Positions 1 through 64,000 of a stretch of 64,000 nucleotides of DNA are shown in pieces; within the stretch, counting starts at the first letter, position 1, and each line of letters starts with the position of its first letter. The notes under the pieces are model-generated. The model saw only the letters and a list, made by a program, of their open reading frames with translations, was not told the origin of the DNA and made no database searches. The stretch is from Thermodesulfobacteriota bacterium (GTDB lineage Bacteria > Desulfobacterota > Desulfarculia > JACQYL01). A program made the position numbers and the translations under genes. The stretch spans positions 896,001-960,000 of the forward strand of contig CAXXLZ010000002.1 of assembly GCA_963675595.2 (NCBI GenBank), in the 5' to 3' direction.

Positions 1-1
1 C

Positions 2-2041
2 CGCCGCAATGCGGAATTCCTTCTGGAGCATTTGAAAGCGCTCAGTGGCCGGCTGGCCATCCGACTCACCGGCCAGAAGGCTCCTACCGCCGAGCTCATC
101 GCATTGGCAATGGCACATGCCAACTGTCTGCGGGCCGCCGAAGACGATATTTGCTGGGCGTCACTGCGGAATGGATTCTTTGTGCCCGTCGACGATATAC
201 GCGATCTATTGCCGCCCGTCGCCGAGAAGGGAAATGATGCGGAACGCGCCGACTCAAATGGCGAAGACAACGCGTACGAAAGAGAAGCACGTCCGGACAT
301 GATCTACATTTCGCTGATCCCGCGAAAAGGACTGCTGTTCCGATTCACGGAGGTGAAATACCGTCGTCACTTGCGCGCGGCTCGCACCCCCGATACCCTG
401 CAAGGGATTCGTGAGCAGGTTGAATCACTGCGCCGCAGGTGGGAAGACTGGTTCGGCACAGACGATGTTTGTGCATCGTTCCGGGCCATCCGGCGGGCAA
501 AACTTGCTCGTGTACTTCGGTTCTATGCCGACAAGGCAAGACGTCATGCGGATGACGAAAACGGAACCGGATTAACTTCAAAAATGCACGAGGCTCTGGT
601 CGCCGAGATTTATCGGGTCATTGAGAAGGGTGGCGACTATTGCTTCGAAACGATTGCCCAACCTGACCGCGGCTGGGTGTTCTGTCCCGATTACGTCGGC
701 AGCCGACCTCTGGAGATCACGCCAGACGGGTGGGATACTCGCATATTCATGTTTGGTCCTGATTCGGATTTCCGTCGTGGAGCCGCTCCGCTTACCAGCG
801 AGCCTCGCGTACCGAATGGGCAGAACGAAACCGCTATAGAAACCACAGACGATTCAGAACCTGACACCTCAACGTCAGCCGGTGAAACAGCACCGAACGA
901 TCGAGATGCCGAAGCAGTCTCATTAGCTGTAAATCAAAACGAGGACCAGGCTGAGGCGAGCCAATCGGAATATCGATCATCCTCTGATGCCATTCCTTCG
1001 GTGTGCCTCGGTACAAATCTCCATTCAGGAGCAGAGGTCCGATGGCCGTTAACAGTGCGAGGCAATCCGCATTTGCTTTTGGCTGGGTTGCCGGGGATGG
1101 GAAAGACAACGTGCCTTCTGAACCTCTGCCACCAGATGCTCAAGCTTCGTATCCACCCGATCGTTTTCTCTTACCATCAAGATATCGACGAGAAACTGCA
1201 GACAATGGTCGGCAACGTCCGTTTCATTAATTTCGACGGGCTGGGTTTCAATCCACTGCAAGTGATCGACCGTAGTTCAACAATGGCGTATCTCGATGTT
1301 GCCGGAGCGGTGCGTGATATCTTTGTCGCTATCTTCCCTGAGTTGGGAGACATTCAAGGGGAACGCATCCGCAAGGCGATTAAGGACAGTTTTATCGAGC
1401 TGGGCTGGGGCGATGGAGATCCAGCTCAGCTGGCGGAACCTAAATTCTCGCGGTGGGTGGAAATCCTGCGATCAGAGCCAAAGCCGGATCGTGGACTCAA
1501 GACGCTGCTGGCTCGGTTGGATGAACTTGAGGATTACGGTTTTTTCCGCACCACCGGTGATCAGGAGAGTCTCTGGGAAAGTGAGCAACCGGTTGTCCTG
1601 CGGATCCACTCCACACAGAACGACCAGCTGCAGAAGGCCTTCGCATCCACAGTCTTTTACGGGCTTTACAAGAACATGTTCCGACGAGGGGTGCAGGACC
1701 GCATTACGCATGCACTGATCTTTGACGAAGCCCATCGCGCCGCAGGACTGCAGTTGATTCCAACGATGGCCAAGGAGTGCCGAAAGTATGGGATCTCACT
1801 GGTGCTCGCGTCGCAGGAAGCTCGCGATTTTCATATCTCGCTGTTTTCCGCAATCGCCAACTACCTCGTCCTGCGGCTAACAGAATTAGACGCAAAGGCG
1901 ATGGCAAAGAACATCACCACGTCGGACCAGGAGCGCTTGCTGGTTGATCGAATAAAGCAAACCGGGCGTTTTCGGGCATTCTACTGCAGTGAAGGCCTAA
2001 CAAAACCGGTTCCAGTTGCCTTGTTGAACCTGAAGCTGTAA
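2..2041 (+). CDS. 5'-truncated large nuclease-ATPase (PD-(D/E)XK-like domain + C-terminal HerA/FtsK/DUF87 ATPase), DptH-like putative defence protein
   Basis: Frame is open from the window edge. RPDMIY...TEVK nuclease-like motif, NPHLLLAGLPGMGKT Walker A, IFDEAH Walker B, RKYGISLVLASQ motif of HerA/FtsK ATPases. Confidence 0.65.
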   Translation, partial: RRNAEFLLEHLKALSGRLAIRLTGQKAPTAELIALAMAHANCLRAAEDDICWASLRNGFFVPVDDIRDLLPPVAEKGNDAERADSNGEDNAYEREARPDMIYISLIPRKGLLFRFTEVKYRRHLRAARTPDTLQGIREQVESLRRRWEDWFGTDDVCASFRAIRRAKLARVLRFYADKARRHADDENGTGLTSKMHEALVAEIYRVIEKGGDYCFETIAQPDRGWVFCPDYVGSRPLEITPDGWDTRIFMFGPDSDFRRGAAPLTSEPRVPNGQNETAIETTDDSEPDTSTSAGETAPNDRDAEAVSLAVNQNEDQAEASQSEYRSSSDAIPSVCLGTNLHSGAEVRWPLTVRGNPHLLLAGLPGMGKTTCLLNLCHQMLKLRIHPIVFSYHQDIDEKLQTMVGNVRFINFDGLGFNPLQVIDRSSTMAYLDVAGAVRDIFVAIFPELGDIQGERIRKAIKDSFIELGWGDGDPAQLAEPKFSRWVEILRSEPKPDRGLKTLLARLDELEDYGFFRTTGDQESLWESEQPVVLRIHSTQNDQLQKAFASTVFYGLYKNMFRRGVQDRITHALIFDEAHRAAGLQLIPTMAKECRKYGISLVLASQEARDFHISLFSAIANYLVLRLTELDAKAMAKNITTSDQERLLVDRIKQTGRFRAFYCSEGLTKPVPVALLNLKL

Positions 2042-2385
2042 CATTCATTTTCTACTCCATTTTTTAGGCGAAAAATGCAGATACCAGTGAAGAAAGGGGT
2101 ATAGGAATCCGCTTAAGCTGAAGGTCGCCTGGCGCGTGCGCAGCTTTCGAGTATGACTCTATAAATTGGCTTGCTGTCTGCTGGTCGCCGCTGTGGGACC
2201 GGAAAGTAACAGCAGGGCCTGCGGAAAAAAGAGGACGCGCCTGGAGGTGGCGAATCCGGCGCCGTGTATGCTGACTGTAAACGCCGCTGGGACCGAAAAA
2301 GAAACGAAACCCGGGTCACCAAAACCGGAGATCACCTTCGGATAAACGTGATTGGCATGGTTTTCCCTCGATCCGGCGAATTCTT

Positions 2386-2546
2386 CGTAATGACAACCCA
2401 AAATTGACCCACCTTGATCACGGAAAATTGACCCACCCTTGGGTTTGGTTATGGGTTTCCTCAGCCGTCCTCCCTGATCGGGGCTTGGATCGGCTGACAA
2501 CGGAGGAAGCCGTAGGCGACCGGAGTTGTCAGCCGAGAGCCCGGTC
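2386..2546 (-). mobile_element. IS21-family right end (copy 1 of 2)
   Basis: (C)GTAATGACAACCCAAAATTGACCCACC with an internal repeated AAAATTGACCCACC box; near-identical copy at 35729-35888. Confidence 0.8.
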
Positions 2547-3215
2547 CAGTAGTGCCGCGGTCAAGGTCGGATCCCCGAAGATCTGCGTCCAGTCGCCGAA
2601 CCCGAGGTTCGTCGTGATGATTACGGGCTTCTTTTCATGCCGCTCGGCCAGAACTTGAAAAAGCAGCTCCGCCCCTTCCCTGGACAGGGGCACATACCCC
2701 AGTTCATCTACGATCAACAGACCGTAGGAAGCATATCGTTTCATGACCCGGCCCAGGACCTTTTCGTCCCGGGCTTCGATCAGTTCATTGGCCAAGGAAC
2801 AGCCGGTCAGGAATCGCGTTCGTACTCCTTGTCGGCAGGCGGCCATTCCCAGGGCCGTGGCCAGGTGGGTTTTCCCCGTGCCGCTCCGGCCCGGAAAGAT
2901 GACGTTTCGGGCCTCCCGGATGTATTGCCCTTCAAGCACTTCCCGGATTTGCCGCACATCTAGGTCAGGAGCCGCCTCGAACCGGAAGCTCTCCATGGGC
3001 TTGAGCAGCGGGAACCGGGCGTCGTGGATGCGGCGTTTGCAGCCGTTCTCCATTCGGGCCGCCACCTCAAGTTCACTCAGGCCGAGGAGGAACTCCGCGT
3101 AGTCCTCCTTGTTTTCCCGCACTTGGCGCAACTGCGTTTCCAGATGGGACAGGACGGCGGAGAGCTTCAGGATTTTCAGATTGGCCGTTAACTGGGCTTG
3201 AACGGCCGGTTTCAT
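2529..3215 (-). pseudogene. istB: IS21 helper ATPase IstB, C-terminally truncated
   Basis: GRSGTGKTHLA, LLIVDELGY, IITTNL; ends abruptly after TAALLDR. Confidence 0.85.
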
Positions 3216-3412
3216 GACTGTAAATGGAAAGTCAAATGGGGACCACCCGTGGCCATTAAAAAGGGAGCCACCAGGTTGTTAATGAAACGTCGGCCGTGCC
3301 TGGAAGAACGGAGAACCGATTCTCCGACTTACGAGCAGAGGAGCCTGTGCGAGAATGGGTGCCTACAGTCAACTCGTCGGAGCACAGGCTCTTCTGCGGG
3401 CCGGACGGTTTC

Positions 3413-4162
3413 TCACTTTCCCTTGCCGCTCATGCTTTCTCGGAAACGGTAACTCTCGCCGTTCATGGTCAGAATGCAGGCGTGATGAGTCAGTCGGTCC
3501 AGCAGGGCCCCGGTGAGTTGTTCACTGCCGAAGACTTGGGGCCATTGCGAGAAGTCCAAGTTTGTTGTCATGAGCAGGGATTGGCGTTCATAGCTTTCCG
3601 CCACAATCTGAAAGAACAGTTGGGCGCCCTTTTCCGAAAACGGCACATATCCGATTTCATCTACGATCAGAAGGTCCATTTTGGCCAGGGACCGTTCGCA
3701 GTGAGACAATCGGAGCGCGGCCTGGGCTTCGCTGAGCAGATTGATGAGACCGGCGGCCGTAAAGAATCGGACCTTCTTTCCTTGTTCGCAGGCCGTGAGC
3801 CCCAAGGCAATGGCCAAATGAGTCTTTCCTGTGCCCGAGTTGCCCATCAGGATCACGTTTTCTTTCCGCTCCATGTATTCTCCCTGGGTCAAGTCCAGCA
3901 CTTTGGTTTTATTCAGGGAGGGAATGGCCGAGAAATCGAACCGGTCCAAGCTCTTGTGCACGGGAAACCTGGCTGTCTTGAGACGGCGTTTGTAGGCGTT
4001 GTCTTCGCGATGCTGGACTTCGATTTCCATCAAAGCGAGCAGGAATGCCTCATAGGTTCGATTGGCCTGTACGGATTGACGGGACATTTCCTGATAATGC
4101 TGGAGGACAGCCGGGAGTCTGAGTCGTTTGAGATAGCTCTCCAGAAGCATTCGGATTTCCAT
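3413..4162 (-). CDS. istB: IS21 helper ATPase IstB
   Basis: GNSGTGKTHLA, IVDEIGY, ALLDRLTHH...GESYR. Confidence 0.95.
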   Translation of the reverse strand: MEIRMLLESYLKRLRLPAVLQHYQEMSRQSVQANRTYEAFLLALMEIEVQHREDNAYKRRLKTARFPVHKSLDRFDFSAIPSLNKTKVLDLTQGEYMERKENVILMGNSGTGKTHLAIALGLTACEQGKKVRFFTAAGLINLLSEAQAALRLSHCERSLAKMDLLIVDEIGYVPFSEKGAQLFFQIVAESYERQSLLMTTNLDFSQWPQVFGSEQLTGALLDRLTHHACILTMNGESYRFRESMSGKGK

Positions 4163-4174
4163 GGCATCCCCCTC

Positions 4175-5686
4175 CTACGGCCGCGTCAGCAGATCGAAGT
4201 GATCTACGCGGTTGGATCGGACAAGAGGGGAGGCCACATCGAGCGGACGCCATGGACGCGACGGAGCTTGTCGCTGGAACAACAGATTCTTTACCCCGTC
4301 GAAGCAGCCTATCCCAAGGGATAAAGCCTTCTCAACAGCCGCCGTCACCTCCGACTGTGCATGCTCTTTGAGCAGCATGAGGACCTGGATGTATTCCTTC
4401 GTGCCCCGGGACCCTTCATGCCGTTCCTTCAACATCTGGTGATAGCGCTCGTACACAGGAGGAAGGGGCCACTTGACAATCGCCGTGGCCCGATCAAATG
4501 CACCCGGCTTTCTCAGCAGCACCGGAAGATAATGGTGCGGGTCCAATATCTCGTCGTTATGGCCGTAGCTCCGCTCGTGCTCCGCGATGATCTTGTCCTT
4601 GCAGGCAATCTCCAGCTTGAATGCAAAGGCCCGAGTCGTCACTCTCTGACCCACGTATTCCGGCGGTACGGAATACCAGTTGCCGGCAAAGCGGATCCAT
4701 TGTCTTCGGTTAACCTTGGCCGATCCCGGCAAACAGGCTTCCGGCAGTCGTTCCGGCAACGGACGAAGGGAAGCCTCTTCCTCCTGCCAGACCTCTTGGA
4801 CCGTCTTGTCGAACCGTTTCCGAGTGCGGGCGTCTTGCTCACAGCGCTCTAGCAAGAAACGATTCAGTTCCGAAAAATCCCGCACCTGCGGCATGGGGAC
4901 CAGGAAGTTACGCCGCACATACCCCACCAGGTTCTCAACACTTCCTTTTTCTTGGGCTTCCCCTGCATTGCAGTACACCGCCTCGAATGGAAAATGCGAT
5001 CGGAACGAGACCCACAACTCTTGCTCTAACCGGCTTTTCCCTCTCGTGACTTTGGCCACCGCCGTCTTCATGTTATCGTATCGCATGCGACACGGAACGC
5101 CTCCAAGGTACTTGAATCCTCGGATATGGCTTTCAAATAGGGCTTCCTGCTTCTGGCTCGGCAACGCACAAACAAAAAACTTCGTGGAATAGTCCAGTCG
5201 CATGCATGCCAGATCTACTTCCTGCTCTCTACCACCCAGGATTACACGCGCCGTCCCAAAATCAAAAGTCCCTCCGTCTGCCGCTTCGTAAGTCTGCGGA
5301 ACATGGCTTTCCGGAATGCGGCCCCGCAATGAACGCACTTCCCGGCGCACGGTTCTATCTGTCCCTTCGTACCCGTATCCGTCCCGTAGTCTCTCATAAA
5401 TCCGTTTAGCTGTATGCCGCTGTTTCAACGGCCGTTTCTTGTCCTCCTCCATCCACTGCACGATCAGTTCTACGAACGGCCCAATCACTCTCTTCGGCCT
5501 TGGCTTTTCCAGCGTGTACACCGGAATCCCCGGATCATGAACCGCCTTCCGAACCGTCTTTCGGCTGTGCCCCATCTCCCGCGCTATCCGCCGCATCGAT
5601 TTCCGCTTCAGAAAATACTCCCTTCGTATCACATCCTTCTGGTCCACCGTCAGCATCTCCTCTACCCCCTGGCCTTTGGCTCTCAT
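4175..5686 (-). CDS. istA: IS21 transposase IstA
   Basis: N-terminal HTH (RRIAREMGHSRKTVRK), DDE motifs FDFG / YDNMK / EKGSVE. Confidence 0.95.
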   Translation of the reverse strand: MRAKGQGVEEMLTVDQKDVIRREYFLKRKSMRRIAREMGHSRKTVRKAVHDPGIPVYTLEKPRPKRVIGPFVELIVQWMEEDKKRPLKQRHTAKRIYERLRDGYGYEGTDRTVRREVRSLRGRIPESHVPQTYEAADGGTFDFGTARVILGGREQEVDLACMRLDYSTKFFVCALPSQKQEALFESHIRGFKYLGGVPCRMRYDNMKTAVAKVTRGKSRLEQELWVSFRSHFPFEAVYCNAGEAQEKGSVENLVGYVRRNFLVPMPQVRDFSELNRFLLERCEQDARTRKRFDKTVQEVWQEEEASLRPLPERLPEACLPGSAKVNRRQWIRFAGNWYSVPPEYVGQRVTTRAFAFKLEIACKDKIIAEHERSYGHNDEILDPHHYLPVLLRKPGAFDRATAIVKWPLPPVYERYHQMLKERHEGSRGTKEYIQVLMLLKEHAQSEVTAAVEKALSLGIGCFDGVKNLLFQRQAPSRPWRPLDVASPLVRSNRVDHFDLLTRP

Positions 5687-5780
5687 CTAAATAGCCTATC
5701 GGCCGAGGGGCCTCTACGGTGGTCCCCTTTTCGATGTCCACTACTTACTCAAATGGCCCCCTTTTAAATGTCCATACACA

Positions 5781-6770
5781 CATGACAGCGCTCCGATCCG
5801 CGAGTACACGGAAACATCCGGCGGTGAAAACGTCGGCCACGCGTCAAGGGAGGCGGGCCGGGAGGCGTGATCTTTGCCTTCGGACATGATCAGAAGGTGT
5901 TCCACCGCCTCCCGTGAACTCACTCCGGCCCCCACGGCCGCTTCCACGGCATTGAACACGTCCCTTTCCTCATGTTCCCGGAAGAGCATCAATACACCGA
6001 TGAAGTCTTTGATCCCGCGGTTTTCGCCCTGAGCTTCACAAAATCGTTCCAGGAGTCTTTCCAGGGAGGGAGGCCAAGCGGCCCTCCATTGGCGGATCGG
6101 CCGGGCGTCGGCGAATGCTTGGGGACGACGATGCAGCAACTCCAGGTAATGCATGGGATCGAGCTGCCATTTGTTGTTCCCGTAATGCCGAGGATGCACG
6201 GCGATCCTTCGGCCTCCGTAGAAAACCTCCACCCGGTCCACGTACAACATCACGCGAGTCATGAGACCGACGAAGCGAGGCGGCGCCGAATAACGGTTCT
6301 TCTCGACGATCACCGTGGAGTACTTGTCCACCTTACCGGAAGCAACCTCCACATTGGTGAAGGGAATCTCCGGGAGCGGTATCAGATGTCCTGTCTCCTC
6401 CTCGAAAAGCTCTTTGACGGTCTCTTCCCGACCCGTGATGCGGTGGTCGCCGTAAGCGGCGCATTCCGCAAGGAGCTGCGCGTTGAGTTCCTCCAGGCTC
6501 GCCACCTCCGGCATGGGCACCAGAAAATTCCGTCGAGCATAGCCTACGAGTCCTTCCACTCCTCCCTTCTCATGCGCCTGGCCGCGATTGCAGAATCGGG
6601 GCACAAAGCCGTAGTATGCCCGAAATCGCTCGAAGCTTTCCTGAAGCTTGCGTTTCTTGCCTTTGAACACCTTCTCCACCGCGGTGGTCAGGTTGTCGTA
6701 GATCAACCGTCGGAAGACCCCTCCGTAGAAGGCGAAGGCTTCCATGTGTCCTTCAAACAGCGCCTGTTGG
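5781..6770 (-). pseudogene. istA: IstA of the outer IS21, N-terminally deleted
   Basis: YDNLT, HEKGGVEGLVGYARRNFL; removing the inner IS restores an ATGA stop/start overlap with istB at 3215. Confidence 0.85.
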
Positions 6771-6771
6771 A

Positions 6772-7407
6772 CCAGGTGACCCTAACCCGTGGGTACTACC
6801 TTCAGACCACTTACATACGCAAAAGCAGTGGAAGGCCGTCAGGGAGCAATCCCTCCCATTTCAAGAATTGCGGAGACGATTGCCCGTTGGAGCAAATTTC
6901 CTGGGACGACTGTCAAGAGTTCATCGGGAGGTTGAATCGGTTGGCGGGTTCCGACCGGTATCGGCTGCCCACGGAAGCGGAGTGGGAGTATGCGGCAAGG
7001 GCCGGAAGTTCGGCTCGTTGGTGTTTTGGTGATAATGTGTCCCAACTGGATGAGTACGCTTGGTACGCGTTTAACGGGGGACTCAAGACACATCCCGTGG
7101 GTCAAAAGCGGCCAATGCCTGGGGATTGTACGATATGCACGGAAACGTGTGGGAGTGGTGCCAAGACTGGAAGGGTAGTAAGCGTCCGGGTGGATCCGTA
7201 ACGGATCCCACGGGTCCGTGGTCGGGCTCGGGCCGGGTGAGACGCGGCGGCAGCTGGGGCAGCAACGCGGGGGACTGCCGTTCGGCGAGTCGGGGCATCG
7301 GCACGCCGGGCGACCGCTACGGCAACCTCGGCGCGCGTCTGCTGAGTTCACCACCCTTCGCCCGAAGAGCGCCGTTCAAGGATTGCGCTCCCGTGCACAG
7401 GTGTTGA
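6772..7407 (+). pseudogene. Frameshifted FGE-sulfatase (SUMF1/CLec-fold) domain remnant with DGR-like 3' end
   Basis: [48 protein letters not shown] lie across shifted frames. Confidence 0.85.
7243..7344 (+). repeat. DGR variable-repeat-like segment (VR1)
   Basis: 34 codons colinear with 54327-54428; 16 of 17 differences fall at codon positions 1/2 of NNC/NNT codons. Confidence 0.7.
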
Positions 7408-7702
7408 CCAGACCCTCTCACCCGCGCTGGCCCGAGGCCGGACGAATAACCACCAAGCCCGCCGCGGCAAGTAGGTCTTCGGATTCGAAAGCGGCGGCGG
7501 CGCTTCTCCTCGGACTGTGCAAATGGTTTAGGGCTGATCCGATGAGATATTGACGGCGCGTGATCATATCTTTTGTTTGCACAATACGCCAAAAGGAAGT
7601 TTCCGCTGAACAATGGCTTCACCCTGAGCCCTGAGATCATCCGTCCAACGTGTCTGCATGGTGCACTCGGTTTAAGGCTTGGGCTGCCGATTCGCATCAG
7701 AG

Positions 7703-8172
7703 TCACAAATAATGAAACAACCCCCGGTCCTTCTTCTCCTGCATCGCGCCTTTGCGCTCTCTGGCCGACGCCGCAATGCCGGCGAGCTTCTCCAATGACT
7801 TCCCGAATCTGCTCGAAAAGACCCACCCCTCGCGATAACCGTGCCGTTTGTTGAAACGGGAGACATGATCAATGAGCCCCATACGCCGCATTTTGCTTCG
7901 GACGGTTTCGAGGATTCTCGGTGAGAAATCGTATTTGTCGCACAACGGCTGAAGAGTGTTCAAGAATTCATGTTCAGCGTACTTGAGTTCGATGAAGATT
8001 GCGAGAAAAACTCGCTGATGATTTCTATTGCCGGGAAATAGAATGGCCGCGAGTTCGTCCAGGTCCCGAGTCCTCGCGATCTTGTTATGGCTGAGTTCGA
8101 TTTTTGTGTTGACGATTGCGCATCACCTCGACCGGGCCAAGTGCCGGAGAACGACCGGCTTACCGTAACCAT
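7703..8172 (-). pseudogene. Hypothetical (probable winged-helix) protein with a frameshift near the 5' end
   Basis: The frame of the 7703-7963 ORF stays open to ~8122 (TKIELSHNKIAR...) without a start; removing 2 nt at TCAACACAAAAATC joins it to the ATG at 8172. Confidence 0.5.
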
Positions 8173-8494
8173 TCTCTTTCAGGGCTTTCTTCCTCAGTTC
8201 GACTCGTTGTGTTGCGATCTCAAGAGCCATCGTCCTGAGTTCTGTCCCCAATAGGCTCTCCACCCAATAGATGGTGGTGTATGCAGAAACGTAGATATCT
8301 CCGAGCAGTCTCTGAAATCTCCACCTGATTCCCTGGCGCGTTAATCCAAAAATCCGTTCGATCTTGTCGCCGTAATTTCTGCGCAAAACGAAACGCTTCA
8401 GGCCGTCCTCCTTCAGCTCAATCCTGAGCTCTCTGTCATCGATCAACATCTTGAGCTTTTCAATAAATTCCTTGTCCTTTTCAGTCAGTTTCAT
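8123..8494 (-). CDS. Hypothetical protein, possible HTH
   Basis: 123-aa ORF overlapping both neighbours in an operon; IFGLTRQGIRWRF is HTH-like. Confidence 0.65.
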   Translation of the reverse strand: MKLTEKDKEFIEKLKMLIDDRELRIELKEDGLKRFVLRRNYGDKIERIFGLTRQGIRWRFQRLLGDIYVSAYTTIYWVESLLGTELRTMALEIATQRVELRKKALKENGYGKPVVLRHLARSR

Positions 8495-9293
8495 TGTAGG
8501 GCGGCTCGATTTCGATATCCGAGCCGTATTGGGTAACCTGCACTTCGCAATCCTGAAGCAGAAAAATCAGAGCGACAAATCGCATCGCACGATCTCTTCG
8601 GGCATCATTGATCAGGGGATCAATCCTGGAAAACATGATTTGTCGATACATGTGAACCGAATCCAGGATATGGTGTCTGTACCGGGACAGCCCCGGAAGA
8701 TTCCCAGTCAGTGAAAACTCCTCACCCCAAACTCCCGCCCCAAAGCCGATGAAGCCCGACAATGCTTCAGTAAAGCCAGGCAAACGATCAACCTGAGGTT
8801 CCTCCAGTAACGTCAACCCGCGCGACCGCTCTTCTCGACGGGCGAGCCTCATCACCTCTCTTCGCCTTCTTGCCTTGGCTCTGGACTCGGCCATTCGTTG
8901 CCGGAAATAGGCTCGGTCGAAGACCCGTTCATCGAACAAGAACCGGGACGGCACGGTCTTCCCACAAGAAGCGCACGCATAATGAAAACTCCGCCTGACC
9001 AGCTTTGCTTCGCAACAGCCGCTCCTTTGAAACACCACTGCGGGGTCGAGTTCATGGCCGCTCAGACAAATGGCCAGACCTGCCTCCAGCATCCGAAGTT
9101 TTTGACCGCATAGATGACACGCAAAGCCGGAAAGCATGACATCGAAGTAGTAGCAACGGGCCTCCGCCTTCAATTGGACGACAGCCGCAACAAACAAAGC
9201 GACCGTCCTGCCGAAGCTTTCCTCTGGCTCCGGAGGAACAGGAACCGGCATCCAATTGTCGCTGCAATGTCCTGGAAGACTTTCGATTTCCAT
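8481..9293 (-). CDS. Multi-zinc-ribbon protein with a ScpA/kleisin-like C-terminal winged helix
   Basis: CHLC, CLSGH, SGCC, CASC; C-terminus RFVALIFLLQDCEVQVTQYGSDIEI; start placed at the ATG 30 nt below a TATA-like box. Confidence 0.55.
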   Translation of the reverse strand: MEIESLPGHCSDNWMPVPVPPEPEESFGRTVALFVAAVVQLKAEARCYYFDVMLSGFACHLCGQKLRMLEAGLAICLSGHELDPAVVFQRSGCCEAKLVRRSFHYACASCGKTVPSRFLFDERVFDRAYFRQRMAESRAKARRRREVMRLARREERSRGLTLLEEPQVDRLPGFTEALSGFIGFGAGVWGEEFSLTGNLPGLSRYRHHILDSVHMYRQIMFSRIDPLINDARRDRAMRFVALIFLLQDCEVQVTQYGSDIEIEPPYNETD

Positions 9294-9315
9294 CCATGAA
9301 AGAAACCAAGACCGG

Positions 9316-9365
9316 CATATAAACCTTTCTTTCAAAACCCGCAGAGGAAAGAAAAGTTTATATAC
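9316..9365. promoter_or_regulatory. Divergent pair of archaeal-type BRE-TATA promoters
   Basis: Minus strand GAAAGGTTTATATG (TATA at 9323-9316); plus strand GAAAAGTTTATATAC (TATA at 9357-9364). Confidence 0.55.
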
Positions 9366-9398
9366 ACCAGGGCCTTACCAAGTCCCGAGGTGATACCG

Positions 9399-9542
9399 AT
9401 GCCAAGACCCTATAAATGCCCGTACTGCGGCGCAACTCAAAGCCACTGGAAAGGATACAGGCCCCTTGTCCAGGGAAAAGTCAGACTCCGGATGTGCACC
9501 AAGTGCCACCGGAAGTTCACGACTCGGGTTAAGATCGAATAA
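9399..9542 (+). CDS. 47-aa zinc-ribbon protein (InsA-like), below the ORF-track cutoff
   Basis: MPRPYKCPYCG...RMCTKCHRKFTT; GAGGTGA RBS. Confidence 0.65.
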   Translation: MPRPYKCPYCGATQSHWKGYRPLVQGKVRLRMCTKCHRKFTTRVKIE

Positions 9543-9557
9543 CCACTGGACGGAACT

Positions 9558-10832
9558 TCAATGAAGACCGCCGAACGGCCCGGCCCCGAATCCTTCCCTC
9601 GTCAGGAATCGGTTGAGGGTTTCCTTGGGAAGCGACCTCGAGATTTCTCTTGTCTGGCCGTATCTGCCGCGTGATATCAGCCTGGCGTTGATCAGGCCAT
9701 AAAGGTCCAGGGAACCAATGATGTCCGAGAACCTCCGTTGCGTCAGCGGCCTGACCCGTTCCAACTCGCAGAAATTGGCGTATCGATCATAGGCCTCGCC
9801 TGTAGTGACCCGTTTCGAAGTCTTGGCCAACAGATCGTAGCAGGAAAGAAGCGCAAGTTTTTGCTGCGGAGCGAGAGCCCGAACCATCTCCTCGGTCTTG
9901 TCCATCTCCAATCTGTGCTCAGCCAAATCCACGATTTCTTCGGACAGCCTGCCGCCGGTTTCCTGTGCCACCTTGGCCGACTTTGATAGAAGTTCCACCG
10001 CCTTTCTCGCATCACCGGTTTCCCGCGACGCCAATGCCGCGATCTTTCGGACAGCAGCCACGTCCACCTTTGACTTGTCCAATGCCTTTTCCACTCGAAG
10101 ATTCAGAATTTCTATCAAATCCAAGGCGTTATAAGGTTCAAAGAGCATGTCCGTTTTCTTGAGAACGCTCAGAATCCGAGGGTCCAGCATCTTGTCCCAG
10201 TTCAGTTTGTTCGTAACCATGATGAGAACCAACCGGCAGGGAATCTTTCTCGGAAGGGTTTTCCCAAGGAAGGTAATAAACTCGTCCGCATTGGGCTTGA
10301 TATTATCCGCCTCATCAATGAGAAGGCACAAGAAACCCTGGAACCGGTTCAGCTCTTCGATGATCCGTTCCTGCATCTGATCGATGGGAATGCCTTTCCT
10401 GTAGGTGCGAATCGAATCATTGAGGGCTCTCGCAAGCTCGTTCAACGCTCCGAAAGAAGACCTGGGCGAGGTCAAGTCCACGTATCTGTACTGAAACCCG
10501 ACAGACTGGGTTCGACAGTATTCCTGAAACGTCGAAAGCACGTGAATGAGGGAAACCGTTTTCCCTGAACCCGTAGGCCCGAAGACCAGCAAAGAACTCG
10601 GATGATCGCCGTCCAGGATCGGAGTCAGATGACAGACGATGCGTTTCAGCTGCTCCTCCCGGATATTTCGATCAAAAATCTCTTTCAGAACAGAAGTCCG
10701 CTCTTCCTCAGGCAACTTCTCGTCGTCGAGATAGTTGGGGTTCAGAATAAGACGATGATTCTTCTGCGAGTCATGCAATGAGCGGATGAATTGCAAGGAA
10801 GCTTCGGAATGATCTCCACCGGACATTTTCAA
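9558..10832 (-). CDS. cdc6: Orc1/Cdc6-type replication initiator (AAA+ plus winged helix)
   Basis: GPTGSGKT, LLIDEAD, FEPYNA, GDARKAVELL, and the Cdc6_C motif LTQRRFSDIIGSLDLYGLI...SRGRYGQTREI. Confidence 0.92.
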   Translation of the reverse strand: MKMSGGDHSEASLQFIRSLHDSQKNHRLILNPNYLDDEKLPEEERTSVLKEIFDRNIREEQLKRIVCHLTPILDGDHPSSLLVFGPTGSGKTVSLIHVLSTFQEYCRTQSVGFQYRYVDLTSPRSSFGALNELARALNDSIRTYRKGIPIDQMQERIIEELNRFQGFLCLLIDEADNIKPNADEFITFLGKTLPRKIPCRLVLIMVTNKLNWDKMLDPRILSVLKKTDMLFEPYNALDLIEILNLRVEKALDKSKVDVAAVRKIAALASRETGDARKAVELLSKSAKVAQETGGRLSEEIVDLAEHRLEMDKTEEMVRALAPQQKLALLSCYDLLAKTSKRVTTGEAYDRYANFCELERVRPLTQRRFSDIIGSLDLYGLINARLISRGRYGQTREISRSLPKETLNRFLTREGFGAGPFGGLH

Positions 10833-10849
10833 ACGATTCTTCTACAGGA

Positions 10850-11280
10850 CATCTATAAATAGTTTTCGGTCCAGAATCCTGTCGTCACCTGACAGTTAAC
10901 CGGATGTTAAGTGTGGGAAAGTTTCTAGTGGAACTTTAAGTTTCAGTTTTTAGTGATGTTTTCTTTTCCTTATTATTATTTATTTCTATATAGAAACTAT
11001 ATAATATAATATCAAAGCCGCGAAAATATAGAAAAGTTTTTAAATGCGAATACTTCAGAATAGTAACAAGAAACAAAAATAACACACCCAACAAAAGGTT
11101 TTCAAGTTTTCCACGCGACATTTACACACACTCAAAATGATGATTTTGGACTACTATTGAGTGACAACGTGGAGGCCATGACGTCTCTCAAAGACCTCGA
11201 TCACCGACGGTATTTCAAGAAAACCCGAAACAATCGGCCATTCGACAGTACAAGAGCAACCTTTCCACCGGAAATTTACT
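10850..11280. other. Putative Orc1/Cdc6-dependent replication origin (ORB-like boxes + AT-rich unwinding element) including the cdc6 promoter
   Basis: GTTTCTAGTGGAAC (10921-10934) and TTTCCACCGGAAA (11262-11274) resemble the ORB core TTCCAGTGGAAAC; strongly AT-rich tract at ~10935-11100; minus-strand CGAAAACTATTTATAGA at 10868-10852. Confidence 0.6.
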
Positions 11281-11343
11281 CGGGTTCCCGAAGCCGGTTG
11301 ACGTCAATCCATCCATTCCTCCGAGCAAATTCCCGAAACCAAC

Positions 11344-11877
11344 CTACATCTCATCCCAGTCGATATACTGAGCCGGACTTTCTCCGACCCTTTCGACGAT
11401 CTTGGGATATTTTTCTCCAGGAGCCGCCTCTCCGATCCTAATCACCCGGATTTCGTGCCACCAATCGTCACCGAAATCGAACCAGTAGAAAAAGTAATCG
11501 CCCTCTTTCAGGTTCAGAGAGCCGATTTTGGTTTTTGAAACGTCGCCTGCCGGCGGAGGAGTTCCCAACGGATATTCCTTCATTTCGGTGGACAGCACAT
11601 ATCTCGCCGCCTCGGGATCCCGCGGTATTTTGGAGAGCTGAAACTCGTAAAGATGCTCGTCTTCACGATCGAAGGCTCTGAAGATCGCCCGGTGAAGCTG
11701 CTCCAGGGTATGCTTTCCCCTGATTTGAATGACTCGGGATACCGCCGGGTTCTTTGCGATGAAGGTCTTGCTCATGGGTCCGTTTGCAATCGAGACCTTC
11801 AAAGTGTGCAGATTCCTCGCCCGCTTTCCTCCGGAACTCGCCGCCATCCATTTCCTCCTTTCTGATCCGGACATCAA
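11344..11877 (-). CDS. Plasmid pRiA4b ORF3-like protein
   Basis: TLEQLHRAIFRAFDREDEHLYEF ... YWFDFGDDWWHEI ... YP. Confidence 0.85.
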   Translation of the reverse strand: MMSGSERRKWMAASSGGKRARNLHTLKVSIANGPMSKTFIAKNPAVSRVIQIRGKHTLEQLHRAIFRAFDREDEHLYEFQLSKIPRDPEAARYVLSTEMKEYPLGTPPPAGDVSKTKIGSLNLKEGDYFFYWFDFGDDWWHEIRVIRIGEAAPGEKYPKIVERVGESPAQYIDWDEM

Positions 11878-11947
11878 AAAGCTTATAAAGGAATGAACTT
11901 ATCGGTATCCAACGGAATCGGCAAGAACCGATTCGGAGGTGCACACC

Positions 11948-12391
11948 ATGGCAATGGAAACAAATTCGGCCACATCCGGCACACCGTCAAGCGGCTGTCC
12001 CACTTGGGACGGCATGGGCATATCCGGTGATCTGCCGCCCTTTTTCAAGCCCACCGAAGACATGAAACGAAACGGCTTCGAAGTGATCTTTCTGTCCGAC
12101 GGCCCCAGGAAAGAGACCGAGAACAACTTCGACAAGAACTCGAAAGACCTCTGGTTCGATATCTCCTACCAGGACAAGGAAATGACCTGGACCATCAGCC
12201 AGATCAGCCTGCTTTCCGAATTGAAGAAGCATTCACCGCTGAAGAAGAAGACCCTCAGGATTCGCCTTGTTCCGGTGACAGAGGAATTCAGGAAAAAGCG
12301 GCCGAAGTACAGAGGCAGCGAGCGATACCAGGTTGAAGAAATCCGAGAGAACCGATTCGACAAGATCGACGTGGAAGAACTGACGGTATAG
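11948..12391 (+). CDS. Hypothetical protein, possibly an OB-fold ssDNA-binding protein
   Basis: GGAGGTG RBS; AAAAAGCTTATAAAG promoter-like box at 11876-11890; beta-rich pattern with acidic tail. Confidence 0.6.
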   Translation: MAMETNSATSGTPSSGCPTWDGMGISGDLPPFFKPTEDMKRNGFEVIFLSDGPRKETENNFDKNSKDLWFDISYQDKEMTWTISQISLLSELKKHSPLKKKTLRIRLVPVTEEFRKKRPKYRGSERYQVEEIRENRFDKIDVEELTV

Positions 12392-12531
12392 ATATTCTTT
12401 CTTCTTTTTTGTTTCAGCCGATCGGAGAGCAAACGCCCGAGACACACTCAGCGGGGAACCGGAAAGAACGACGGTCTGAACCGCCGACAGAACGAAAGCA
12501 GGCTGCAATCTCAGGGGACTTTATCTGAAGC

Positions 12532-13251
12532 TCAGCCCAAGGTCGTGAGACCATGGAGAAGCGCGTATTTGGTCAACTGGGACATTCGCCTGGTTTTCAG
12601 CTTCTTCACAATATTTCTGCGGTGATTTTCCACCGTATTCACGCTGACACAGAGTACGTTCGCCATCTCCGCACTGGTCTTCCCCTCGGTCATACCCTGG
12701 AGAATTTCCTTTTCTCTCGGGGTCAACGAAGGAAGCGACCGGTGTCCGTTTCCATTTCCGAGCGCAAGAGCTTGAAACGCCTCAGTCATCGTTTCAGCGG
12801 ATTTGCGGCAGAGATACATTCGGCCTTCGAGCACCGATCGGACAGCCGCGACCAGCTCATGCAATCCGCTTTGACTGAGCACATACCCCATGGCCCCGGC
12901 AACGAGCATCTTGAACATGGGGTCCCATTCCGAATCCGGCGCGAGTCCAACCACCCGGGTTTTTCGAAACCGATGCGTGATTTGGCGCGCGGTCTCGATA
13001 CCGTTCAAACCCTTCATGGAAGTGTTCACGATCACCACGTCCGAGGGCGTATTGGACAGCAGTTTAAGTGCTTCATGACCGTCCAAAGCTTCGCCCGAAA
13101 CCTCGAAATCAGGAACAGAGCCCATCGCGTGCCGCAAACCATCGAGAATCAGCCTTTGATTATCCACCAAAAAGATTCGCTTCTCGAACCGCTCAACCGC
13201 TTCACCCTCTTCGGTTCGCTCCACGATCGCCCCCCGCAACAGACGATACAC
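12532..13251 (-). CDS. NarL/LuxR-family response regulator with a degenerate receiver domain
   Basis: Receiver fold plus LTPREKEIL...SVNTVENHRRNIVKKL HTH; the phospho-Asp position reads N (DVVIVNTSM). Confidence 0.9.
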   Translation of the reverse strand: MYRLLRGAIVERTEEGEAVERFEKRIFLVDNQRLILDGLRHAMGSVPDFEVSGEALDGHEALKLLSNTPSDVVIVNTSMKGLNGIETARQITHRFRKTRVVGLAPDSEWDPMFKMLVAGAMGYVLSQSGLHELVAAVRSVLEGRMYLCRKSAETMTEAFQALALGNGNGHRSLPSLTPREKEILQGMTEGKTSAEMANVLCVSVNTVENHRRNIVKKLKTRRMSQLTKYALLHGLTTLG

Positions 13252-13548
13252 TTCAGGATTGGATGCCCTGAAAACGAAAACCGGATATCACAATAGAAAA
13301 ATGTCACATTTCGGAGCTTGAATGATATAAAACTCTGAGACCTTGAACAATCGTAATAATCATGATTTTTCATCATGGATTTCATGATTTTGATCTGTGG
13401 AAATCGCTAGACGAACTAATGGATTTTATGATTCAACGCAGAAAGAAATGGAGGGACGAAAACCTGTGGTGGGACTATTCTATTGATATTATTTAAGATT
13501 CTTCTCGACCTGCGTCCGACGACCATGACCCCGAAAAGACCAACCCCA

Positions 13549-13600
13549 GGCTCCGTTTTCAATGGCCACGGCTGGCCACCATTTGATGTCTTCATCTACT
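13549..13600 (-). mobile_element. Orphan IS21-type terminal repeat remnant
   Basis: Reverse complement AGTAGATGAAGACATCAAATGGTGGCCAGCCGTGGCCATTGAAAACGGAGCC resembles the end at 3219. Confidence 0.6.
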
Positions 13601-13700
13601 CAACTCAACCACATCAAACGTGTCGCAAACGTGGAAAGCAATCTCACTCCCGCCGCTTTCTAACCCTCTGGAACCGGCAGGCAGGAACTCCTTCGGCACC

Positions 13701-14300
13701 TCATTTTACTTCTTTTTGGGAAAGCCTGATCGTTCGAGTAACCGTCTCGTGGGTATCATGGGAGATTCTTCCGTCGGCAAGCATCTCGTCGGCAAGGTCT
13801 TGTGCAGCGGCAAGATCAAGACGCCCGTCTTCAAGCCGGTCCCGAAGCTCGTCCTTCATTTCCATGGCCTTTCCATCACGTCGTTTCAATATCTGATGAT
13901 CCTCGGAAAGATCGATCAGCTGATCCATCGAAAGGCCCACGGAATCCAGATCTTCTTCGAACTGCTCTCTTCCCTTCTCGGAGAGATAGCGATGAAATTT
14001 GTCTTCCCATTCCGGCTGTGAGATGAATCCTTTGTCGTAAAGGTCATCGTACACTTCGAACTTCCGATCGGCGGTCAGCTCCTCGGCGTCCACAGGCTCT
14101 TCCGGATCAGTTTCGAAGGACAACAACTCCTTCCCCGCCTCCATGAACCAATCCATGAGGCCCTCCGATTTCGGATCCTCCTCAACAGAATCACAATCGA
14201 ATTCCTCTTCCCCTCGTTCCCAATCCTTTCTCACGGCAAACCTCCCTTTTCCAATAGAAGTGCTCGGAAAGAAATTTTCGTGTTTTGATTTTTTTCCCAC
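13701..14300 (-). CDS. Acidic hypothetical protein (true start uncertain)
   Basis: 199-aa D/E-rich ORF with protein-like composition. Confidence 0.5.
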   Translation of the reverse strand: MGKKSKHENFFPSTSIGKGRFAVRKDWERGEEEFDCDSVEEDPKSEGLMDWFMEAGKELLSFETDPEEPVDAEELTADRKFEVYDDLYDKGFISQPEWEDKFHRYLSEKGREQFEEDLDSVGLSMDQLIDLSEDHQILKRRDGKAMEMKDELRDRLEDGRLDLAAAQDLADEMLADGRISHDTHETVTRTIRLSQKEVK

Positions 14301-14371
14301 ACGTTTTCGATCGAGGGATCACTGGAGGAGTAAGGCAGGACGAAAACCACCCCAAACAAAAGGAGAAAGCC

Positions 14372-14623
14372 ATGAGATTTTCACGTCACCCCTTCACAGG
14401 AACGCTTCAGGTGAACTTCGGGCTTCCGCTTAGAAGAGACCATTTCAACCTGATTCACGATGTCAACGGAACAACCGTCGGCAGAATCGACCCCTGCGGC
14501 TTGGTCAAGGATCGCCTCGACAGAACCGTGGGGCACTACGACATTTTCAAAACTGAGGATTACTGCCCCTGCTGCGGGAAGCTGTCGAAGCTTTGCCGGT
14601 GTCATGGCCACGGCATGAGATAA
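14372..14623 (+). CDS. Small hypothetical protein with Cys-rich C-terminus
   Basis: AAAGGAG RBS; followed by a GAGCCCC-TTCG-GGGGCTC-type hairpin. Confidence 0.5.
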   Translation: MRFSRHPFTGTLQVNFGLPLRRDHFNLIHDVNGTTVGRIDPCGLVKDRLDRTVGHYDIFKTEDYCPCCGKLSKLCRCHGHGMR

Positions 14624-15026
14624 CCGCTCCCTTACCGAGCCCCTTCGGGGGCTCATCTTCATTTCCTTCCAGCCAAAACGCGCACGTCCTCTGGCCGCTC
14701 CCCAAGATACAGCCCGCCTCATAAAAATTAGTGGGGAAACAGAGCAAATCGTGCTGCGCCGGTAATTGCACAACGATCATTCCTCCTCCGACGACAATTG
14801 GAATTCAGGAAGGTCTCCACCCTTGCTCGCAGGCCGGCGTTCTGCTCGATCCGGTCGGTGCAAGGAATTCCGCTCCGAACTCGGCCTGCACCAGAACAAA
14901 TGGCCGTTACCTCGCTCCCGTTGGCGCCACCAGTTCGAAAGGGTCTCATCCTCCTCAAAAGGATGCGTAATCCGAAGTTCCAGTTTCATGGCTCTCAAAC
15001 CGGCACGGTGGTATTTAAACCTGTCG

Positions 15027-15053
15027 AAAAGAGGGCTCTTCGAGAGCCCTCTT
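15027..15053 (-). terminator. Intrinsic terminator after the DUF3150-like gene
   Basis: AAGAGGGCTCT-TCG-AGAGCCCTCTT stem with T-run on the minus strand. Confidence 0.65.
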
Positions 15054-15064
15054 CCAAATTTTGA

Positions 15065-15937
15065 TCAATCCATAACGATCTTTCGCCGCGGCTGGTTCAT
15101 TAGTTCCCTCACTTGGTCATTCACGGAAGTCATCGCTTCGCGAATCCGGTTCTTGAGGTAACCGCTTTCACGAATGGACTCAGGCGACCTTCCGTCGAGC
15201 ACCGATTCCGCCTGCTCCACGAGTTCAGCCAACCCATTGTCGTCGAACACGTTTCGTTGCTTGAAGTGTTCGAAGAACTCATAGAAATTCGTCACCGTCG
15301 ATCCTTTGAACTTCTTTGCTTCACCGTCCGGCCCGAGACCGAATCGCTCGCAGATATGCCCCACAAGATCGGCGAACTCCTCCCGAAGACACTGCACCGC
15401 AAGCTCCCTGGCCTCTTCCATGGTTTGGATGAACTTCAGTTTCTCTCGCTCATACACTTCCGGCGCCAATAGACCGAACCTGCCGTTGGGGACATCAAGA
15501 GCTACAAACCGCCACTCAAACGAAAACCGCCTATGAATATCCACGGGGTAGTCCTGCTCATTGAACAGGTCACCGAGATAGGCAATGGCCGAGTCCCTGA
15601 GCGCCGGATACCGTGAGGCAAAATCGTTTACGAGGTAACCGAACTCAGATTGAAGCTCCCGCAACTTCTCGTCCACCTCGGTGATCAAGTCTTTCGGCAC
15701 GAACATCATGCCGTGGATGGGAAAGGGCAGACTGACCGATGTGAGGTAGAGCCGGGAATTACCGGCCAACTTTGCAATGGGTTTCAGGCTTTCCGGATCC
15801 ACGAGCTTTTTTGTTGCATGGAGCCATTCGTGGTTCGTGGTCATTTGAGCGAGTTTTCCCTGCTCGATCTTTCTTCTCGCTCCCCACATGCTGATGGAGA
15901 GTTGCACCAGGCATCCTTTTTCGAAGATGTTTTCCAT
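15065..15937 (-). CDS. DUF3150-like protein
   Basis: LVQLSISMWGARRK N-terminus; typical position next to DUF2997/DUF1257/AAA. Confidence 0.7.
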   Translation of the reverse strand: MENIFEKGCLVQLSISMWGARRKIEQGKLAQMTTNHEWLHATKKLVDPESLKPIAKLAGNSRLYLTSVSLPFPIHGMMFVPKDLITEVDEKLRELQSEFGYLVNDFASRYPALRDSAIAYLGDLFNEQDYPVDIHRRFSFEWRFVALDVPNGRFGLLAPEVYEREKLKFIQTMEEARELAVQCLREEFADLVGHICERFGLGPDGEAKKFKGSTVTNFYEFFEHFKQRNVFDDNGLAELVEQAESVLDGRSPESIRESGYLKNRIREAMTSVNDQVRELMNQPRRKIVMD

Positions 15938-16029
15938 CGCCGTCTCCTTTCAGAAAAAAGAAAACCCCGATCTCCGAGTAACGGAAACCGGGGCATGCGT
16001 TGATTCGTGGTTGCAGTGTCGCGGAAGGT

Positions 16030-16230
16030 TCAGCCGCAAAGCGGCAGATACTTCTTCACCGCTTCTTTCTCCTCCTCGTAGTACGCTGGAGTCAGGCTTT
16101 GGGCGGTTTCTCTTCCAAGCAAATCCTTCAGGAATTTCGATTCCTCGATACAAGCCTTGCCCTTGAACCCTCTGGTTTCGAGCTTGATCTCGCCATCCAT
16201 GGACACTTCCACAATGATTTCCTTCATCAC
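16030..16230 (-). CDS. DUF2997-like small protein
   Basis: IIVEVSMDGEIKLETRGFKGKAC...TPAYY. Confidence 0.75.
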   Translation of the reverse strand: MMKEIIVEVSMDGEIKLETRGFKGKACIEESKFLKDLLGRETAQSLTPAYYEEEKEAVKKYLPLCG

Positions 16231-16236
16231 AGCCTC

Positions 16237-16608
16237 CTACATCCGGACGTGGAGCCGGATTGCATTTTCGGTTTTCTTTTCGATCACCGTGTAGCCTTTA
16301 CGCCGAGCTTCGATCCGGGTCTTCTCCACCGCATAGGCCTGCTTCAACAGTCCTCCGTTTACGCCGATTGCTTTTTCCACGTTAGGGTCGTAGAAGTCGC
16401 ACTGAAGTTCATACCTGTCATCCATCCTCTGAACGCCGATTTCATAATCCGCACCGGGCAATCGAATGGCATGCTCGCACGCTGCGTTGTTTCCGTACCA
16501 CCGGAACTCTTTCCTGCCTTCGAGGAAAATCAGACCCAGCCGATTACACGCAGACTTCAGGACAGCGAGGTCCTTTACTTCGAGTTCGATTTTGACGATA
16601 TGACTCAT
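16237..16608 (-). CDS. DUF1257 (Ycf35-like) protein
   Basis: MSHIVKIELEVKDL...YEIGV...DFY...LKQAYA. Confidence 0.75.
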   Translation of the reverse strand: MSHIVKIELEVKDLAVLKSACNRLGLIFLEGRKEFRWYGNNAACEHAIRLPGADYEIGVQRMDDRYELQCDFYDPNVEKAIGVNGGLLKQAYAVEKTRIEARRKGYTVIEKKTENAIRLHVRM

Positions 16609-19600
16609 CGTATCCTCCGAATCGTTCTGATGGGTTCTTCGTCGCTTCGGCTCGCTCTCCTCGCCCGAGTCTCAGCCCAATCCCGGAGCGCTGAGAGCTG
16701 CTCCTTCATGGTTTTGGAAAGTGGCACAATGGTTTCACGGGCGTTTTCCAGGCCGTCAAAGAGCGAATCCTTGGCCAGCTGCTCGATCTCAGCGCCTGTC
16801 CATTCAGTGAGTTCAGCTGCATACTCGGAGGGTATTTCCGAACCGTACCGTTGATTCATGATCTCGATGATGGTTTCGCGCTCGTTTTTGTTCGGGATAT
16901 CCACAAAGAACAGGGCATCGAATCTTCCCGATCGCAGAAACTCGGGCGGAAGCCCCGAGATATCATTGGCGGTTGCCATGACCAGAATCGGACTGGTAGT
17001 CTCTTGAAGCCACAAGAGCAGATGCCCGAACATGGACGAGGTGGTACCCCCGTCCGTCATCCCCGAACTTTTGACTCCGGACAGCACGTAGGGTAGGCAG
17101 CGGCCCTCCTGCAGAAGCAGGCTAAGCCGCCACCCCCCTCCGAACCGTACGTGCGGCTTTCACCGCATACGGCTCTCTACTTACACTTACCTGGAAATCT
17201 CAGGTCAGGCAGAGTCCCGTCATGGAGTTGCCGATGGCAGTGAACGCACAAGACCAGGGTTTTCCGATTGCGTTCACGCATCAGCTCTTTCCATGGTTCG
17301 TTGCCATCAGCAACGGCACTCATACTCCCGGCGTGGTGCACCTCAAAGTAGCCGCCTGCACGCCCGCAGAACTCGCATTTCTGAGCCCTCAAACGAGAAA
17401 GGATATCAGAGTACGTGGCCCGATACTTCTTTGTATTGGGTACACTGTCGAGATTCTGCAACAGGGAAGAGCGGTAAAATTTGAGGTCCTTCAACCTGAA
17501 GAGCCGAGTGGTGCGTAATTTCCCATGGTACCATTCGGTAATAGCGTATTCCCCCGGTTCAACCTTCAGACGCCTCCTCACTGTTCTCTTGCTGCAGCGG
17601 TGTTTTCGGGCAAATGTTCTCGTCAAACTTCGGAACCAGACGGACTGCAGTTTCTGCAATGCCCGAACTGCCCCTTGAGCGAGAACATAGTAATTGGCAA
17701 AGCCCCTCAACTCCGCGTTGTAAATCGTGAGGATTTGTGTATCCATTAGGTTGACCAAGTTAAGTCGGGGCATGACTTCAAAGTTCTCATAGTTGCCATA
17801 TCCGTTCTTCTTGCAGAACGCCGCCATCTTATCGCTTGGGACTTTAAGCTGGATTCGACCAGCCCCAAGCCTCCTGGTCGTGTAGGTCCCGCCAAGTTTT
17901 ACCTTGACCGATTTTCCCACCGGGTAGGTTGTGATGTCATACCCGAGGAAGCGCGTTTCCTCAGTACAATGACGGAGGCCTGATTTCTCTTCGGAGATCT
18001 GCAGGCGCAAATGTTCTTGGACAAAACCACGAACAGTCTGCATGACCTGCCTGCAATCCTCCTTGGAGCCGATCATGCCGATGAGAAAATCATCGGCGTA
18101 CCGGATATACATCAGTCTCTTGTAACCTTCGTCATGGAAATCCAAGGAAGGGACTAAACGTCGCATCCTGCAATGTTCCCGAAGTTCGGCTTCTATTTCT
18201 TTGAGCTTTTCGGTCTCCCCAGCCTGCTGAGCCCGGGCGAACCTTATCCTTTGACGACGGACCAGATACTGATAGCGGAGATACTCTTCGTTCCGGCGTC
18301 TTCGCTTTCCCTTGTTGAATTCCTGAACCAGACTTTCCATGAACTCGTCGAGCTCATGAAGGTAAATATTGGCTAGGATCGGGGAAATAATTCCACCTTG
18401 AGGAGTTCCACTATACGTGGCATGGTATTTCCAATCATCAATATAGCCGGCCTTAAGCATGGCCTTGATGAGATTGATGAAACGCCTGTCGTCAATCCGT
18501 TTCTCCAACAGTCTTATCAACACCTTATGGTCGATATTGTCGAAGAAACCCCGGATATCCATGTCGATGATCCACTTAACGCCGGTCCAGTATTTCTGAA
18601 GATACCGCAAAGCGGTATGACACGATCTTTCCGGACGAAATCCATGCGAGCGATCAGAAAAGATCGGCTCGTAGATTCGTTCCAGAATCGCTCGTGTCAC
18701 TTCCTGGATCAGCTTGTCATCTCCGGAAGGTATGCCCAAGGGTCGCAACTTACCGTTGGCCTTGGGGATGTAAACGCGTTTTGATGGTTTGAACTTGTAA
18801 CGACCGTCTTTGAGCAGCTTAATAATGTTCTTTGCCCGCTCATCGGAAAAGCCGTCCAGGGTCACGCCGTCCACGCCCTTCGTCATAGCACCTTTGTTTG
18901 AATAGATATTGGCGTAGGCGTCTTCCCATAAAGTCGGGTTTTCCATGAGCCGAAATAGGCCGTTAACACGTTTCCCCTGCTTGGAGAGTTTTCCAAGAGC
19001 GTTCAACCTCTTGATGGTCGTAGCGGACAGCATCAGCACATCCTCCTTTCAGAGTGTTGAACACGTTGCATAAGCTGTCTTCCTTCCCCCGGATAGAGGA
19101 CCCTTCGTCGATGTCGCCACCGACTTATAGCCATATCCGTATCCCGCAATTGCGAGATCTGCAGAACCCATTACAGGCCCACCTTGGGTACTATGAAGAC
19201 TCCGTCGCCATACAGGTCCGAGCCGTGTGCTCGTGACCAGCTTAGGCGATCCCGCATTTACGCCAGATCAAAGATTCGCCGTGGTTAGGTCTCCCGTTCG
19301 TCCCTTTTATCCTTCTCGTCGAAGGCATGCCGGACAGACGGAATATGCAGGTCGAAAAGTGGGCCTACATACAGTCCGGACTGGCGTTTCAGCTACTTTC
19401 ACCAGTGCCCGAGCTACGGCCATGAGGACTGGGGTTCAAGCAGTTTAGCCTTGACCATACACGGCTTACGCTGACATCATCGTTGGTCGTAGCTACCTTC
19501 TTTGATGCCTTTTCCCAACATGCTGCACTCCCCCCTCCCTTTCGGGACAAGGACCATTGCTGGTCAGAGATAAGTTGGGTGCGTACAGGATATTTCCGTA

Positions 19601-20572
19601 ATCTTGGTGACTTCCGTCACACTCCTATCTGGCGCCAATACGGCGCACCTTTTCGAGTTCATCGCACCAGATCACCGCTTTACCGAAAGCATCAATAGTT
19701 GCAGTAGCTTGCCTCATTTTTCGCTCGCTCTCTCCGACGAGAGAACCTTTCAAAGCGGACAAATCCAACCGGATGAGCGGCCATCCGAGGATCGAGGCCG
19801 CAGCTTTGCAGGAGAGCGATTTCCCGCAGCCCGGCACCCCGACCAAAAGCAACGCCTTGGGTCTTGGCAGATGATCATTGCCGGGCTCGAAGGCTTTTTT
19901 TCGGTTATTAATGTACTCCTTCAGGAGATCGAGGCCTCCGACTTCCTCGATCGAAACCGGCGGCCAAAACTCCATCAGTCCCGTGCGTTTGATCATCTGC
20001 TTTTTCTGCTCGGTAACGATCTCCCTGCAGAACCGTTTTCGTTCCACCAAAGACCGCGCAAACGCGGTCTCAGCCTCGAACTCGGTAAGTCCCAGGGCGG
20101 CTTCCACAGCCTCCACGTCGGCTTCGATCCCGACGCTCTCCCCGAGCTCTTCCTGAATCCTGCGAAGCTCCAAAGCCCCGGGAAGTTCGAAGTCCAGCAT
20201 CGTGAAATACTTTTCCAATTCCGACGGCAGACTTACCTGAGGCCCAACCAAGACCAGACAACATCCTTGGCCTTTCCAGGAGGGCAGGCTGTTCTGGATT
20301 TCCTGGATGATTTCCACGGAACCCAAGAAGTGGTGGAAGTTGTAGACAAACAGCACCGTGTCCTCTTTTCCAGAAAGCCACTTGAGACTGCTCAATGGAT
20401 CACTGGAATCGTCGTTTCGCATGCCGGACTGCAAATCCACGATGCCGCGTTGACAATCCCAGGAAAAAGTCCTCCAGCCTTCGGGTCGAATGGAGCCGAT
20501 CGCTCGATCCGGTTCGAGGGTGACGATGTAAAGCGCCGGATACCCGGCTTTGAGATAACTCGAAATGTCCAT
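16605..20572 (-). CDS. Ycf46-like AAA ATPase split by a group II intron (exons 20572-19649 and 17087-16605; 468 aa spliced)
   Basis: GVPGCGKS Walker A; Walker B WCDELEK joins in frame to VLSGV; ATANDISGLPPEFLRSGRFD second region of homology. Confidence 0.88.
17088..19648 (-). mobile_element. Complete group II intron (2561 nt), ML/Ll.LtrB-like
   Basis: 5' GTGCGCCG at 19648; domain V GAGCCGTATGCGGTGAAAGCCGCACGTACGGTTC (17175-17142); 3' ...CCTACCCTAC at 17088; in-frame exon junction. Confidence 0.92.
17177..19039 (-). CDS. ltrA: Group II intron reverse transcriptase/maturase with HNH endonuclease
   Basis: RPLGIP, GTPQGG, YIRYADD, domain X, CEFC...EVHH...LCVHCH. Confidence 0.95.
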   Translation of the reverse strand: MLMLSATTIKRLNALGKLSKQGKRVNGLFRLMENPTLWEDAYANIYSNKGAMTKGVDGVTLDGFSDERAKNIIKLLKDGRYKFKPSKRVYIPKANGKLRPLGIPSGDDKLIQEVTRAILERIYEPIFSDRSHGFRPERSCHTALRYLQKYWTGVKWIIDMDIRGFFDNIDHKVLIRLLEKRIDDRRFINLIKAMLKAGYIDDWKYHATYSGTPQGGIISPILANIYLHELDEFMESLVQEFNKGKRRRRNEEYLRYQYLVRRQRIRFARAQQAGETEKLKEIEAELREHCRMRRLVPSLDFHDEGYKRLMYIRYADDFLIGMIGSKEDCRQVMQTVRGFVQEHLRLQISEEKSGLRHCTEETRFLGYDITTYPVGKSVKVKLGGTYTTRRLGAGRIQLKVPSDKMAAFCKKNGYGNYENFEVMPRLNLVNLMDTQILTIYNAELRGFANYYVLAQGAVRALQKLQSVWFRSLTRTFARKHRCSKRTVRRRLKVEPGEYAITEWYHGKLRTTRLFRLKDLKFYRSSLLQNLDSVPNTKKYRATYSDILSRLRAQKCEFCGRAGGYFEVHHAGSMSAVADGNEPWKELMRERNRKTLVLCVHCHRQLHDGTLPDLRFPGKCK

Positions 20573-20694
20573 ATCGTTCTCCTTCTATCTGTTAACGAAA
20601 AAAGGGCCGCTTCCAGCACACGGCCGGAAACAGCCCACAAAAAAAGCGGCCGAAGCCGCTGCCGTCTATAATTTTTGATTCTTTTCTTCTTTGT

Positions 20695-20994
20695 TCAGAA
20701 GAGATACTCTTCCACGAGTTCGTAGGGAAATTCCTCCACTTCCGCTTCTTCGTTGAACTGCTCGAGCCTGCCTCTGCCGGCCACCGGCTCCTCCACCGTA
20801 ACAGCCCTGCAGAGGATCAAATGCCCGCCGAATCTTTGTCGCAAAACCCCGAGTTCCGAAACCGCCTCGACCGGGTCTCGAAATCCAACCGGGTCATCCT
20901 GACCCACCACCATGGGCCCCAGCGGATGTCGGGGATTGATGATGATGTAGATCGCTTCCTCGTTCTCGTTGAATCCGACTGACCGCATAACCAT
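20695..20994 (-). CDS. Hypothetical protein
   Basis: AAAGGAG RBS; co-oriented within the module. Confidence 0.55.
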   Translation of the reverse strand: MVMRSVGFNENEEAIYIIINPRHPLGPMVVGQDDPVGFRDPVEAVSELGVLRQRFGGHLILCRAVTVEEPVAGRGRLEQFNEEAEVEEFPYELVEEYLF

Positions 20995-21067
20995 TCTCCT
21001 TTCATAATAAGAAACAAAAAAACCGCCCTAAGACGGCTACTGATTTATTCCCGGACAAGAAGTTCAA

Positions 21068-21385
21068 TCAGGCCCGGACTCGAATCTTGTCCACCTCCTT
21101 GACCTTCTTGGGCTCCCAGTAGAGGTCGCGATCCACTTCGAATCCCGGCCTCACCTTCAACTTTCGAAGTTCGCTGAAGGAGATATAGCCCCACTCGGCC
21201 ATTTCCGGGTCACCCAGGATCGCGTAACCCCAGAACAGGTCCTCTCCGTCATATTCCACGACGTACCAGTCAAAGGCTCCAAGGAAAAAATGCAGCCTGA
21301 CCAGCTTATCTTCGATGGGGGTTTGCTCGGTCTCATAGAGCCTCGGAAGCCTGTCCAATTCCTCTTTCGTCGGTATGTTCCACAT
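21068..21385 (-). CDS. DUF2958-like protein
   Basis: LPRLYETE...HFFLG..DWYVVEYD...EWGYISFSEL...DRDLYW. Confidence 0.85.
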   Translation of the reverse strand: MWNIPTKEELDRLPRLYETEQTPIEDKLVRLHFFLGAFDWYVVEYDGEDLFWGYAILGDPEMAEWGYISFSELRKLKVRPGFEVDRDLYWEPKKVKEVDKIRVRA

Positions 21386-21521
21386 GGTAAATCACCTCCT
21401 GCTTTTTCAATTCTCCGCCGCAGAATACGCAGCGGCACTGATCGAGATAGGGAAACTCCCTTCCTTCGATGAAAACTTGAAGGAAGTACTCACTGCCGCA
21501 AAACCGGCACTGAATCCGCAT
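21333..21521 (-). CDS. Small zinc-ribbon protein
   Basis: AGGAG RBS; CRFC...CVFC. Confidence 0.45.
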   Translation of the reverse strand: MRIQCRFCGSEYFLQVFIEGREFPYLDQCRCVFCGGELKKQEVIYHVEHTDERGIGQASEAL

Positions 21522-21531
21522 GACGCTCCTC

Positions 21532-21813
21532 CTAAAACAAGCTCGTGTGATCTCCGCAGTAGGGGCAATATCGATCACCGAAGTCGTTGTAATCGATCCC
21601 CAAAAAGAGCCACTCGATTCGGTAGATGTTTCCGCAACGCCCGCAAGTTGCCGGCTCGGGCCGATCCCTGCAGGGCTTCCGGAGCATCTTCTTCCGGTTG
21701 AAACAACTGCGGCCGCAGCTCTCGCAGATTTCCCATTCATCGAATACCTGAAGGATTCCGTTGCACTCCGGGCACTGCTTCTCTTCAACATTCACGTAAA
21801 GCGCATGATCCAT
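21532..21813 (-). CDS. Small double zinc-ribbon protein
   Basis: CPEC, CESC, CGRC, CPYC; AGGAG RBS. Confidence 0.6.
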   Translation of the reverse strand: MDHALYVNVEEKQCPECNGILQVFDEWEICESCGRSCFNRKKMLRKPCRDRPEPATCGRCGNIYRIEWLFLGIDYNDFGDRYCPYCGDHTSLF

Positions 21814-21893
21814 TTCTTTCTCCTGAAACAAAAAAAGGCCTGGAACCATTGGTTCCCGCCTCGTTAGGTCGACACTGTCCACCTGCCGTATGA

Positions 21894-22349
21894 TCAATGA
21901 GTTTTGATGACGCCCCGTTCGGACAGACTTTCAAAGCGGCCTTCATCGCCCACGACCACATGATCCACCACCCCGACATCGAAGAGTTCGGCACACCGGG
22001 TGAGTTTCTCGGTGATCGCGATGTCTTCGGCGCTGGGTTCCGGGCATCCGCTCGGATGGTTATGGATGAACGCCACTTTAGCGGAGTTACTCAGGAAAAC
22101 GGCCTTGAATATTTCCCTTACCGACAGAATGGTCTGGCTCAAGGTTCCCACGCTTACCAGATGGATGCAGTTCACGTAGTTCTTGACGTTCAGGCAGACC
22201 AGGATAAACATCTCCCGGTCCGCGTTTCCTATGAACTTGCGCGCGATGTCCGCCAAGTCCGGCGGTCCCCGGATGGGCTTCTTCCCATAGGGGATCGAGC
22301 CGTCCCGAACCATTTTGACACTCACGATATCGATTCTTTCCTTCATCAT
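21894..22349 (-). CDS. radC: RadC-like JAB domain protein
   Basis: DREMFILVCLN...HNHPSG.PEPS.ED...DHVVV. Confidence 0.9.
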   Translation of the reverse strand: MMKERIDIVSVKMVRDGSIPYGKKPIRGPPDLADIARKFIGNADREMFILVCLNVKNYVNCIHLVSVGTLSQTILSVREIFKAVFLSNSAKVAFIHNHPSGCPEPSAEDIAITEKLTRCAELFDVGVVDHVVVGDEGRFESLSERGVIKTH

Positions 22350-22421
22350 AGAAACCTCCCTGGAAAACCCTTGATTGGGGCTGTCCACAATGCTCGGACA
22401 GCCCGTGAACTCGAGGTTGCC

Positions 22422-22679
22422 CTAAGACGGAATGTCGTCTCCGGGCTGACCCATCGACTTGATGCCGAAGTCCAGGAATGCCTGCCGAAACAATTCCGAG
22501 GCGGTCGGGAGATCACTCGCCCGAAGATTGGGTGAGGTCTTCCAGTTGCCGTCGGCGTCCTTGAACACGCGTTGAAGACTGAAGGTCTGGTAGTTTCCTT
22601 TTGCGCCGTCGTTTTCCCAGACACTGACGACGACTCCGTTTGCCCGATACTTCCTCACCGGTTTGTTGCTCTCACTCAT
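22422..22679 (-). CDS. Small putative ssDNA-binding protein (PC4/SpoVG-like pattern)
   Basis: KPVRKYRANGVVVSVWEN...LQRVFKDADGNWK. Confidence 0.6.
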   Translation of the reverse strand: MSESNKPVRKYRANGVVVSVWENDGAKGNYQTFSLQRVFKDADGNWKTSPNLRASDLPTASELFRQAFLDFGIKSMGQPGDDIPS

Positions 22680-22772
22680 GATCCTTCCTCCTCTTTCGTT
22701 GATATGATGCTCTAACAGCCGCTCCACCCGCAGCGGATGCACAGCGGACATCGTCCGTCGCGGTGGAGAATT

Positions 22773-23072
22773 TCACCGCAGTCCGGACATCGCTCGATCC
22801 TGATCTGGGGCGGTTTCATCGGTTGCTTCATTTCCGAGGTAATGGATCGCCTTTTTGACGGTTTCTTGGTGATCATAGAATTCATCCAACAGCTCCTTTC
22901 TCTTGGGTAACTCATTGGTTTTGAAGATTTCCTTTGCTTCGAGATGCAGGCCGATCAGGCCCAGTAACAGCTCCGCTCCGAATTGATGGCACGGCTGGAC
23001 CGTCTGCACCGCTTCCCGCCACTCGCGTCTCAGGCAAAAGAGGCCCCGACGCAACTTGGACGACGCATTCAA
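22773..23072 (-). CDS. Hypothetical protein
   Basis: GAGGTGA RBS before a TTG start; first ORF of the module. Confidence 0.4.
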   Translation of the reverse strand: MNASSKLRRGLFCLRREWREAVQTVQPCHQFGAELLLGLIGLHLEAKEIFKTNELPKRKELLDEFYDHQETVKKAIHYLGNEATDETAPDQDRAMSGLR

Positions 23073-23286
23073 GATTCACCTCGTCTCTTTGGCTAGAGTG
23101 TTCGTTGTCATCGAAACGTGTGATTGAAGCTCTCGCTAAAACGAATGGGATACGTGCCGTCTTCAGGGACGGCGCGCCTTAAACGGTGGGTACAGGCTTC
23201 ACCCGACAAAATCGCTATTGGTGTTCCGGGGAAACCCGCATTGGTGACACGGATCGCTAAGCGCCTGGCTCTGCAAAGGTGTCCGC

Positions 23287-25311
23287 TTAACGTTCCGTTT
23301 TTTCGGTGAGCGGGATGGGAATGATTTTTTCGATGAAGTCCTTGGCGAGGTAGGCTTGAATGCCTTGAATCGTAAGGAATGATTGGATCTTGGTGAGGGC
23401 TTCGGGGTTCGTCGCGATCATGAACTTCTGAATGGAGGCATGGTTCGAGAGCGTCTCGATGTTCTTCCTGATGTCCGATTTGCCGGTCTCGACCTGAACC
23501 GCCAAACCACCGTTCCAGTCGGCCACGAGATCCAGGTTGTCCTTTTCCAGGAACACTCGGCAGGAAGCGCCAAGCGCCAGTCTGATTCTTTCGACCCAGT
23601 AGTTGTGCTCCAAACCGCCCCGAACTCGAGAATTCTCGAGTTTCAGGCCTTCTCTGTGGAGGTGCTCCACAGCCTGCGGCGTCAATTCAAAGAGCCGGTT
23701 TCGGTCCACAAGGACTTCCTTGAGCAGGCCTTTCGTGAGGAGACCGTCCAGGCAGAGAGTTCCCTCCCGAGGGTTCATTCCGAGCTTCTTGTAACGTTTT
23801 TGAACTCCGTCGAAGGGATGATGCGCGATGTCATCCAGCAGAATCCGCTCCATGGGGGAGAGTGTTTCCGAGCTTGAAATCTCATGAAAGGAGTTTATTT
23901 CCGGCTCTAGAGCTTGGTTTGGATGTTCATTTACTGAAGAAGAGTTTATTCTAGTTTGTATGACTTTATCCCGGACCATTCCCTTGTCGATTTTGAATTC
24001 CGGCACCGTTATCAGGAACGGAAACGGGACCCTTCCGGTCTTCACAATGGCCTCTCCGACCTTGAGCATGCCGTAGTAAGTCTCATTCCCGGTGGGAATG
24101 AGCTGGGAACGGCTCAAACTCGAAAAATCTTGAGACAGAGAGGTTTGAAAGCCGATCCGGGTGTAGACATTCCCAAGGGCTGAGACTGAGACTTTGTGGG
24201 GATGCTGATCAAGAATCACGATGCCTTCCCCGAGTTCCCTGATCTCCCTCATCATGACGTCGGTGATATCCTCTTCCTTGCTCGTTCGAAGAAGCAGGTG
24301 ATGGGCTTCCTCGATGACGATCATGTGCTTCAGAATCTCCCTTTCCGGCTCCTGCATCCGGTAGAAGTAGATCCAAAGAAGCAGGCTTCCGATGATGAAG
24401 GTCTTGTCCGAATCCGAAAGTCCGTCCAGCTCCAGGATCACGTTTTTCCGGAGCAGTTTTGGGATTGAAATGGGACTGAGACTGGGACTGAGAGCGGGAT
24501 TGAGCTTGGGAATAGGACTGGGATTGGGACTGGGACTGAGACTGACGCCGGGGGATTGAAAATTCACAACCTCGTTCAGGCCCGGGAAGGTGAGACTGTT
24601 CAGGGTTCTCTTGGCCGAACTCAGCCAAAGCATTTCTCTGCCACGGCGGTTTTGCTTGTCGATATACCGCTTCATGTCCGCGAAGGTGGGGAGACTCATG
24701 GCGTCCATCAAGACGTCCGACGCTCCCGGACCTAACAGATAAGCCTTCTCGATAATCTCCATCAGTTTCTTCGACCAGATGTGAGACTCCACTCCGGGCG
24801 GAGGAATCTTTGGATTGAAACGGAAAGGGCTGACCTCCCTTCCCACGGTAAAGATCAGAATGTCCTCGCTGCGGAAATCCGGATGTGTCAAAAGGTCCCG
24901 GTAGTTTCGTTTCCAGTCGAAGATCAGAAACGGGATTCTAGCTTTCACGAACTCCCGCAGAAGATTCATGCAGGCTGTGGTTTTTCCGGAGCCGGTCTGT
25001 CCGAAAAGACCCACATGGCGAATCAACTCCTCCTTTCTGAGACCGAAAGGGCAGAGCTTCCTGCCGCAATAGGAGACATGTCCGAGTTGCAATTCCCCGG
25101 CCGCCTCATTCTTTCCCGGCGGCGGCAGCATAACGGCGTTTTCGAACGCCACACCCGTGTGCTGCAGAAGCATGGAATCGACCATGGATTCGATCTCTCT
25201 CTTAGCTCTTGGATTCTCCTCCATCTGATAAAGCGACCACAAAGCCCGAAGCTCTCCTGAAGAGACAAAAGGCTCGAGCCGTCTCAGCTTTTCGGCGACG
25301 GTTACGATCAT
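23287..25311 (-). CDS. DUF87/HerA-VirB4-like ATPase with C-terminal winged-helix and degenerate nuclease-like domain
   Basis: GQTGSGKT, IFDWKRNY, IVIEEAH, RELGEGIVILDQ; C-terminal GGLEHNYW...DLVA...AVQVETGKS. Confidence 0.8.
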   Translation of the reverse strand: MIVTVAEKLRRLEPFVSSGELRALWSLYQMEENPRAKREIESMVDSMLLQHTGVAFENAVMLPPPGKNEAAGELQLGHVSYCGRKLCPFGLRKEELIRHVGLFGQTGSGKTTACMNLLREFVKARIPFLIFDWKRNYRDLLTHPDFRSEDILIFTVGREVSPFRFNPKIPPPGVESHIWSKKLMEIIEKAYLLGPGASDVLMDAMSLPTFADMKRYIDKQNRRGREMLWLSSAKRTLNSLTFPGLNEVVNFQSPGVSLSPSPNPSPIPKLNPALSPSLSPISIPKLLRKNVILELDGLSDSDKTFIIGSLLLWIYFYRMQEPEREILKHMIVIEEAHHLLLRTSKEEDITDVMMREIRELGEGIVILDQHPHKVSVSALGNVYTRIGFQTSLSQDFSSLSRSQLIPTGNETYYGMLKVGEAIVKTGRVPFPFLITVPEFKIDKGMVRDKVIQTRINSSSVNEHPNQALEPEINSFHEISSSETLSPMERILLDDIAHHPFDGVQKRYKKLGMNPREGTLCLDGLLTKGLLKEVLVDRNRLFELTPQAVEHLHREGLKLENSRVRGGLEHNYWVERIRLALGASCRVFLEKDNLDLVADWNGGLAVQVETGKSDIRKNIETLSNHASIQKFMIATNPEALTKIQSFLTIQGIQAYLAKDFIEKIIPIPLTEKTER
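24461..24546 (-). repeat. Hexamer (CAGTCY-like) microsatellite, in frame inside the ATPase gene
   Basis: Encodes SLSPSPNPSPIPKLNPALSPSLSPISIP. Confidence 0.8.
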
Positions 25312-26078
25312 TGGAACTCCCTCTCACACCAACCCCCGCATAGACAGGGGTAGTCCTCTTCACGCTCCGACCGGGTCAGCTCGTGCATTCGGCGGATTTC
25401 TTCCGCAGCCCAGTCAACCAGTTCTTGGGTAGGCTTGAAAATCTTGGGATTGTCTTTGGAGGATGGGAATTTCAGGAAATGAACTGAGACTCGATCGGGC
25501 AGCTTTCCGTTCACTTCCTGCTCGAGGAGGGCGTAGATCGCAAGCTGGAGTTTGATATCCGGCGAGATGTCCTGGTATTTCGAAGTCTTATAATCCCTGA
25601 TCTCGACGAATTCTCGAGAATAACGGGCATCCACGATGCCTTGGGCACCATGAAGTTGACTCACGAGCCGTTTTTCCGGCTCCGGCGGGCTTCTTCCGCT
25701 GCTCATTTCGCGGATAAACTGGTGAAGCCAGTTCAACGCCATCTTCCGAGCCTCAACAAGTTGGCCTTCGGCCTCGTCCCTATGGCCGCAGAGCGTCTGA
25801 ATCTCGAGAATTCTCGAGTTCCACAGGAAATCCACCCTGTCCAGTATTCGCCTTCGCGCATCTGCGTAGGGCGCTTCGAGAAACTCGGGAGTATATTCCC
25901 GAACAAAGGCTTCCGCAGCCTGGTGAACCACCTGCCCCACGATGAAGCACATCTTGGGTTTGGTCTTCAGTTTCCTGACGTATCTAAGGTAGAACTTTCT
26001 CGGGCATCCCCACCGGAACTGCGCATCCTTCTTGTAGGAGAGAATGGCCGACGGGCTCAGGATTCGTTTGAAGGTCAT
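25308..26078 (-). CDS. PD-(D/E)XK (Cas4/AddB-like) nuclease
   Basis: LSPSA...CPRKFYLRY, G.VVH, GIVDA, IRDYKT, QLAIY, C-terminal CLCGGWC. Confidence 0.88.
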   Translation of the reverse strand: MTFKRILSPSAILSYKKDAQFRWGCPRKFYLRYVRKLKTKPKMCFIVGQVVHQAAEAFVREYTPEFLEAPYADARRRILDRVDFLWNSRILEIQTLCGHRDEAEGQLVEARKMALNWLHQFIREMSSGRSPPEPEKRLVSQLHGAQGIVDARYSREFVEIRDYKTSKYQDISPDIKLQLAIYALLEQEVNGKLPDRVSVHFLKFPSSKDNPKIFKPTQELVDWAAEEIRRMHELTRSEREEDYPCLCGGWCEREFQ

Positions 26079-26236
26079 TTTGATCGGTCAAAACGGCTCC
26101 GCACCTGCATTTCCCTCACAAAGTACACGATCACTTTTTCCAGTTGATGTTTTTCCATGGCGAGCGCGAAGGCTCCCGGCACTTCATAGAGCTTCTCCAC
26201 GTCCGTCATGGTGACGTCCTTATATTGGTATTTCAT
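26075..26236 (-). CDS. 53-aa hypothetical protein, below the ORF-track cutoff
   Basis: MKYQYKDVTM...RFDRSK; fills the operon gap exactly, with an ATGA overlap to the nuclease gene. Confidence 0.6.
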   Translation of the reverse strand: MKYQYKDVTMTDVEKLYEVPGAFALAMEKHQLEKVIVYFVREMQVRSRFDRSK

Positions 26237-26238
26237 TC

Positions 26239-26760
26239 TCAGGTTTTTCCTCCCAGCAGCTTGGCCTTGTCCTCTATCGACCTCCGGTACTCCACGGTAT
26301 CCCTGAGTTCCTTGCCCAAAAACAGAATGTCCCTGAAATAGGCGGCAAGTTCCATTCTCCGGTCCCGCTCGAGATCGATCTTCCGCGTCTCCAATCCGAT
26401 CCAGTCCCGGTCCCTTCGATAGACCTTGTAGCCCATCTCGAAAATAAGGTTCTGGCAGGCGCAGAGATCCCGCTCGATGCCGTAGAGGTTCTCCTCCTTG
26501 ATCAGCCTCCGCTTATCGATGGCTTCGATCACGGCTTCGATCCGATCTTCCGTCCTTTGAATCTTCGCTCCCAACATCCCTTCCAGGCTCGGAACCCCCA
26601 CATTTTTTTCGGAGGGCACACCTTCGTAAACAGAAGGGGACGCCAAGTACGACGCTCCGCTTCCGTAAGGGGAGACCAAGTAGGACGCGCCGCTTCCGTA
26701 ATCCCGTGTGGCCCGCATGGGAGAGTACGAATCAAGCCGCGAAAAATAATCATCACTCAT
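26239..26760 (-). CDS. Coiled-coil hypothetical protein
   Basis: First gene of the operon; duplicated YGSGASYL(V/A)SP motif. Confidence 0.65.
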   Translation of the reverse strand: MSDDYFSRLDSYSPMRATRDYGSGASYLVSPYGSGASYLASPSVYEGVPSEKNVGVPSLEGMLGAKIQRTEDRIEAVIEAIDKRRLIKEENLYGIERDLCACQNLIFEMGYKVYRRDRDWIGLETRKIDLERDRRMELAAYFRDILFLGKELRDTVEYRRSIEDKAKLLGGKT

Positions 26761-26779
26761 AAGTAGTTGAAATCAGCTT

Positions 26780-26797
26780 CTTATATAAAAAGCTTTC
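26780..26797 (-). promoter_or_regulatory. Archaeal-type BRE-TATA promoter (leaderless)
   Basis: GAAAGCTTTTTATATAAG; TTTATATA starts 29 nt before the SD-less ATG at 26760. Confidence 0.55.
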
Positions 26798-26881
26798 CCT
26801 TTTTCCCGCTCAAATGAACGACCCGAAGCCAAACAGCTACACACGAATCCCTTTCAGAGGCCACTTACTGGTCAATGGCGG

Positions 26882-27838
26882 ATGAAATTGGAAGGCGTCC
26901 CCGCCGTCCCCAACCCCGAACGAAAGGAGGAGATATCCGATCAAAAAACGCTGCGCCTTAACCCCTTTTCGAAAAAGGAGACCCAAGCCATGGCTGCAAA
27001 AGCATCCTGTGGAAGGAGAAATCCGCCGGCATTGAAGAGCGGCAACACCGGTCATTACGACCTCGATCTCATGCTCGGCCATTCGCCCTTCCAGCCCCTC
27101 ATGCCCGTGGAAGCGTTGAAGCGCGCTCAAAATCATGCCTGGCTCTCGAAGAAACTGAAAAGAACCTTCGAGGAAAACGTGGCCTGCGGCATGAACTCGG
27201 TTCTGGAGGGATGGCCTCTCCAGGCTGAAACACGCCTCTGCAAGGCTCTTCAGGCCTTTGACGACGACAGGATCAAGCGCGTCACAGGCGCCTTGAAAGA
27301 GGTCTATTACAACGGCGGCCTCATGGGACACGTGGAGTCGCTTCAGCCTCCCATCCGACTCAAAGGAAAGGACTTCGTCTGGCACGGCGAGTTGGTGGGA
27401 GGAATGCGGGAATTTTCCAGAGACGATCAGGTCATTCCGTTCAAGATTCACGAAAGGATCGTTTACCTGAGGGAAGCCGGTATTCGGTTCCCGGAATACG
27501 CGATGTTCGTTCCCGGTGAATCCTTTGACCCCTCCAAGAAGGAACTGGCCAGGCAGGAACTCGGCAAGATGGGCAAGGAACTCGTCCTTGCCGCCAAAGC
27601 CACGGGTACCGCTGTGAAGGTAACGGCCAAGGCCGTGTTCGACGAGACCAAGGCAGTGGCGAGAACGGTCGGAAAAGCACCGGGGCTTTTCGCCGGCGCA
27701 TTTGCCGCCGTGCCCACGGCCATTGCAATCCCCATGGCTCTTGCGGCGGTTCCCGACCCGATCTTGTGCGGGGTCATTCGTCTGTCCAATCCCAAGACCG
27801 GAGGCTATGTCCTCATCAACCTCGGCAAATGGATCTAA
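26882..27838 (+). CDS. Hypothetical protein
   Basis: 318-aa ORF with hydrophobic C-terminal segment, followed by a hairpin at 27847-27873. Confidence 0.6.
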   Translation: MKLEGVPAVPNPERKEEISDQKTLRLNPFSKKETQAMAAKASCGRRNPPALKSGNTGHYDLDLMLGHSPFQPLMPVEALKRAQNHAWLSKKLKRTFEENVACGMNSVLEGWPLQAETRLCKALQAFDDDRIKRVTGALKEVYYNGGLMGHVESLQPPIRLKGKDFVWHGELVGGMREFSRDDQVIPFKIHERIVYLREAGIRFPEYAMFVPGESFDPSKKELARQELGKMGKELVLAAKATGTAVKVTAKAVFDETKAVARTVGKAPGLFAGAFAAVPTAIAIPMALAAVPDPILCGVIRLSNPKTGGYVLINLGKWI

Positions 27839-27893
27839 TGCCTCAAACCCGCCCCTCGATTCCGGGGGCGGGTGCGGGAAAGGAGGATCGTGT

Positions 27894-28598
27894 ATGGCAG
27901 GATTTGAAGACTTACCGTCGGGAGTGGTCTTGGGAAGAAACGGCAGGCCTGAAGCGGATTCATGGAGTGCCTGGTATCTGCGAGCGCTCCATTGGCAGGT
28001 CATGATGCTCTTCTTTGTCGTTGTCGCGCTTGTCGGTCACTACATGATCGCCCGGTACGGTATCGCTTCCAAGGACTTCCTGGTGTTCGTCCTGGTCTCG
28101 GGTCTGGTCTTCTGGGCCTTGATCCTAAGGGCGTTTTTCATCCTGAGAGGATTTCTGCAACCGAGAACAAGGCTCATCGCAAGCATCCTCTGTAGCGCCC
28201 TCATCCTGGCTCTTCCCTATCTCTACTTCGTCAATTCGGGAGCCGGGTTTTCCTTCGAGGGTCTGCTGAACGCCATCCGCCTGCCGGATTATGTCTTCCG
28301 TAAGGAACCGGTGCATTCGGTGCCCTACGATCCCTGGGACCCGACCCACGGTTACGTGACCTACAAACTGAATCCCTATGCCGAAGTCGTCCTCCGCGAC
28401 AAGGACGATCATGTGATCTCTTCCTTCGAGACCCACTACCGCTTCAACCAGAAGCTCCCTGCCGGTTGTTATACCCTGGAGATGAATTACCTGGGACGAA
28501 ACATCCAGGACAAGATCATTGTCCGGGCCGGGGAAAGGTACGTGGTCAAAGCCAACATGTTCAGAATGGACACCGAGATCTTCGGGGAGGGAGGATGA
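27894..28598 (+). CDS. Membrane protein (3 predicted TM) with a C-terminal PEGA-like beta domain
   Basis: AAAGGAGG RBS; hydrophobic helices; KLPAGCYTLEM...IIVRAGE. Confidence 0.65.
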   Translation: MAGFEDLPSGVVLGRNGRPEADSWSAWYLRALHWQVMMLFFVVVALVGHYMIARYGIASKDFLVFVLVSGLVFWALILRAFFILRGFLQPRTRLIASILCSALILALPYLYFVNSGAGFSFEGLLNAIRLPDYVFRKEPVHSVPYDPWDPTHGYVTYKLNPYAEVVLRDKDDHVISSFETHYRFNQKLPAGCYTLEMNYLGRNIQDKIIVRAGERYVVKANMFRMDTEIFGEGG

Positions 28599-28604
28599 GT
28601 CGCC

Positions 28605-29045
28605 ATGAAAAAGACATCGTTGATCGCCCTGTTCCTGATCCTCTCCCTCGGCTGCGGGAAACGAACCGTGGTGAGGGAACGAACGATCATCCGATACCAA
28701 CCCGTTCCTGTGAAAGAGGAAGTGCGGGTGGTGGAAAAGGCGCCGGTCAACCATTTTACGGTGAACTATCCCAAGCAGACCGCGGACGGCTACTTCGAGA
28801 CCGGCAAGATCGCCTACGGAAACTGTAATTTTCAGGAAGCCATGCGATGTTTCGCCGTTGTGCTGAACAGCTCGGCTCCGCCGGAGATCATCGCTGAGTC
28901 CTACGCCTACATGGGAGCCTGCTGTTTCTACGAAGGAAGAATGCGAGAGGCTGAGATGTTTTGTGAAAAGGCCAGGAAGACCTACCCCCAAATCAGACTT
29001 CGCCGGGAGGAATTCCCCAGAGAGGTGATCGAATTTTGTAACTGA
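28605..29045 (+). CDS. TPR lipoprotein
   Basis: Lipobox SLGC; TPR-like helices. Confidence 0.75.
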   Translation: MKKTSLIALFLILSLGCGKRTVVRERTIIRYQPVPVKEEVRVVEKAPVNHFTVNYPKQTADGYFETGKIAYGNCNFQEAMRCFAVVLNSSAPPEIIAESYAYMGACCFYEGRMREAEMFCEKARKTYPQIRLRREEFPREVIEFCN

Positions 29046-29065
29046 AAAAGCCTCCTTTCTCCGTC

Positions 29066-29090
29066 AAAAGGGCTCTATCGGAGCCCTTTT
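29066..29090. terminator. Bidirectional intrinsic terminator
   Basis: AAAAGGGCTC-TATCG-GAGCCCTTTT. Confidence 0.75.
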
Positions 29091-30077
29091 CTTATGCCCG
29101 AAAGATGGGAAATAATCTCAGTATTACTCAAATATAAACTTACATAAACCTGCATAAACTCACCAAAGACATAAAAAACCACACGAAAACTTGTTTTCGT
29201 GTGATATAAAATCATAGCTTTAATTATCTCACATAATCGCCAAGACCACCAAAAGCCCGCCGGAGGCGGGCCCCGCCCGCAGGGCGAAGGGGCGTTGGGT
29301 TCGTTAGAACCCGACTCACCGTGAACCCCATGGGGTTCACCAACCCACTCCCATCAAATTTCCATCGAACCGCTCCGATCCCAAAAGACCCCGATATCCA
29401 TCATCGGTCTTCCTCGGATCATAAAGTGACGATTTCCCAATCCCTAAAATCCGACTCTTCGGACATACCCAACCCCCCCCCCCCCGATCTCACCTCCGCC
29501 GTGGAACCAATCACCCATCTTCCCGACGGTAGGATACTCCCACCGGAAGCAGCCGCTCCGGACCACTCTCCCCTTCCAAAGAAGCATGCGTAGTAAGCAT
29601 CCGCTCAACGGATCGCATGCGCAACCCAAGTGTTCTTCCCGGTCATCGGCACACTTCGGAACCAGGGTCTTCAGTGTCACACGAAACCCGCCCTCTAAAA
29701 TGAATAGCGCCACCCGGCTCGTACCGATACGACCCGGCATGGCCACTTCATCGAGCGCTTGCCCAGACGAAAGCCGCAACGGCTCGCCCTTCTTGAAAGC
29801 GCTCAACGGTAATTCCCGCTCGCGGCACGAATTGCCGGCGACAATCATTACCACAAACATGGCCATGAAAAGGACGCCACTGACCGGCCTCATGGCCTTG
29901 CCCATCTCGCTCCGAGATGAAAAACTTTCGGCCGATGCCCGGAGCAGCGGACATCCGACCGCAAAGCTTATTAAGGAGCCGTCCTCAACTCTCCATACGC
30001 AGAGCGCATAGAGGAGAGCAACCATTCGAACGACTCCGTCGCCGCTCTGCCGAAAACCGACGTTCTAACACAGCGAA

Positions 30078-30632
30078 TCAGGGGCCTCGTTGCCCCTGCC
30101 AAATCTCCGCCGCTTTTTCTACAAGCCCGACAAGCTCCCTTGCCTTGCGGCGATGCTCGAAAGCCTGCTCCCGGTCACGACTTACTTGGGAGCGTCTCAT
30201 GTGCTCCATCGCGGGACCCATGAACTCATCCTCGACAAGAAGCTTGGCTCGCCCGAGCGTGTTCCGCTTTCCGTCATCATTCGAAAGACAGCTGTGCATG
30301 ATCGCCAAGTCCTGGATTTGCTCGAGCACTTTCCCGATCCTGTACCGCCGTTTGTCCACTTCGTATTTCCCGCAAACTCGCTCGAAGTCCCAGGTATTGA
30401 AAGCGCTTTCTGGATCAGACCAATCAAGCCATGCCCGGCTTTGGCCCTGTTCAGCTACCCGCATGATGGGCTCGTGCTCGCTCTGCACGTACCAGGCGAT
30501 GAATTCCTGGGCCTCGTCTTTCTCGTCGTCACTGTATCCAAGCCATGGATCGCTACTGCGCAGGATTTTCAATCCTGCTGGTGCCGGTGTGTCGAGTACG
30601 CTATATTCAACTACAACTTGTTTTTGTTTCAT
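30078..30632 (-). CDS. Hypothetical protein
   Basis: GGAGGAAGG RBS before MKQKQ; helical composition. Confidence 0.55.
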   Translation of the reverse strand: MKQKQVVVEYSVLDTPAPAGLKILRSSDPWLGYSDDEKDEAQEFIAWYVQSEHEPIMRVAEQGQSRAWLDWSDPESAFNTWDFERVCGKYEVDKRRYRIGKVLEQIQDLAIMHSCLSNDDGKRNTLGRAKLLVEDEFMGPAMEHMRRSQVSRDREQAFEHRRKARELVGLVEKAAEIWQGQRGP

Positions 30633-30957
30633 GATGCCTTCCTCCCGGAGTCCGATTCTTTGACCGGACTCTCTCGGCTGTGTATTCACCGAGAGAGTGG
30701 AGGGATCATCAAAAGAGGAAGGAAACATTCGGAGACGTAAGTCGATCTGCCGGTGGTAGAATCGTTTTCAGGCGACCCTCGCAGAGGGGAAAGGCTTAAA
30801 TAGGGCTTTCGGCGATGGAGCCGAATCCCATTTATGCCTTTAGCCGTGAAGAAAACGGTAGCTACTCGAAGCTGATACCATATCGATACGCCTATCCTAT
30901 AATCCGGAAGAGCTTCTTCGCTTTGATCCAGAAACTGGATATGCTACAATCGATTGC

Positions 30958-31164
30958 ATGGGCTATACCAGACAGCGCCTCAAGCCATGGCAACGCCTTG
31001 GTATCACCAAAAAGCAATACCTCACCAGTAAGCCCTGGAAAGGCACCGGTCTCTCCAGAGAGAAGTACGAGGAAGTTATCTCGGTGGTACCGCTGGAGCA
31101 TTTGAATGACCTGAAGATCGAGGCAGAAGCCGAGGCTTTGCTCGAAAGGTTGTTTGCAGGATAA
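30958..31164 (+). CDS. Small hypothetical protein
   Basis: 68 aa with an internal KPW repeat. Confidence 0.5.
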   Translation: MGYTRQRLKPWQRLGITKKQYLTSKPWKGTGLSREKYEEVISVVPLEHLNDLKIEAEAEALLERLFAG

Positions 31165-31223
31165 TCACTTGCAATGCCTGGCCATGTGGGCAAAGTTGTA
31201 TGCGATGACCTCCATCAGCAGCT

Positions 31224-31260
31224 TGGCCACGGGTGGTCCCCATTTCACTTTCCACTTGCA
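31224..31260 (-). mobile_element. Orphan IS21 terminal repeat
   Basis: Reverse complement TGCAAGTGGAAAGTGAAATGGGGACCACCCGTGGCCA matches 3219-3255 at 34/37 positions. Confidence 0.8.
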
Positions 31261-31365
31261 GGTGGCCTCAAACCGATGAAAGCCGATCTTGTCCCAGAGA
31301 GGAGTATTCTTCGTCCTACTTGATCCCATTCTTGACATCCCTTTGGAACAAAGGCTTTGTGTGGG

Positions 31366-32037
31366 TCATTGAAAAACCGTTCGTTCCATTAAGTCCGATT
31401 TAAGAATCAATCGGATAATCTTTGCTGAGAAGGAAGCTACCTGTCCTTTGGTCAACGACACTTCAACCTGATTGTCTGCTTTCCCCGCGATTGCAATTAA
31501 ATCCGGGACAATATGGTGTTCAAAAATATCTGAATCCACTGGAAGAAATGCCCCTGAAGTCATGTAGAAATTCCTCAACGGAATAACCCTGCCTGCAAAA
31601 ATGGCACCTTCTACATGGCTCATCCCCAGGTTCTTGTCCATAAGAGCTAAGGTGTCCCGCTTCAAGACGTCGGTAAGTTCCAATCCCTTACCTTTCAGGA
31701 CCCTTTCAGCGAAGAAAACTGAGTAACGAGAATTGATCATTCCCTGGAGGACGGTCATCTCATCGGAAAATGGTGCCAGATCAATAGATTCAAGGTACCG
31801 TTCGACCAAATTCTTTCCTTTGGGGCGATGATTATAAAGGATGTAGTCAGTGAGGATATCAAGTTCCGTTTCGTTCTGAAAAACGATCGTCTTTCTATTG
31901 ATCATGCCAAGTTTTTTGGCGTACTTGAGGACGGCAGGCTTGGGAATTTGTTTGGTCAGGGCAGCATTTATTGCAAAGCCGACTTGGCGTAATCGTTGGT
32001 ATCGCTTGAAGTCATCATCAAGTGAGAATAATTCCAT
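31366..32037 (-). CDS. Conserved hypothetical protein
   Basis: 223-aa ORF, AAGGAAG RBS, lower GC than neighbours. Confidence 0.7.
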   Translation of the reverse strand: MELFSLDDDFKRYQRLRQVGFAINAALTKQIPKPAVLKYAKKLGMINRKTIVFQNETELDILTDYILYNHRPKGKNLVERYLESIDLAPFSDEMTVLQGMINSRYSVFFAERVLKGKGLELTDVLKRDTLALMDKNLGMSHVEGAIFAGRVIPLRNFYMTSGAFLPVDSDIFEHHIVPDLIAIAGKADNQVEVSLTKGQVASFSAKIIRLILKSDLMERTVFQ

Positions 32038-32390
32038 CTTCCTTGATCCTTAACGGTCTAACCCTAATTTATGTGGAACCTTTCTCAAACAGAGGCGCCG
32101 CAACGCTTTCTTGCCGATCTCTTCGAGGTTCTTGCGCCGGCATGAGGAATTGAAAGGACTCGAGCCGTTCAATATCTCCAAAACGGTGGGTCCGAACCTG
32201 TTTAGAATCCTTTTCACATGGCTTTCGACAATACCTCTCCTGCCGGTTTTTCTCAACTGTCGTCGTGTGTGCAAGACTAAAACCGCCAACAGACAATGGC
32301 CGAGTATCCAGGGATGCTGAGACAAAGAATGCTGAAGTCAGAAGGGGAGAGTGCACCAGTGAGTTCATTCGGGTGCTGCGGCTGACAGGG

Positions 32391-32876
32391 TTAAAGGATT
32401 ATCCCAGGGGAGAGCTCTGAATCTGTCCACGCCGACAGCGTCTCCAGAAGCTCCTCCACCGACCGGACAACCCGCCCACAGGACATTTCGATCATCGCAT
32501 TGATAACGGAGCTCCGGGAGTCCCCGGCGTTCCGGAGATCAGTCCTGATCCCGATAAGTCTTGAGCGCTCCCTGATCGAAAAGAAGTACCCGATCTCCCA
32601 GGCTGTTCCGTCGTCAACCTGCGGGCCGTCCAGAAGAGCGACAAGCACATCCGACCGGTCAAGGTTCGACTTGCACCGCTCAAAAACTTCCTGTTTGGCC
32701 ATCTCGCCGAGCTTTTCTATTTCTTCCTGATCGATCAATTCGTAAGGCCAGATAACTTCTACTATCCTGCCCAATGCTCGACCACACTCCTCTATCCGAT
32801 CTCTCAGGCGTCGGAGCCATTCCTGCTCTGCCTCAGAAAAGAGTGGCCCTGCAAGATAGATTTTCATCGCTTCCAT
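32391..32876 (-). CDS. Nucleoside 2-deoxyribosyltransferase family protein
   Basis: KIYLAGPLFSEAE...DVLVALLDG.QVDDGTAWEIGY...RTD. Confidence 0.88.
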   Translation of the reverse strand: MEAMKIYLAGPLFSEAEQEWLRRLRDRIEECGRALGRIVEVIWPYELIDQEEIEKLGEMAKQEVFERCKSNLDRSDVLVALLDGPQVDDGTAWEIGYFFSIRERSRLIGIRTDLRNAGDSRSSVINAMIEMSCGRVVRSVEELLETLSAWTDSELSPGIIL

Positions 32877-33147
32877 GACAGCCTTTCTTGAATAATACCC
32901 GGATTCCCATTAACCTCAAACCGGAATCACAAACCGGTGCAGGGGAGTAATGCTTTCAGAAATCATAGGCCAGATTGAACGGGTCACCTTCAACAACCAG
33001 GACAACGGCTACACTGTTGCAAAGTTGAAGGTTCCCGGTCGGCGTGAATTGGTCACGGCAGTCGGCTGCCTCATGTCCCCTGTTCCCGGTGAAGTCCCGA
33101 CAATGAAGGGAGAATGGAAGAATCATACACGATACGGTGAACAGTTC

Positions 33148-34583
33148 GATAAGGTAGGAAATATTTCGCAGATTTCGTAGAAGGGGTAGCCCTCGATCGG
33201 CTACGGTTTGGTTTGAGAAGAAACTAGAACCGAGGACCGAGAAGGAGGGCTACGGAATGGAAGATAACAGGAGTGGATCAGGAAGTGAAGGCCGGGGCCA
33301 GGGAGAAATCATCAAGATTGAGGAAGCCGCTCTTCATCGGCATTTGGACGAAGTGGTTCGGGGGACGGTGGAAGAAACGCTGAACGCCCTACTGGAATCG
33401 GAAGCGGCGGTGTTGTGCGGCGCGGATCGATACGAACGAACGGAAGGCCGTAAGGACACGAGGGCGGGTCATTATAAGCGGAGTTTGCATACCAAGGCGG
33501 GAGAAGTGGAGCTGAAGGTACCCAAGTTGCGAACCCTGACTTTCGAAACCGCGATTATCGAACGATACCGGAGACGAGAGTCTTCCGTGGAGGAAGCGCT
33601 GATCGAAATGTATTTGGCCGGAGTTTCGGTGAGGCGCGTGGAAGACATCACGGAAACGCTTTGGGGAACGCGGATCAGTCCGTCCACGGTGAGTGAACTC
33701 AACAAGAAGCTCTATGTGCGGATACAGGATTGGCTGGATCGGCCGATCGAGGGAAAGTACGCCTACGTGTACTTGGATGGGGTGTGGCTGAAACGGAGTT
33801 GGGGAGGGGAAGTCCGCAACGTATCCGTACTGGTGGCCGTCGGGGTCAACGTCGAGGGATTTCGAGAAGTCCTCGGCGTTGTGGAAGGGACCAAGGAAGA
33901 CAAGGAAAGCTGGAGCCGTTTCCTGCGGCATCTCAAGCGCCGGGGCTTGTGGGGCGTTGAACTCATCATCAGCGACAAATGCCTCGGCCTGATCGAGTCC
34001 CTGGCGGAGTTCTATCCCGAGGCCCTTTGGCAGCGGTGCGCCGTCCATTTCTATCGCAACGTATTCACGGCGGTTCCCAAAGGCAAGGTGAAGGAAGTGG
34101 CGGCGATGCTCAAAGCGATCCATGCCCAAGAAGATCGCCAAGCGGCGCTGGAAAAGGTCGAGGCAGTGACACGAAAACTCGAAACCATGAAACTTCCCAA
34201 GGCGGCCCGTCTCGTGCGGGATGGAGCGGAAGAAACGTTGAGGTACTACGCCTTCCCCAGAGAACACTGGCGGAGCCTGGGCACCAATAACCCCCTGGAA
34301 CGCCTCATGCGGGAAATCCGTCGCAGGACTCGGGTGGTAGGGTGCTTTCCCGACGGGCAATCCGCCCTCATGCTCGTCTCAGCCCGACTACGTCACATTG
34401 CAGGTACCCGGTGGGGCACCCGGGCGTATTTGAATATGGATCGTCTTAACGAGCAGGAAGAAAGGCTCAAAGCCGCCTGCTGATATCGACCGGCAGCCCC
34501 GGCGTATGGAACCCGGGGCTGCCTCCTCAAACCGCCGCGCGAGGGACGACTCCTACAAAGTGCGAAATATTCTGGACACTACC
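33148..34583 (+). mobile_element. IS256-family element
   Basis: 8-bp target duplication AACAGTTC (33140-33147 and 34584-34591); imperfect IRs sharing AATATTTCGCA. Confidence 0.93.
33257..34483 (+). CDS. IS256 transposase
   Basis: YVYLDG, IISD, QRCAVHF, TNNPLERLMREIRRR. Confidence 0.95.
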   Translation: MEDNRSGSGSEGRGQGEIIKIEEAALHRHLDEVVRGTVEETLNALLESEAAVLCGADRYERTEGRKDTRAGHYKRSLHTKAGEVELKVPKLRTLTFETAIIERYRRRESSVEEALIEMYLAGVSVRRVEDITETLWGTRISPSTVSELNKKLYVRIQDWLDRPIEGKYAYVYLDGVWLKRSWGGEVRNVSVLVAVGVNVEGFREVLGVVEGTKEDKESWSRFLRHLKRRGLWGVELIISDKCLGLIESLAEFYPEALWQRCAVHFYRNVFTAVPKGKVKEVAAMLKAIHAQEDRQAALEKVEAVTRKLETMKLPKAARLVRDGAEETLRYYAFPREHWRSLGTNNPLERLMREIRRRTRVVGCFPDGQSALMLVSARLRHIAGTRWGTRAYLNMDRLNEQEERLKAAC

Positions 34584-35728
34584 AACAGTTCGAGATCATC
34601 CAGTACAAATCCATTACTCCTGCCACTGTCGCCGGAATCCAGAAATATCTCGGATCTGGTCTGATAAAGGGCATCGGGCCTGTGATGGCCGGACGCATCG
34701 TCAGGGTTTTTGGAAAAGATACACTGTCGGTGATCGAAAATGAAATCGAACGGCTGATTGAGGTTGAAGGTATCGGAAACAAACGAATCAGCCTGATCAG
34801 AAAGGCATGGGATGAGCAAAAGGAAATCCGCCAAGTAATGATCTTCTTGCAGGAGCACAACGTCAGTTCAGTCTATGCAGCGAAGATTTTCAAGCAGTAC
34901 GGCAATGAATCCATCCAAATCGTTAAAGAAAATCCCTACCGTCTGGCTGAAGATATTTGGGGCATCGGATTTCTCACAGCAGACCGTATTGCCGAACACC
35001 TTGGATTCACGAAAGATTCTCCACAGCGGGCGCAGGCCGGAATCCTCTTTGTCCTGCATCAACTTTCAGACGAAGGCCATGTCTATTATCCCTCCGCTTC
35101 CTTGATTGAAAAGAGCACTGAAATGCTCGAGGTCGAAAGCGACCGCATTGTAGAGGCGATGACAGTAATTGCGTCGGAGGGAAAAGTCGTCATCGAAGAG
35201 ATCCCGGAAGCGACCGATGTTCTCCACGAGCATAAAAAGGCGGTATATCTAGCCGGTTATCACACTGCCGAAACCAACGTCGCCGCCCGCCTCAGGTATC
35301 TGATGGCCGCCCCTAAGGCAATTCGTGAGGTGGACTCAGAGAAAGCGGTCGAATGGGTGCAGGGAAGACTCTCCCTGAAACTGGCGGAGAAACAGGTCGA
35401 GGCAATCAAGAGCGCTGCGACCGACAAGGTGCTGGTGATCACCGGCGGACCCGGTACCGGCAAGACCACCATCATTAGAAGCATCCTGACCATTTTCTCC
35501 AAGATCACCGATAAAATCATGCTCGCCGCACCCACCGGCCGTGCTGCGAAAAGAATGTCGGAGGCCACCGGCTTCGAAGCGAAAACCCTTCACAGGTTAT
35601 TGGAGTTCAGCCCCAAATTCGGCGGCTTCAAAAGAAATTTGGAAACGCCTTTGGAGTGCGAACTCCTCATAATCGATGAAGCAAGCATGATCGACGTCGT
35701 ACTGATGCATCATCTGCTCAAGGCGATT

Positions 35729-35911
35729 CGTAATGACAACCCAAAATTGACCCACCTTGATCACGGAAAATTGACCCACCCCTTGGTTTGGTTATGGGTT
35801 TCCTCAGCCGTCCCCCCGACTGGGGCTTGGATCGGCTGACAACGGAGGAAGCCGTAGGCGACCGGAGTTGTCAGCCGAGAGCTCGGTCTTGAGGCAGCTG
35901 TTTCTTTTTGA
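35729..35911 (-). mobile_element. IS21 right end with istB tail (copy 2), cut by IS1634
   Basis: Near-identical to 2386-2546. Confidence 0.8.
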
Positions 35912-37742
35912 CTCATCTTTGACAGTTGGAGGGTGAAAAAGGGCACCTCTCCCGCCTAAGTTATTGAAATACTTAGGCTGGTCTTTTGTCAAGGCTCAAA
36001 ACGTAGTGCCAATATGTGCGATTTTTTCCTTGACTGTCCCGACCGATATTCCGTACAATTTGTTTTATGTTTGCACGCCTTAAAAAGGTCAAGAGCGGCG
36101 GATTCGAGCATGAATATCTTCAGATCGTGGAGAACTATCGCCAGGATAAGAAGGTAAAACAGAAAGTTATATGCACGCTGGGCCGTCTCGACAGGCTCCG
36201 TGAATCGGGTGCCTTGGACGGAGTTCTTACCAGTCTCGCCAAGTTCTCCACCCAGAATCAGGTCATCAGTCTCTATAAGGAAGGTAGTGTCAAGGCGGAC
36301 TGGGCCAAGTCCTGGGGAACCGTTTTGGTGATCGAGAAACTCTGGAAGACCTTGGGGCTCGATGTGGTACTCCGATCTCTCGCTTCTCGCTCCGATTATC
36401 GCTTCGATCTAGAGCGCGCGGTCTTTGCCTGCGTCTGCCAACGCTTGGTCCGTCCGGGATCCGATCTCGCCGCGAGCCGTTGGATTCAGAACGTCCACGG
36501 TGAAGGCTTCGACGACCTGGAGCTTTAGCACCTTTATCGATCCATGGACTTCCTGGCCGAGTATCAGCCCGAAATCGAAAAGGAACTTTTCCGTCGGGGC
36601 CGCGACCTCTTCGATTACGGGGTGGATCTCGTTTTCTTCGACACCACCTCGGTCTACTTCGAGGGCCGGGGGCCGGCCGAGTTGGCTCGATACGGGTTCT
36701 CCAAGGACCATCGTCCCGATCGGAAACAGGTGTTGGTGGGCGTCGTCATGTCCCGAAAGGGATATCCCCTTTCCTGTCAATTTTGGGAGGGCAACACGGC
36801 GGACGTTACCACCATCAAGCGCATCATCGCCCTGGTCAAGCGTCGGTTCTCCCTGAACAACGTGGTCCTGGTCTCCGACCGCGGTATGGTCGGCGTCGAC
36901 AATCTGGTGGAACTGGAGCGTGCCGGTATCGACTACATCGTGGGCATCCCCATGCGCCGTTACCAGGATGTCCGAGACCAAGTGGTGGACACTCCGGGCT
37001 ACTACCAAGCCTTGACTCCGACCTTGTGGTTCAAGGAGATTCATTTGAACGGATGCCGTTACGTCCTCTGCTATAACCAAGACCAGGCGGCTAAAGACGA
37101 GGCCACCCGATCGGCCCTTGTGGAAAAACTGAAAACCACCCTGAAAAAACAGGGACCCCAATCTCTGGTGGGAAACAAGGGCTTCAGGAAATTCATCAAG
37201 CTCGACCGGGAAACCGTCCGCATCGATCCCGCCAAGGTCAAGGACGACGCCCGCTTCGACAGCAAGTATGTTCTCCTCACCAGTACCGACATTCCCGCCG
37301 ATGAAGTGGCCGTTACCTACAAACGCTTGTGGCAGGTGGAAAGAGCCTTCCGGGACCTCAAATCGGCCCTGGAAGTCAGGCCCGTGTTCCACCAACGGTG
37401 TCAACGCGTTCAAGGTCACATCTTCTGCAATTTCCTGGCCCTATACCTGAAGATCGCGCTGCAGAAACAGCTCAAAACCAAGGAAATCGACATCCCCTGG
37501 GACCAAGTTCTCCTGGACCTCGAAGCCTTCAAAGCCATCCATCTACAGGTCGCGGAGAAATCCTACCTCCTCAGAACGGAATTCCAGGGCCGCGCCTACC
37601 ACATCTTCCAAGCCGTCGGCCTCAAACCGCCGCCCACTTTGCAGACTCTCCAGGAGCACCAAAACGTAGTGCCATAAACCTTTCGTTTTTGTATAACCCA
37701 TTGAAATTACTATATTATTTTTTTTAAACCGTCAAAGATCAG
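35912..37742 (+). mobile_element. IS1634-family element
   Basis: IRs CTCATCTTTGACAG / CTGATCTTTGACGG; no target duplication seen. Confidence 0.8.
36067..37677 (+). pseudogene. IS1634 transposase with one in-frame TAG (36526-36528)
   Basis: YLQIVENYR, FFDTTSVYFEG, GFSKDHRPD, VSDRG, VERAFR; both ORFs are in the same frame. Confidence 0.85.
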
Positions 37743-37754
37743 TTAAACGACACT

Positions 37755-38813
37755 TCACTTGGCGTACACTGCTTCGATTGGTTGACTTGCGTCCTCCGTC
37801 AGTCTGTTCGAGTAACGCAGAATGGTAAAATCGTCTCCTACCGCAAAAGCCAAATTACGAGATGCGACCCAAACAGCATTCAGGTTCACTCTCGTTCCGG
37901 AATCCATCTTGCTCAACTCCATACCGTCATAGAACAAAATGGTACCGTCTTCTCCAACGGCGATGACGAAATCCGGAGCGCATCCATGAACCCGACTAAG
38001 CGGCGAGGTCAATTCAGGGAGCGAAACAGACTCCCAACCATCCCCCATATAGCGAAAGAATATCCCGCTGTTTCCATTTCCAAACCAGAAGCCCCAACTC
38101 ATGTCGTAGCCTACCGCATATATTCGATCGCTGGAAATGCCCCAAACGTCGGTAAAACCTCTGACAATTCCAGAATCCTGACCCCTATGAGGAAAAATCT
38201 CTTCAACACCTCCAACATTCTCTGACGTATATGAGGAGCATGAATCACAGGTAAATATTAATGCTTTCTCATAATAATCAAAAGTTGCAAACACACTATC
38301 ATAGTCTTCATGAAAACCAACGGCAGCTATTATGTTTCCGTCACTCCACATATCTTTTATATAAAAGTCGTCATAACTATCAACCATCGTTGTTTCGGAA
38401 TCTTCACATTGGATTCCGTCCTCGACATTTATAAAGGCAGAGCCGCCACAGTAAACATACTTAGTTCCATGTATTATTGTTCCTGGAATGCTCACAAATG
38501 AAATACCGTTAAATAGTTGGTAATCGTTATTAGTTTCTATGATTAGCCCTTGTCGATATAGACCAAGTATTTTCTTAAACTTGCTATCATTATCCGAATA
38601 ATATATATTAATTTTGTTTTTTGATAAATGAATTAATACTCCATCTTCTCCGATAATATAGACATCGTCTTTTGCAGTACCCCATACGTCTACTAGGTCC
38701 CCAGTGTTGTCTCCTAGGTCAACTTGGCTCCATAACGCGCTTGAATCGCAATCAAAGACAACCAGTAGTAGAAGCGGAATCAACACATACAGAAGCAACA
38801 TTCGGTACTTCAT
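37755..38813 (-). CDS. Exported beta-propeller protein (VWG-x-S repeats)
   Basis: Signal peptide; repeated DVWG...VGEDG.IL.YDG units; low GC. Confidence 0.7.
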   Translation of the reverse strand: MKYRMLLLYVLIPLLLLVVFDCDSSALWSQVDLGDNTGDLVDVWGTAKDDVYIIGEDGVLIHLSKNKINIYYSDNDSKFKKILGLYRQGLIIETNNDYQLFNGISFVSIPGTIIHGTKYVYCGGSAFINVEDGIQCEDSETTMVDSYDDFYIKDMWSDGNIIAAVGFHEDYDSVFATFDYYEKALIFTCDSCSSYTSENVGGVEEIFPHRGQDSGIVRGFTDVWGISSDRIYAVGYDMSWGFWFGNGNSGIFFRYMGDGWESVSLPELTSPLSRVHGCAPDFVIAVGEDGTILFYDGMELSKMDSGTRVNLNAVWVASRNLAFAVGDDFTILRYSNRLTEDASQPIEAVYAK

Positions 38814-38898
38814 TGAACTGTCCTCCTCAATTCTTACAAAAGCCGACAACTATGCTGTCAAGCCCCCAGTTTTTGGTCCAGGAGTTATGAGAGTTTTA

Positions 38899-39800
38899 TC
38901 ATGACTCGCGGTTTTCCATCCCCGGCCCTTGGGGCCTCGGCGAAGCCGAGCTGAGCGAGGCGGAGTCGAGGCCCCAAGGGCTCGCCGCGAACTGGGCCGG
39001 GGTCATGTAATTCAATGCACTGTGCGGTCTTTCCTCGTTATAGGCTTTCCGCCATTTGGCGGCCAGAGTCTGCGCTTCCTTGATGTTGTTGAAAATTTCC
39101 ATGTTCAAGAATTCATCCCGAAAACGGCTGTTGAAACTTTCCACGTACCCGTTCTGCCAAGGGGCTCCCGGCTCGACGAAAAGGGTTCCCACTCCCAGGT
39201 CTTTCAGCCAGTTTCTCACCTTTTGGGCTATAAATTCGGGACCGTTATCCGATCGAATGCCCGTTGGAACTCCCCGCTCGCCCATCAATCGGCTCAGCTC
39301 GTTCAAAACGTCTTCACCCGTAATGGAGCGGTTGATCCTCAGGGCCAGGTTTTCCCGAGTAAACTCGTCGACAATGGCCAAGCACTTGAACTGACGGCCG
39401 TCGACCAAGCGGTCATGAATGAAATCCAACGTCCAGACATCATTTGCAAAAGCCGCCTTACGCTTGTTGCACGCATTGGCATCAACTCCCAGGAAGCGTT
39501 TCTTCTTGGCTTTTCGAGGTACCTTGAATCCTTCCTCTTTCCAAAGTCTATGAATTCGCTTGTAGTTTACCGCCCACCCCGCATCACGCAGCAGCCGAGT
39601 GATCCTACGGCATCCAAAACGGGGATGTTCTCCAACCAACCGGTGAAGAGCCTTGATCAGTTCCACCTCATCGTCCCGTTCCTTCGGCTCATAACGTTGG
39701 GTGGATCGGTGTTGACCGGCTACGCGGCAGGCCCGACGCTCTGAAGCGGCATGTTCACTTCGAACATAATCAACCGCTTTCCTACGACGCGCCGGGCTTA
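38899..39800 (-). CDS. IS3 OrfB (DDE integrase-like), expressed by frameshift
   Basis: WTLDF, RSDNGPEF, PWQNGYVESFNSRFRDE. Confidence 0.9.
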
Positions 39801-40079
39801 GAAGTTTCCCTCCGCAAGATCCTTCAGCATTGCCTTGTCCAACATCAGATCGGCGACCAGCTTTTTTAAGCGTGCATTTTCCTTTTCCAGTTCTTTTAGC
39901 CGTTTGGCCTCCTCAGCCTTCATCCCCCCATACTGGTTTCGCCACCGGTGGTACGTCGCCTCGCTCACCTCCAGCGATTGGCAAACCTGCGCTATCGTCT
40001 GCCCTGCCGTCAGACGACGGTCCGCGTCTTCAAGTTTCCGGATGATTTGCTCCGCGCTGTGTCTCTTTCTCTTGGCCAT
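39798..40079 (-). CDS. IS3 OrfA
   Basis: RHSAEQIIRKL...TYHRWRNQYGGM...LEKENARLKKLVA. Confidence 0.9.
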   Translation of the reverse strand: MAKRKRHSAEQIIRKLEDADRRLTAGQTIAQVCQSLEVSEATYHRWRNQYGGMKAEEAKRLKELEKENARLKKLVADLMLDKAMLKDLAEGNF

Positions 40080-40964
40080 GCAAAAAGTCTCCTTCCGTTC
40101 TTTGGGCATTCAGACTCTCATTATACATGGACCAATTATCGGGGGGCATTCCAATGCAAAGAATCCGGCCTATAGATATGCCTGCGATCGGAAATAATGG
40201 GGCCTGCAAAACGGAGGATGCCATCACTTAAGACGCAGCCTGACCCGGCACCCGTAGGTCCGGTCTCGGGTAAACACTATGATTGTATACAAAGGTCACA
40301 TCCGCGAAGGCGCACCCGGCAAGCTTCAGGGAGTTGTTCTGTCTCGAACCGGACTCAGGGCCTCCGCCTCCCCCTCTCATCAGAGCTGCCGCCATGCAAT
40401 CCATCTGTCCCAAAGGGCATTCTTACTTCGTAGAGAAATGTGCTCGAATGCCTTTCGGCAAATCAGCGGGATCCGCGGGAATATTGTGCCAACGCCCGGT
40501 TTCTACGTACGTGGTCTGGAAGAGCCTCCTTCGCGCGCCATAGGGGATGGTAGAAGCCAGCCAATCGAGAGCGGCTTTGCCCTTGGTCGAGTTGTAGCCC
40601 TCAACAGAGCACACCTTGATCATGACGGGCCAAATCTTCTTATACTTGGCGATGTCGTTGAGGATATCGCAAACCCAGGTAATCTCCTTACCAATCATGG
40701 TGCTGAGGTAACCCAAGCTCAGCACGTCAGGGAGGTCGCTCAGTATGTAGCACGTCACCTTGCGGACGATGCCGCCGCCATCCTCTTTCTGCTCCTCTTC
40801 GATCTTCTTCGCCTCTGCTCGATGGTCTTCTCTCTTGTTCGATTAGGCATACCGCTATTCCTCTTTTCATGTAAGACAAACGTACACCTATGGTTTGGAA
40901 GGGACCGCAGCCTACCCTTCCGCTTGACAAGGATATTCAGTAAGGCCACAGGGGCATGGAACCT

Positions 40965-42014
40965 TCATTCAATAAAGCCTTCTTCGCTTGTCTGCCTCGT
41001 GCGACGCCGACGGTCGTTCCAGTAACGCAGAATGGTGAAGTCGTCCCCTACGGCAAAAGCCAAATTACGAGATGCAACCCAAACAGCATTCAAGTTCACG
41101 CTTGTTCCGGAATCCATCTTGCTCAACTCCATACCGTCATAAAACAAAATGGTACCGTCTTCTCCAACGGCGATGACGAAATCCGAAGAACACCCATGAA
41201 CTTGACTCAGAGGGCTTGTAGACTCAGGGACCGGGATATCCTGCCATTCCTCCCCGGTATAATGAGTGAAGATTCCTCTATTGTTCTGGTACCAAATGTC
41301 TGAACTTTTATTGTAGCCTACCGCAAATATGTCACTGCTTGAAACACCCCAAACATTTCTATAGCCTGTGGATATGATTCCATGCTGGTATCCTGAATCT
41401 AAAAGCCCAAAACTATGAAAGGTTTCTCCGAACCCTTTCATAGTATCTGTCGTATAAGTAGAACAGGAGTCACAAGGGATGATAAACTCTGCCGCAAAAC
41501 CGGGGTACATGGAACCAACAGCGGCTAACATGCTTCCGTCGGTCCAAATACTCGCGATATAAGTATCTGGAATCCCAATCACGTCAGCAGTGGTTTCTAA
41601 GTCCTCACATTGAATGTCGTACAAGCCTATTGTAAATGCCGAGCTACCACAATAAATAGATTCTGCTCCCCGCATCACCTCATTAGGAATGTCTATAAAC
41701 TGATCCCCATCAAAAATAATATTTCCGTTATTGGTTGATATGACCAAACCCTGTCTTGTTAAGCCTAATATCTTATTAAACTTTTTTCCTGTAATCTCCT
41801 GGAAGACTTCCCACTTATTTGACGAAAGATGAATCAATATTCCGCCTATCCCAATAATATAGACGTTATCTTTCGATGTCCCCCAAACATCTACAAGTCT
41901 CCCACTATATTCCCCTAAGTATATTCGGCTCCAGGAAGCCCATACATTATCGTAAGACAGAACAATCCAATTAAATAGCATGAAAGCAATCATTATTTTC
42001 AGCCAATGCTTCAT
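40965..42014 (-). CDS. Exported beta-propeller protein, paralog of 37755-38813
   Basis: Signal peptide; colinear similarity; near-identical last blade. Confidence 0.7.
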   Translation of the reverse strand: MKHWLKIMIAFMLFNWIVLSYDNVWASWSRIYLGEYSGRLVDVWGTSKDNVYIIGIGGILIHLSSNKWEVFQEITGKKFNKILGLTRQGLVISTNNGNIIFDGDQFIDIPNEVMRGAESIYCGSSAFTIGLYDIQCEDLETTADVIGIPDTYIASIWTDGSMLAAVGSMYPGFAAEFIIPCDSCSTYTTDTMKGFGETFHSFGLLDSGYQHGIISTGYRNVWGVSSSDIFAVGYNKSSDIWYQNNRGIFTHYTGEEWQDIPVPESTSPLSQVHGCSSDFVIAVGEDGTILFYDGMELSKMDSGTSVNLNAVWVASRNLAFAVGDDFTILRYWNDRRRRTRQTSEEGFIE

Positions 42015-42318
42015 TGAATGGCCTCCGTACAATAAAGTTACCTGGACTTTCTGATTATTACCGGAACCGATAAATTTTGTCTTAAAAAACCATTGAAGGT
42101 AGTTTGTAGCTTCATTTATGTTTAACATGCGTAAATTAACTGCTTTCTATCAAGAAAATCAGCTTAATTATACTTATAAATAGTTTCAATTAGCATCCAA
42201 ATCTTTTTTAACATAGCCAATTTATGTTTACCGTACTAAGCTTACTATTCTGTATTTTCACTTTTTTGACATCCGTTTGACACATATTCTCATAAAACAT
42301 CATTTAGTTAATAATCAA

Positions 42319-42939
42319 CTAAGGAAGGCTGCTTAACATCACTTCAATCGAAGCTTTAGCACTCTTTTTAACGCACGGAGTCAATGATCCTACTAACCCA
42401 CCTTTAGTTAATCTGATCCAAGAACGGTCTTTCCAAAGCAACCTTCCATCTTCTATATTTATCAAGGATGCGGACACTTCTGCATGACACCATTTTTCAG
42501 CTACAGCATAGGTAGATTCCAAATCTTCAATAAAAATAAAGAGAAGACCTGTCTTATTTTCCATTGTACCTAAAGCCGCAAGCTCCTTAGGGTCCATCTC
42601 GTAAATATCTTCTCCTCTTAAGTGGTTTTTAATTAACAAAGTTTTTTCGAATACAGACTTATGATCATAACCTTTTCCCCGTAATGCATCTATTATCCAT
42701 TCATCTATTTCCTCTATAAATTCTGCGTCGAGATCAACTTTGCCTTTATCGTGTCTTACATCCATCACGCGTAGAATTATTATTTTATTTAATGAATATT
42801 TACCAAAACTTTTATCAAGGTACATTGGTACTCGTCTATTTAAGGTTGTCTTAGTCTTAGGAGTGATGCATCCAGCTGATACTAATATCCCACAAAATAT
42901 CAATAACCATGGCAACATTCTAACTTTCCTACTCATCAT
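42319..42939 (-). CDS. Lipoprotein (DUF799/CsgG-like fold, tentative)
   Basis: Lipobox SAGC; VSASLINIEDGRLLW motif. Confidence 0.6.
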   Translation of the reverse strand: MMSRKVRMLPWLLIFCGILVSAGCITPKTKTTLNRRVPMYLDKSFGKYSLNKIIILRVMDVRHDKGKVDLDAEFIEEIDEWIIDALRGKGYDHKSVFEKTLLIKNHLRGEDIYEMDPKELAALGTMENKTGLLFIFIEDLESTYAVAEKWCHAEVSASLINIEDGRLLWKDRSWIRLTKGGLVGSLTPCVKKSAKASIEVMLSSLP

Positions 42940-43061
42940 TTCACAACTCCTCGTTGATCCAAGAGGTCTATAGTTGCGGCACGTATAGCGGCGAAGCACA
43001 TCAGGTTTGGCTCCGTCAGCACGATTGAGCTATATTTGCTTTGTCTTTAGTGGAAGGTGTT

Positions 43062-44195
43062 TCAAGGTACGGTCACATCTCTGGCTAAACGGAAGCCTAT
43101 CCTACCGCTGCGATAAGCCTGCAATGCAAAGCCCCTGCGCGCACAACGAAGGCGTCTAGCTGAATTTCGCCAGCTACCCCCTCGATAAACTCGTGCTGTA
43201 CCCGACGATGGACCCGTAGGGTCCGTCACTGAGCCTTCAGGATAATCACCGTACCAATCTTCCACCCACTCGTGTACGTTTCCGTGCATATCATACAGTC
43301 CCCATGCGTTGGGTTTCTTCTTCCCTACCAGAGGCGTTTCCGTACCTGAATTTGCTTCAAACCACGCGTATTCTCCCAGAACACGGTCATCGTTTCCGTA
43401 ACAATATCTTCTTCCAATCCCGCCGGACCTGCAAGCATATTCCCACTCCGCTTCGGTCGGGAGTCTGTATCGTTTCGAGCCTACGGATTCATTCAGTTTG
43501 TTTATGAACTTGCAGCAGTCATCCCAAGAGACCCCTACTGGCGCATCGTCCCACCAATCCTTTGACAAAAGATGAGGCATGGCGTTAAGAAAACTCTTCC
43601 ATTGGAACAATGTCACTTCCGTGGTCTGTAAGTAGAATCCTTTGGTCAGGGTAACCTCGTGCTGAGTCTCCAAACTGCTTCGATCCTCTTCATCCGGTGG
43701 ACTTCCCATCAAGAAAGTCCCGGGAGGAATGTACACGAATTCAAACTTGCTGCCTTTGATTTGGTCGACTATCGAGACCTTGGGCATGTCTATCGGCATC
43801 GCGGACGGCATGGAAGCGGTTGTCGAATCCGGGATGAGCCGAGCCTCAACCACCTGTTTCTCGCCCACTCGCACCTGGATCAAGTCTTTCCAATCTCTGT
43901 ATCCTATCATCTTCATATCGACCCTATGACTTTCTGGAGTAACTTCGGATTTGTGCCCCGGAGTGGTCCCCATGAACTCTCCATCAAGATACCAAAGGGC
44001 TCCAGGCGGTTCACTGCGCACTTCTAGTCCGGTCATTGAAGCCGTGCCCTTATCACCTTGATTGCTCAAAGATGAAACGTCATGGGGACTCACAGGTACT
44101 TCTTCTTGTGACCCAGAAGAACTATCGAAATAGAGGAAAAGCCAAACAAAACTTAAGATCAGGGAATATCTGGCGATATTCGACTTCAAGTTCAT
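43062..44195 (-). CDS. PEGA + FGE-sulfatase domain exported protein
   Basis: VRSEPPGA..YLDG...GTTP; FLMGSP, RLPTEAEWE, YDMHGNV, RGGSW, IGFRL. Confidence 0.9.
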   Translation of the reverse strand: MNLKSNIARYSLILSFVWLFLYFDSSSGSQEEVPVSPHDVSSLSNQGDKGTASMTGLEVRSEPPGALWYLDGEFMGTTPGHKSEVTPESHRVDMKMIGYRDWKDLIQVRVGEKQVVEARLIPDSTTASMPSAMPIDMPKVSIVDQIKGSKFEFVYIPPGTFLMGSPPDEEDRSSLETQHEVTLTKGFYLQTTEVTLFQWKSFLNAMPHLLSKDWWDDAPVGVSWDDCCKFINKLNESVGSKRYRLPTEAEWEYACRSGGIGRRYCYGNDDRVLGEYAWFEANSGTETPLVGKKKPNAWGLYDMHGNVHEWVEDWYGDYPEGSVTDPTGPSSGTARVYRGGSWRNSARRLRCARRGFALQAYRSGRIGFRLARDVTVP

Positions 44196-44403
44196 ATCTT
44201 CTCCTTCCCATGAAGCCGTCCCGAGAAACCTATTTCGTATAGTCGCATAGCACCGACAAAGCGGTCTTTTGTTCAGGGAGGGCGTAAAATAGTTTATTGA
44301 TATGAGCATAAAATAGGTTAAGGCACGATACTTAATACCACATGTTTCTTAATTTGATGGGTCATCGCTGATAGTGTAGTTAATTCATGCTATTTGCACT
44401 AAT

Positions 44404-46452
44404 TCATTTGCGACTTTCCATAATAACTTGAATTTTATTAATACTATTTGAACCGACATCTATACTTATTGTTGCCTTGGTCTTTGGAAACTTTTCGATG
44501 ACCTTGCACTTTGGTGGAAAACTATTGTATTCATGGAAACCGGCTACAACCCCGATGTATTTCGCCTCCGGGGCCCTACGAAGCTTTAGTTGCCTGTCGC
44601 TTGCCGGCAGGAGCGTTACCTCTGTCACTTCTCCCGAGGCTGTTTTCGAATCGTCTTCACCAGCCAGGAGCTCCTCACACGAACCGTCAAAATCACTCTT
44701 TTTTGCTAGTTGAAAGATGCGCACAAGAAGTGAATGGGCTTGCCCCTCATGCCAATTCAAGCGCGCACTTGATTTCAGGTATAAGGAATCCTCCACAGGA
44801 GGCTTGACCTTCGGTTCTTGTTTTTCCATCTCTTTCAAGCGTTGTGCAATCTCTAGTTCTTTGGATAGGTCTCGAATTTGGCCGTCTCTCTTGGCCAGAT
44901 CCGTTTGAGCCGCTTTCAACCGATCTTCAACCTCCACTTTCTTACGTTCACATTCCGCCATTCTTTCTTTCGAAAGCTTCAACTCACTGTTGCAGTCCGC
45001 CAATCGCTTTTGCAAATCAGCGGTATCGTTCTTCAAATTCTCTACCGAAGCCAGCCGAACTCGTTGGTTTTCCGCAGCACGTCTCTTAGCCAGCTCAAGC
45101 TCACGTTCCAGCTCGGCAAGGCGATTCGCAGCCTCAGCGGCATCGGATCTTGCTTTTTCTTCCACCGCCAGTCTGAGCCATTTGCTTTTCTCAGCTCTTT
45201 CGTCGGCAAGTTTCGCCTCACCTTCAACTTCCGCAAGACGCCCAAGTACCTCCATCTTTTCCGTTTTTGCGCGCTCTTCGGCATCTCTCATTAAGGATTC
45301 AAATTCTTTGCTTTGAAGCGCCGCTCTTGCCTCAGCCCCATCTGCTCGAACTTTCTGTTTCCCCAATTCCAATGTCAATTCCTGCACTCTCGAACTAAGG
45401 TTCAGAAATTCCGATTGCCTATCCGTCAGTTCATTAGAAAGCTGCGTCAACTTCGATTCGGCTGCTTCCTTTTTCGATCGCTCCTGCTGGAGGGAAAGCT
45501 TAAGTGAATCGATTTCTCGCTCAAGACCCTTGATGCGTCCGACAGCTTCCTCCAGGTCCAAACTCGCCTTCGCTTCAACGGCGAGTTTGAGACGATCAAG
45601 CTCCTCGGCCCGTTCCTTTGAAACACCCAGCTCTCGCTGGATCTCGGCTATCCGGCGTAATGCTTCGGATCTTTCGGCCTTCACCCGCTTTTCGGCTTCC
45701 GTCAGCAACGCCTGGATCTCCTTGTCTTTGGCCGTGACTCTCTCTTCAGTCGCGTCAAGACGTTCTCTTTGTTTGGCCAGTTCAGAAGCCAAATCCCGCA
45801 CCCTGGCCTCAAGAACCTCACGTTTGACTCGCTCGGCCTCAAGTTCCGCAGCCTGCTTTTTAAATTCGGATTCAGCCGATTCTCGCAGCCCTTGCTCTTG
45901 TTTGAGGATGCGATCGAGCTGGACGATCTTTCTTTCTCTATCTCGAATCTCGAGCTCTGCAGCGGCCTTTTCCTCCGCCAGCCTGGTCTTGAGTTCCGCA
46001 ACCTCCGCAACCAAACTTTCGGTCAGCTTGGACTTCTGTTCGCTCAGCCGTTCTCTTTCCAACTTGGCGGCATCCTGTTCAGATAGCGCCAGGGCCGTTC
46101 TGATCAGTTTGTCGGCGACATAGGCATTGTGTAGCCTTTGTTCCGAAGATTGAGAGGTCTCTGCTTTTCTCAGGTAGTCCTCCGCTCTCACCAGAAAAGC
46201 CGACCACGGCCCTGCGATCTCCGGCCTGTTCTTTACTTTTCTTAAAAAGGCACGTGTTTGCATCAAGGCTTGATCAGCATCGGTTCCCAGTTCAGCGGCG
46301 GCTGATTCAGAAACGGAGGCTGAGGAACCGGCCGGCTCAACGGCCCATGTCGATCCTGGGTAAGAGGCAAACACCAACAGAATCCAGCACATAACGGTGA
46401 CGATTAAAAGGCAACGCATATTACAGGCATGCTTCCCAGATCTGTTTTCCAT
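44404..46452 (-). CDS. Exported long coiled-coil protein with a C-terminal TssJ/SciN-like domain
   Basis: Signal peptide; ~430-aa heptad region; LN..EGQAHSLLVRIFQL...LLPA...YIGVVAGF. Confidence 0.7.
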   Translation of the reverse strand: MENRSGKHACNMRCLLIVTVMCWILLVFASYPGSTWAVEPAGSSASVSESAAAELGTDADQALMQTRAFLRKVKNRPEIAGPWSAFLVRAEDYLRKAETSQSSEQRLHNAYVADKLIRTALALSEQDAAKLERERLSEQKSKLTESLVAEVAELKTRLAEEKAAAELEIRDRERKIVQLDRILKQEQGLRESAESEFKKQAAELEAERVKREVLEARVRDLASELAKQRERLDATEERVTAKDKEIQALLTEAEKRVKAERSEALRRIAEIQRELGVSKERAEELDRLKLAVEAKASLDLEEAVGRIKGLEREIDSLKLSLQQERSKKEAAESKLTQLSNELTDRQSEFLNLSSRVQELTLELGKQKVRADGAEARAALQSKEFESLMRDAEERAKTEKMEVLGRLAEVEGEAKLADERAEKSKWLRLAVEEKARSDAAEAANRLAELERELELAKRRAAENQRVRLASVENLKNDTADLQKRLADCNSELKLSKERMAECERKKVEVEDRLKAAQTDLAKRDGQIRDLSKELEIAQRLKEMEKQEPKVKPPVEDSLYLKSSARLNWHEGQAHSLLVRIFQLAKKSDFDGSCEELLAGEDDSKTASGEVTEVTLLPASDRQLKLRRAPEAKYIGVVAGFHEYNSFPPKCKVIEKFPKTKATISIDVGSNSINKIQVIMESRK

Positions 46453-46490
46453 TGAACCACCCTTTCGATGCATCAGGCACTGGATTGGAT

Positions 46491-46895
46491 TTACTCCTTG
46501 CTTTGAACTTCTTCCAAGTGCTTCTTCGATTCCTCGATATCGGTCAACATTTCTTGAGTGCTTTCTTTTTCTTTCTCGGACTGCGCCTTGGCATTAGCAA
46601 GTGTCGCATCCGCCCAGGCCTTTTCAGCCAAAAAATAGGCCTGTTCGTATTCACCCTTGATCAGCAGGTTTTTCGCTTCGTATAGCCCGTCTTCTGCCTC
46701 CATAAGTTCAGGGGGAGGCTCTTGTATATTCTTGCTATTCTTTCTGGCTTCAAGAAGCGTTGTCTCTGCCTTGGTTATCATATTCTCGGTATCGATTCTC
46801 AGTTTCGGAGAACAAGAGACTTGAATAAGTATTAGGAAGGTTAGCATGAATAAACTAAATAGGACTCTTGATCTATCATATCCCAAATAAACCAT
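46491..46895 (-). CDS. DUF4398-like lipoprotein
   Basis: VSC lipobox; AE..L.EA...GEYEQA..LAEKA.ADA.LA.AKA. Confidence 0.7.
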   Translation of the reverse strand: MVYLGYDRSRVLFSLFMLTFLILIQVSCSPKLRIDTENMITKAETTLLEARKNSKNIQEPPPELMEAEDGLYEAKNLLIKGEYEQAYFLAEKAWADATLANAKAQSEKEKESTQEMLTDIEESKKHLEEVQSKE

Positions 46896-46922
46896 AATTC
46901 TCCCCCAATTTAGAAGTAAATT

Positions 46923-49900
46923 CTATATACCTGGTACCGGAACAAACAACTCCTTAGGATAAGGGCTTGGTTTATCCCTATATTTTTCAGAAGCTTTCTT
47001 TTTTATTTCATCTTTAACAGATTTTTCAACCAGCCTGACCAAATCGTTTAGTTTTGGATAGCTCTGAATCGATTGCTGGTGGCCTTCCACTGTTTGCTTA
47101 AAATCGATGCTTACTTCTAGACAACAATCCAATGTATCACACTTATCAATTCTATTCTGCAAATCCTTAAGTTCATTTTTGAATATAAATGCATCCCAAT
47201 TAATTATCAAACCTGACATTATAGCGTTTGTTTCTCTAACAAAATAGTCAACTTGCTTATGGGTAACATTAACTTTACTAAGTTTTTTAATAATTTCTTT
47301 CGCATTCAATTTTGCCCGTTTTAGGTACTTTATAGAAGTATATCGATCGTATAATTTTCCGTTTTCGTTATCATTTGTTTTTGATCCGGAAAATATTCCA
47401 GATAAACCTGATAGCCAACCGGTATTTGAACCACTATAATAATCTTGGTTATTTTCGGTAAGTTTTGCAAGCCGAACATCTTCGTCAATAATTTCATATC
47501 CTGATATTAAAACACGGAAAACATCGAGAAACTCTCTGTACATTATCACAGTATCATTACTCTTCTCAGTTTTTCCGTACGTGCTGTCGTACTCACTAAT
47601 TATCGTTTCAAGCTTTTCAAATTCAGACGTTCCGTGATTGGGTTGGTGGATTTCGGCCATCAACTTTTCCACCACACGTTTCATTTCCTGCTTCTTTCCA
47701 ATTCTGATCGATTCTCCCTTCTGCTCCATCCGCTCTTTCGACTGGACCACAGCACGTCTTATCTGATCTGCTTTGGACCGTATCGCCGAACTGGAGCCGA
47801 CCAACTCCTTTTTGCTTTGAAGCAAATTTTCCAAAGCAATTTGGATTCCCTCACACGCTTCCACGCCGCCACACTTGACTGCCTTCGCAGCCAAGTCATC
47901 CAGTTGTCCCAAGAGAATCCCTTCGCGGCGCGACGCCAACCGGCCCTGCACATGCTTCCTCGCCGCCTCATTGAAGGTCGCCAGTTTCTTATATGCGGAC
48001 AACCCTTCGATCTCTTTTAGCACCTTCCCGTAGAGTTCCTCGCCCTGCGCGAACAGTCCTTTATTCTCCGCTTCGTCTGCGGCGTTCAGGAAACCCCTCA
48101 GCCGCTTATGCGCCTCCACCAAGTCTCGATAGCTCTTAGCGGTTTCGGACCGGTATCCTTGGGTACTTGAGTACTTTCGGTATTCCGACACCAGACTGCC
48201 CACCTGTTCCATCTGAGCCGAACCGTATCCCGGCGATTGGAAGGACACCTTTCCCAACATCTCTTCCATCTCCCTCACGATGCGCGCGAGCTCACCCTCT
48301 CGTTCCGCCCGTCCTCTCGATGCGGTCACGGCTTTTTCTATCGATTCCGCTTTGGAGCGGACGGCCGAACTGGAATCCATTAGTTCCTTCTGGCCTTGGA
48401 GCAGCTTCTCCAAATCCGTTCGCACGTCCCCGCACGCTTTGACGCTCCCGCATTCCGAGGCTCTGCTCCCCAAATCTTCCAGTTGCGCCAAAAGCATCCC
48501 TTCGCGGCACGACGCCAACCGGCCCTTCACGTGTTCCCTCGCAGCACCGGTGAAAGTCCCTAGTTCTTGATGACCGGACAGGCTTTGGATTTCTTCCAGC
48601 GCCTTCGCATAGAGTTCCTCGCCCTGATCGAACCGTCCTTGATTCTCCGCCTTTTCCGCCGCATCCAGAAGACCCGTCAGCCGTTTATGGGCCTCGATCA
48701 GGTCTTGGTAGCTCTTCACGGTCTTGGAACTGTACCCCCGGGTACTCGAGTACTTCCCATATTTCGAGACCAGCTCGCCCAGCTTATCCATCTCAGCCGA
48801 ACCGTACCCCGAAGACGTGAAAGACACCTTGCCCAAGACTCCCTTCATCTGCCTCGCGATGTAGACGACATCGCTCTCTTCCTGCGCCCGTCCTCTCGAT
48901 GCGGCCACGGCTTTTTCTATCGATTCCGCTTCGGAGCGAATGGCCGAACTGGAGTCCATTAGTTCCTTTTGGTCTTGGAGCAGTTTCTCCAAATCCGTTT
49001 GCACGTCCCCGCACGCTTTGACGCTTCCGCATTTGGACGCCCTGCTCCCCAAATCCTCTAGTTGTGCCAAAAGCATCCCCTCGCGGCACGACCGTATCCC
49101 GTCCCTCACGTACGCTAATGCCCCTGCGTTGAACGTCGCCATTTCCTTGTGAACGGACAGCCCTCGCATTTCTTCCAGCGCCTTCTCATAGAGCTCCTTG
49201 CCCTGTTCGAACCGTCCTTGATTCTCAGCCTTTTCCGCCGCATCCAGAAGACCCGTCAGCCGTTTATGCGCCTCGGTCAGGTCTTGGTAGTTCTTTGCAG
49301 TCTTGGAACTGTACCCCCGGATGCCCGAGTACTTCCCATATTTCGAGACCAGCTCGCCCAGCTTATCCATCTGAACCGAACCATATCCCGGCGATTGGAA
49401 GGACACCTTTCCCAACAACTCATCCATTTCCCTCACGATGCGCGCGAGCTCACCCTCTCGTTCCGCCCGTCCTCTCGATGCGGCCACGGCTTTTTCTATC
49501 GATTCTGCTTTGGAGCGAATGGCCGAACTGGAAACTACTAGTTCCTTTTGGCCTTGGAGCAGCTTCTCCAAATCCGTTTGCACGTCCCCGCACGCCGTCA
49601 CGCTCCCGCATTTGGACGCCCTGCTCCCCAAATCCTCCAGTTGTGCCAAAAGCATCCCCTCGCGGCACGAAGCCAGCCGGCCCTTCACGTAATCCCTCGC
49701 AGTGCCGTTGAAAGTTTCTAATTCTTTATGACCGGATAGGCTTTGGATTTCTTCCAGCGCCTTCGCATAGAGTTCCTCGCCCTGCTCGAACCGTCCTTGA
49801 TTCTCCGCTTCGTGTGCGCCGTTCAAAATACTCGTCAAACGCTCGTGCCCGGCAAGCAGTTCCTGGTAACTCTTAACCGTTTCGGCCTGATATCCACGGG

Positions 49901-52900
49901 CCCTCGAGTATTGCCCGTATTCCAATACCAGACTGCTCAACCTATCCATCTCGGACGAACCGTACCCCGGAGCTTGGAAAAACACCTTTCCCAACGACTC
50001 CTTCATCTCCCTCACGATCCGGAGCAATTCCCCCTCTTCTTGCGCAAGTTTCTTCGACAAAGCCACGGCTTCTCTCACCGCGTCCGCTTTGGAGCGTACC
50101 ATGGGACTGGAGCCGACTAGATCCTTTTCTCCTCGGATCAACGTCTCCAGAGCCGTTTGGATTCCCTCACACGCCTCCACACCGTCACACTTGGCGCCCT
50201 TCCCGGCCAAGTCCGCCAGTTGTGCCAGAAGCATCCCTTCGCGGCACGACGCCAGCCTGCCTCTTACGTACTCTCCCGCCGCCTCATTAAACGAGGCGAG
50301 TTCCTTGTGGGAAGACAGCTGTACGATTTCCCCAAGGGCCTTCTCGTAGAGTTCCTCGCCCTGCGCGAACCGTCCTTGATTCTCCGCCCTTTCCGCCGCA
50401 TCCAGAAGATCCGTCAGCCGTTTATGCGCCTCGATCAGGTCTTGGCAGCTCTTCGCGGTCTTGGAACTGTACCCCCGGGTGCCCGAGTACTTCCCATACT
50501 CCAATAACAGCTTGGCCAACTTGTTCATCTCATCCGAACCGTATCCCGGCGATTGGAAGGACACCTTCCCCAACATCTCTTCCATCTCCCTCACAGTGCG
50601 GGCCAGCTCTCCCTCTGCCAGCGCCCGTCTTTTCGAAGCGGCCACGGTTTCTCGTACGGCCTTCGCTTTGGACTGAATCGCCGAACTAGTCTCTACCAAG
50701 TCTTTTTGCTCCTCAAGCAGCCACTCCAGGTCAACACGCTCTCGTTCGCAAAATTCCACGCTCGCGCACCCGGACGCTCTACGAAGCAAATTCTCCAGTT
50801 GCCCCAAGAGAATCCCCTCGCGGCACGACCGTATCCCGTCCCTCACGTATGCTAATGCGCCGGCATTGAACGTCGCCATTTCCTTGTGAACGGACAGCCC
50901 TTGCATTTCTTCCACCGCCTTCTCATAGAGCTCCTTGCCCTGCTCGAACCGACCTTGCTTACCGGCCTTGTCCGCTTCGTCAAGTAAACTCGCCATCCGT
51001 TTGTGCGTTTCCAACACTTCTCGGTAGCTCTTGGCCGTTTCGGACCGGTATCCGCGTGTCTCCGAGTATCTCACGTACTCCGAGAGGAGCTTACCCAGCT
51101 TGTCCGTTTCAGCCCCGCCGTACCCCGGCGACTTGAAGGAAATCCTATCCAACGACTCCTTCATCTCCCTCGCGATCCGGAGCAATTCCCACTCTTCCTG
51201 CGCCTTTCTTTTTGACACTGCCGCCGCTGCTCTTATGGCTTCCGCTTTGGCCCGGATCGCCGAGCTGGATTCCACCAACTCCTTTTGGCCTTGGAGCAAC
51301 TTCTCCAGAGTCGTTTGGATTCCCTCACACGCCTCCACCCCGCCACACTTGGCGGCCTTCCCGGCCAGATCGTCCAGTTGTCCCAAAAGCATCCCTTCAC
51401 GACACGACGCCGTGCGGCTCATCACATGCTTCCTTGCCGCGTCGCTGAAGGAAGCCGGCGCCTCATGTCCGGACAGGCTTTCGATTTCCCTGAGCGCCTT
51501 CTCGTACAGCTCCTTGCCCTGCTCGAACCGCCCCTCATTCTCCGCTTCGTCCGCAGCGTTCAAAATACTCGTCAAACGCTCGTACCTAGCAAGCAGTTCC
51601 TGGTAACTTTTAATCGTTTCGGCTCGGTACCCCCGAGTCCCCGAGTACTTCACGTACTCCGAAAACAATTCCCTCACCTTATCCATCTGGGCCGAACCGT
51701 ATCCCGGCGATTGGAAGGACACCTTTCCCAACATCTCTTCCATCTCCCTCACGATGCGGGCCAGCTCTCCTTCTCGTTCCGCCCGTCTTTTGGAAGCGGT
51801 CACGGCTCTTTCTACGGCGTCAGCTTTGGTCCGGACGGCCGAACTGGAGTCCATTAGTTCCTTTTGGTCTTTGAGCAGCTTCTCCAGAGCCGTTTTCAAC
51901 TCCCCGCAGGCTTTGACGCTCCCGCATTTGGACGCCCTGCTCCCCAAATCCTCCAGTTGTGCCAAAAGCATCCCTTCGCGGCACGACGCCAACCGGCCCT
52001 TCACATGCTCGCTTGCCGCGTCGATGAAGGCCGCCGGCGCCTTATAGGCGGACAGTCCTTTGATCTCCCTGAGCGCCCTCTCATAGAGTTCCTCGCCTTG
52101 CGCGAATCGTCCTTGATTCTCCGCCTTTTCCGCCGCATCCAGAAGATCCGTCAGCCGTTCATGGGCCTCGATCAGGTCTTGGCAGCTCTTCGCGGTCTTG
52201 GAACTGTACCCCCGGGTGCCAGAATACTTCCCATATTTCGAGACCAGACTGCCCAGCTCTTCCATCTCAGCCGAACCGTAGCCCGAAGACTTGAAAGATA
52301 CCTTGCCCAAGACTCCCTGCATCTGCCTCGCGATGTAGACGACATCGCTCTCTTCCTGCGCCCGTCTTTTCGACACGACCACGGCTTCTCTTAGGGCTTT
52401 CGCTTTGGAACGGACGGCCGAACTGGAATCCATTAGTTCCTTCTGGCCTTGGAGCAGCTTCTCCAAATCCGTTTGCACGTCCCCGCACGCCGTCACGCTC
52501 CCGCATTCGGAGGCTCTGCTCCGCAAATCCTCCAGTTGCGCCAAAAGCATCCCTTCGCGGCACGACGCCAGCCTGCCTCTTACGTACTCTCCCGCCGCCT
52601 CATTAAACGAGGCGAGTTCCTTGTGGGAAGACAGCTGTACGATTTCCCCAAGGGCCTTCCCGTAGAGTTCCTCGCCCTGCGCGAATCGTCCTTGATTCTC
52701 CGCCCTTTCCGCCGCATCCAGAAGATCCGTCAGCCGTTTATGCGCCTCGATCAGGTCTTGGCAGCTCTTCGCGGTCTTGGAACTGTACCCCCGGGTGCCC
52801 GAGTACTTCCCATATTTCGAGACCAGCCCGCCCAGCTTATCCATCTCAGCCGAACCGTATCCCGGCGATTGGAAGGACACCTTTCCCAAAACTCCCTCCA

Positions 52901-54038
52901 TCTGCCTCGCGATGTAGACGACATCGCTCTCTTCCTGCGCCCGTCTTCTCGATGCGGCCACGGCTTTTTCTATCGATTCCGCTTTGGAGCGGACGGCCGA
53001 ACTGGAGTCCATTAGTTCCTTTTGGTCTTTGAGCAGCTTCTTCAAATCCGTTTGCACGTCCCCGCAGGCTTTGACGCTCCCGCATTCGGAGGCTCTGCTC
53101 CGCAAATCCTCCAGTTGCGCCAAAAGCATCCCTTCGCGGCACGACGCCAACCGGCCCTTCACATGCTTGTTTGCCGCGTCGATGAAGGTCGCCGGCGCCT
53201 TATGGGCCGACATCCTTTGAATTTCTTTCAGGGCCTTTTCGTAGAGTTTTTCGCCCTGCTCGAATCGTCCTTGCTTCTCGGCCTTGTCGCCTTCGTCAAG
53301 AAAGCCGCTCAGCCGTTTGTGTGTCTTCAACAGGTCTCGGTAGCTCTGGGCGAGTTCGACCCGGTAGCCGTCCGCACCTGAATGTTCCTCGTATTCGGAA
53401 ACCAGCTCGCCCAGTCTTTCGATCTCCGCTCTCCCATAGCCGGGCGATTTGAAGGATATGTTCCCCAAAGACGCTTCCATGTCTCTCGCGATCGGGAGCA
53501 AGTCTCCCGCTTGGTGAACACGCCTTTTCGAGGCGGCCACGAGTTTTTCTCTTAAGTCCGGCGGCACACTACTACCAATCTTTGCTCCAACAACTATTTC
53601 TTGACTATCGATCCATATCAAAACCGGAAATATAAGTCCGGCGTCAAATACTTTATCGAGGTTACTGTATTCCAATGTCAGGAATAATCGATTTTTTGTT
53701 CCGAACTCCTCAATATCCTTTTTCCAGCGTATCCAGTTTTCACGTGGAGAAACGGGAACCGCAATAACGGATAATGCCTGGTCTTTCTTGGCCAGGGACT
53801 CAATAGATTTGAGTGTTCTTCTATCCATCTCTTCTTCAGGAATAAAGAAGAATACGGCGGTTAACGGTGATTTGAAAACATCTTTTGATTGTATGGTCTG
53901 TCCTTTAATATCCTTAAAAGTGAAAAAATTAACGCGCTGGCCTTCATTGACTATCGCAAGAAGTTCGCCATATCCAATAAAAATAAATAAACATGAAGCT
54001 AAAACTATATATTTTATTATAATATATATATATTTCAT
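46923..54038 (-). CDS. 2371-aa exported protein: Cys-less thioredoxin-like N-terminus, ten 193-aa repeats, one degenerate repeat
   Basis: Signal peptide; F(Q/K)SPGYG recurs every 579 bp. Confidence 0.85.
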   Translation of the reverse strand: MKYIYIIIKYIVLASCLFIFIGYGELLAIVNEGQRVNFFTFKDIKGQTIQSKDVFKSPLTAVFFFIPEEEMDRRTLKSIESLAKKDQALSVIAVPVSPRENWIRWKKDIEEFGTKNRLFLTLEYSNLDKVFDAGLIFPVLIWIDSQEIVVGAKIGSSVPPDLREKLVAASKRRVHQAGDLLPIARDMEASLGNISFKSPGYGRAEIERLGELVSEYEEHSGADGYRVELAQSYRDLLKTHKRLSGFLDEGDKAEKQGRFEQGEKLYEKALKEIQRMSAHKAPATFIDAANKHVKGRLASCREGMLLAQLEDLRSRASECGSVKACGDVQTDLKKLLKDQKELMDSSSAVRSKAESIEKAVAASRRRAQEESDVVYIARQMEGVLGKVSFQSPGYGSAEMDKLGGLVSKYGKYSGTRGYSSKTAKSCQDLIEAHKRLTDLLDAAERAENQGRFAQGEELYGKALGEIVQLSSHKELASFNEAAGEYVRGRLASCREGMLLAQLEDLRSRASECGSVTACGDVQTDLEKLLQGQKELMDSSSAVRSKAKALREAVVVSKRRAQEESDVVYIARQMQGVLGKVSFKSSGYGSAEMEELGSLVSKYGKYSGTRGYSSKTAKSCQDLIEAHERLTDLLDAAEKAENQGRFAQGEELYERALREIKGLSAYKAPAAFIDAASEHVKGRLASCREGMLLAQLEDLGSRASKCGSVKACGELKTALEKLLKDQKELMDSSSAVRTKADAVERAVTASKRRAEREGELARIVREMEEMLGKVSFQSPGYGSAQMDKVRELFSEYVKYSGTRGYRAETIKSYQELLARYERLTSILNAADEAENEGRFEQGKELYEKALREIESLSGHEAPASFSDAARKHVMSRTASCREGMLLGQLDDLAGKAAKCGGVEACEGIQTTLEKLLQGQKELVESSSAIRAKAEAIRAAAAVSKRKAQEEWELLRIAREMKESLDRISFKSPGYGGAETDKLGKLLSEYVRYSETRGYRSETAKSYREVLETHKRMASLLDEADKAGKQGRFEQGKELYEKAVEEMQGLSVHKEMATFNAGALAYVRDGIRSCREGILLGQLENLLRRASGCASVEFCERERVDLEWLLEEQKDLVETSSAIQSKAKAVRETVAASKRRALAEGELARTVREMEEMLGKVSFQSPGYGSDEMNKLAKLLLEYGKYSGTRGYSSKTAKSCQDLIEAHKRLTDLLDAAERAENQGRFAQGEELYEKALGEIVQLSSHKELASFNEAAGEYVRGRLASCREGMLLAQLADLAGKGAKCDGVEACEGIQTALETLIRGEKDLVGSSPMVRSKADAVREAVALSKKLAQEEGELLRIVREMKESLGKVFFQAPGYGSSEMDRLSSLVLEYGQYSRARGYQAETVKSYQELLAGHERLTSILNGAHEAENQGRFEQGEELYAKALEEIQSLSGHKELETFNGTARDYVKGRLASCREGMLLAQLEDLGSRASKCGSVTACGDVQTDLEKLLQGQKELVVSSSAIRSKAESIEKAVAASRGRAEREGELARIVREMDELLGKVSFQSPGYGSVQMDKLGELVSKYGKYSGIRGYSSKTAKNYQDLTEAHKRLTGLLDAAEKAENQGRFEQGKELYEKALEEMRGLSVHKEMATFNAGALAYVRDGIRSCREGMLLAQLEDLGSRASKCGSVKACGDVQTDLEKLLQDQKELMDSSSAIRSEAESIEKAVAASRGRAQEESDVVYIARQMKGVLGKVSFTSSGYGSAEMDKLGELVSKYGKYSSTRGYSSKTVKSYQDLIEAHKRLTGLLDAAEKAENQGRFDQGEELYAKALEEIQSLSGHQELGTFTGAAREHVKGRLASCREGMLLAQLEDLGSRASECGSVKACGDVRTDLEKLLQGQKELMDSSSAVRSKAESIEKAVTASRGRAEREGELARIVREMEEMLGKVSFQSPGYGSAQMEQVGSLVSEYRKYSSTQGYRSETAKSYRDLVEAHKRLRGFLNAADEAENKGLFAQGEELYGKVLKEIEGLSAYKKLATFNEAARKHVQGRLASRREGILLGQLDDLAAKAVKCGGVEACEGIQIALENLLQSKKELVGSSSAIRSKADQIRRAVVQSKERMEQKGESIRIGKKQEMKRVVEKLMAEIHQPNHGTSEFEKLETIISEYDSTYGKTEKSNDTVIMYREFLDVFRVLISGYEIIDEDVRLAKLTENNQDYYSGSNTGWLSGLSGIFSGSKTNDNENGKLYDRYTSIKYLKRAKLNAKEIIKKLSKVNVTHKQVDYFVRETNAIMSGLIINWDAFIFKNELKDLQNRIDKCDTLDCCLEVSIDFKQTVEGHQQSIQSYPKLNDLVRLVEKSVKDEIKKKASEKYRDKPSPYPKELFVPVPGI
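47760..53550 (-). repeat. Intragenic tandem repeat, 579 bp x ~10
   Basis: CCCGGCGATTGGAAG at 48229, 49387, 50545, 51703, 52861 (spacing 2x579), with variants at the midpoints. Confidence 0.92.
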
Positions 54039-54197
54039 GTAAATATCGGAGATTAGACCATTATATTAGGATATTCAGGAGCTAATTTATTTAACGTATG
54101 GCAATAACTTTTTACATCAAGGATGAGGTATCTCCACAGACAGGTATAAATAGTTACGTGCCCCGACCCTCCCGCCGCGAATAACCCCCAACGCTCA

Positions 54198-54328
54198 GGC
54201 CCGGGTTCTTCGCTCATGGGCTTCGCCGCATGCGCAGGCTCCGCCCTCTTCGCTCAGAACCTCGGCCCTCACCTGCAAGGAAAACCGCACAGGGTAAAGG
54301 GGTAAAAGGGATCAGGGGTAAGACCTCA
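54198..54328 (-). repeat. ~130-bp element downstream of VR, identical to 56517-56647 (candidate IMH/hairpin)
   Basis: CTGAGGTCTTACCCCTGA-TCCCTTTTACCCCTTTACCC followed by an imperfect GC-rich inverted repeat. Confidence 0.75.
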
Positions 54329-56306
54329 GCAGACGCGCGCCGAGGTTGCCGCCGCGGACGTCCGGCGTGAGGCCGCCGCGATTCGCCGAACGGCAGTACC
54401 CCGCGTAGTAGTACCAGCCGCCGCCGCGAAGAACCCGGTAGGAGCCTGAAGCGGGACCCGTGGGATCCGTAACGGATCCACTGGGATAGTCGCCGAACCA
54501 GTCTTCCACCCACTCCCAGACGTTTCCGTGCATGTCGTACAACCCCCAGGCATTGGCCGCCTTTTGAGCCACGGGATGTGTCATGTCTCCGGAATTGTGA
54601 CAATACCACCCCATGGCGTACAGGTTCGGATCATAACCGCAGACGGTTTCCGTGATGCCGCCATTGGCAAAGGCCGTCGTGGAACCCGCCCGAGCCGCGC
54701 ACTCCCACTCCGCTTCCGTGGGCAACCGGTACGTGCCCTCGCCCAGTTGATTCATTGCCGCCACAAAATCCTGGACGTCGTCCCACGATACAGATTCCAC
54801 GGGACAATCATCTCCACAAGAACTGAACGAGGAGGGATTGCTCCCCATGACCGCTTTCCACTGCCCCTGCGTAATCTCCGTGGTCTGCAGGTAATATCCT
54901 TGGGTCAGCGTCACCTGGTGTTGCGTCTCATCGCTGTCCCGGCCCGGCTCATCCGTGGGACTGCCCATGGTGAACGTGCCCGGCGGGATATATTTGAAGG
55001 TCATGCCGAGAGAGTTGGTGAACGTGTCCGGTGGCGACGTTTGCAGGAATTTCGACCAGGCCTGTGTCGGTCGGGGGGACCCGGAAAACGGCGCTTCCAC
55101 GCATCTTTCCAGCGAATCCATGCCGGCTGTGCCGGAACCCGAAAAGCTCATGGTCAGGTGGTACGGTTTGCCCCCTAACTCATCCGCATCGATGCCGTCG
55201 GCGGCGTTGGAATCCAGGAACACGTAGTAGTCCGCCAGGTTCGAGGTTCCGATGGCAACAGCCGAACCCGTGTCGTAGGTTTGGACGTAGTAGTTCATCT
55301 GCGCGGCGCCGCAGGAAGGAGACTTCCAGATCCCGTGATTGGCCGGGGTCGAGCCCAGGCCGTTGGTCCTGGATATGACGTAGGTCGCCGGGGAGCCGAA
55401 CCGGGTCAATACGGCGTTCCCGTGACTTCCGTCCGTAAACGTGACGGACAGATGGTGTCCCATTCCGGCGTAGTCGCTCACATCGATGCCGTCTTGAATA
55501 TCGGCGTCGATGAACACGTAGTACTCCGTCAGATCGGGCGTGGCCAGGATCAAGGCCGAACCGTCCACATAACTCTGGATGTAGAAGTTCATGGAAAGCC
55601 CCGCGTCCTTCCATATCCCGTCGTAGATTACCGACCACGAACCGACCTGAATTTGAAAGCTCCTGGGCACGGAAGTCCGGTCATCGCTATCCCTTACGCT
55701 GCAGGTCGCCGTATAAGAGCCCCCCTGCGCGTAGGTGTGACTGGTTTGTCCGTCGGAACGGATGTCGGAGGTCCCGTCGTCGAACCGAAAAACGTACTCT
55801 ACAATGGGCGATCCATAGGGGTCGTATCCCGAACAGGTGCAATCGACCTGCAACGGTGCGTTCCCCGACGCGGGTGAACAAGAAAACGCCGAGACTACGG
55901 GATCCTCGCAAACTTCACCGATTTCCGGAACATAGGTGCAACCGGAGGGGCCCAGATTGGCACGAATCTCTATCGGCTCTAACACGGTGGAGCTCCCGTC
56001 GGCATGAAAGGCCGTGCAGACCGCGAGAAACTCGCCGGCGCCCAAATACGTGTGCGCCACATAACCTCGGGAGGAGGATTCAAAAGAGCCGTCGCCGAAG
56101 TCGAAAAAGTATTCAACCGCGCCCGGAGCCGTATCGGGTACGGCGCAGCCGAAGGATACCGTCAACGGAGCCGGACCGGCCGCCGGATCGGGACGAACGT
56201 TGAAAGCCGAGGTTGCAAAAGACACCGGTGGACTCAGCGTCGAGGCAACGAGGCATCCAAAGACAGTAAAAAGGAGCATTCTCGGTAACGAATAGGGTGA
56301 TCTCAT
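54312..56306 (-). CDS. Exported 2xPKD + duplicated beta domain + FGE-sulfatase protein; probable DGR target
   Basis: GPAPLTVSF / FDFGDG / HTY PKD motifs; FGE motifs; start moved to the ATG at 56306 with GGAGAG RBS. Confidence 0.85.
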   Translation of the reverse strand: MRSPYSLPRMLLFTVFGCLVASTLSPPVSFATSAFNVRPDPAAGPAPLTVSFGCAVPDTAPGAVEYFFDFGDGSFESSSRGYVAHTYLGAGEFLAVCTAFHADGSSTVLEPIEIRANLGPSGCTYVPEIGEVCEDPVVSAFSCSPASGNAPLQVDCTCSGYDPYGSPIVEYVFRFDDGTSDIRSDGQTSHTYAQGGSYTATCSVRDSDDRTSVPRSFQIQVGSWSVIYDGIWKDAGLSMNFYIQSYVDGSALILATPDLTEYYVFIDADIQDGIDVSDYAGMGHHLSVTFTDGSHGNAVLTRFGSPATYVISRTNGLGSTPANHGIWKSPSCGAAQMNYYVQTYDTGSAVAIGTSNLADYYVFLDSNAADGIDADELGGKPYHLTMSFSGSGTAGMDSLERCVEAPFSGSPRPTQAWSKFLQTSPPDTFTNSLGMTFKYIPPGTFTMGSPTDEPGRDSDETQHQVTLTQGYYLQTTEITQGQWKAVMGSNPSSFSSCGDDCPVESVSWDDVQDFVAAMNQLGEGTYRLPTEAEWECAARAGSTTAFANGGITETVCGYDPNLYAMGWYCHNSGDMTHPVAQKAANAWGLYDMHGNVWEWVEDWFGDYPSGSVTDPTGPASGSYRVLRGGGWYYYAGYCRSANRGGLTPDVRGGNLGARLLRSYP
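54327..54428 (-). repeat. DGR variable-repeat-like segment (VR2)
   Basis: TGG TAC TAC TAC GCG GGG TAC ... AAT CGC GGC GGC CTC ACG CCG GAC GTC CGC GGC GGC AAC CTC: NNC codon runs. Confidence 0.72.
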
Positions 56307-56630
56307 GCGCTCTCCCAAAGGCCCAAAGATTAACGGATCACGGTGCGATTGGATTTGCCCCGCTATCTCCCTTTCCAGTCGGGTTAGTGAAACCATCATG
56401 GACCGACTAGCTTCGGACGGGATTTCATACGGGGTCAAATATGGCTGTAAATTCAGCCTCGCTTCGCTCGGCTTTCTTTTCCCTTTATCCTTACGCCGGG
56501 AACGTCTCCCCGTTCCGGCCCGGGTTCTTCGCTCATGGGCTTCGCCGCATGCGCAGGCTCCGCCCTCTTCGCTCAGAACCTCGGCCCTCACCTGCAAGGA
56601 AAACCGCACAGGGTAAAGGGGTAAAAGGGA

Positions 56631-58634
56631 TCAGGGGTAAGACCTCAGAAGGCGCAAACCGAGGTGGCCGTCGCGGGTGACCGGCGCGCGGATGAAGCGA
56701 AAGGCCGAACGACAGTACAACGCGTAGTTGTCCCAGCTGCCGCCGCGACACACCCGGTGGGAGCCCGACGACGGACCCGTGGGATCCGTTACGGATCGAC
56801 TCGGATAAGTGCCGTACCAGTCCTGACACCACTCCAACACATTGCCGTGCATGTCGTAGAGTCCCCAGGCATTGGCCGACAAGCTGCCCGTAGGAATCGT
56901 CTTTCCTCGGTCCTCACCTTCCGGACAGCCGGACATCGGATAATCCCCGTCATAATTCGCATCGTCGGTTGACAGACAGTCTCCAAAAGCGAAAGGAGTG
57001 GTGGAGCCCGCCCTTGCGGCGTACTCCCACTCCGCTTCCGTGGGCAACCGGTACGTGCCCTCGCCCAGTTGATTCATTGCCGCCACAAAATCCTGGACGT
57101 CGTCCCACGATACAAATTCCACGGGACAATCATCTCCACAAGAACTGAACCAGGAGGGATTGCTCCCCATGACCGCTTTCCACTGCCCCTGCGTAATCTC
57201 CGTGGTCTGCAGGTAATATCCTTGGGTCAGCGTCACCTGGTGTTGCGTCTCATCGCTGTCCCGGCTCGGCTCATCCGTGGGACTGCCCATGGTGAACGTG
57301 CCCGGCGGGATATATTTGAAGGTCATGCCGAGAGAGTTGGTGAACGTGTCCGGTGGCGACGTTTGCAGGAATTTCGACCAGGCCTGTGTCGGTCGGGGGG
57401 ACCCGGAAAACGGCGCTTCCACGCATCTTTCCAGCGAATCCATGCCGGCTGTGCCGGAACCCGAAAAGCTCATGGACAGGTGGTACGGTTTGCCCCCTAA
57501 CTCATCCGCATCGATGCCGTCGGCGGCGTTGGAATCCAGGAACACGTAGTAGTCCGCCAGGTTCGAGGTTCCGATGGCAACAGCCGAACCCGTGTCGTAG
57601 GTTTGGACGTAGTAGTTCATCTGCGCGGCGCCGCAGGAAGGAGACTTCCAGATCCCGTGATTGGCCGGGGTCGAGCCCAGGCCGTTGGTCCTGGATATGA
57701 CGTAGGTCGCCGGGGAGCCGAACCGGGTCAATACGGCGTTCCCGTGACTTCCGTCCGTAAACGTGACGGACAGATGGTGTCCCATTCCGGCGTAGTCGCT
57801 CACATCGATGCCGTCTTGAATATCGGCGTCGATGAACACGTAGTACTCCGTCAGATCGGGCGTGGCCAGGATCAAGGCCGAACCGTCCACATAACTCTGG
57901 ATGTAGAAGTTCATGGAAAGCCCCGCGTCCTTCCATATCCCGTCGTAGATTACCGACCACGAACCGACCTGAATTTGAAAGCTCCTGGGCACGGAAGTCC
58001 GGTCATCGCTATCCCTTACGCTGCAGGTCGCCGTATAAGAGCCCCCCTGCGCGTAGGTGTGACTGGTTTGTCCGTCGGAACGGATGTCGGAGGTCCCGTC
58101 GTCGAACCGAAAAACGTACTCTACAATGGGCGATCCATAGGGGTCGTATCCCGAACAGGTGCAATCGACCTGCAACGGTGCGTTCCCCGACGCGGGTGAA
58201 CAAGAAAACGCCGAGACTACGGGATCCTCGCAAACTTCACCGATTTCCGGAACATAGGTGCAACCGGAGGGGCCCAGATTGGCACGAATCTCTATCGGCT
58301 CTAACACGGTGGAGCTCCCGTCCGCATGGAAGGCCGTGCAGACTGCGAGGAACTCCCCGGCCCCTATATACGTATGCTCGGCCAAGCCGCGGGTGGAGAA
58401 TTCAAAAAACCCGTCACCGAAGTCGAAAAAGTATTCCGTCGCACCTTGAATCGTTTCAGGTACCGCGCAGTCGAAGGAGACCGTCAACGGTGCCGGACCC
58501 GCCGCCGGATCGGGACGGGCAAAAAGGCCTTCGTTCTCCGAGGACGATGCGACGGTTCCAGCGAAGGCGACAAAGGTTGCGAGCAAGAGGATCAGCATAC
58601 GAAGGCCTCTGGGAAGCGCGTCTCTTGTACTCAT
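56631..58634 (-). CDS. Exported 2xPKD + FGE-sulfatase protein, tandem paralog; probable DGR target
   Basis: 57023-58322 is near-identical to 54701-56000; start moved to the ATG at 58634 with AGGAG RBS. Confidence 0.85.
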   Translation of the reverse strand: MSTRDALPRGLRMLILLLATFVAFAGTVASSSENEGLFARPDPAAGPAPLTVSFDCAVPETIQGATEYFFDFGDGFFEFSTRGLAEHTYIGAGEFLAVCTAFHADGSSTVLEPIEIRANLGPSGCTYVPEIGEVCEDPVVSAFSCSPASGNAPLQVDCTCSGYDPYGSPIVEYVFRFDDGTSDIRSDGQTSHTYAQGGSYTATCSVRDSDDRTSVPRSFQIQVGSWSVIYDGIWKDAGLSMNFYIQSYVDGSALILATPDLTEYYVFIDADIQDGIDVSDYAGMGHHLSVTFTDGSHGNAVLTRFGSPATYVISRTNGLGSTPANHGIWKSPSCGAAQMNYYVQTYDTGSAVAIGTSNLADYYVFLDSNAADGIDADELGGKPYHLSMSFSGSGTAGMDSLERCVEAPFSGSPRPTQAWSKFLQTSPPDTFTNSLGMTFKYIPPGTFTMGSPTDEPSRDSDETQHQVTLTQGYYLQTTEITQGQWKAVMGSNPSWFSSCGDDCPVEFVSWDDVQDFVAAMNQLGEGTYRLPTEAEWEYAARAGSTTPFAFGDCLSTDDANYDGDYPMSGCPEGEDRGKTIPTGSLSANAWGLYDMHGNVLEWCQDWYGTYPSRSVTDPTGPSSGSHRVCRGGSWDNYALYCRSAFRFIRAPVTRDGHLGLRLLRSYP
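56646..56747 (-). repeat. DGR variable-repeat-like segment (VR3, different template family)
   Basis: Same NNC register but a different constant scaffold (TGT CGT TCG GCC; CTC GGT TTG CGC CTT CTG). Confidence 0.65.
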
Positions 58635-58860
58635 GAGGGTCTCCTGTGCGTTTTCGTTTTTCGGAACGCCCGAAAGGGGTAGAAGCGGAAATTTCATGTC
58701 CGTTTTCTTTTGCCCAAAACGGATGGAGTGGATTCTCGGAGAAAAAACGAGCGACCGATGAACGTATCTGCTCACTGCCGAGCCTCTCTGATCATTCGGA
58801 TCATTCAAACTGCGACGCCCTCGTCGGAGGTTCCGGGTTTCCGGATGGTCGCACATGAGG

Positions 58861-61800
58861 TTAGTGATTCGACTTTGCGCGTTGCCTCGCAGCCAGGAGA
58901 TCGGCAAGGGATTCTCGTGTAAGCTGTTCGGCCTTGCGGTTCCATTCGGCGTCCCCGTAATAACTCACGGAAACCTCGTTCGCGAACGCTTTGCCCGTGT
59001 GTAAATCCACCAGGGCGGTGTATATTTTGGAATCAATGGTCGGACTGTACGGATTTTCTGCGGTGAGTCGGACCGCGTAGGAAATGACTGCGTCCGCCCC
59101 TGCCGCCGCTCCCAAGCTTCGCATGGTTTCCGTGTCGGGTCGCGGATCGTTTTCAGACCATCTGTGAGTCCAGACACCGGTTGACCGGGTCTTTTCATTC
59201 AAGATCGGAGTACCAACGAGCGCGGGGTGGAATCCGGCGAAATCGTACGCGGAGGCAACGGCCGTGATTTTGACAAACCCGGGCAAGATTTCAGATAGAG
59301 CTTTGAGAAAGTAATTCAGAAGGCGGTCGTGTTCTGTCGGAAGATCAAAGGGCAGGATCACCAGCTTGACGTTGGAATCCACAGCCGGTTTGACGGCCGG
59401 CCGCTGATCGTCGGCTTTCACAGCGGCAGCCGGTTCAGGCTTTTTCCCGATCGATACGGAAACATGATGCGATCTTGCGCGTTGCCTCGCGGCAAGAAAA
59501 TCGGCAAAGGATACTCGTGTGAGTTGTTCTGCCTTGCGGTTCCATTCGGCGTCTCCGTAATAACTCACGGAAACCTCGTTCACGAACGCTTCGCCCGTAT
59601 GTACATTCACCAGGGCGGTGCATATCTTGGAATCAATGGTCGGGCTGTACGGATTTTCTGCGGAGAGTCGGACCGCGTAGGAAATGACTGCGTCCGCCCC
59701 TGCCGCCGCGCCCAAGCTTCGCATGGCTTCCGTGTCGGGTCGTGGATCGTTTTCAGACCATATGTGGTTCAAGACACCGCTTGACCGGGTCTTTTCATTC
59801 AAGTTCGGAGTGTCAGCGAGCGCAGGGTGGAATCCGGCGAAATCATACGCGGAGGCAACGGCCGTGATGTCGGCATGACCGGGCAAAATTTCAGATAGGG
59901 CTTTGAGAAAGTACTTCAGATGGCGGTCGTGTTCTGTCGGAAGATCAAAGGGCAGGATCACCAGCTTGACGTTGGAATCCACAGCCGGTTTGACGGCCGG
60001 CCGCTGATCGTCGGCTTTCAGAGCGGCAGCCGGTTCGGGCTCTTTTCCCATCGATATGGGAGACGGCTCGAAAGCGAGCAAATCCCCCTCTTGCTGAGCC
60101 CGTTTTCTTGACACGGCCACGGCTTCTCTTACAGCTTCCGCTTTGGCCCGGATCGCCGGGCTACAATCCAACAGGTCCTTTTTGCCTTGAAGTAACTTCT
60201 CCAGTGTCGCTTGCACCTGCCCGCATGCTTCCAAGCTCTCGCAACTGGTCCCCTTCCCGGCCAGGTCTTCCAGTTTTCCCAGAAGAATCCCTTCTCGGCA
60301 GGACGCCATGCGACTGGTCACATGCGCTCGTGCCGCCTCGTTGAACGAGGAGAGTTCTCTGCAAGCGGACAGCTGTTCGATCTCCCCAAGGGCCCTCTCG
60401 TACAGCTCTTTTCCCTGCTCGAAACGACCCTGTTTCTCGGCCTTGTTCGCAGCGTCCAGCAAACCCGTCAGCCGTTTATGCGCCTCCAACAAGTCTCGAT
60501 AGCTCTTAACGGTTTCGGACTGGTATCCGCGTGTCTCCGAGTATCTCACGTACTCCGAGATGAGCTTCCCCAGCTCGTCCGTTTCAGCCCCGCCGTACCC
60601 CGGCGACTTGAAGGAAATCCTATCCAACGACTCCTTCATCTCCCTCGCGATCCGGAGCAATTCCCACTCTTCCTGCGCCTTTCTTTTAGACACTGCCGCC
60701 GCTGCTCTTATGGCTTCCGCTTTGGCCCGGATCGCCGAGCTGGATTCCACCAACTCCTTTTGGCCTTGGAGCAACTTCTCCAGAGCAGTGTGCACTGCCC
60801 CGCATGCTTCAACACTCCTACACCTGGAAGCGTCACCGGCCAAATCCTCCAGTTGCGCCAAAAGCATCCCTTCGCGGCACGACGCCAGCCTGCCTCTTAC
60901 GTACTCTCCCGCCGCCTCATTAAAGGAGGCGATTTCCTTGTGGGAAGACAGCTGTTCGATTTCCCCAAGGGCCTTTTCGTAGAGTTCCTCGCCCTGCTCG
61001 AACCGTCCTTGATTCTCAGCCTTTTCCGCCGCATCCAGAAGACCCGTCAGCCGTTTATGGGCCTCGATCAGATCATTATAGCTTTTGGCGGTTTCGGGCT
61101 TGTATCCTTGGGTACTCGAGTACTTCCCGTATTTCGATACCAGACTGCCCAGCTCATTCATCTCATCCGAACCGTATCCCGGCGATTGGAAGGACACCTT
61201 TCCAAACAACTCATCCATTTCCCTCACGATGCTGGCCAGCTCTCCCTCTGCCAGCGCCCGTCTTTTGGAAGCGGCCACGGCTCTTTCTAAGGCTTCAGCT
61301 TTGGTCCGGACGGCCGAACTGGAATCCATTAGTTCCTTTTGGCCTTGGAGCAGCTTCTCCAGAGCCGTTTTCAACTCCCCGCACGCTTTGACGCTCCCGC
61401 ATTCCGAGGCCCTGCTCCCCAAATCCTCCAAGCGCCCCAAGAGGACCCCCTCGCTGCAGGACTGCATGCGACTCCTCACATGTCGTTGTGCCGCGTCGAT
61501 GAAGGTCGCCGGCGCCTTGTAGGCGGACAGGCCTTCGACCTCCATGAGCGCCTTCTCGTAGAGTTCCTCGCCCTGATCGAACCGTCCCTGATTCTCCGCC
61601 TTTTCGGCCGCATCCAGAAGCTCCGTCAGCCGTTTATGTCCCTCGATCAGATCATTATAGCTTTTGGCGGTTTCGGCCTGGTATCCTTGGGTACTCGAGT
61701 ACTTCCCGTATTTCGAGACCAGACTGCCCAGCTTATCCATCTCAGCCGAACCGTATCCCGGCGATTGGAAGGACACCTTTCCCAACAACTCATCCATTTC

Positions 61801-64000
61801 CCTCACAGTGCGGGCCAGCTCACCCTCTCGTTCCGCCCGTCCTCTCGATGCGGCCACGGCTTCTCTCACGGCTTCGGCTTTGGACCGAATGGCCGAACTG
61901 GAGTCCATTAGTTCCTTTTGGTCTTTGAGCAGCTTCTCCAAATCCGTTTGCACGTCCCCGCACGCTTTGACGCTTCCGCATTTGGACGCACCACCGGCCA
62001 AATCCTCCAAGCGCCCCAAGAGGACCCCCTCGCTGTAGGACTGCATGCGACTCCTCACATGCCGTTGTGCCGCATCATTGAACGTCGCCATTTCCTTGTG
62101 AACGGACAGCCCTCGCATTTCTTCCAGCGCCTTCTCATAGAGCTCCTTGCCCTGTTCGAACCGTCCTTGATTCTCAGCCTTTTCCGCCGCATCCAGAAGA
62201 CCCGTCAGCCGTTTATGCGCCTCGGTCAGGTCTTGGTAGTTCTTTGCAGTCTTGGAACTGTACCCCCGGATGCCCGAGTACTTCCCATATTTCGAGACCA
62301 GCTCGCCCAGCTTATCCATCTCAGCCGAACCGTATCCCGGCGATTGGAAGGACACCTTTCCCAACAACTCATCCATTTCCCTCACGATGCGGGCCAGCTC
62401 TCCTTCTCGTTCCACCCGTCCTCTCGATGCGGCCACGGCTTCTCTCACAGCTTCGGCTTTGGACCGGACGGCCGAACTGGAATCCACCACGGCCTTCCGG
62501 CTTAGGAGCAGGTTGTCCAGCGCCGTTTTCACTTCCCCGCACGCCGCCACGCTCCCGCATTCGGAGGCTCTACTCCCCAAATCCTCCAGTTGCGCCAAAA
62601 GCATCCCTTCGCGGCACGACGCCAGCCTGCCTCTTACGTACTCTCCCGCCGCCTCATTAAACGAGGCGAGTTCCTTGTGGGAAGACAGCTGTTCGATTTC
62701 CCCAAGGGCCTTCTCGTAGAGTTCCTCGCCCTGCGCGAACCGTCCTTGATTCTCCGCCCTTTCCGCCGCATCCAGAAGATCCGTCAGCCGTTTATGCGCC
62801 TCGATCAGGTCTTGGCAGCTCTTCGCGGTCTTGGAACTGTACCCCCGGGTGCCCGAGTACTTCCCATACTCCAATAACAGCTTGGCCAACTTGTTCATCT
62901 CATCCGAACCGTATCCCGGCGATTGGAAGGACACCTTCCCCAACATCTCTTCCATCTCCCTCACAGTGCGGGCCAGCTCTCCCTCTGCCAGCGCCCGTCT
63001 TTTCGAAGCGGCCACGGTTTCTCGTACGGCCTTCGCTTTGGACTGAATCGCCGAACTAGTCTCTACCAAGTCTTTTTGCTCCTCAAGCAGCCACTCCAGG
63101 TCAACACGCTCTCGTTCGCAAAATTCCACGCTCGCGCACCCGGACGCTCTACGAAGCAAATTCTCCAGTTGCCCCAAGAGAATCCCCTCGCGGCACGACC
63201 GTATCCCGTCCCTCACGTATGCTAATGCGCCGGCATTGAACGTCGCCATTTCCTTGTGAACGGACAGCCCTTGCATTTCTTCCACCGCCTTCTCATAGAG
63301 CTCCTTGCCCTGCTCGAACCGACCTTGCTTACCGGCCTTGTCCGCTTCGTCAAGTAAACTCGCCATCCGTTTGTGCGTTTCCAACACTTCTCGGTAGCTC
63401 TTGGCCGTTTCGGACCGGTATCCGCGTGTCTCCGAGTATCTCACGTACTCCGAGAGGAGCTTACCCAGCTTGTCCGTTTCAGCCCCGCCGTACCCCGGCG
63501 ACTTGAAGGAAATCCTATCCAACGACTCCTTCATCTCCCTCGCGATCCGGAGCAATTCCCACTCTTCCTGCGCCTTTCTTTTCGACACTGCCGCCGCTGC
63601 TCTTATGGCTTCCGCTTTGGCCCGAATCGCCGAGCTGGATTCCACCAACTCCTTTTGGCCTTGGAGCAACTTCTCCAGAGTCGTTTGGATTCCCTCACAC
63701 GCCTTCACGCCGCCACACTTGGCGGCCTTCCCGGCCAGATCGTCCAGTTGTCCCAAAAGAATCCCTTCACGACACGACGCCGTGCGGCTCATCACATGCT
63801 TCCTTGCCGCGTCGCTGAAGGAAGCCGGCACCTCATGTCCGGACAGGCTTTCGATTTCCCTGAGCGCCTTCTCGTACAGCTCCTTGCCCTGCTCGAACCG
63901 CCCCTCATTCTCCGCTTCGTCCGCAGCGTTCAAAATACTCGTCAAACGCTCGTACCTAGCAAGCAGTTCCTGGTAACTTTTAATCGTTTCGGCTCGGTAC
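58861..64000 (-). CDS. Second giant 193-aa-repeat protein (5' end outside the window) with two C-terminal 200-aa CsgG/TolB_N-like domains
   Basis: 579-bp period (61178, 61757, 62336, 62915); 600-bp duplication 58861-59460 / 59461-60060 with VILPFD...GADAVI...LVD. Confidence 0.85.
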   Translation of the reverse strand, partial: YRAETIKSYQELLARYERLTSILNAADEAENEGRFEQGKELYEKALREIESLSGHEVPASFSDAARKHVMSRTASCREGILLGQLDDLAGKAAKCGGVKACEGIQTTLEKLLQGQKELVESSSAIRAKAEAIRAAAAVSKRKAQEEWELLRIAREMKESLDRISFKSPGYGGAETDKLGKLLSEYVRYSETRGYRSETAKSYREVLETHKRMASLLDEADKAGKQGRFEQGKELYEKAVEEMQGLSVHKEMATFNAGALAYVRDGIRSCREGILLGQLENLLRRASGCASVEFCERERVDLEWLLEEQKDLVETSSAIQSKAKAVRETVAASKRRALAEGELARTVREMEEMLGKVSFQSPGYGSDEMNKLAKLLLEYGKYSGTRGYSSKTAKSCQDLIEAHKRLTDLLDAAERAENQGRFAQGEELYEKALGEIEQLSSHKELASFNEAAGEYVRGRLASCREGMLLAQLEDLGSRASECGSVAACGEVKTALDNLLLSRKAVVDSSSAVRSKAEAVREAVAASRGRVEREGELARIVREMDELLGKVSFQSPGYGSAEMDKLGELVSKYGKYSGIRGYSSKTAKNYQDLTEAHKRLTGLLDAAEKAENQGRFEQGKELYEKALEEMRGLSVHKEMATFNDAAQRHVRSRMQSYSEGVLLGRLEDLAGGASKCGSVKACGDVQTDLEKLLKDQKELMDSSSAIRSKAEAVREAVAASRGRAEREGELARTVREMDELLGKVSFQSPGYGSAEMDKLGSLVSKYGKYSSTQGYQAETAKSYNDLIEGHKRLTELLDAAEKAENQGRFDQGEELYEKALMEVEGLSAYKAPATFIDAAQRHVRSRMQSCSEGVLLGRLEDLGSRASECGSVKACGELKTALEKLLQGQKELMDSSSAVRTKAEALERAVAASKRRALAEGELASIVREMDELFGKVSFQSPGYGSDEMNELGSLVSKYGKYSSTQGYKPETAKSYNDLIEAHKRLTGLLDAAEKAENQGRFEQGEELYEKALGEIEQLSSHKEIASFNEAAGEYVRGRLASCREGMLLAQLEDLAGDASRCRSVEACGAVHTALEKLLQGQKELVESSSAIRAKAEAIRAAAAVSKRKAQEEWELLRIAREMKESLDRISFKSPGYGGAETDELGKLISEYVRYSETRGYQSETVKSYRDLLEAHKRLTGLLDAANKAEKQGRFEQGKELYERALGEIEQLSACRELSSFNEAARAHVTSRMASCREGILLGKLEDLAGKGTSCESLEACGQVQATLEKLLQGKKDLLDCSPAIRAKAEAVREAVAVSRKRAQQEGDLLAFEPSPISMGKEPEPAAALKADDQRPAVKPAVDSNVKLVILPFDLPTEHDRHLKYFLKALSEILPGHADITAVASAYDFAGFHPALADTPNLNEKTRSSGVLNHIWSENDPRPDTEAMRSLGAAAGADAVISYAVRLSAENPYSPTIDSKICTALVNVHTGEAFVNEVSVSYYGDAEWNRKAEQLTRVSFADFLAARQRARSHHVSVSIGKKPEPAAAVKADDQRPAVKPAVDSNVKLVILPFDLPTEHDRLLNYFLKALSEILPGFVKITAVASAYDFAGFHPALVGTPILNEKTRSTGVWTHRWSENDPRPDTETMRSLGAAAGADAVISYAVRLTAENPYSPTIDSKIYTALVDLHTGKAFANEVSVSYYGDAEWNRKAEQLTRESLADLLAARQRAKSNH

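Follow-up and report, generated by a model that had tools for sequence, protein, structure and literature searches.

On the evidence of sequence, the BRE/TATA-like boxes carried by an integrated Orc1/Cdc6 element in a bacterial genome are selected core-promoter elements with archaeal sequence and geometry, since box and spacing persist over scrambled spacers and do not fit the sigma-70 pattern. Archaeal ancestry is the best explanation for their composition, an A-rich BRE, usually cGAAA, followed by TTTAWATA. True archaeal promoter function is excluded in this host, which lacks TBP and TFB; our best guess, tentatively held, is that the host RNA polymerase would read the boxes and start transcription near the archaeal start position. 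The interpretation proposed in a preliminary description of this DNA is supported in part.

The window, that is the whole stretch of DNA analysed (64,000 nucleotides), belongs to a host that is a bacterium, as previously assumed: its rRNA is bacterial, and it is a Desulfarculia-like organism of sulfate-reducer type with a genome of 56% GC. Searches of this 98% complete genome for TBP (PF00352) and TFB/TFIIB (PF00382) gave 0 matches, while the controls matched in four archaea. In addition, a TFIIS ribbon was not detected in the host genome or the islands. The features at the Shine-Dalgarno (SD)-less starts are the following:

9329->9316, minus strand: BRE/TATA-like box GAAAGGTTTATATG, followed after 22 nt by ATG 9293 of p271
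10867->10852, minus strand: BRE/TATA-like box GAAAACTATTTATAGA, followed after 25 nt by ATG 10826 of cdc6
15025->15012, minus strand: box GACAGGTTTAAATA, followed after 22 nt by ATG 14989 of a 70-aa ORF
26797->26782, minus strand: BRE/TATA-like box GAAAGCTTTTTATATA, followed after 21 nt by ATG 26760 of p173
8481..9293, minus strand: p271, a 270-aa Zn-ribbon protein, first gene of the core operon p271-p123-p135
8126-8494, minus strand: p123, same operon
7709-8119, minus strand: p135, same operon
9558..10826, minus strand: Orc1/Cdc6 AAA+ protein with lid and C-terminal winged helix (Pfam Cdc6_C 85.9 bits, Cdc6_lid, AAA_22)
26760->23287, minus strand: operon of p173, a PD-(D/E)XK nuclease and a HerA-like ATPase

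All eight motifs of the preliminary description were found in the sequence, and the box at 15012 had been missed. Distances are counted here from the 3' end of the TATA octamer, those given earlier having been approximate. The claim that the boxes stand at archaeal spacing from the SD-less starts 9293, cdc6 and 26760 was borne out by counts of 22, 25 and 21 nt, and GGAG, GAGG and AGGA are absent from all three spacers. The alternative cdc6 start, TTG 10832, lies 19 nt from its box. Specifically, the boxes have the general form GAAA(R)N-TTTAWATA, placed 21-25 nt ahead of the SD-less ATGs at 9293, 10826, 14989 and 26760. Octamers conforming to the TTTAWATA consensus occupy 9316-9323, 9357-9364, 10852-10859, 15012-15019 and 26782-26789, and at every main site the A-rich BRE (GAAAG or GAAAA) lies directly 5' of the TATA element, in agreement with the archaeal BRE plus TATA consensus invoked earlier. 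The TATA centre is found 25.5-29.5 nt ahead of these four ATGs. One study places the archaeal TATA about 27 nt and the BRE about 33 nt upstream of the position where transcription begins (TSS) (PMC5316973); by that norm, the island boxes stand where an archaeal TATA would if transcription began at the ATG. As described before, the boxes head core operons of the island. Outside the island, a box precedes the ATG of the p390 gene by 21-22 nt in four paralogues; in a relative with just 36% identity the distance is 22 nt. Further box-led ORFs of about 390 codons were considered and are not p390 paralogues.

A further perfect box precedes a gene with a strong SD.

9351..9366, plus strand: BRE/TATA-like box GAAAAGTTTATATACA, followed after 22 nt by the SD
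9387-9394, plus strand: strong, perfect SD GAGGTGAT, ahead of ATG 9399
9399-9542, plus strand: 47-aa Zn-ribbon protein (NrdR-type Zn ribbon, 27.9 bits)

The gene driven from this site is led by GAGGTGAT and is not a leaderless one. The box centre lies 26.5 nt before the first SD base. The box is identical in all four island copies, while the -35 region of the promoter differs among them. In 19/19 dereplicated loci, 18 from relatives and one from the window itself, the distance from box to SD (AGGTGAT) is 21-24 nt, over unrelated spacers, and the cGAAA BRE is present in the Zn-ribbon and p271 promoters of relatives. The word AAANNTTTATATA, reportedly given by Thomm and Wich in 1988 as the Methanococcus 'box A' consensus, has four exact matches genome-wide, each of them at the Zn-ribbon promoter of an island copy.

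The frequency of the boxes was compared with chance expectation in several ways. With one mismatch at most, GAAARNTTTWWAWA is matched seven times in the window against 1.21 expected, a number reached in 0/100 shuffles, and all seven matches fall within 9316-30802. Exact GAAARNTTTWWAWA occurs 14 times genome-wide, 11 of these in the four island copies. A promoter PWM trained solely on promoters of relatives gave five matches in island A against 0.17 in dinucleotide shuffles, with five reached in 0/200. Enrichment was also evident against AT-matched 100-nt windows of 40-49% GC, 18/249 having PWM matches within the copies and 60/7524 outside, in a comparison where the four copies are paralogous and hence not independent. 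Among the 17 PWM matches in the copies, eight have an ATG 21-25 nt downstream that opens 173-422 codons, six have an SD 20-23 nt downstream, and three have neither. The boxes are nearly exclusive to the element and to element-linked genes.

The box and its spacing were followed across paralogues and relatives, where both persist even in distant relatives, a result that reaches well past the preliminary description. On p271, the box and ATG 9293 keep a fixed spacing in all four copies over a diverged spacer; the cdc6 box GAAAACTATTTATAGA is identical in the four copies; the 15012 box, its ATG and their spacing are kept in copies A, B and C, with a different mid-spacer; and copies A, B and C share the p173 box GAAAGCTTTTTATATA. 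Relatives whose Cdc6 is 58-69% identical have scrambled spacers, and yet they retain boxes and spacing. A TTA(A/T)ATA box was found at the cdc6 promoter of 52/61 dereplicated loci other than the host's own, with 94-98% conservation per position and A in 92% at -4 and in 87% at -3, figures inflated by the anchoring of the loci on the best TATA match. By a rough estimate, a 7-of-8 match would arise by chance in about 19% of loci, against 85% observed. The base 3' of the cdc6 box is free (T in 42%), so that no TAnnnT register emerges.

Part of the family departs from this spacing. The cdc6 box of most relatives stands about 34 nt, not 25, ahead of a conserved ATGTCC. Among p271 homologues, an in-frame ATG lies 20-25 nt past a box in 11/21, being a second ATG in five of those; in six, which are led by an SD, the distance is about 35 nt, and in two it is 34 nt. 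Distant p173 relatives carry the box about 30-32 nt ahead of the ATG. Moreover, the sites on the plus strand, also listed in the preliminary description, fit less well:

11031..11046, plus strand: box GAAAAGTTTTTAAATG, part of the AT-rich origin region, start codons being absent within 130 nt
11876..11891, plus strand: weak box AAAAAGCTTATAAAGG, followed after 45 nt by the SD GGAGG (11935-11939) and ATG 11948
about 29962-29976 (previously 29961), plus strand: box match within an opposite-strand ORF
30789..30802, plus strand: box GAAAGGCTTAAATA, centre of a BRE-TATA-BRE palindrome, with ATG 30815 only 12 nt downstream

These sequences, like that at 9351, are present as described, but those at 11876, 29961 and 30789 are off the expected geometry, and that at 11031 has no gene. 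The 30789 box falls outside the leaderless geometry because the next ATG is only 12 nt off, and it is conserved in the four island copies. The 11031 box is kept in copies A and B and altered in C.

The boxes belong to an integrated element whose core lies next to an archaeal-type origin:

7714..32430 (about), no strand assigned: island copy A of four, an integrated element with the Orc1/Cdc6 core at its left and accessory genes
Accessory genes recognised by Pfam: PRiA4_ORF3, LuxR response regulator, DUF3150, AAA ATPase, DUF2958
Also recognised by Pfam: RadC, HerA-like ATPase, PD-(D/E)XK nuclease, nucleoside deoxyribosyltransferase
10905..11135, no strand assigned: archaeal-type origin layout, a pair of ORB-like boxes in opposite orientation on either side of AT-rich DNA
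10922-10934, plus strand: ORB-like box, left of the AT-rich stretch
11107-11131, opposite orientation to 10922-10934: long ORB-like box, right of the AT-rich stretch

A blastn search of the host's own genome yielded three further copies (C2:4271228-4298064, C1:1418368-1444125 and C2:1658056-1627043), with identities among copies of 86-97% by segment and 76% in one short segment. The left edge at 7714/7715 is sharp and common to the copies. Bacterial sensor kinases lie on the flanks of copy B, and no integrase or conjugation gene was recognised in the island (by Pfam) or in these flanks. The family consists of patchy, multi-copy Orc1/Cdc6 elements of Thermodesulfobacteriota. The Orc1/Cdc6 protein contains the AAA+ ATPase, lid and C-terminal winged-helix domains and matches PDB entries 2qby_A (E 2.7e-51) and 2v1u_A (E 6.6e-51) over its full length. 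The inverted-box layout upstream of cdc6 is shared by copies and relatives, its boxes resemble the archaeal ORB consensus, and further ORB-like boxes overlap the cdc6 start. No true MCM helicase for Orc1 loading was found in the host, PF00493 giving no more than weak AAA+ cross-matches (35.6 bits at most), of a type seen in all 14 control genomes too. A viral origin was rejected, as IMG/VR holds no Cdc6 relative and a phage collection only haloarchaeal virus proteins of 23-25% identity; a bacterial plasmid replicon was rejected too, the PLSDB matches listed being archaeal plasmids, mostly haloarchaeal, at 26-32% identity. In the literature searched, with most subscription journals outside its reach, neither this element family nor promoters of this kind in bacteria were found described.

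The reading that we tentatively prefer assigns the boxes to the host RNA polymerase holoenzyme, which would use the AT-rich TATA/BRE block in the manner of an upstream '-29-type' element, along with a weak A/T patch near -10. The start would fall about 22-25 nt past the box, roughly where an archaeal pre-initiation complex would have it. Leaderless mRNAs would result for p271, p173, the 70-aa ORF, p390 and perhaps cdc6, and the Zn-ribbon mRNA would have a leader of 12-13 nt with the SD at its very start. Control of the respective promoters would lie with the ORB-like sites for Cdc6 around the cdc6 box and with a palindrome conserved in the Zn-ribbon spacer. This proposal is supported by the sequence and enrichment of the boxes, by a geometry that stays fixed in four copies over diverged spacers, by the conservation across the family, and by the firing of a Halobacterium promoter in E. 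coli (PMC8943987). It is weakened by a geometry that is not universal (about 34 nt at cdc6, about 35 or 34 at p271, 30-32 at p173 and 12 at 30789). By eye, no clear -10 hexamer was seen in the spacers at -12..-7, and the good -10 and extended -10 of the E. coli case are absent here. The cdc6 promoter of the relative L002/L003 also speaks against it, since a TSS at the archaeal position would cut its AGGAGG SD; a start about 7 nt past the box fits this SD better.

Such a start is what would be expected if the TATA box acted as a sigma-70 -10 element, its archaeal look and spacing being inherited baggage, with SD-less leaders of 14-18 nt or leaders of about 27 nt holding an SD. We regard this as doubtful, although several points favour it: the host has bacterial RNA polymerase only, AT-rich octamers melt easily in a 56% GC genome, the variable spacing in part of the family is compatible with it, and the SD would lie wholly inside such transcripts both at the cdc6 gene of L002/L003 and at the Zn-ribbon gene of the window. 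However, no box has TAnnnT with both A-11 and T-7, the next base being free, and that pattern together with a TTGACA-like -35 hexamer 16-18 nt upstream was not found at the boxes. A sigma-70 consensus scan (-35/-10) of 7600-27500 returned eight sites against 10.3 expected, with no box among them. Likewise, a -10 role leaves the conservation of the cGAAA BRE and of the box-to-SD distance unexplained, and SD-less leaders of 15 nt would be odd in a host where, in a crude gene set, an SD-like motif precedes 33% of the first ATGs of long ORFs, against 10.7% of random positions.

Selection could also have kept the boxes for an element-encoded DNA-binding protein that recognises them and recruits the host RNA polymerase or represses, which we consider quite unlikely. 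The restriction of the boxes to the element and linked genes is in line with it, and candidates are at hand, since p135, p123, p271 and the 47-aa Zn ribbon are conserved alongside cdc6 in 23-26 external loci, where p271 homologues adjoin cdc6 by tblastn. The predicted model of p135 is a winged helix (pLDDT 77) with weak fold matches to archaeal AbfR2, LmrR/PadR, TFE-alpha and MarR (E 0.008-0.05); we rejected a specific fold identity, as this is a generic winged helix with a best E of 0.008. None of the fold matches reached E 0.001, p123 had none at all in the fold search, and p271 gave only weak ScpA/kleisin leads in the Atlas (scores 0.76-0.79). Pfam, NCBIfam and PHROGs contain no family for p271, p123, p135 or p173. 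Nothing ties these proteins to the box, and a private operator mimicking archaeal BRE/TATA by coincidence is improbable beside an archaeal-type origin. The islands yielded no sigma-70 region 2 and no gp55-like or other sigma gene, the nine sigma-70-family genes of the host all lying outside them. That the in-frame TGA separating p123 from p135 is read through was also rejected, as no relative spans the junction and the relatives are stand-alone 137-aa proteins.

It is very unlikely that the family moves between archaea, where TBP/TFB would use the boxes, and bacterial partners in which they lie idle. The full archaeal-type module of Orc1/Cdc6, ORB-like boxes, BRE/TATA and archaeal geometry would suit such traffic, as would a dinucleotide signature unusual in this host (delta* 48.8, the median being 23.4 and 2% of host windows deviating as strongly). 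Against it, the named close relatives are all bacterial (Thermodesulfobacteriota, delta proteobacterium NaphS2, Desulfarculia), the Atlas clusters of p271 consist of Bacteria to 100%, Cdc6 proteins of archaeal plasmids or viruses show at best 23-32% identity in PLSDB and the phage collection, bacterial genomes with the family hold 2-4 copies each, and one copy is interrupted by a bacterial-style group II intron. That the boxes are functionless, chance AT-rich words is hardly credible: three or four sites (11031, 11876, 29961, 30789) do lack a fitting gene, but the enrichment over shuffles and AT-matched windows, and the conservation of position and sequence over paralogues and relatives with randomised spacers, refute it for the main sites. 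On a broader view, which we think unlikely, the family might keep an archaeal information-processing module, the Orc1/Cdc6 origin plus BRE/TATA promoters of archaeal start-site geometry, running in bacteria, with p135, p271, p123 and the 47-aa Zn ribbon replacing TBP/TFB and steering the bacterial RNA polymerase, or the elements might commute between syntrophic archaea and bacteria.

Promoter grammar is among the sharpest divides between Bacteria and Archaea, and here archaeal-style boxes at archaeal spacing are maintained by selection in bacteria devoid of TBP and TFB, on an element that also bears an Orc1/Cdc6 origin within cells without MCM. This bears on the survival of genes after cross-domain transfer and on the overlap of the two initiation systems, in particular on whether bacterial RNA polymerase natively uses a TATA/BRE architecture, and from which start site. 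In addition, the element offers a natural system in which to study the interplay of an Orc1-type initiator and a bacterial replisome.

Phage T4 late promoters consist of TATAAATA, read by gp55 with the box at -10. They share with the island a single AT-rich octamer lacking a -35 in a bacterium, and employ an element-encoded factor; they differ in that the island box lies around -27 and no gp55-like gene was found on the island. Archaeal core promoters of Thermococcales/methanogen type, served by TFB and TBP, have in common with the island boxes the 8-bp TTTAWATA with an A-rich/cGAAA BRE, and SD-less starts (the island ones presumably leaderless) or very short SD-bearing leaders; PMC5316973 describes a GGDGRD SD as well as leaderless mRNAs. 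The island differs in its bacterial host, which has no TBP, TFB or archaeal RNA polymerase, and in the partly variable spacing of its family. The only experimental model found for such boxes firing in a bacterium is the Halobacterium salinarum RM10 promoter (PMC8943987). In E. coli it is active with a start 2 bp away from the archaeal TSS, and its TATA hexamer is an essential '-29 element' that acts with a -10 and an extended -10, and no -35. That case is an artificial transfer with a good -10 and TG extension, whereas the island boxes are natural, conserved in a family and have no evident -10. Finally, archaeal oriC, plasmid and provirus replicons, like the island, place an orc1/cdc6 gene beside ORB-flanked AT-rich DNA, and the further ORB-like boxes over cdc6's own promoter are part of this likeness. 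The island differs from them in residing in bacterial chromosomes without MCM and in the low identity (23-32%) of its Cdc6 to those of archaeal plasmids and viruses.

All eight motifs of the preliminary description, which had placed BRE-TATA boxes at archaeal spacing before start codons lacking a Shine-Dalgarno (SD) sequence, are present in the window. On the minus strand, the spacers before ATG 9293, 10826 and 26760 contain no SD-like word, as proposed, and an additional box precedes ATG 14989. On the plus strand, the site at 9351 is a perfect box, though of a gene led by a strong SD, whose ATG 9399 opens the frame of a 47-aa NrdR-type Zn-ribbon protein, while the sites at 11031, 11876, 29961 and 30789 fit poorly.

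Boxes and box-like sites (window positions; distances counted from the 3' end of the TATA octamer)
9329 to 9316, minus strand: box GAAAGGTTTATATG, 22 nt before ATG 9293
10867 to 10852, minus strand: box GAAAACTATTTATAGA, 25 nt before ATG 10826 of orc1/cdc6
15025 to 15012, minus strand: box GACAGGTTTAAATA, followed after 22 nt by ATG 14989 of a 70-aa ORF
26797 to 26782, minus strand: box GAAAGCTTTTTATATA, 21 nt before ATG 26760
9351-9366, plus strand: perfect box, 22 nt from the TATA octamer to the SD GAGGTGAT (9387-9394), then ATG 9399
11031, plus strand: within the AT-rich origin region, with no start codon nearby
11876, plus strand: SD 45 nt downstream
about 29962, plus strand: inside an ORF of the opposite strand
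30789, plus strand: ATG just 12 nt away, at the centre of a BRE-TATA-BRE palindrome

The island carrying these sites (7714-32430, copy A) is repeated at C2:4271228-4298064, C1:1418368-1444125 and, inverted, C2:1658056-1627043 on host contigs C1 and C2. The left edge is sharp and common to all copies, whose shared segments are 86-97% identical, apart from one short segment at 76%. The palindrome, GGAAAGGCTTAAATAGGGCTTTCG (30785-30812), is kept in all four, with a short GC hairpin following it on the minus strand, and might act as a promoter in both directions or for a non-coding RNA.

Gene content of the island
Core, left end: orc1/cdc6 (Cdc6_C, 85.9 bits; PDB 2qby_A, E 2.7e-51)
Core: AT-rich stretch between inverted ORB-like (origin recognition box) boxes
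Core: Zn-ribbon gene
Core: operon p271-p123-p135
Accessory: PRiA4_ORF3, LuxR regulator, DUF3150, AAA ATPase split by a group II intron, DUF2958
Accessory: RadC, HerA-like ATPase, PD-(D/E)XK nuclease

The predicted fold of p135 is a winged helix, with weak fold matches, and searches with p123 and p271 gave no family or fold assignment. The TGA that ends p123 (8123-8125; 7709-8494, minus strand) is in frame with, and abuts, the conserved reading frame of p135, near which no canonical start codon lies. Relatives have p135 as a separate protein of 137 aa, about 300 nt past p123; the junction seen here might reflect read-through, a deletion or an unusual start codon. The interrupted AAA ATPase gene (16605-20572, minus strand) has its two parts at 19625-20572 and 16605-17087, the intron contributing an Rfam domain V (17088-17177) and an RT/maturase/HNH ORF (17177-19039). 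Copy B appears to carry two tandem intron copies, since 17084-19648 matches it twice in succession. In the origin layout (10905-11135), long ORB-like boxes in inverted orientation (TTCCAnnGGAAAnTTTACnCnCCCAC type) frame the AT-rich stretch, and two short ones in tandem, TTTCaTGTGGAGGTA and AAAATGTCCnGTGGA, lie in the interval from the TATA box to the cdc6 start; the same archaeal-type layout lies upstream of cdc6 in the external loci L002, L003, L006 and L012-L091.

To the right of the island lie three insertion sequences (33146-34585, 35906-37748 and 38855-40154), in a host genome rich in IS elements: one with a Mutator-family transposase (33257-34483), one present in about 15 copies of 94-96% identity, and one of 1.3 kb present in about 25 copies of 99-100% identity. 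Further on, two giant minus-strand ORFs (46923-54038 and 58861-63999; 2371 and more than 1700 aa) show strong negative GC skew and contain internal repeat units 72-87% identical to one another.

The window corresponds to C2:896001-960000 of the host genome (6.79 Mb, three contigs, 98% complete), whose rRNA operon the bacterial SSU model scores at 1630 bits and the archaeal one at 1077. Six-frame searches of this genome returned no TBP, TFIIB/TFB cyclin domain or TFIIS ribbon, and for MCM only weak AAA+ cross-matches of at most 35.6 bits; archaeal controls matched in all of these searches. In addition, the closest named element carrier is a Desulfarculia MAG, of the same class as the host, and bacterial hybrid sensor kinases flank copy B on both sides. 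Because of the rRNA score, the missing archaeal factors, the class of this relative and the copy B flanks, we conclude that the host is a bacterium, as the preliminary description had taken it to be. The archaeal-type origin layout occurs here in a bacterium without MCM.

Cdc6 proteins 58-69% identical to that of the island are abundant in metagenomes, and the core genes are found alongside cdc6 in 23-26 external loci. Within the class, 3 of 61 genomes carry the family, and within the phylum 3 of 401 do, with two to four copies in each carrier. Four unrelated metagenome contigs with the cdc6 family (behind L018, L046, L071 and L077) all measure 57.5-59.6 kb, a length that might correspond to the element in free or complete form.

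The concentration of boxes in the island holds against both shuffled and AT-matched sequence. Specifically, a degenerate pattern matched seven times in the window, all within 9316-30802, versus 1.21 expected, and none of 100 shuffles reached seven; genome-wide, 11 of the 14 matches to the exact pattern fall in the four regions that are the island copies. A PWM trained on 18 promoters, from relatives only (threshold at least 16.35 bits), gave five matches in island A versus 0.17 in 200 dinucleotide shuffles. In the host genome it gave 66 matches, of which 17 fall within the four copies, and among 100-nt windows of 40-49% GC it hit 18 of 249 inside the copies versus 60 of 7524 outside, with a 1.8- to 4-fold excess inside in the remaining GC bins, although these PWM and window counts overstate independence as the copies are paralogous. 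Eight of the 17 matches have, 21-25 nt further on, an ATG opening 173-422 codons, six have an SD at 20-23 nt and three have neither; among the 49 outside, seven have an ATG (17-28 nt scanned) opening at least 60 codons, and four of these seven are paralogues of p390, a gene for a 390-aa membrane and coiled-coil protein.

Across homologous islands, the boxes are kept in the paralogous copies and in relatives, together with the spacing to the start codon or SD in most lineages. At ATG 9293 the 22-23-nt spacer is heavily diverged among the four copies, with box, ATG and length unchanged, and ATG 14989 shows the same behaviour. The Zn-ribbon gene is preceded in 19 of 19 dereplicated loci (18 relatives and the window's own) by cGAAA-N2-TTTAWA, 21-24 nt of unrelated sequence, (G)AGGTGAT and 4-5 nt before the ATG. 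Many relatives show by eye a partly palindromic motif (CCTTGAAGG / CCTGTAGGGACC type) in this spacer, between TATA box and SD, with a counterpart at 9365-9386 in the window; it could be an operator.

For cdc6, 74 upstream regions were dereplicated to 62, and 52 of the 61 non-own regions carry a box matching at least seven of eight positions. The logo, which leaves out the nine loci under 7/8, reads T-T-A-(A/T)-A-T-A at 94-98% per position, with A at -4 (92%) and -3 (87%) and the next base free. In relatives (e.g. L038, L055 and L081) this box has ORB-like boxes on either side, and a conserved ATGTCC follows it after about 34 nt, compared with 25 nt in the window. Among 21 dereplicated p271 relatives, of which L006, L009 and L059 are near-identical and hence not independent, the first in-frame ATG is 20-25 nt past the box in six and the second ATG in five more; in six others an SD-led start lies about 35 nt away, two show a distance of 34 nt, and the remainder lack a box. 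The four p390 paralogues (C2:879633-880843, i.e. L100:3633-4843; C2:4233651; C2:1700173; C1:1404536), 14-42 kb outside the island copies, each show GAAAACTATTTATACC, then 21-22 nt, then ATG, and a homologue with 36% identity, about 3.3 kb from cdc6 in the external locus L029, has box, 22 nt and ATG. From this conservation among copies and relatives, we infer that selection acts, within these bacteria-resident elements, on the boxes and, in most lineages, also on how far they stand from the start codon or SD.

Our literature search turned up no paper describing such elements, nor any on conserved archaeal-type promoters in bacteria, and the available portion of Raymann et al. 2014 (PMC3914693) makes no mention of bacterial Orc1/Cdc6. 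As to how the boxes are to be explained, chance is scarcely credible beside the enrichment over both controls. A cross-domain life style of the element appears quite improbable to us: the named carriers of the 58-69% Cdc6 relatives are all bacterial (Thermodesulfobacteriota or delta proteobacterium NaphS2), and the Cdc6 proteins of archaeal plasmids and viruses are only 23-32% identical. Binding of the box by a factor encoded on the element itself is a reading that we consider unlikely. Somewhat less doubtful is that the box serves as a plain -10, with transcription starting about 7 nt past it. A sigma-70 consensus scan gave eight sites versus 10.3 expected, with none at a box, no register of the conserved octamers offers both A-11 and T-7, and the -35 region is not constant between copies; because of these results the boxes, judged by their sequence, do not fit sigma-70 rules. 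At the same time, the cell has neither TBP nor TFB, and the islands hold no sigma gene.

We tentatively favour the reading that the host RNA polymerase would begin transcription from these boxes near the archaeal start position. Counting against it, no evident -10 was seen by eye in the spacers, the spacing varies in parts of the family, and a start at the archaeal position would cut the AGGAGG of L002 and L003. In archaea, according to the text available of PMC5316973, the 8-bp TATA box is centred about 27 nt and the BRE about 33 nt before the TSS, and transcripts commonly lack a leader or have a short one with an SD; the island boxes would fit this geometry if transcripts began at the ATG, which lies 25.5-29.5 nt from the box centre, or at the first SD base, 26.5 nt from it. 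Our preference for initiation by the host polymerase near this position comes from a precedent in E. coli, where, as reported in the accessible part of PMC8943987, a promoter of Halobacterium works and initiates 2 bp from the archaeal TSS; it has a -10 and an extended -10 but no -35, and the TATA hexamer is required as a '-29 element'.
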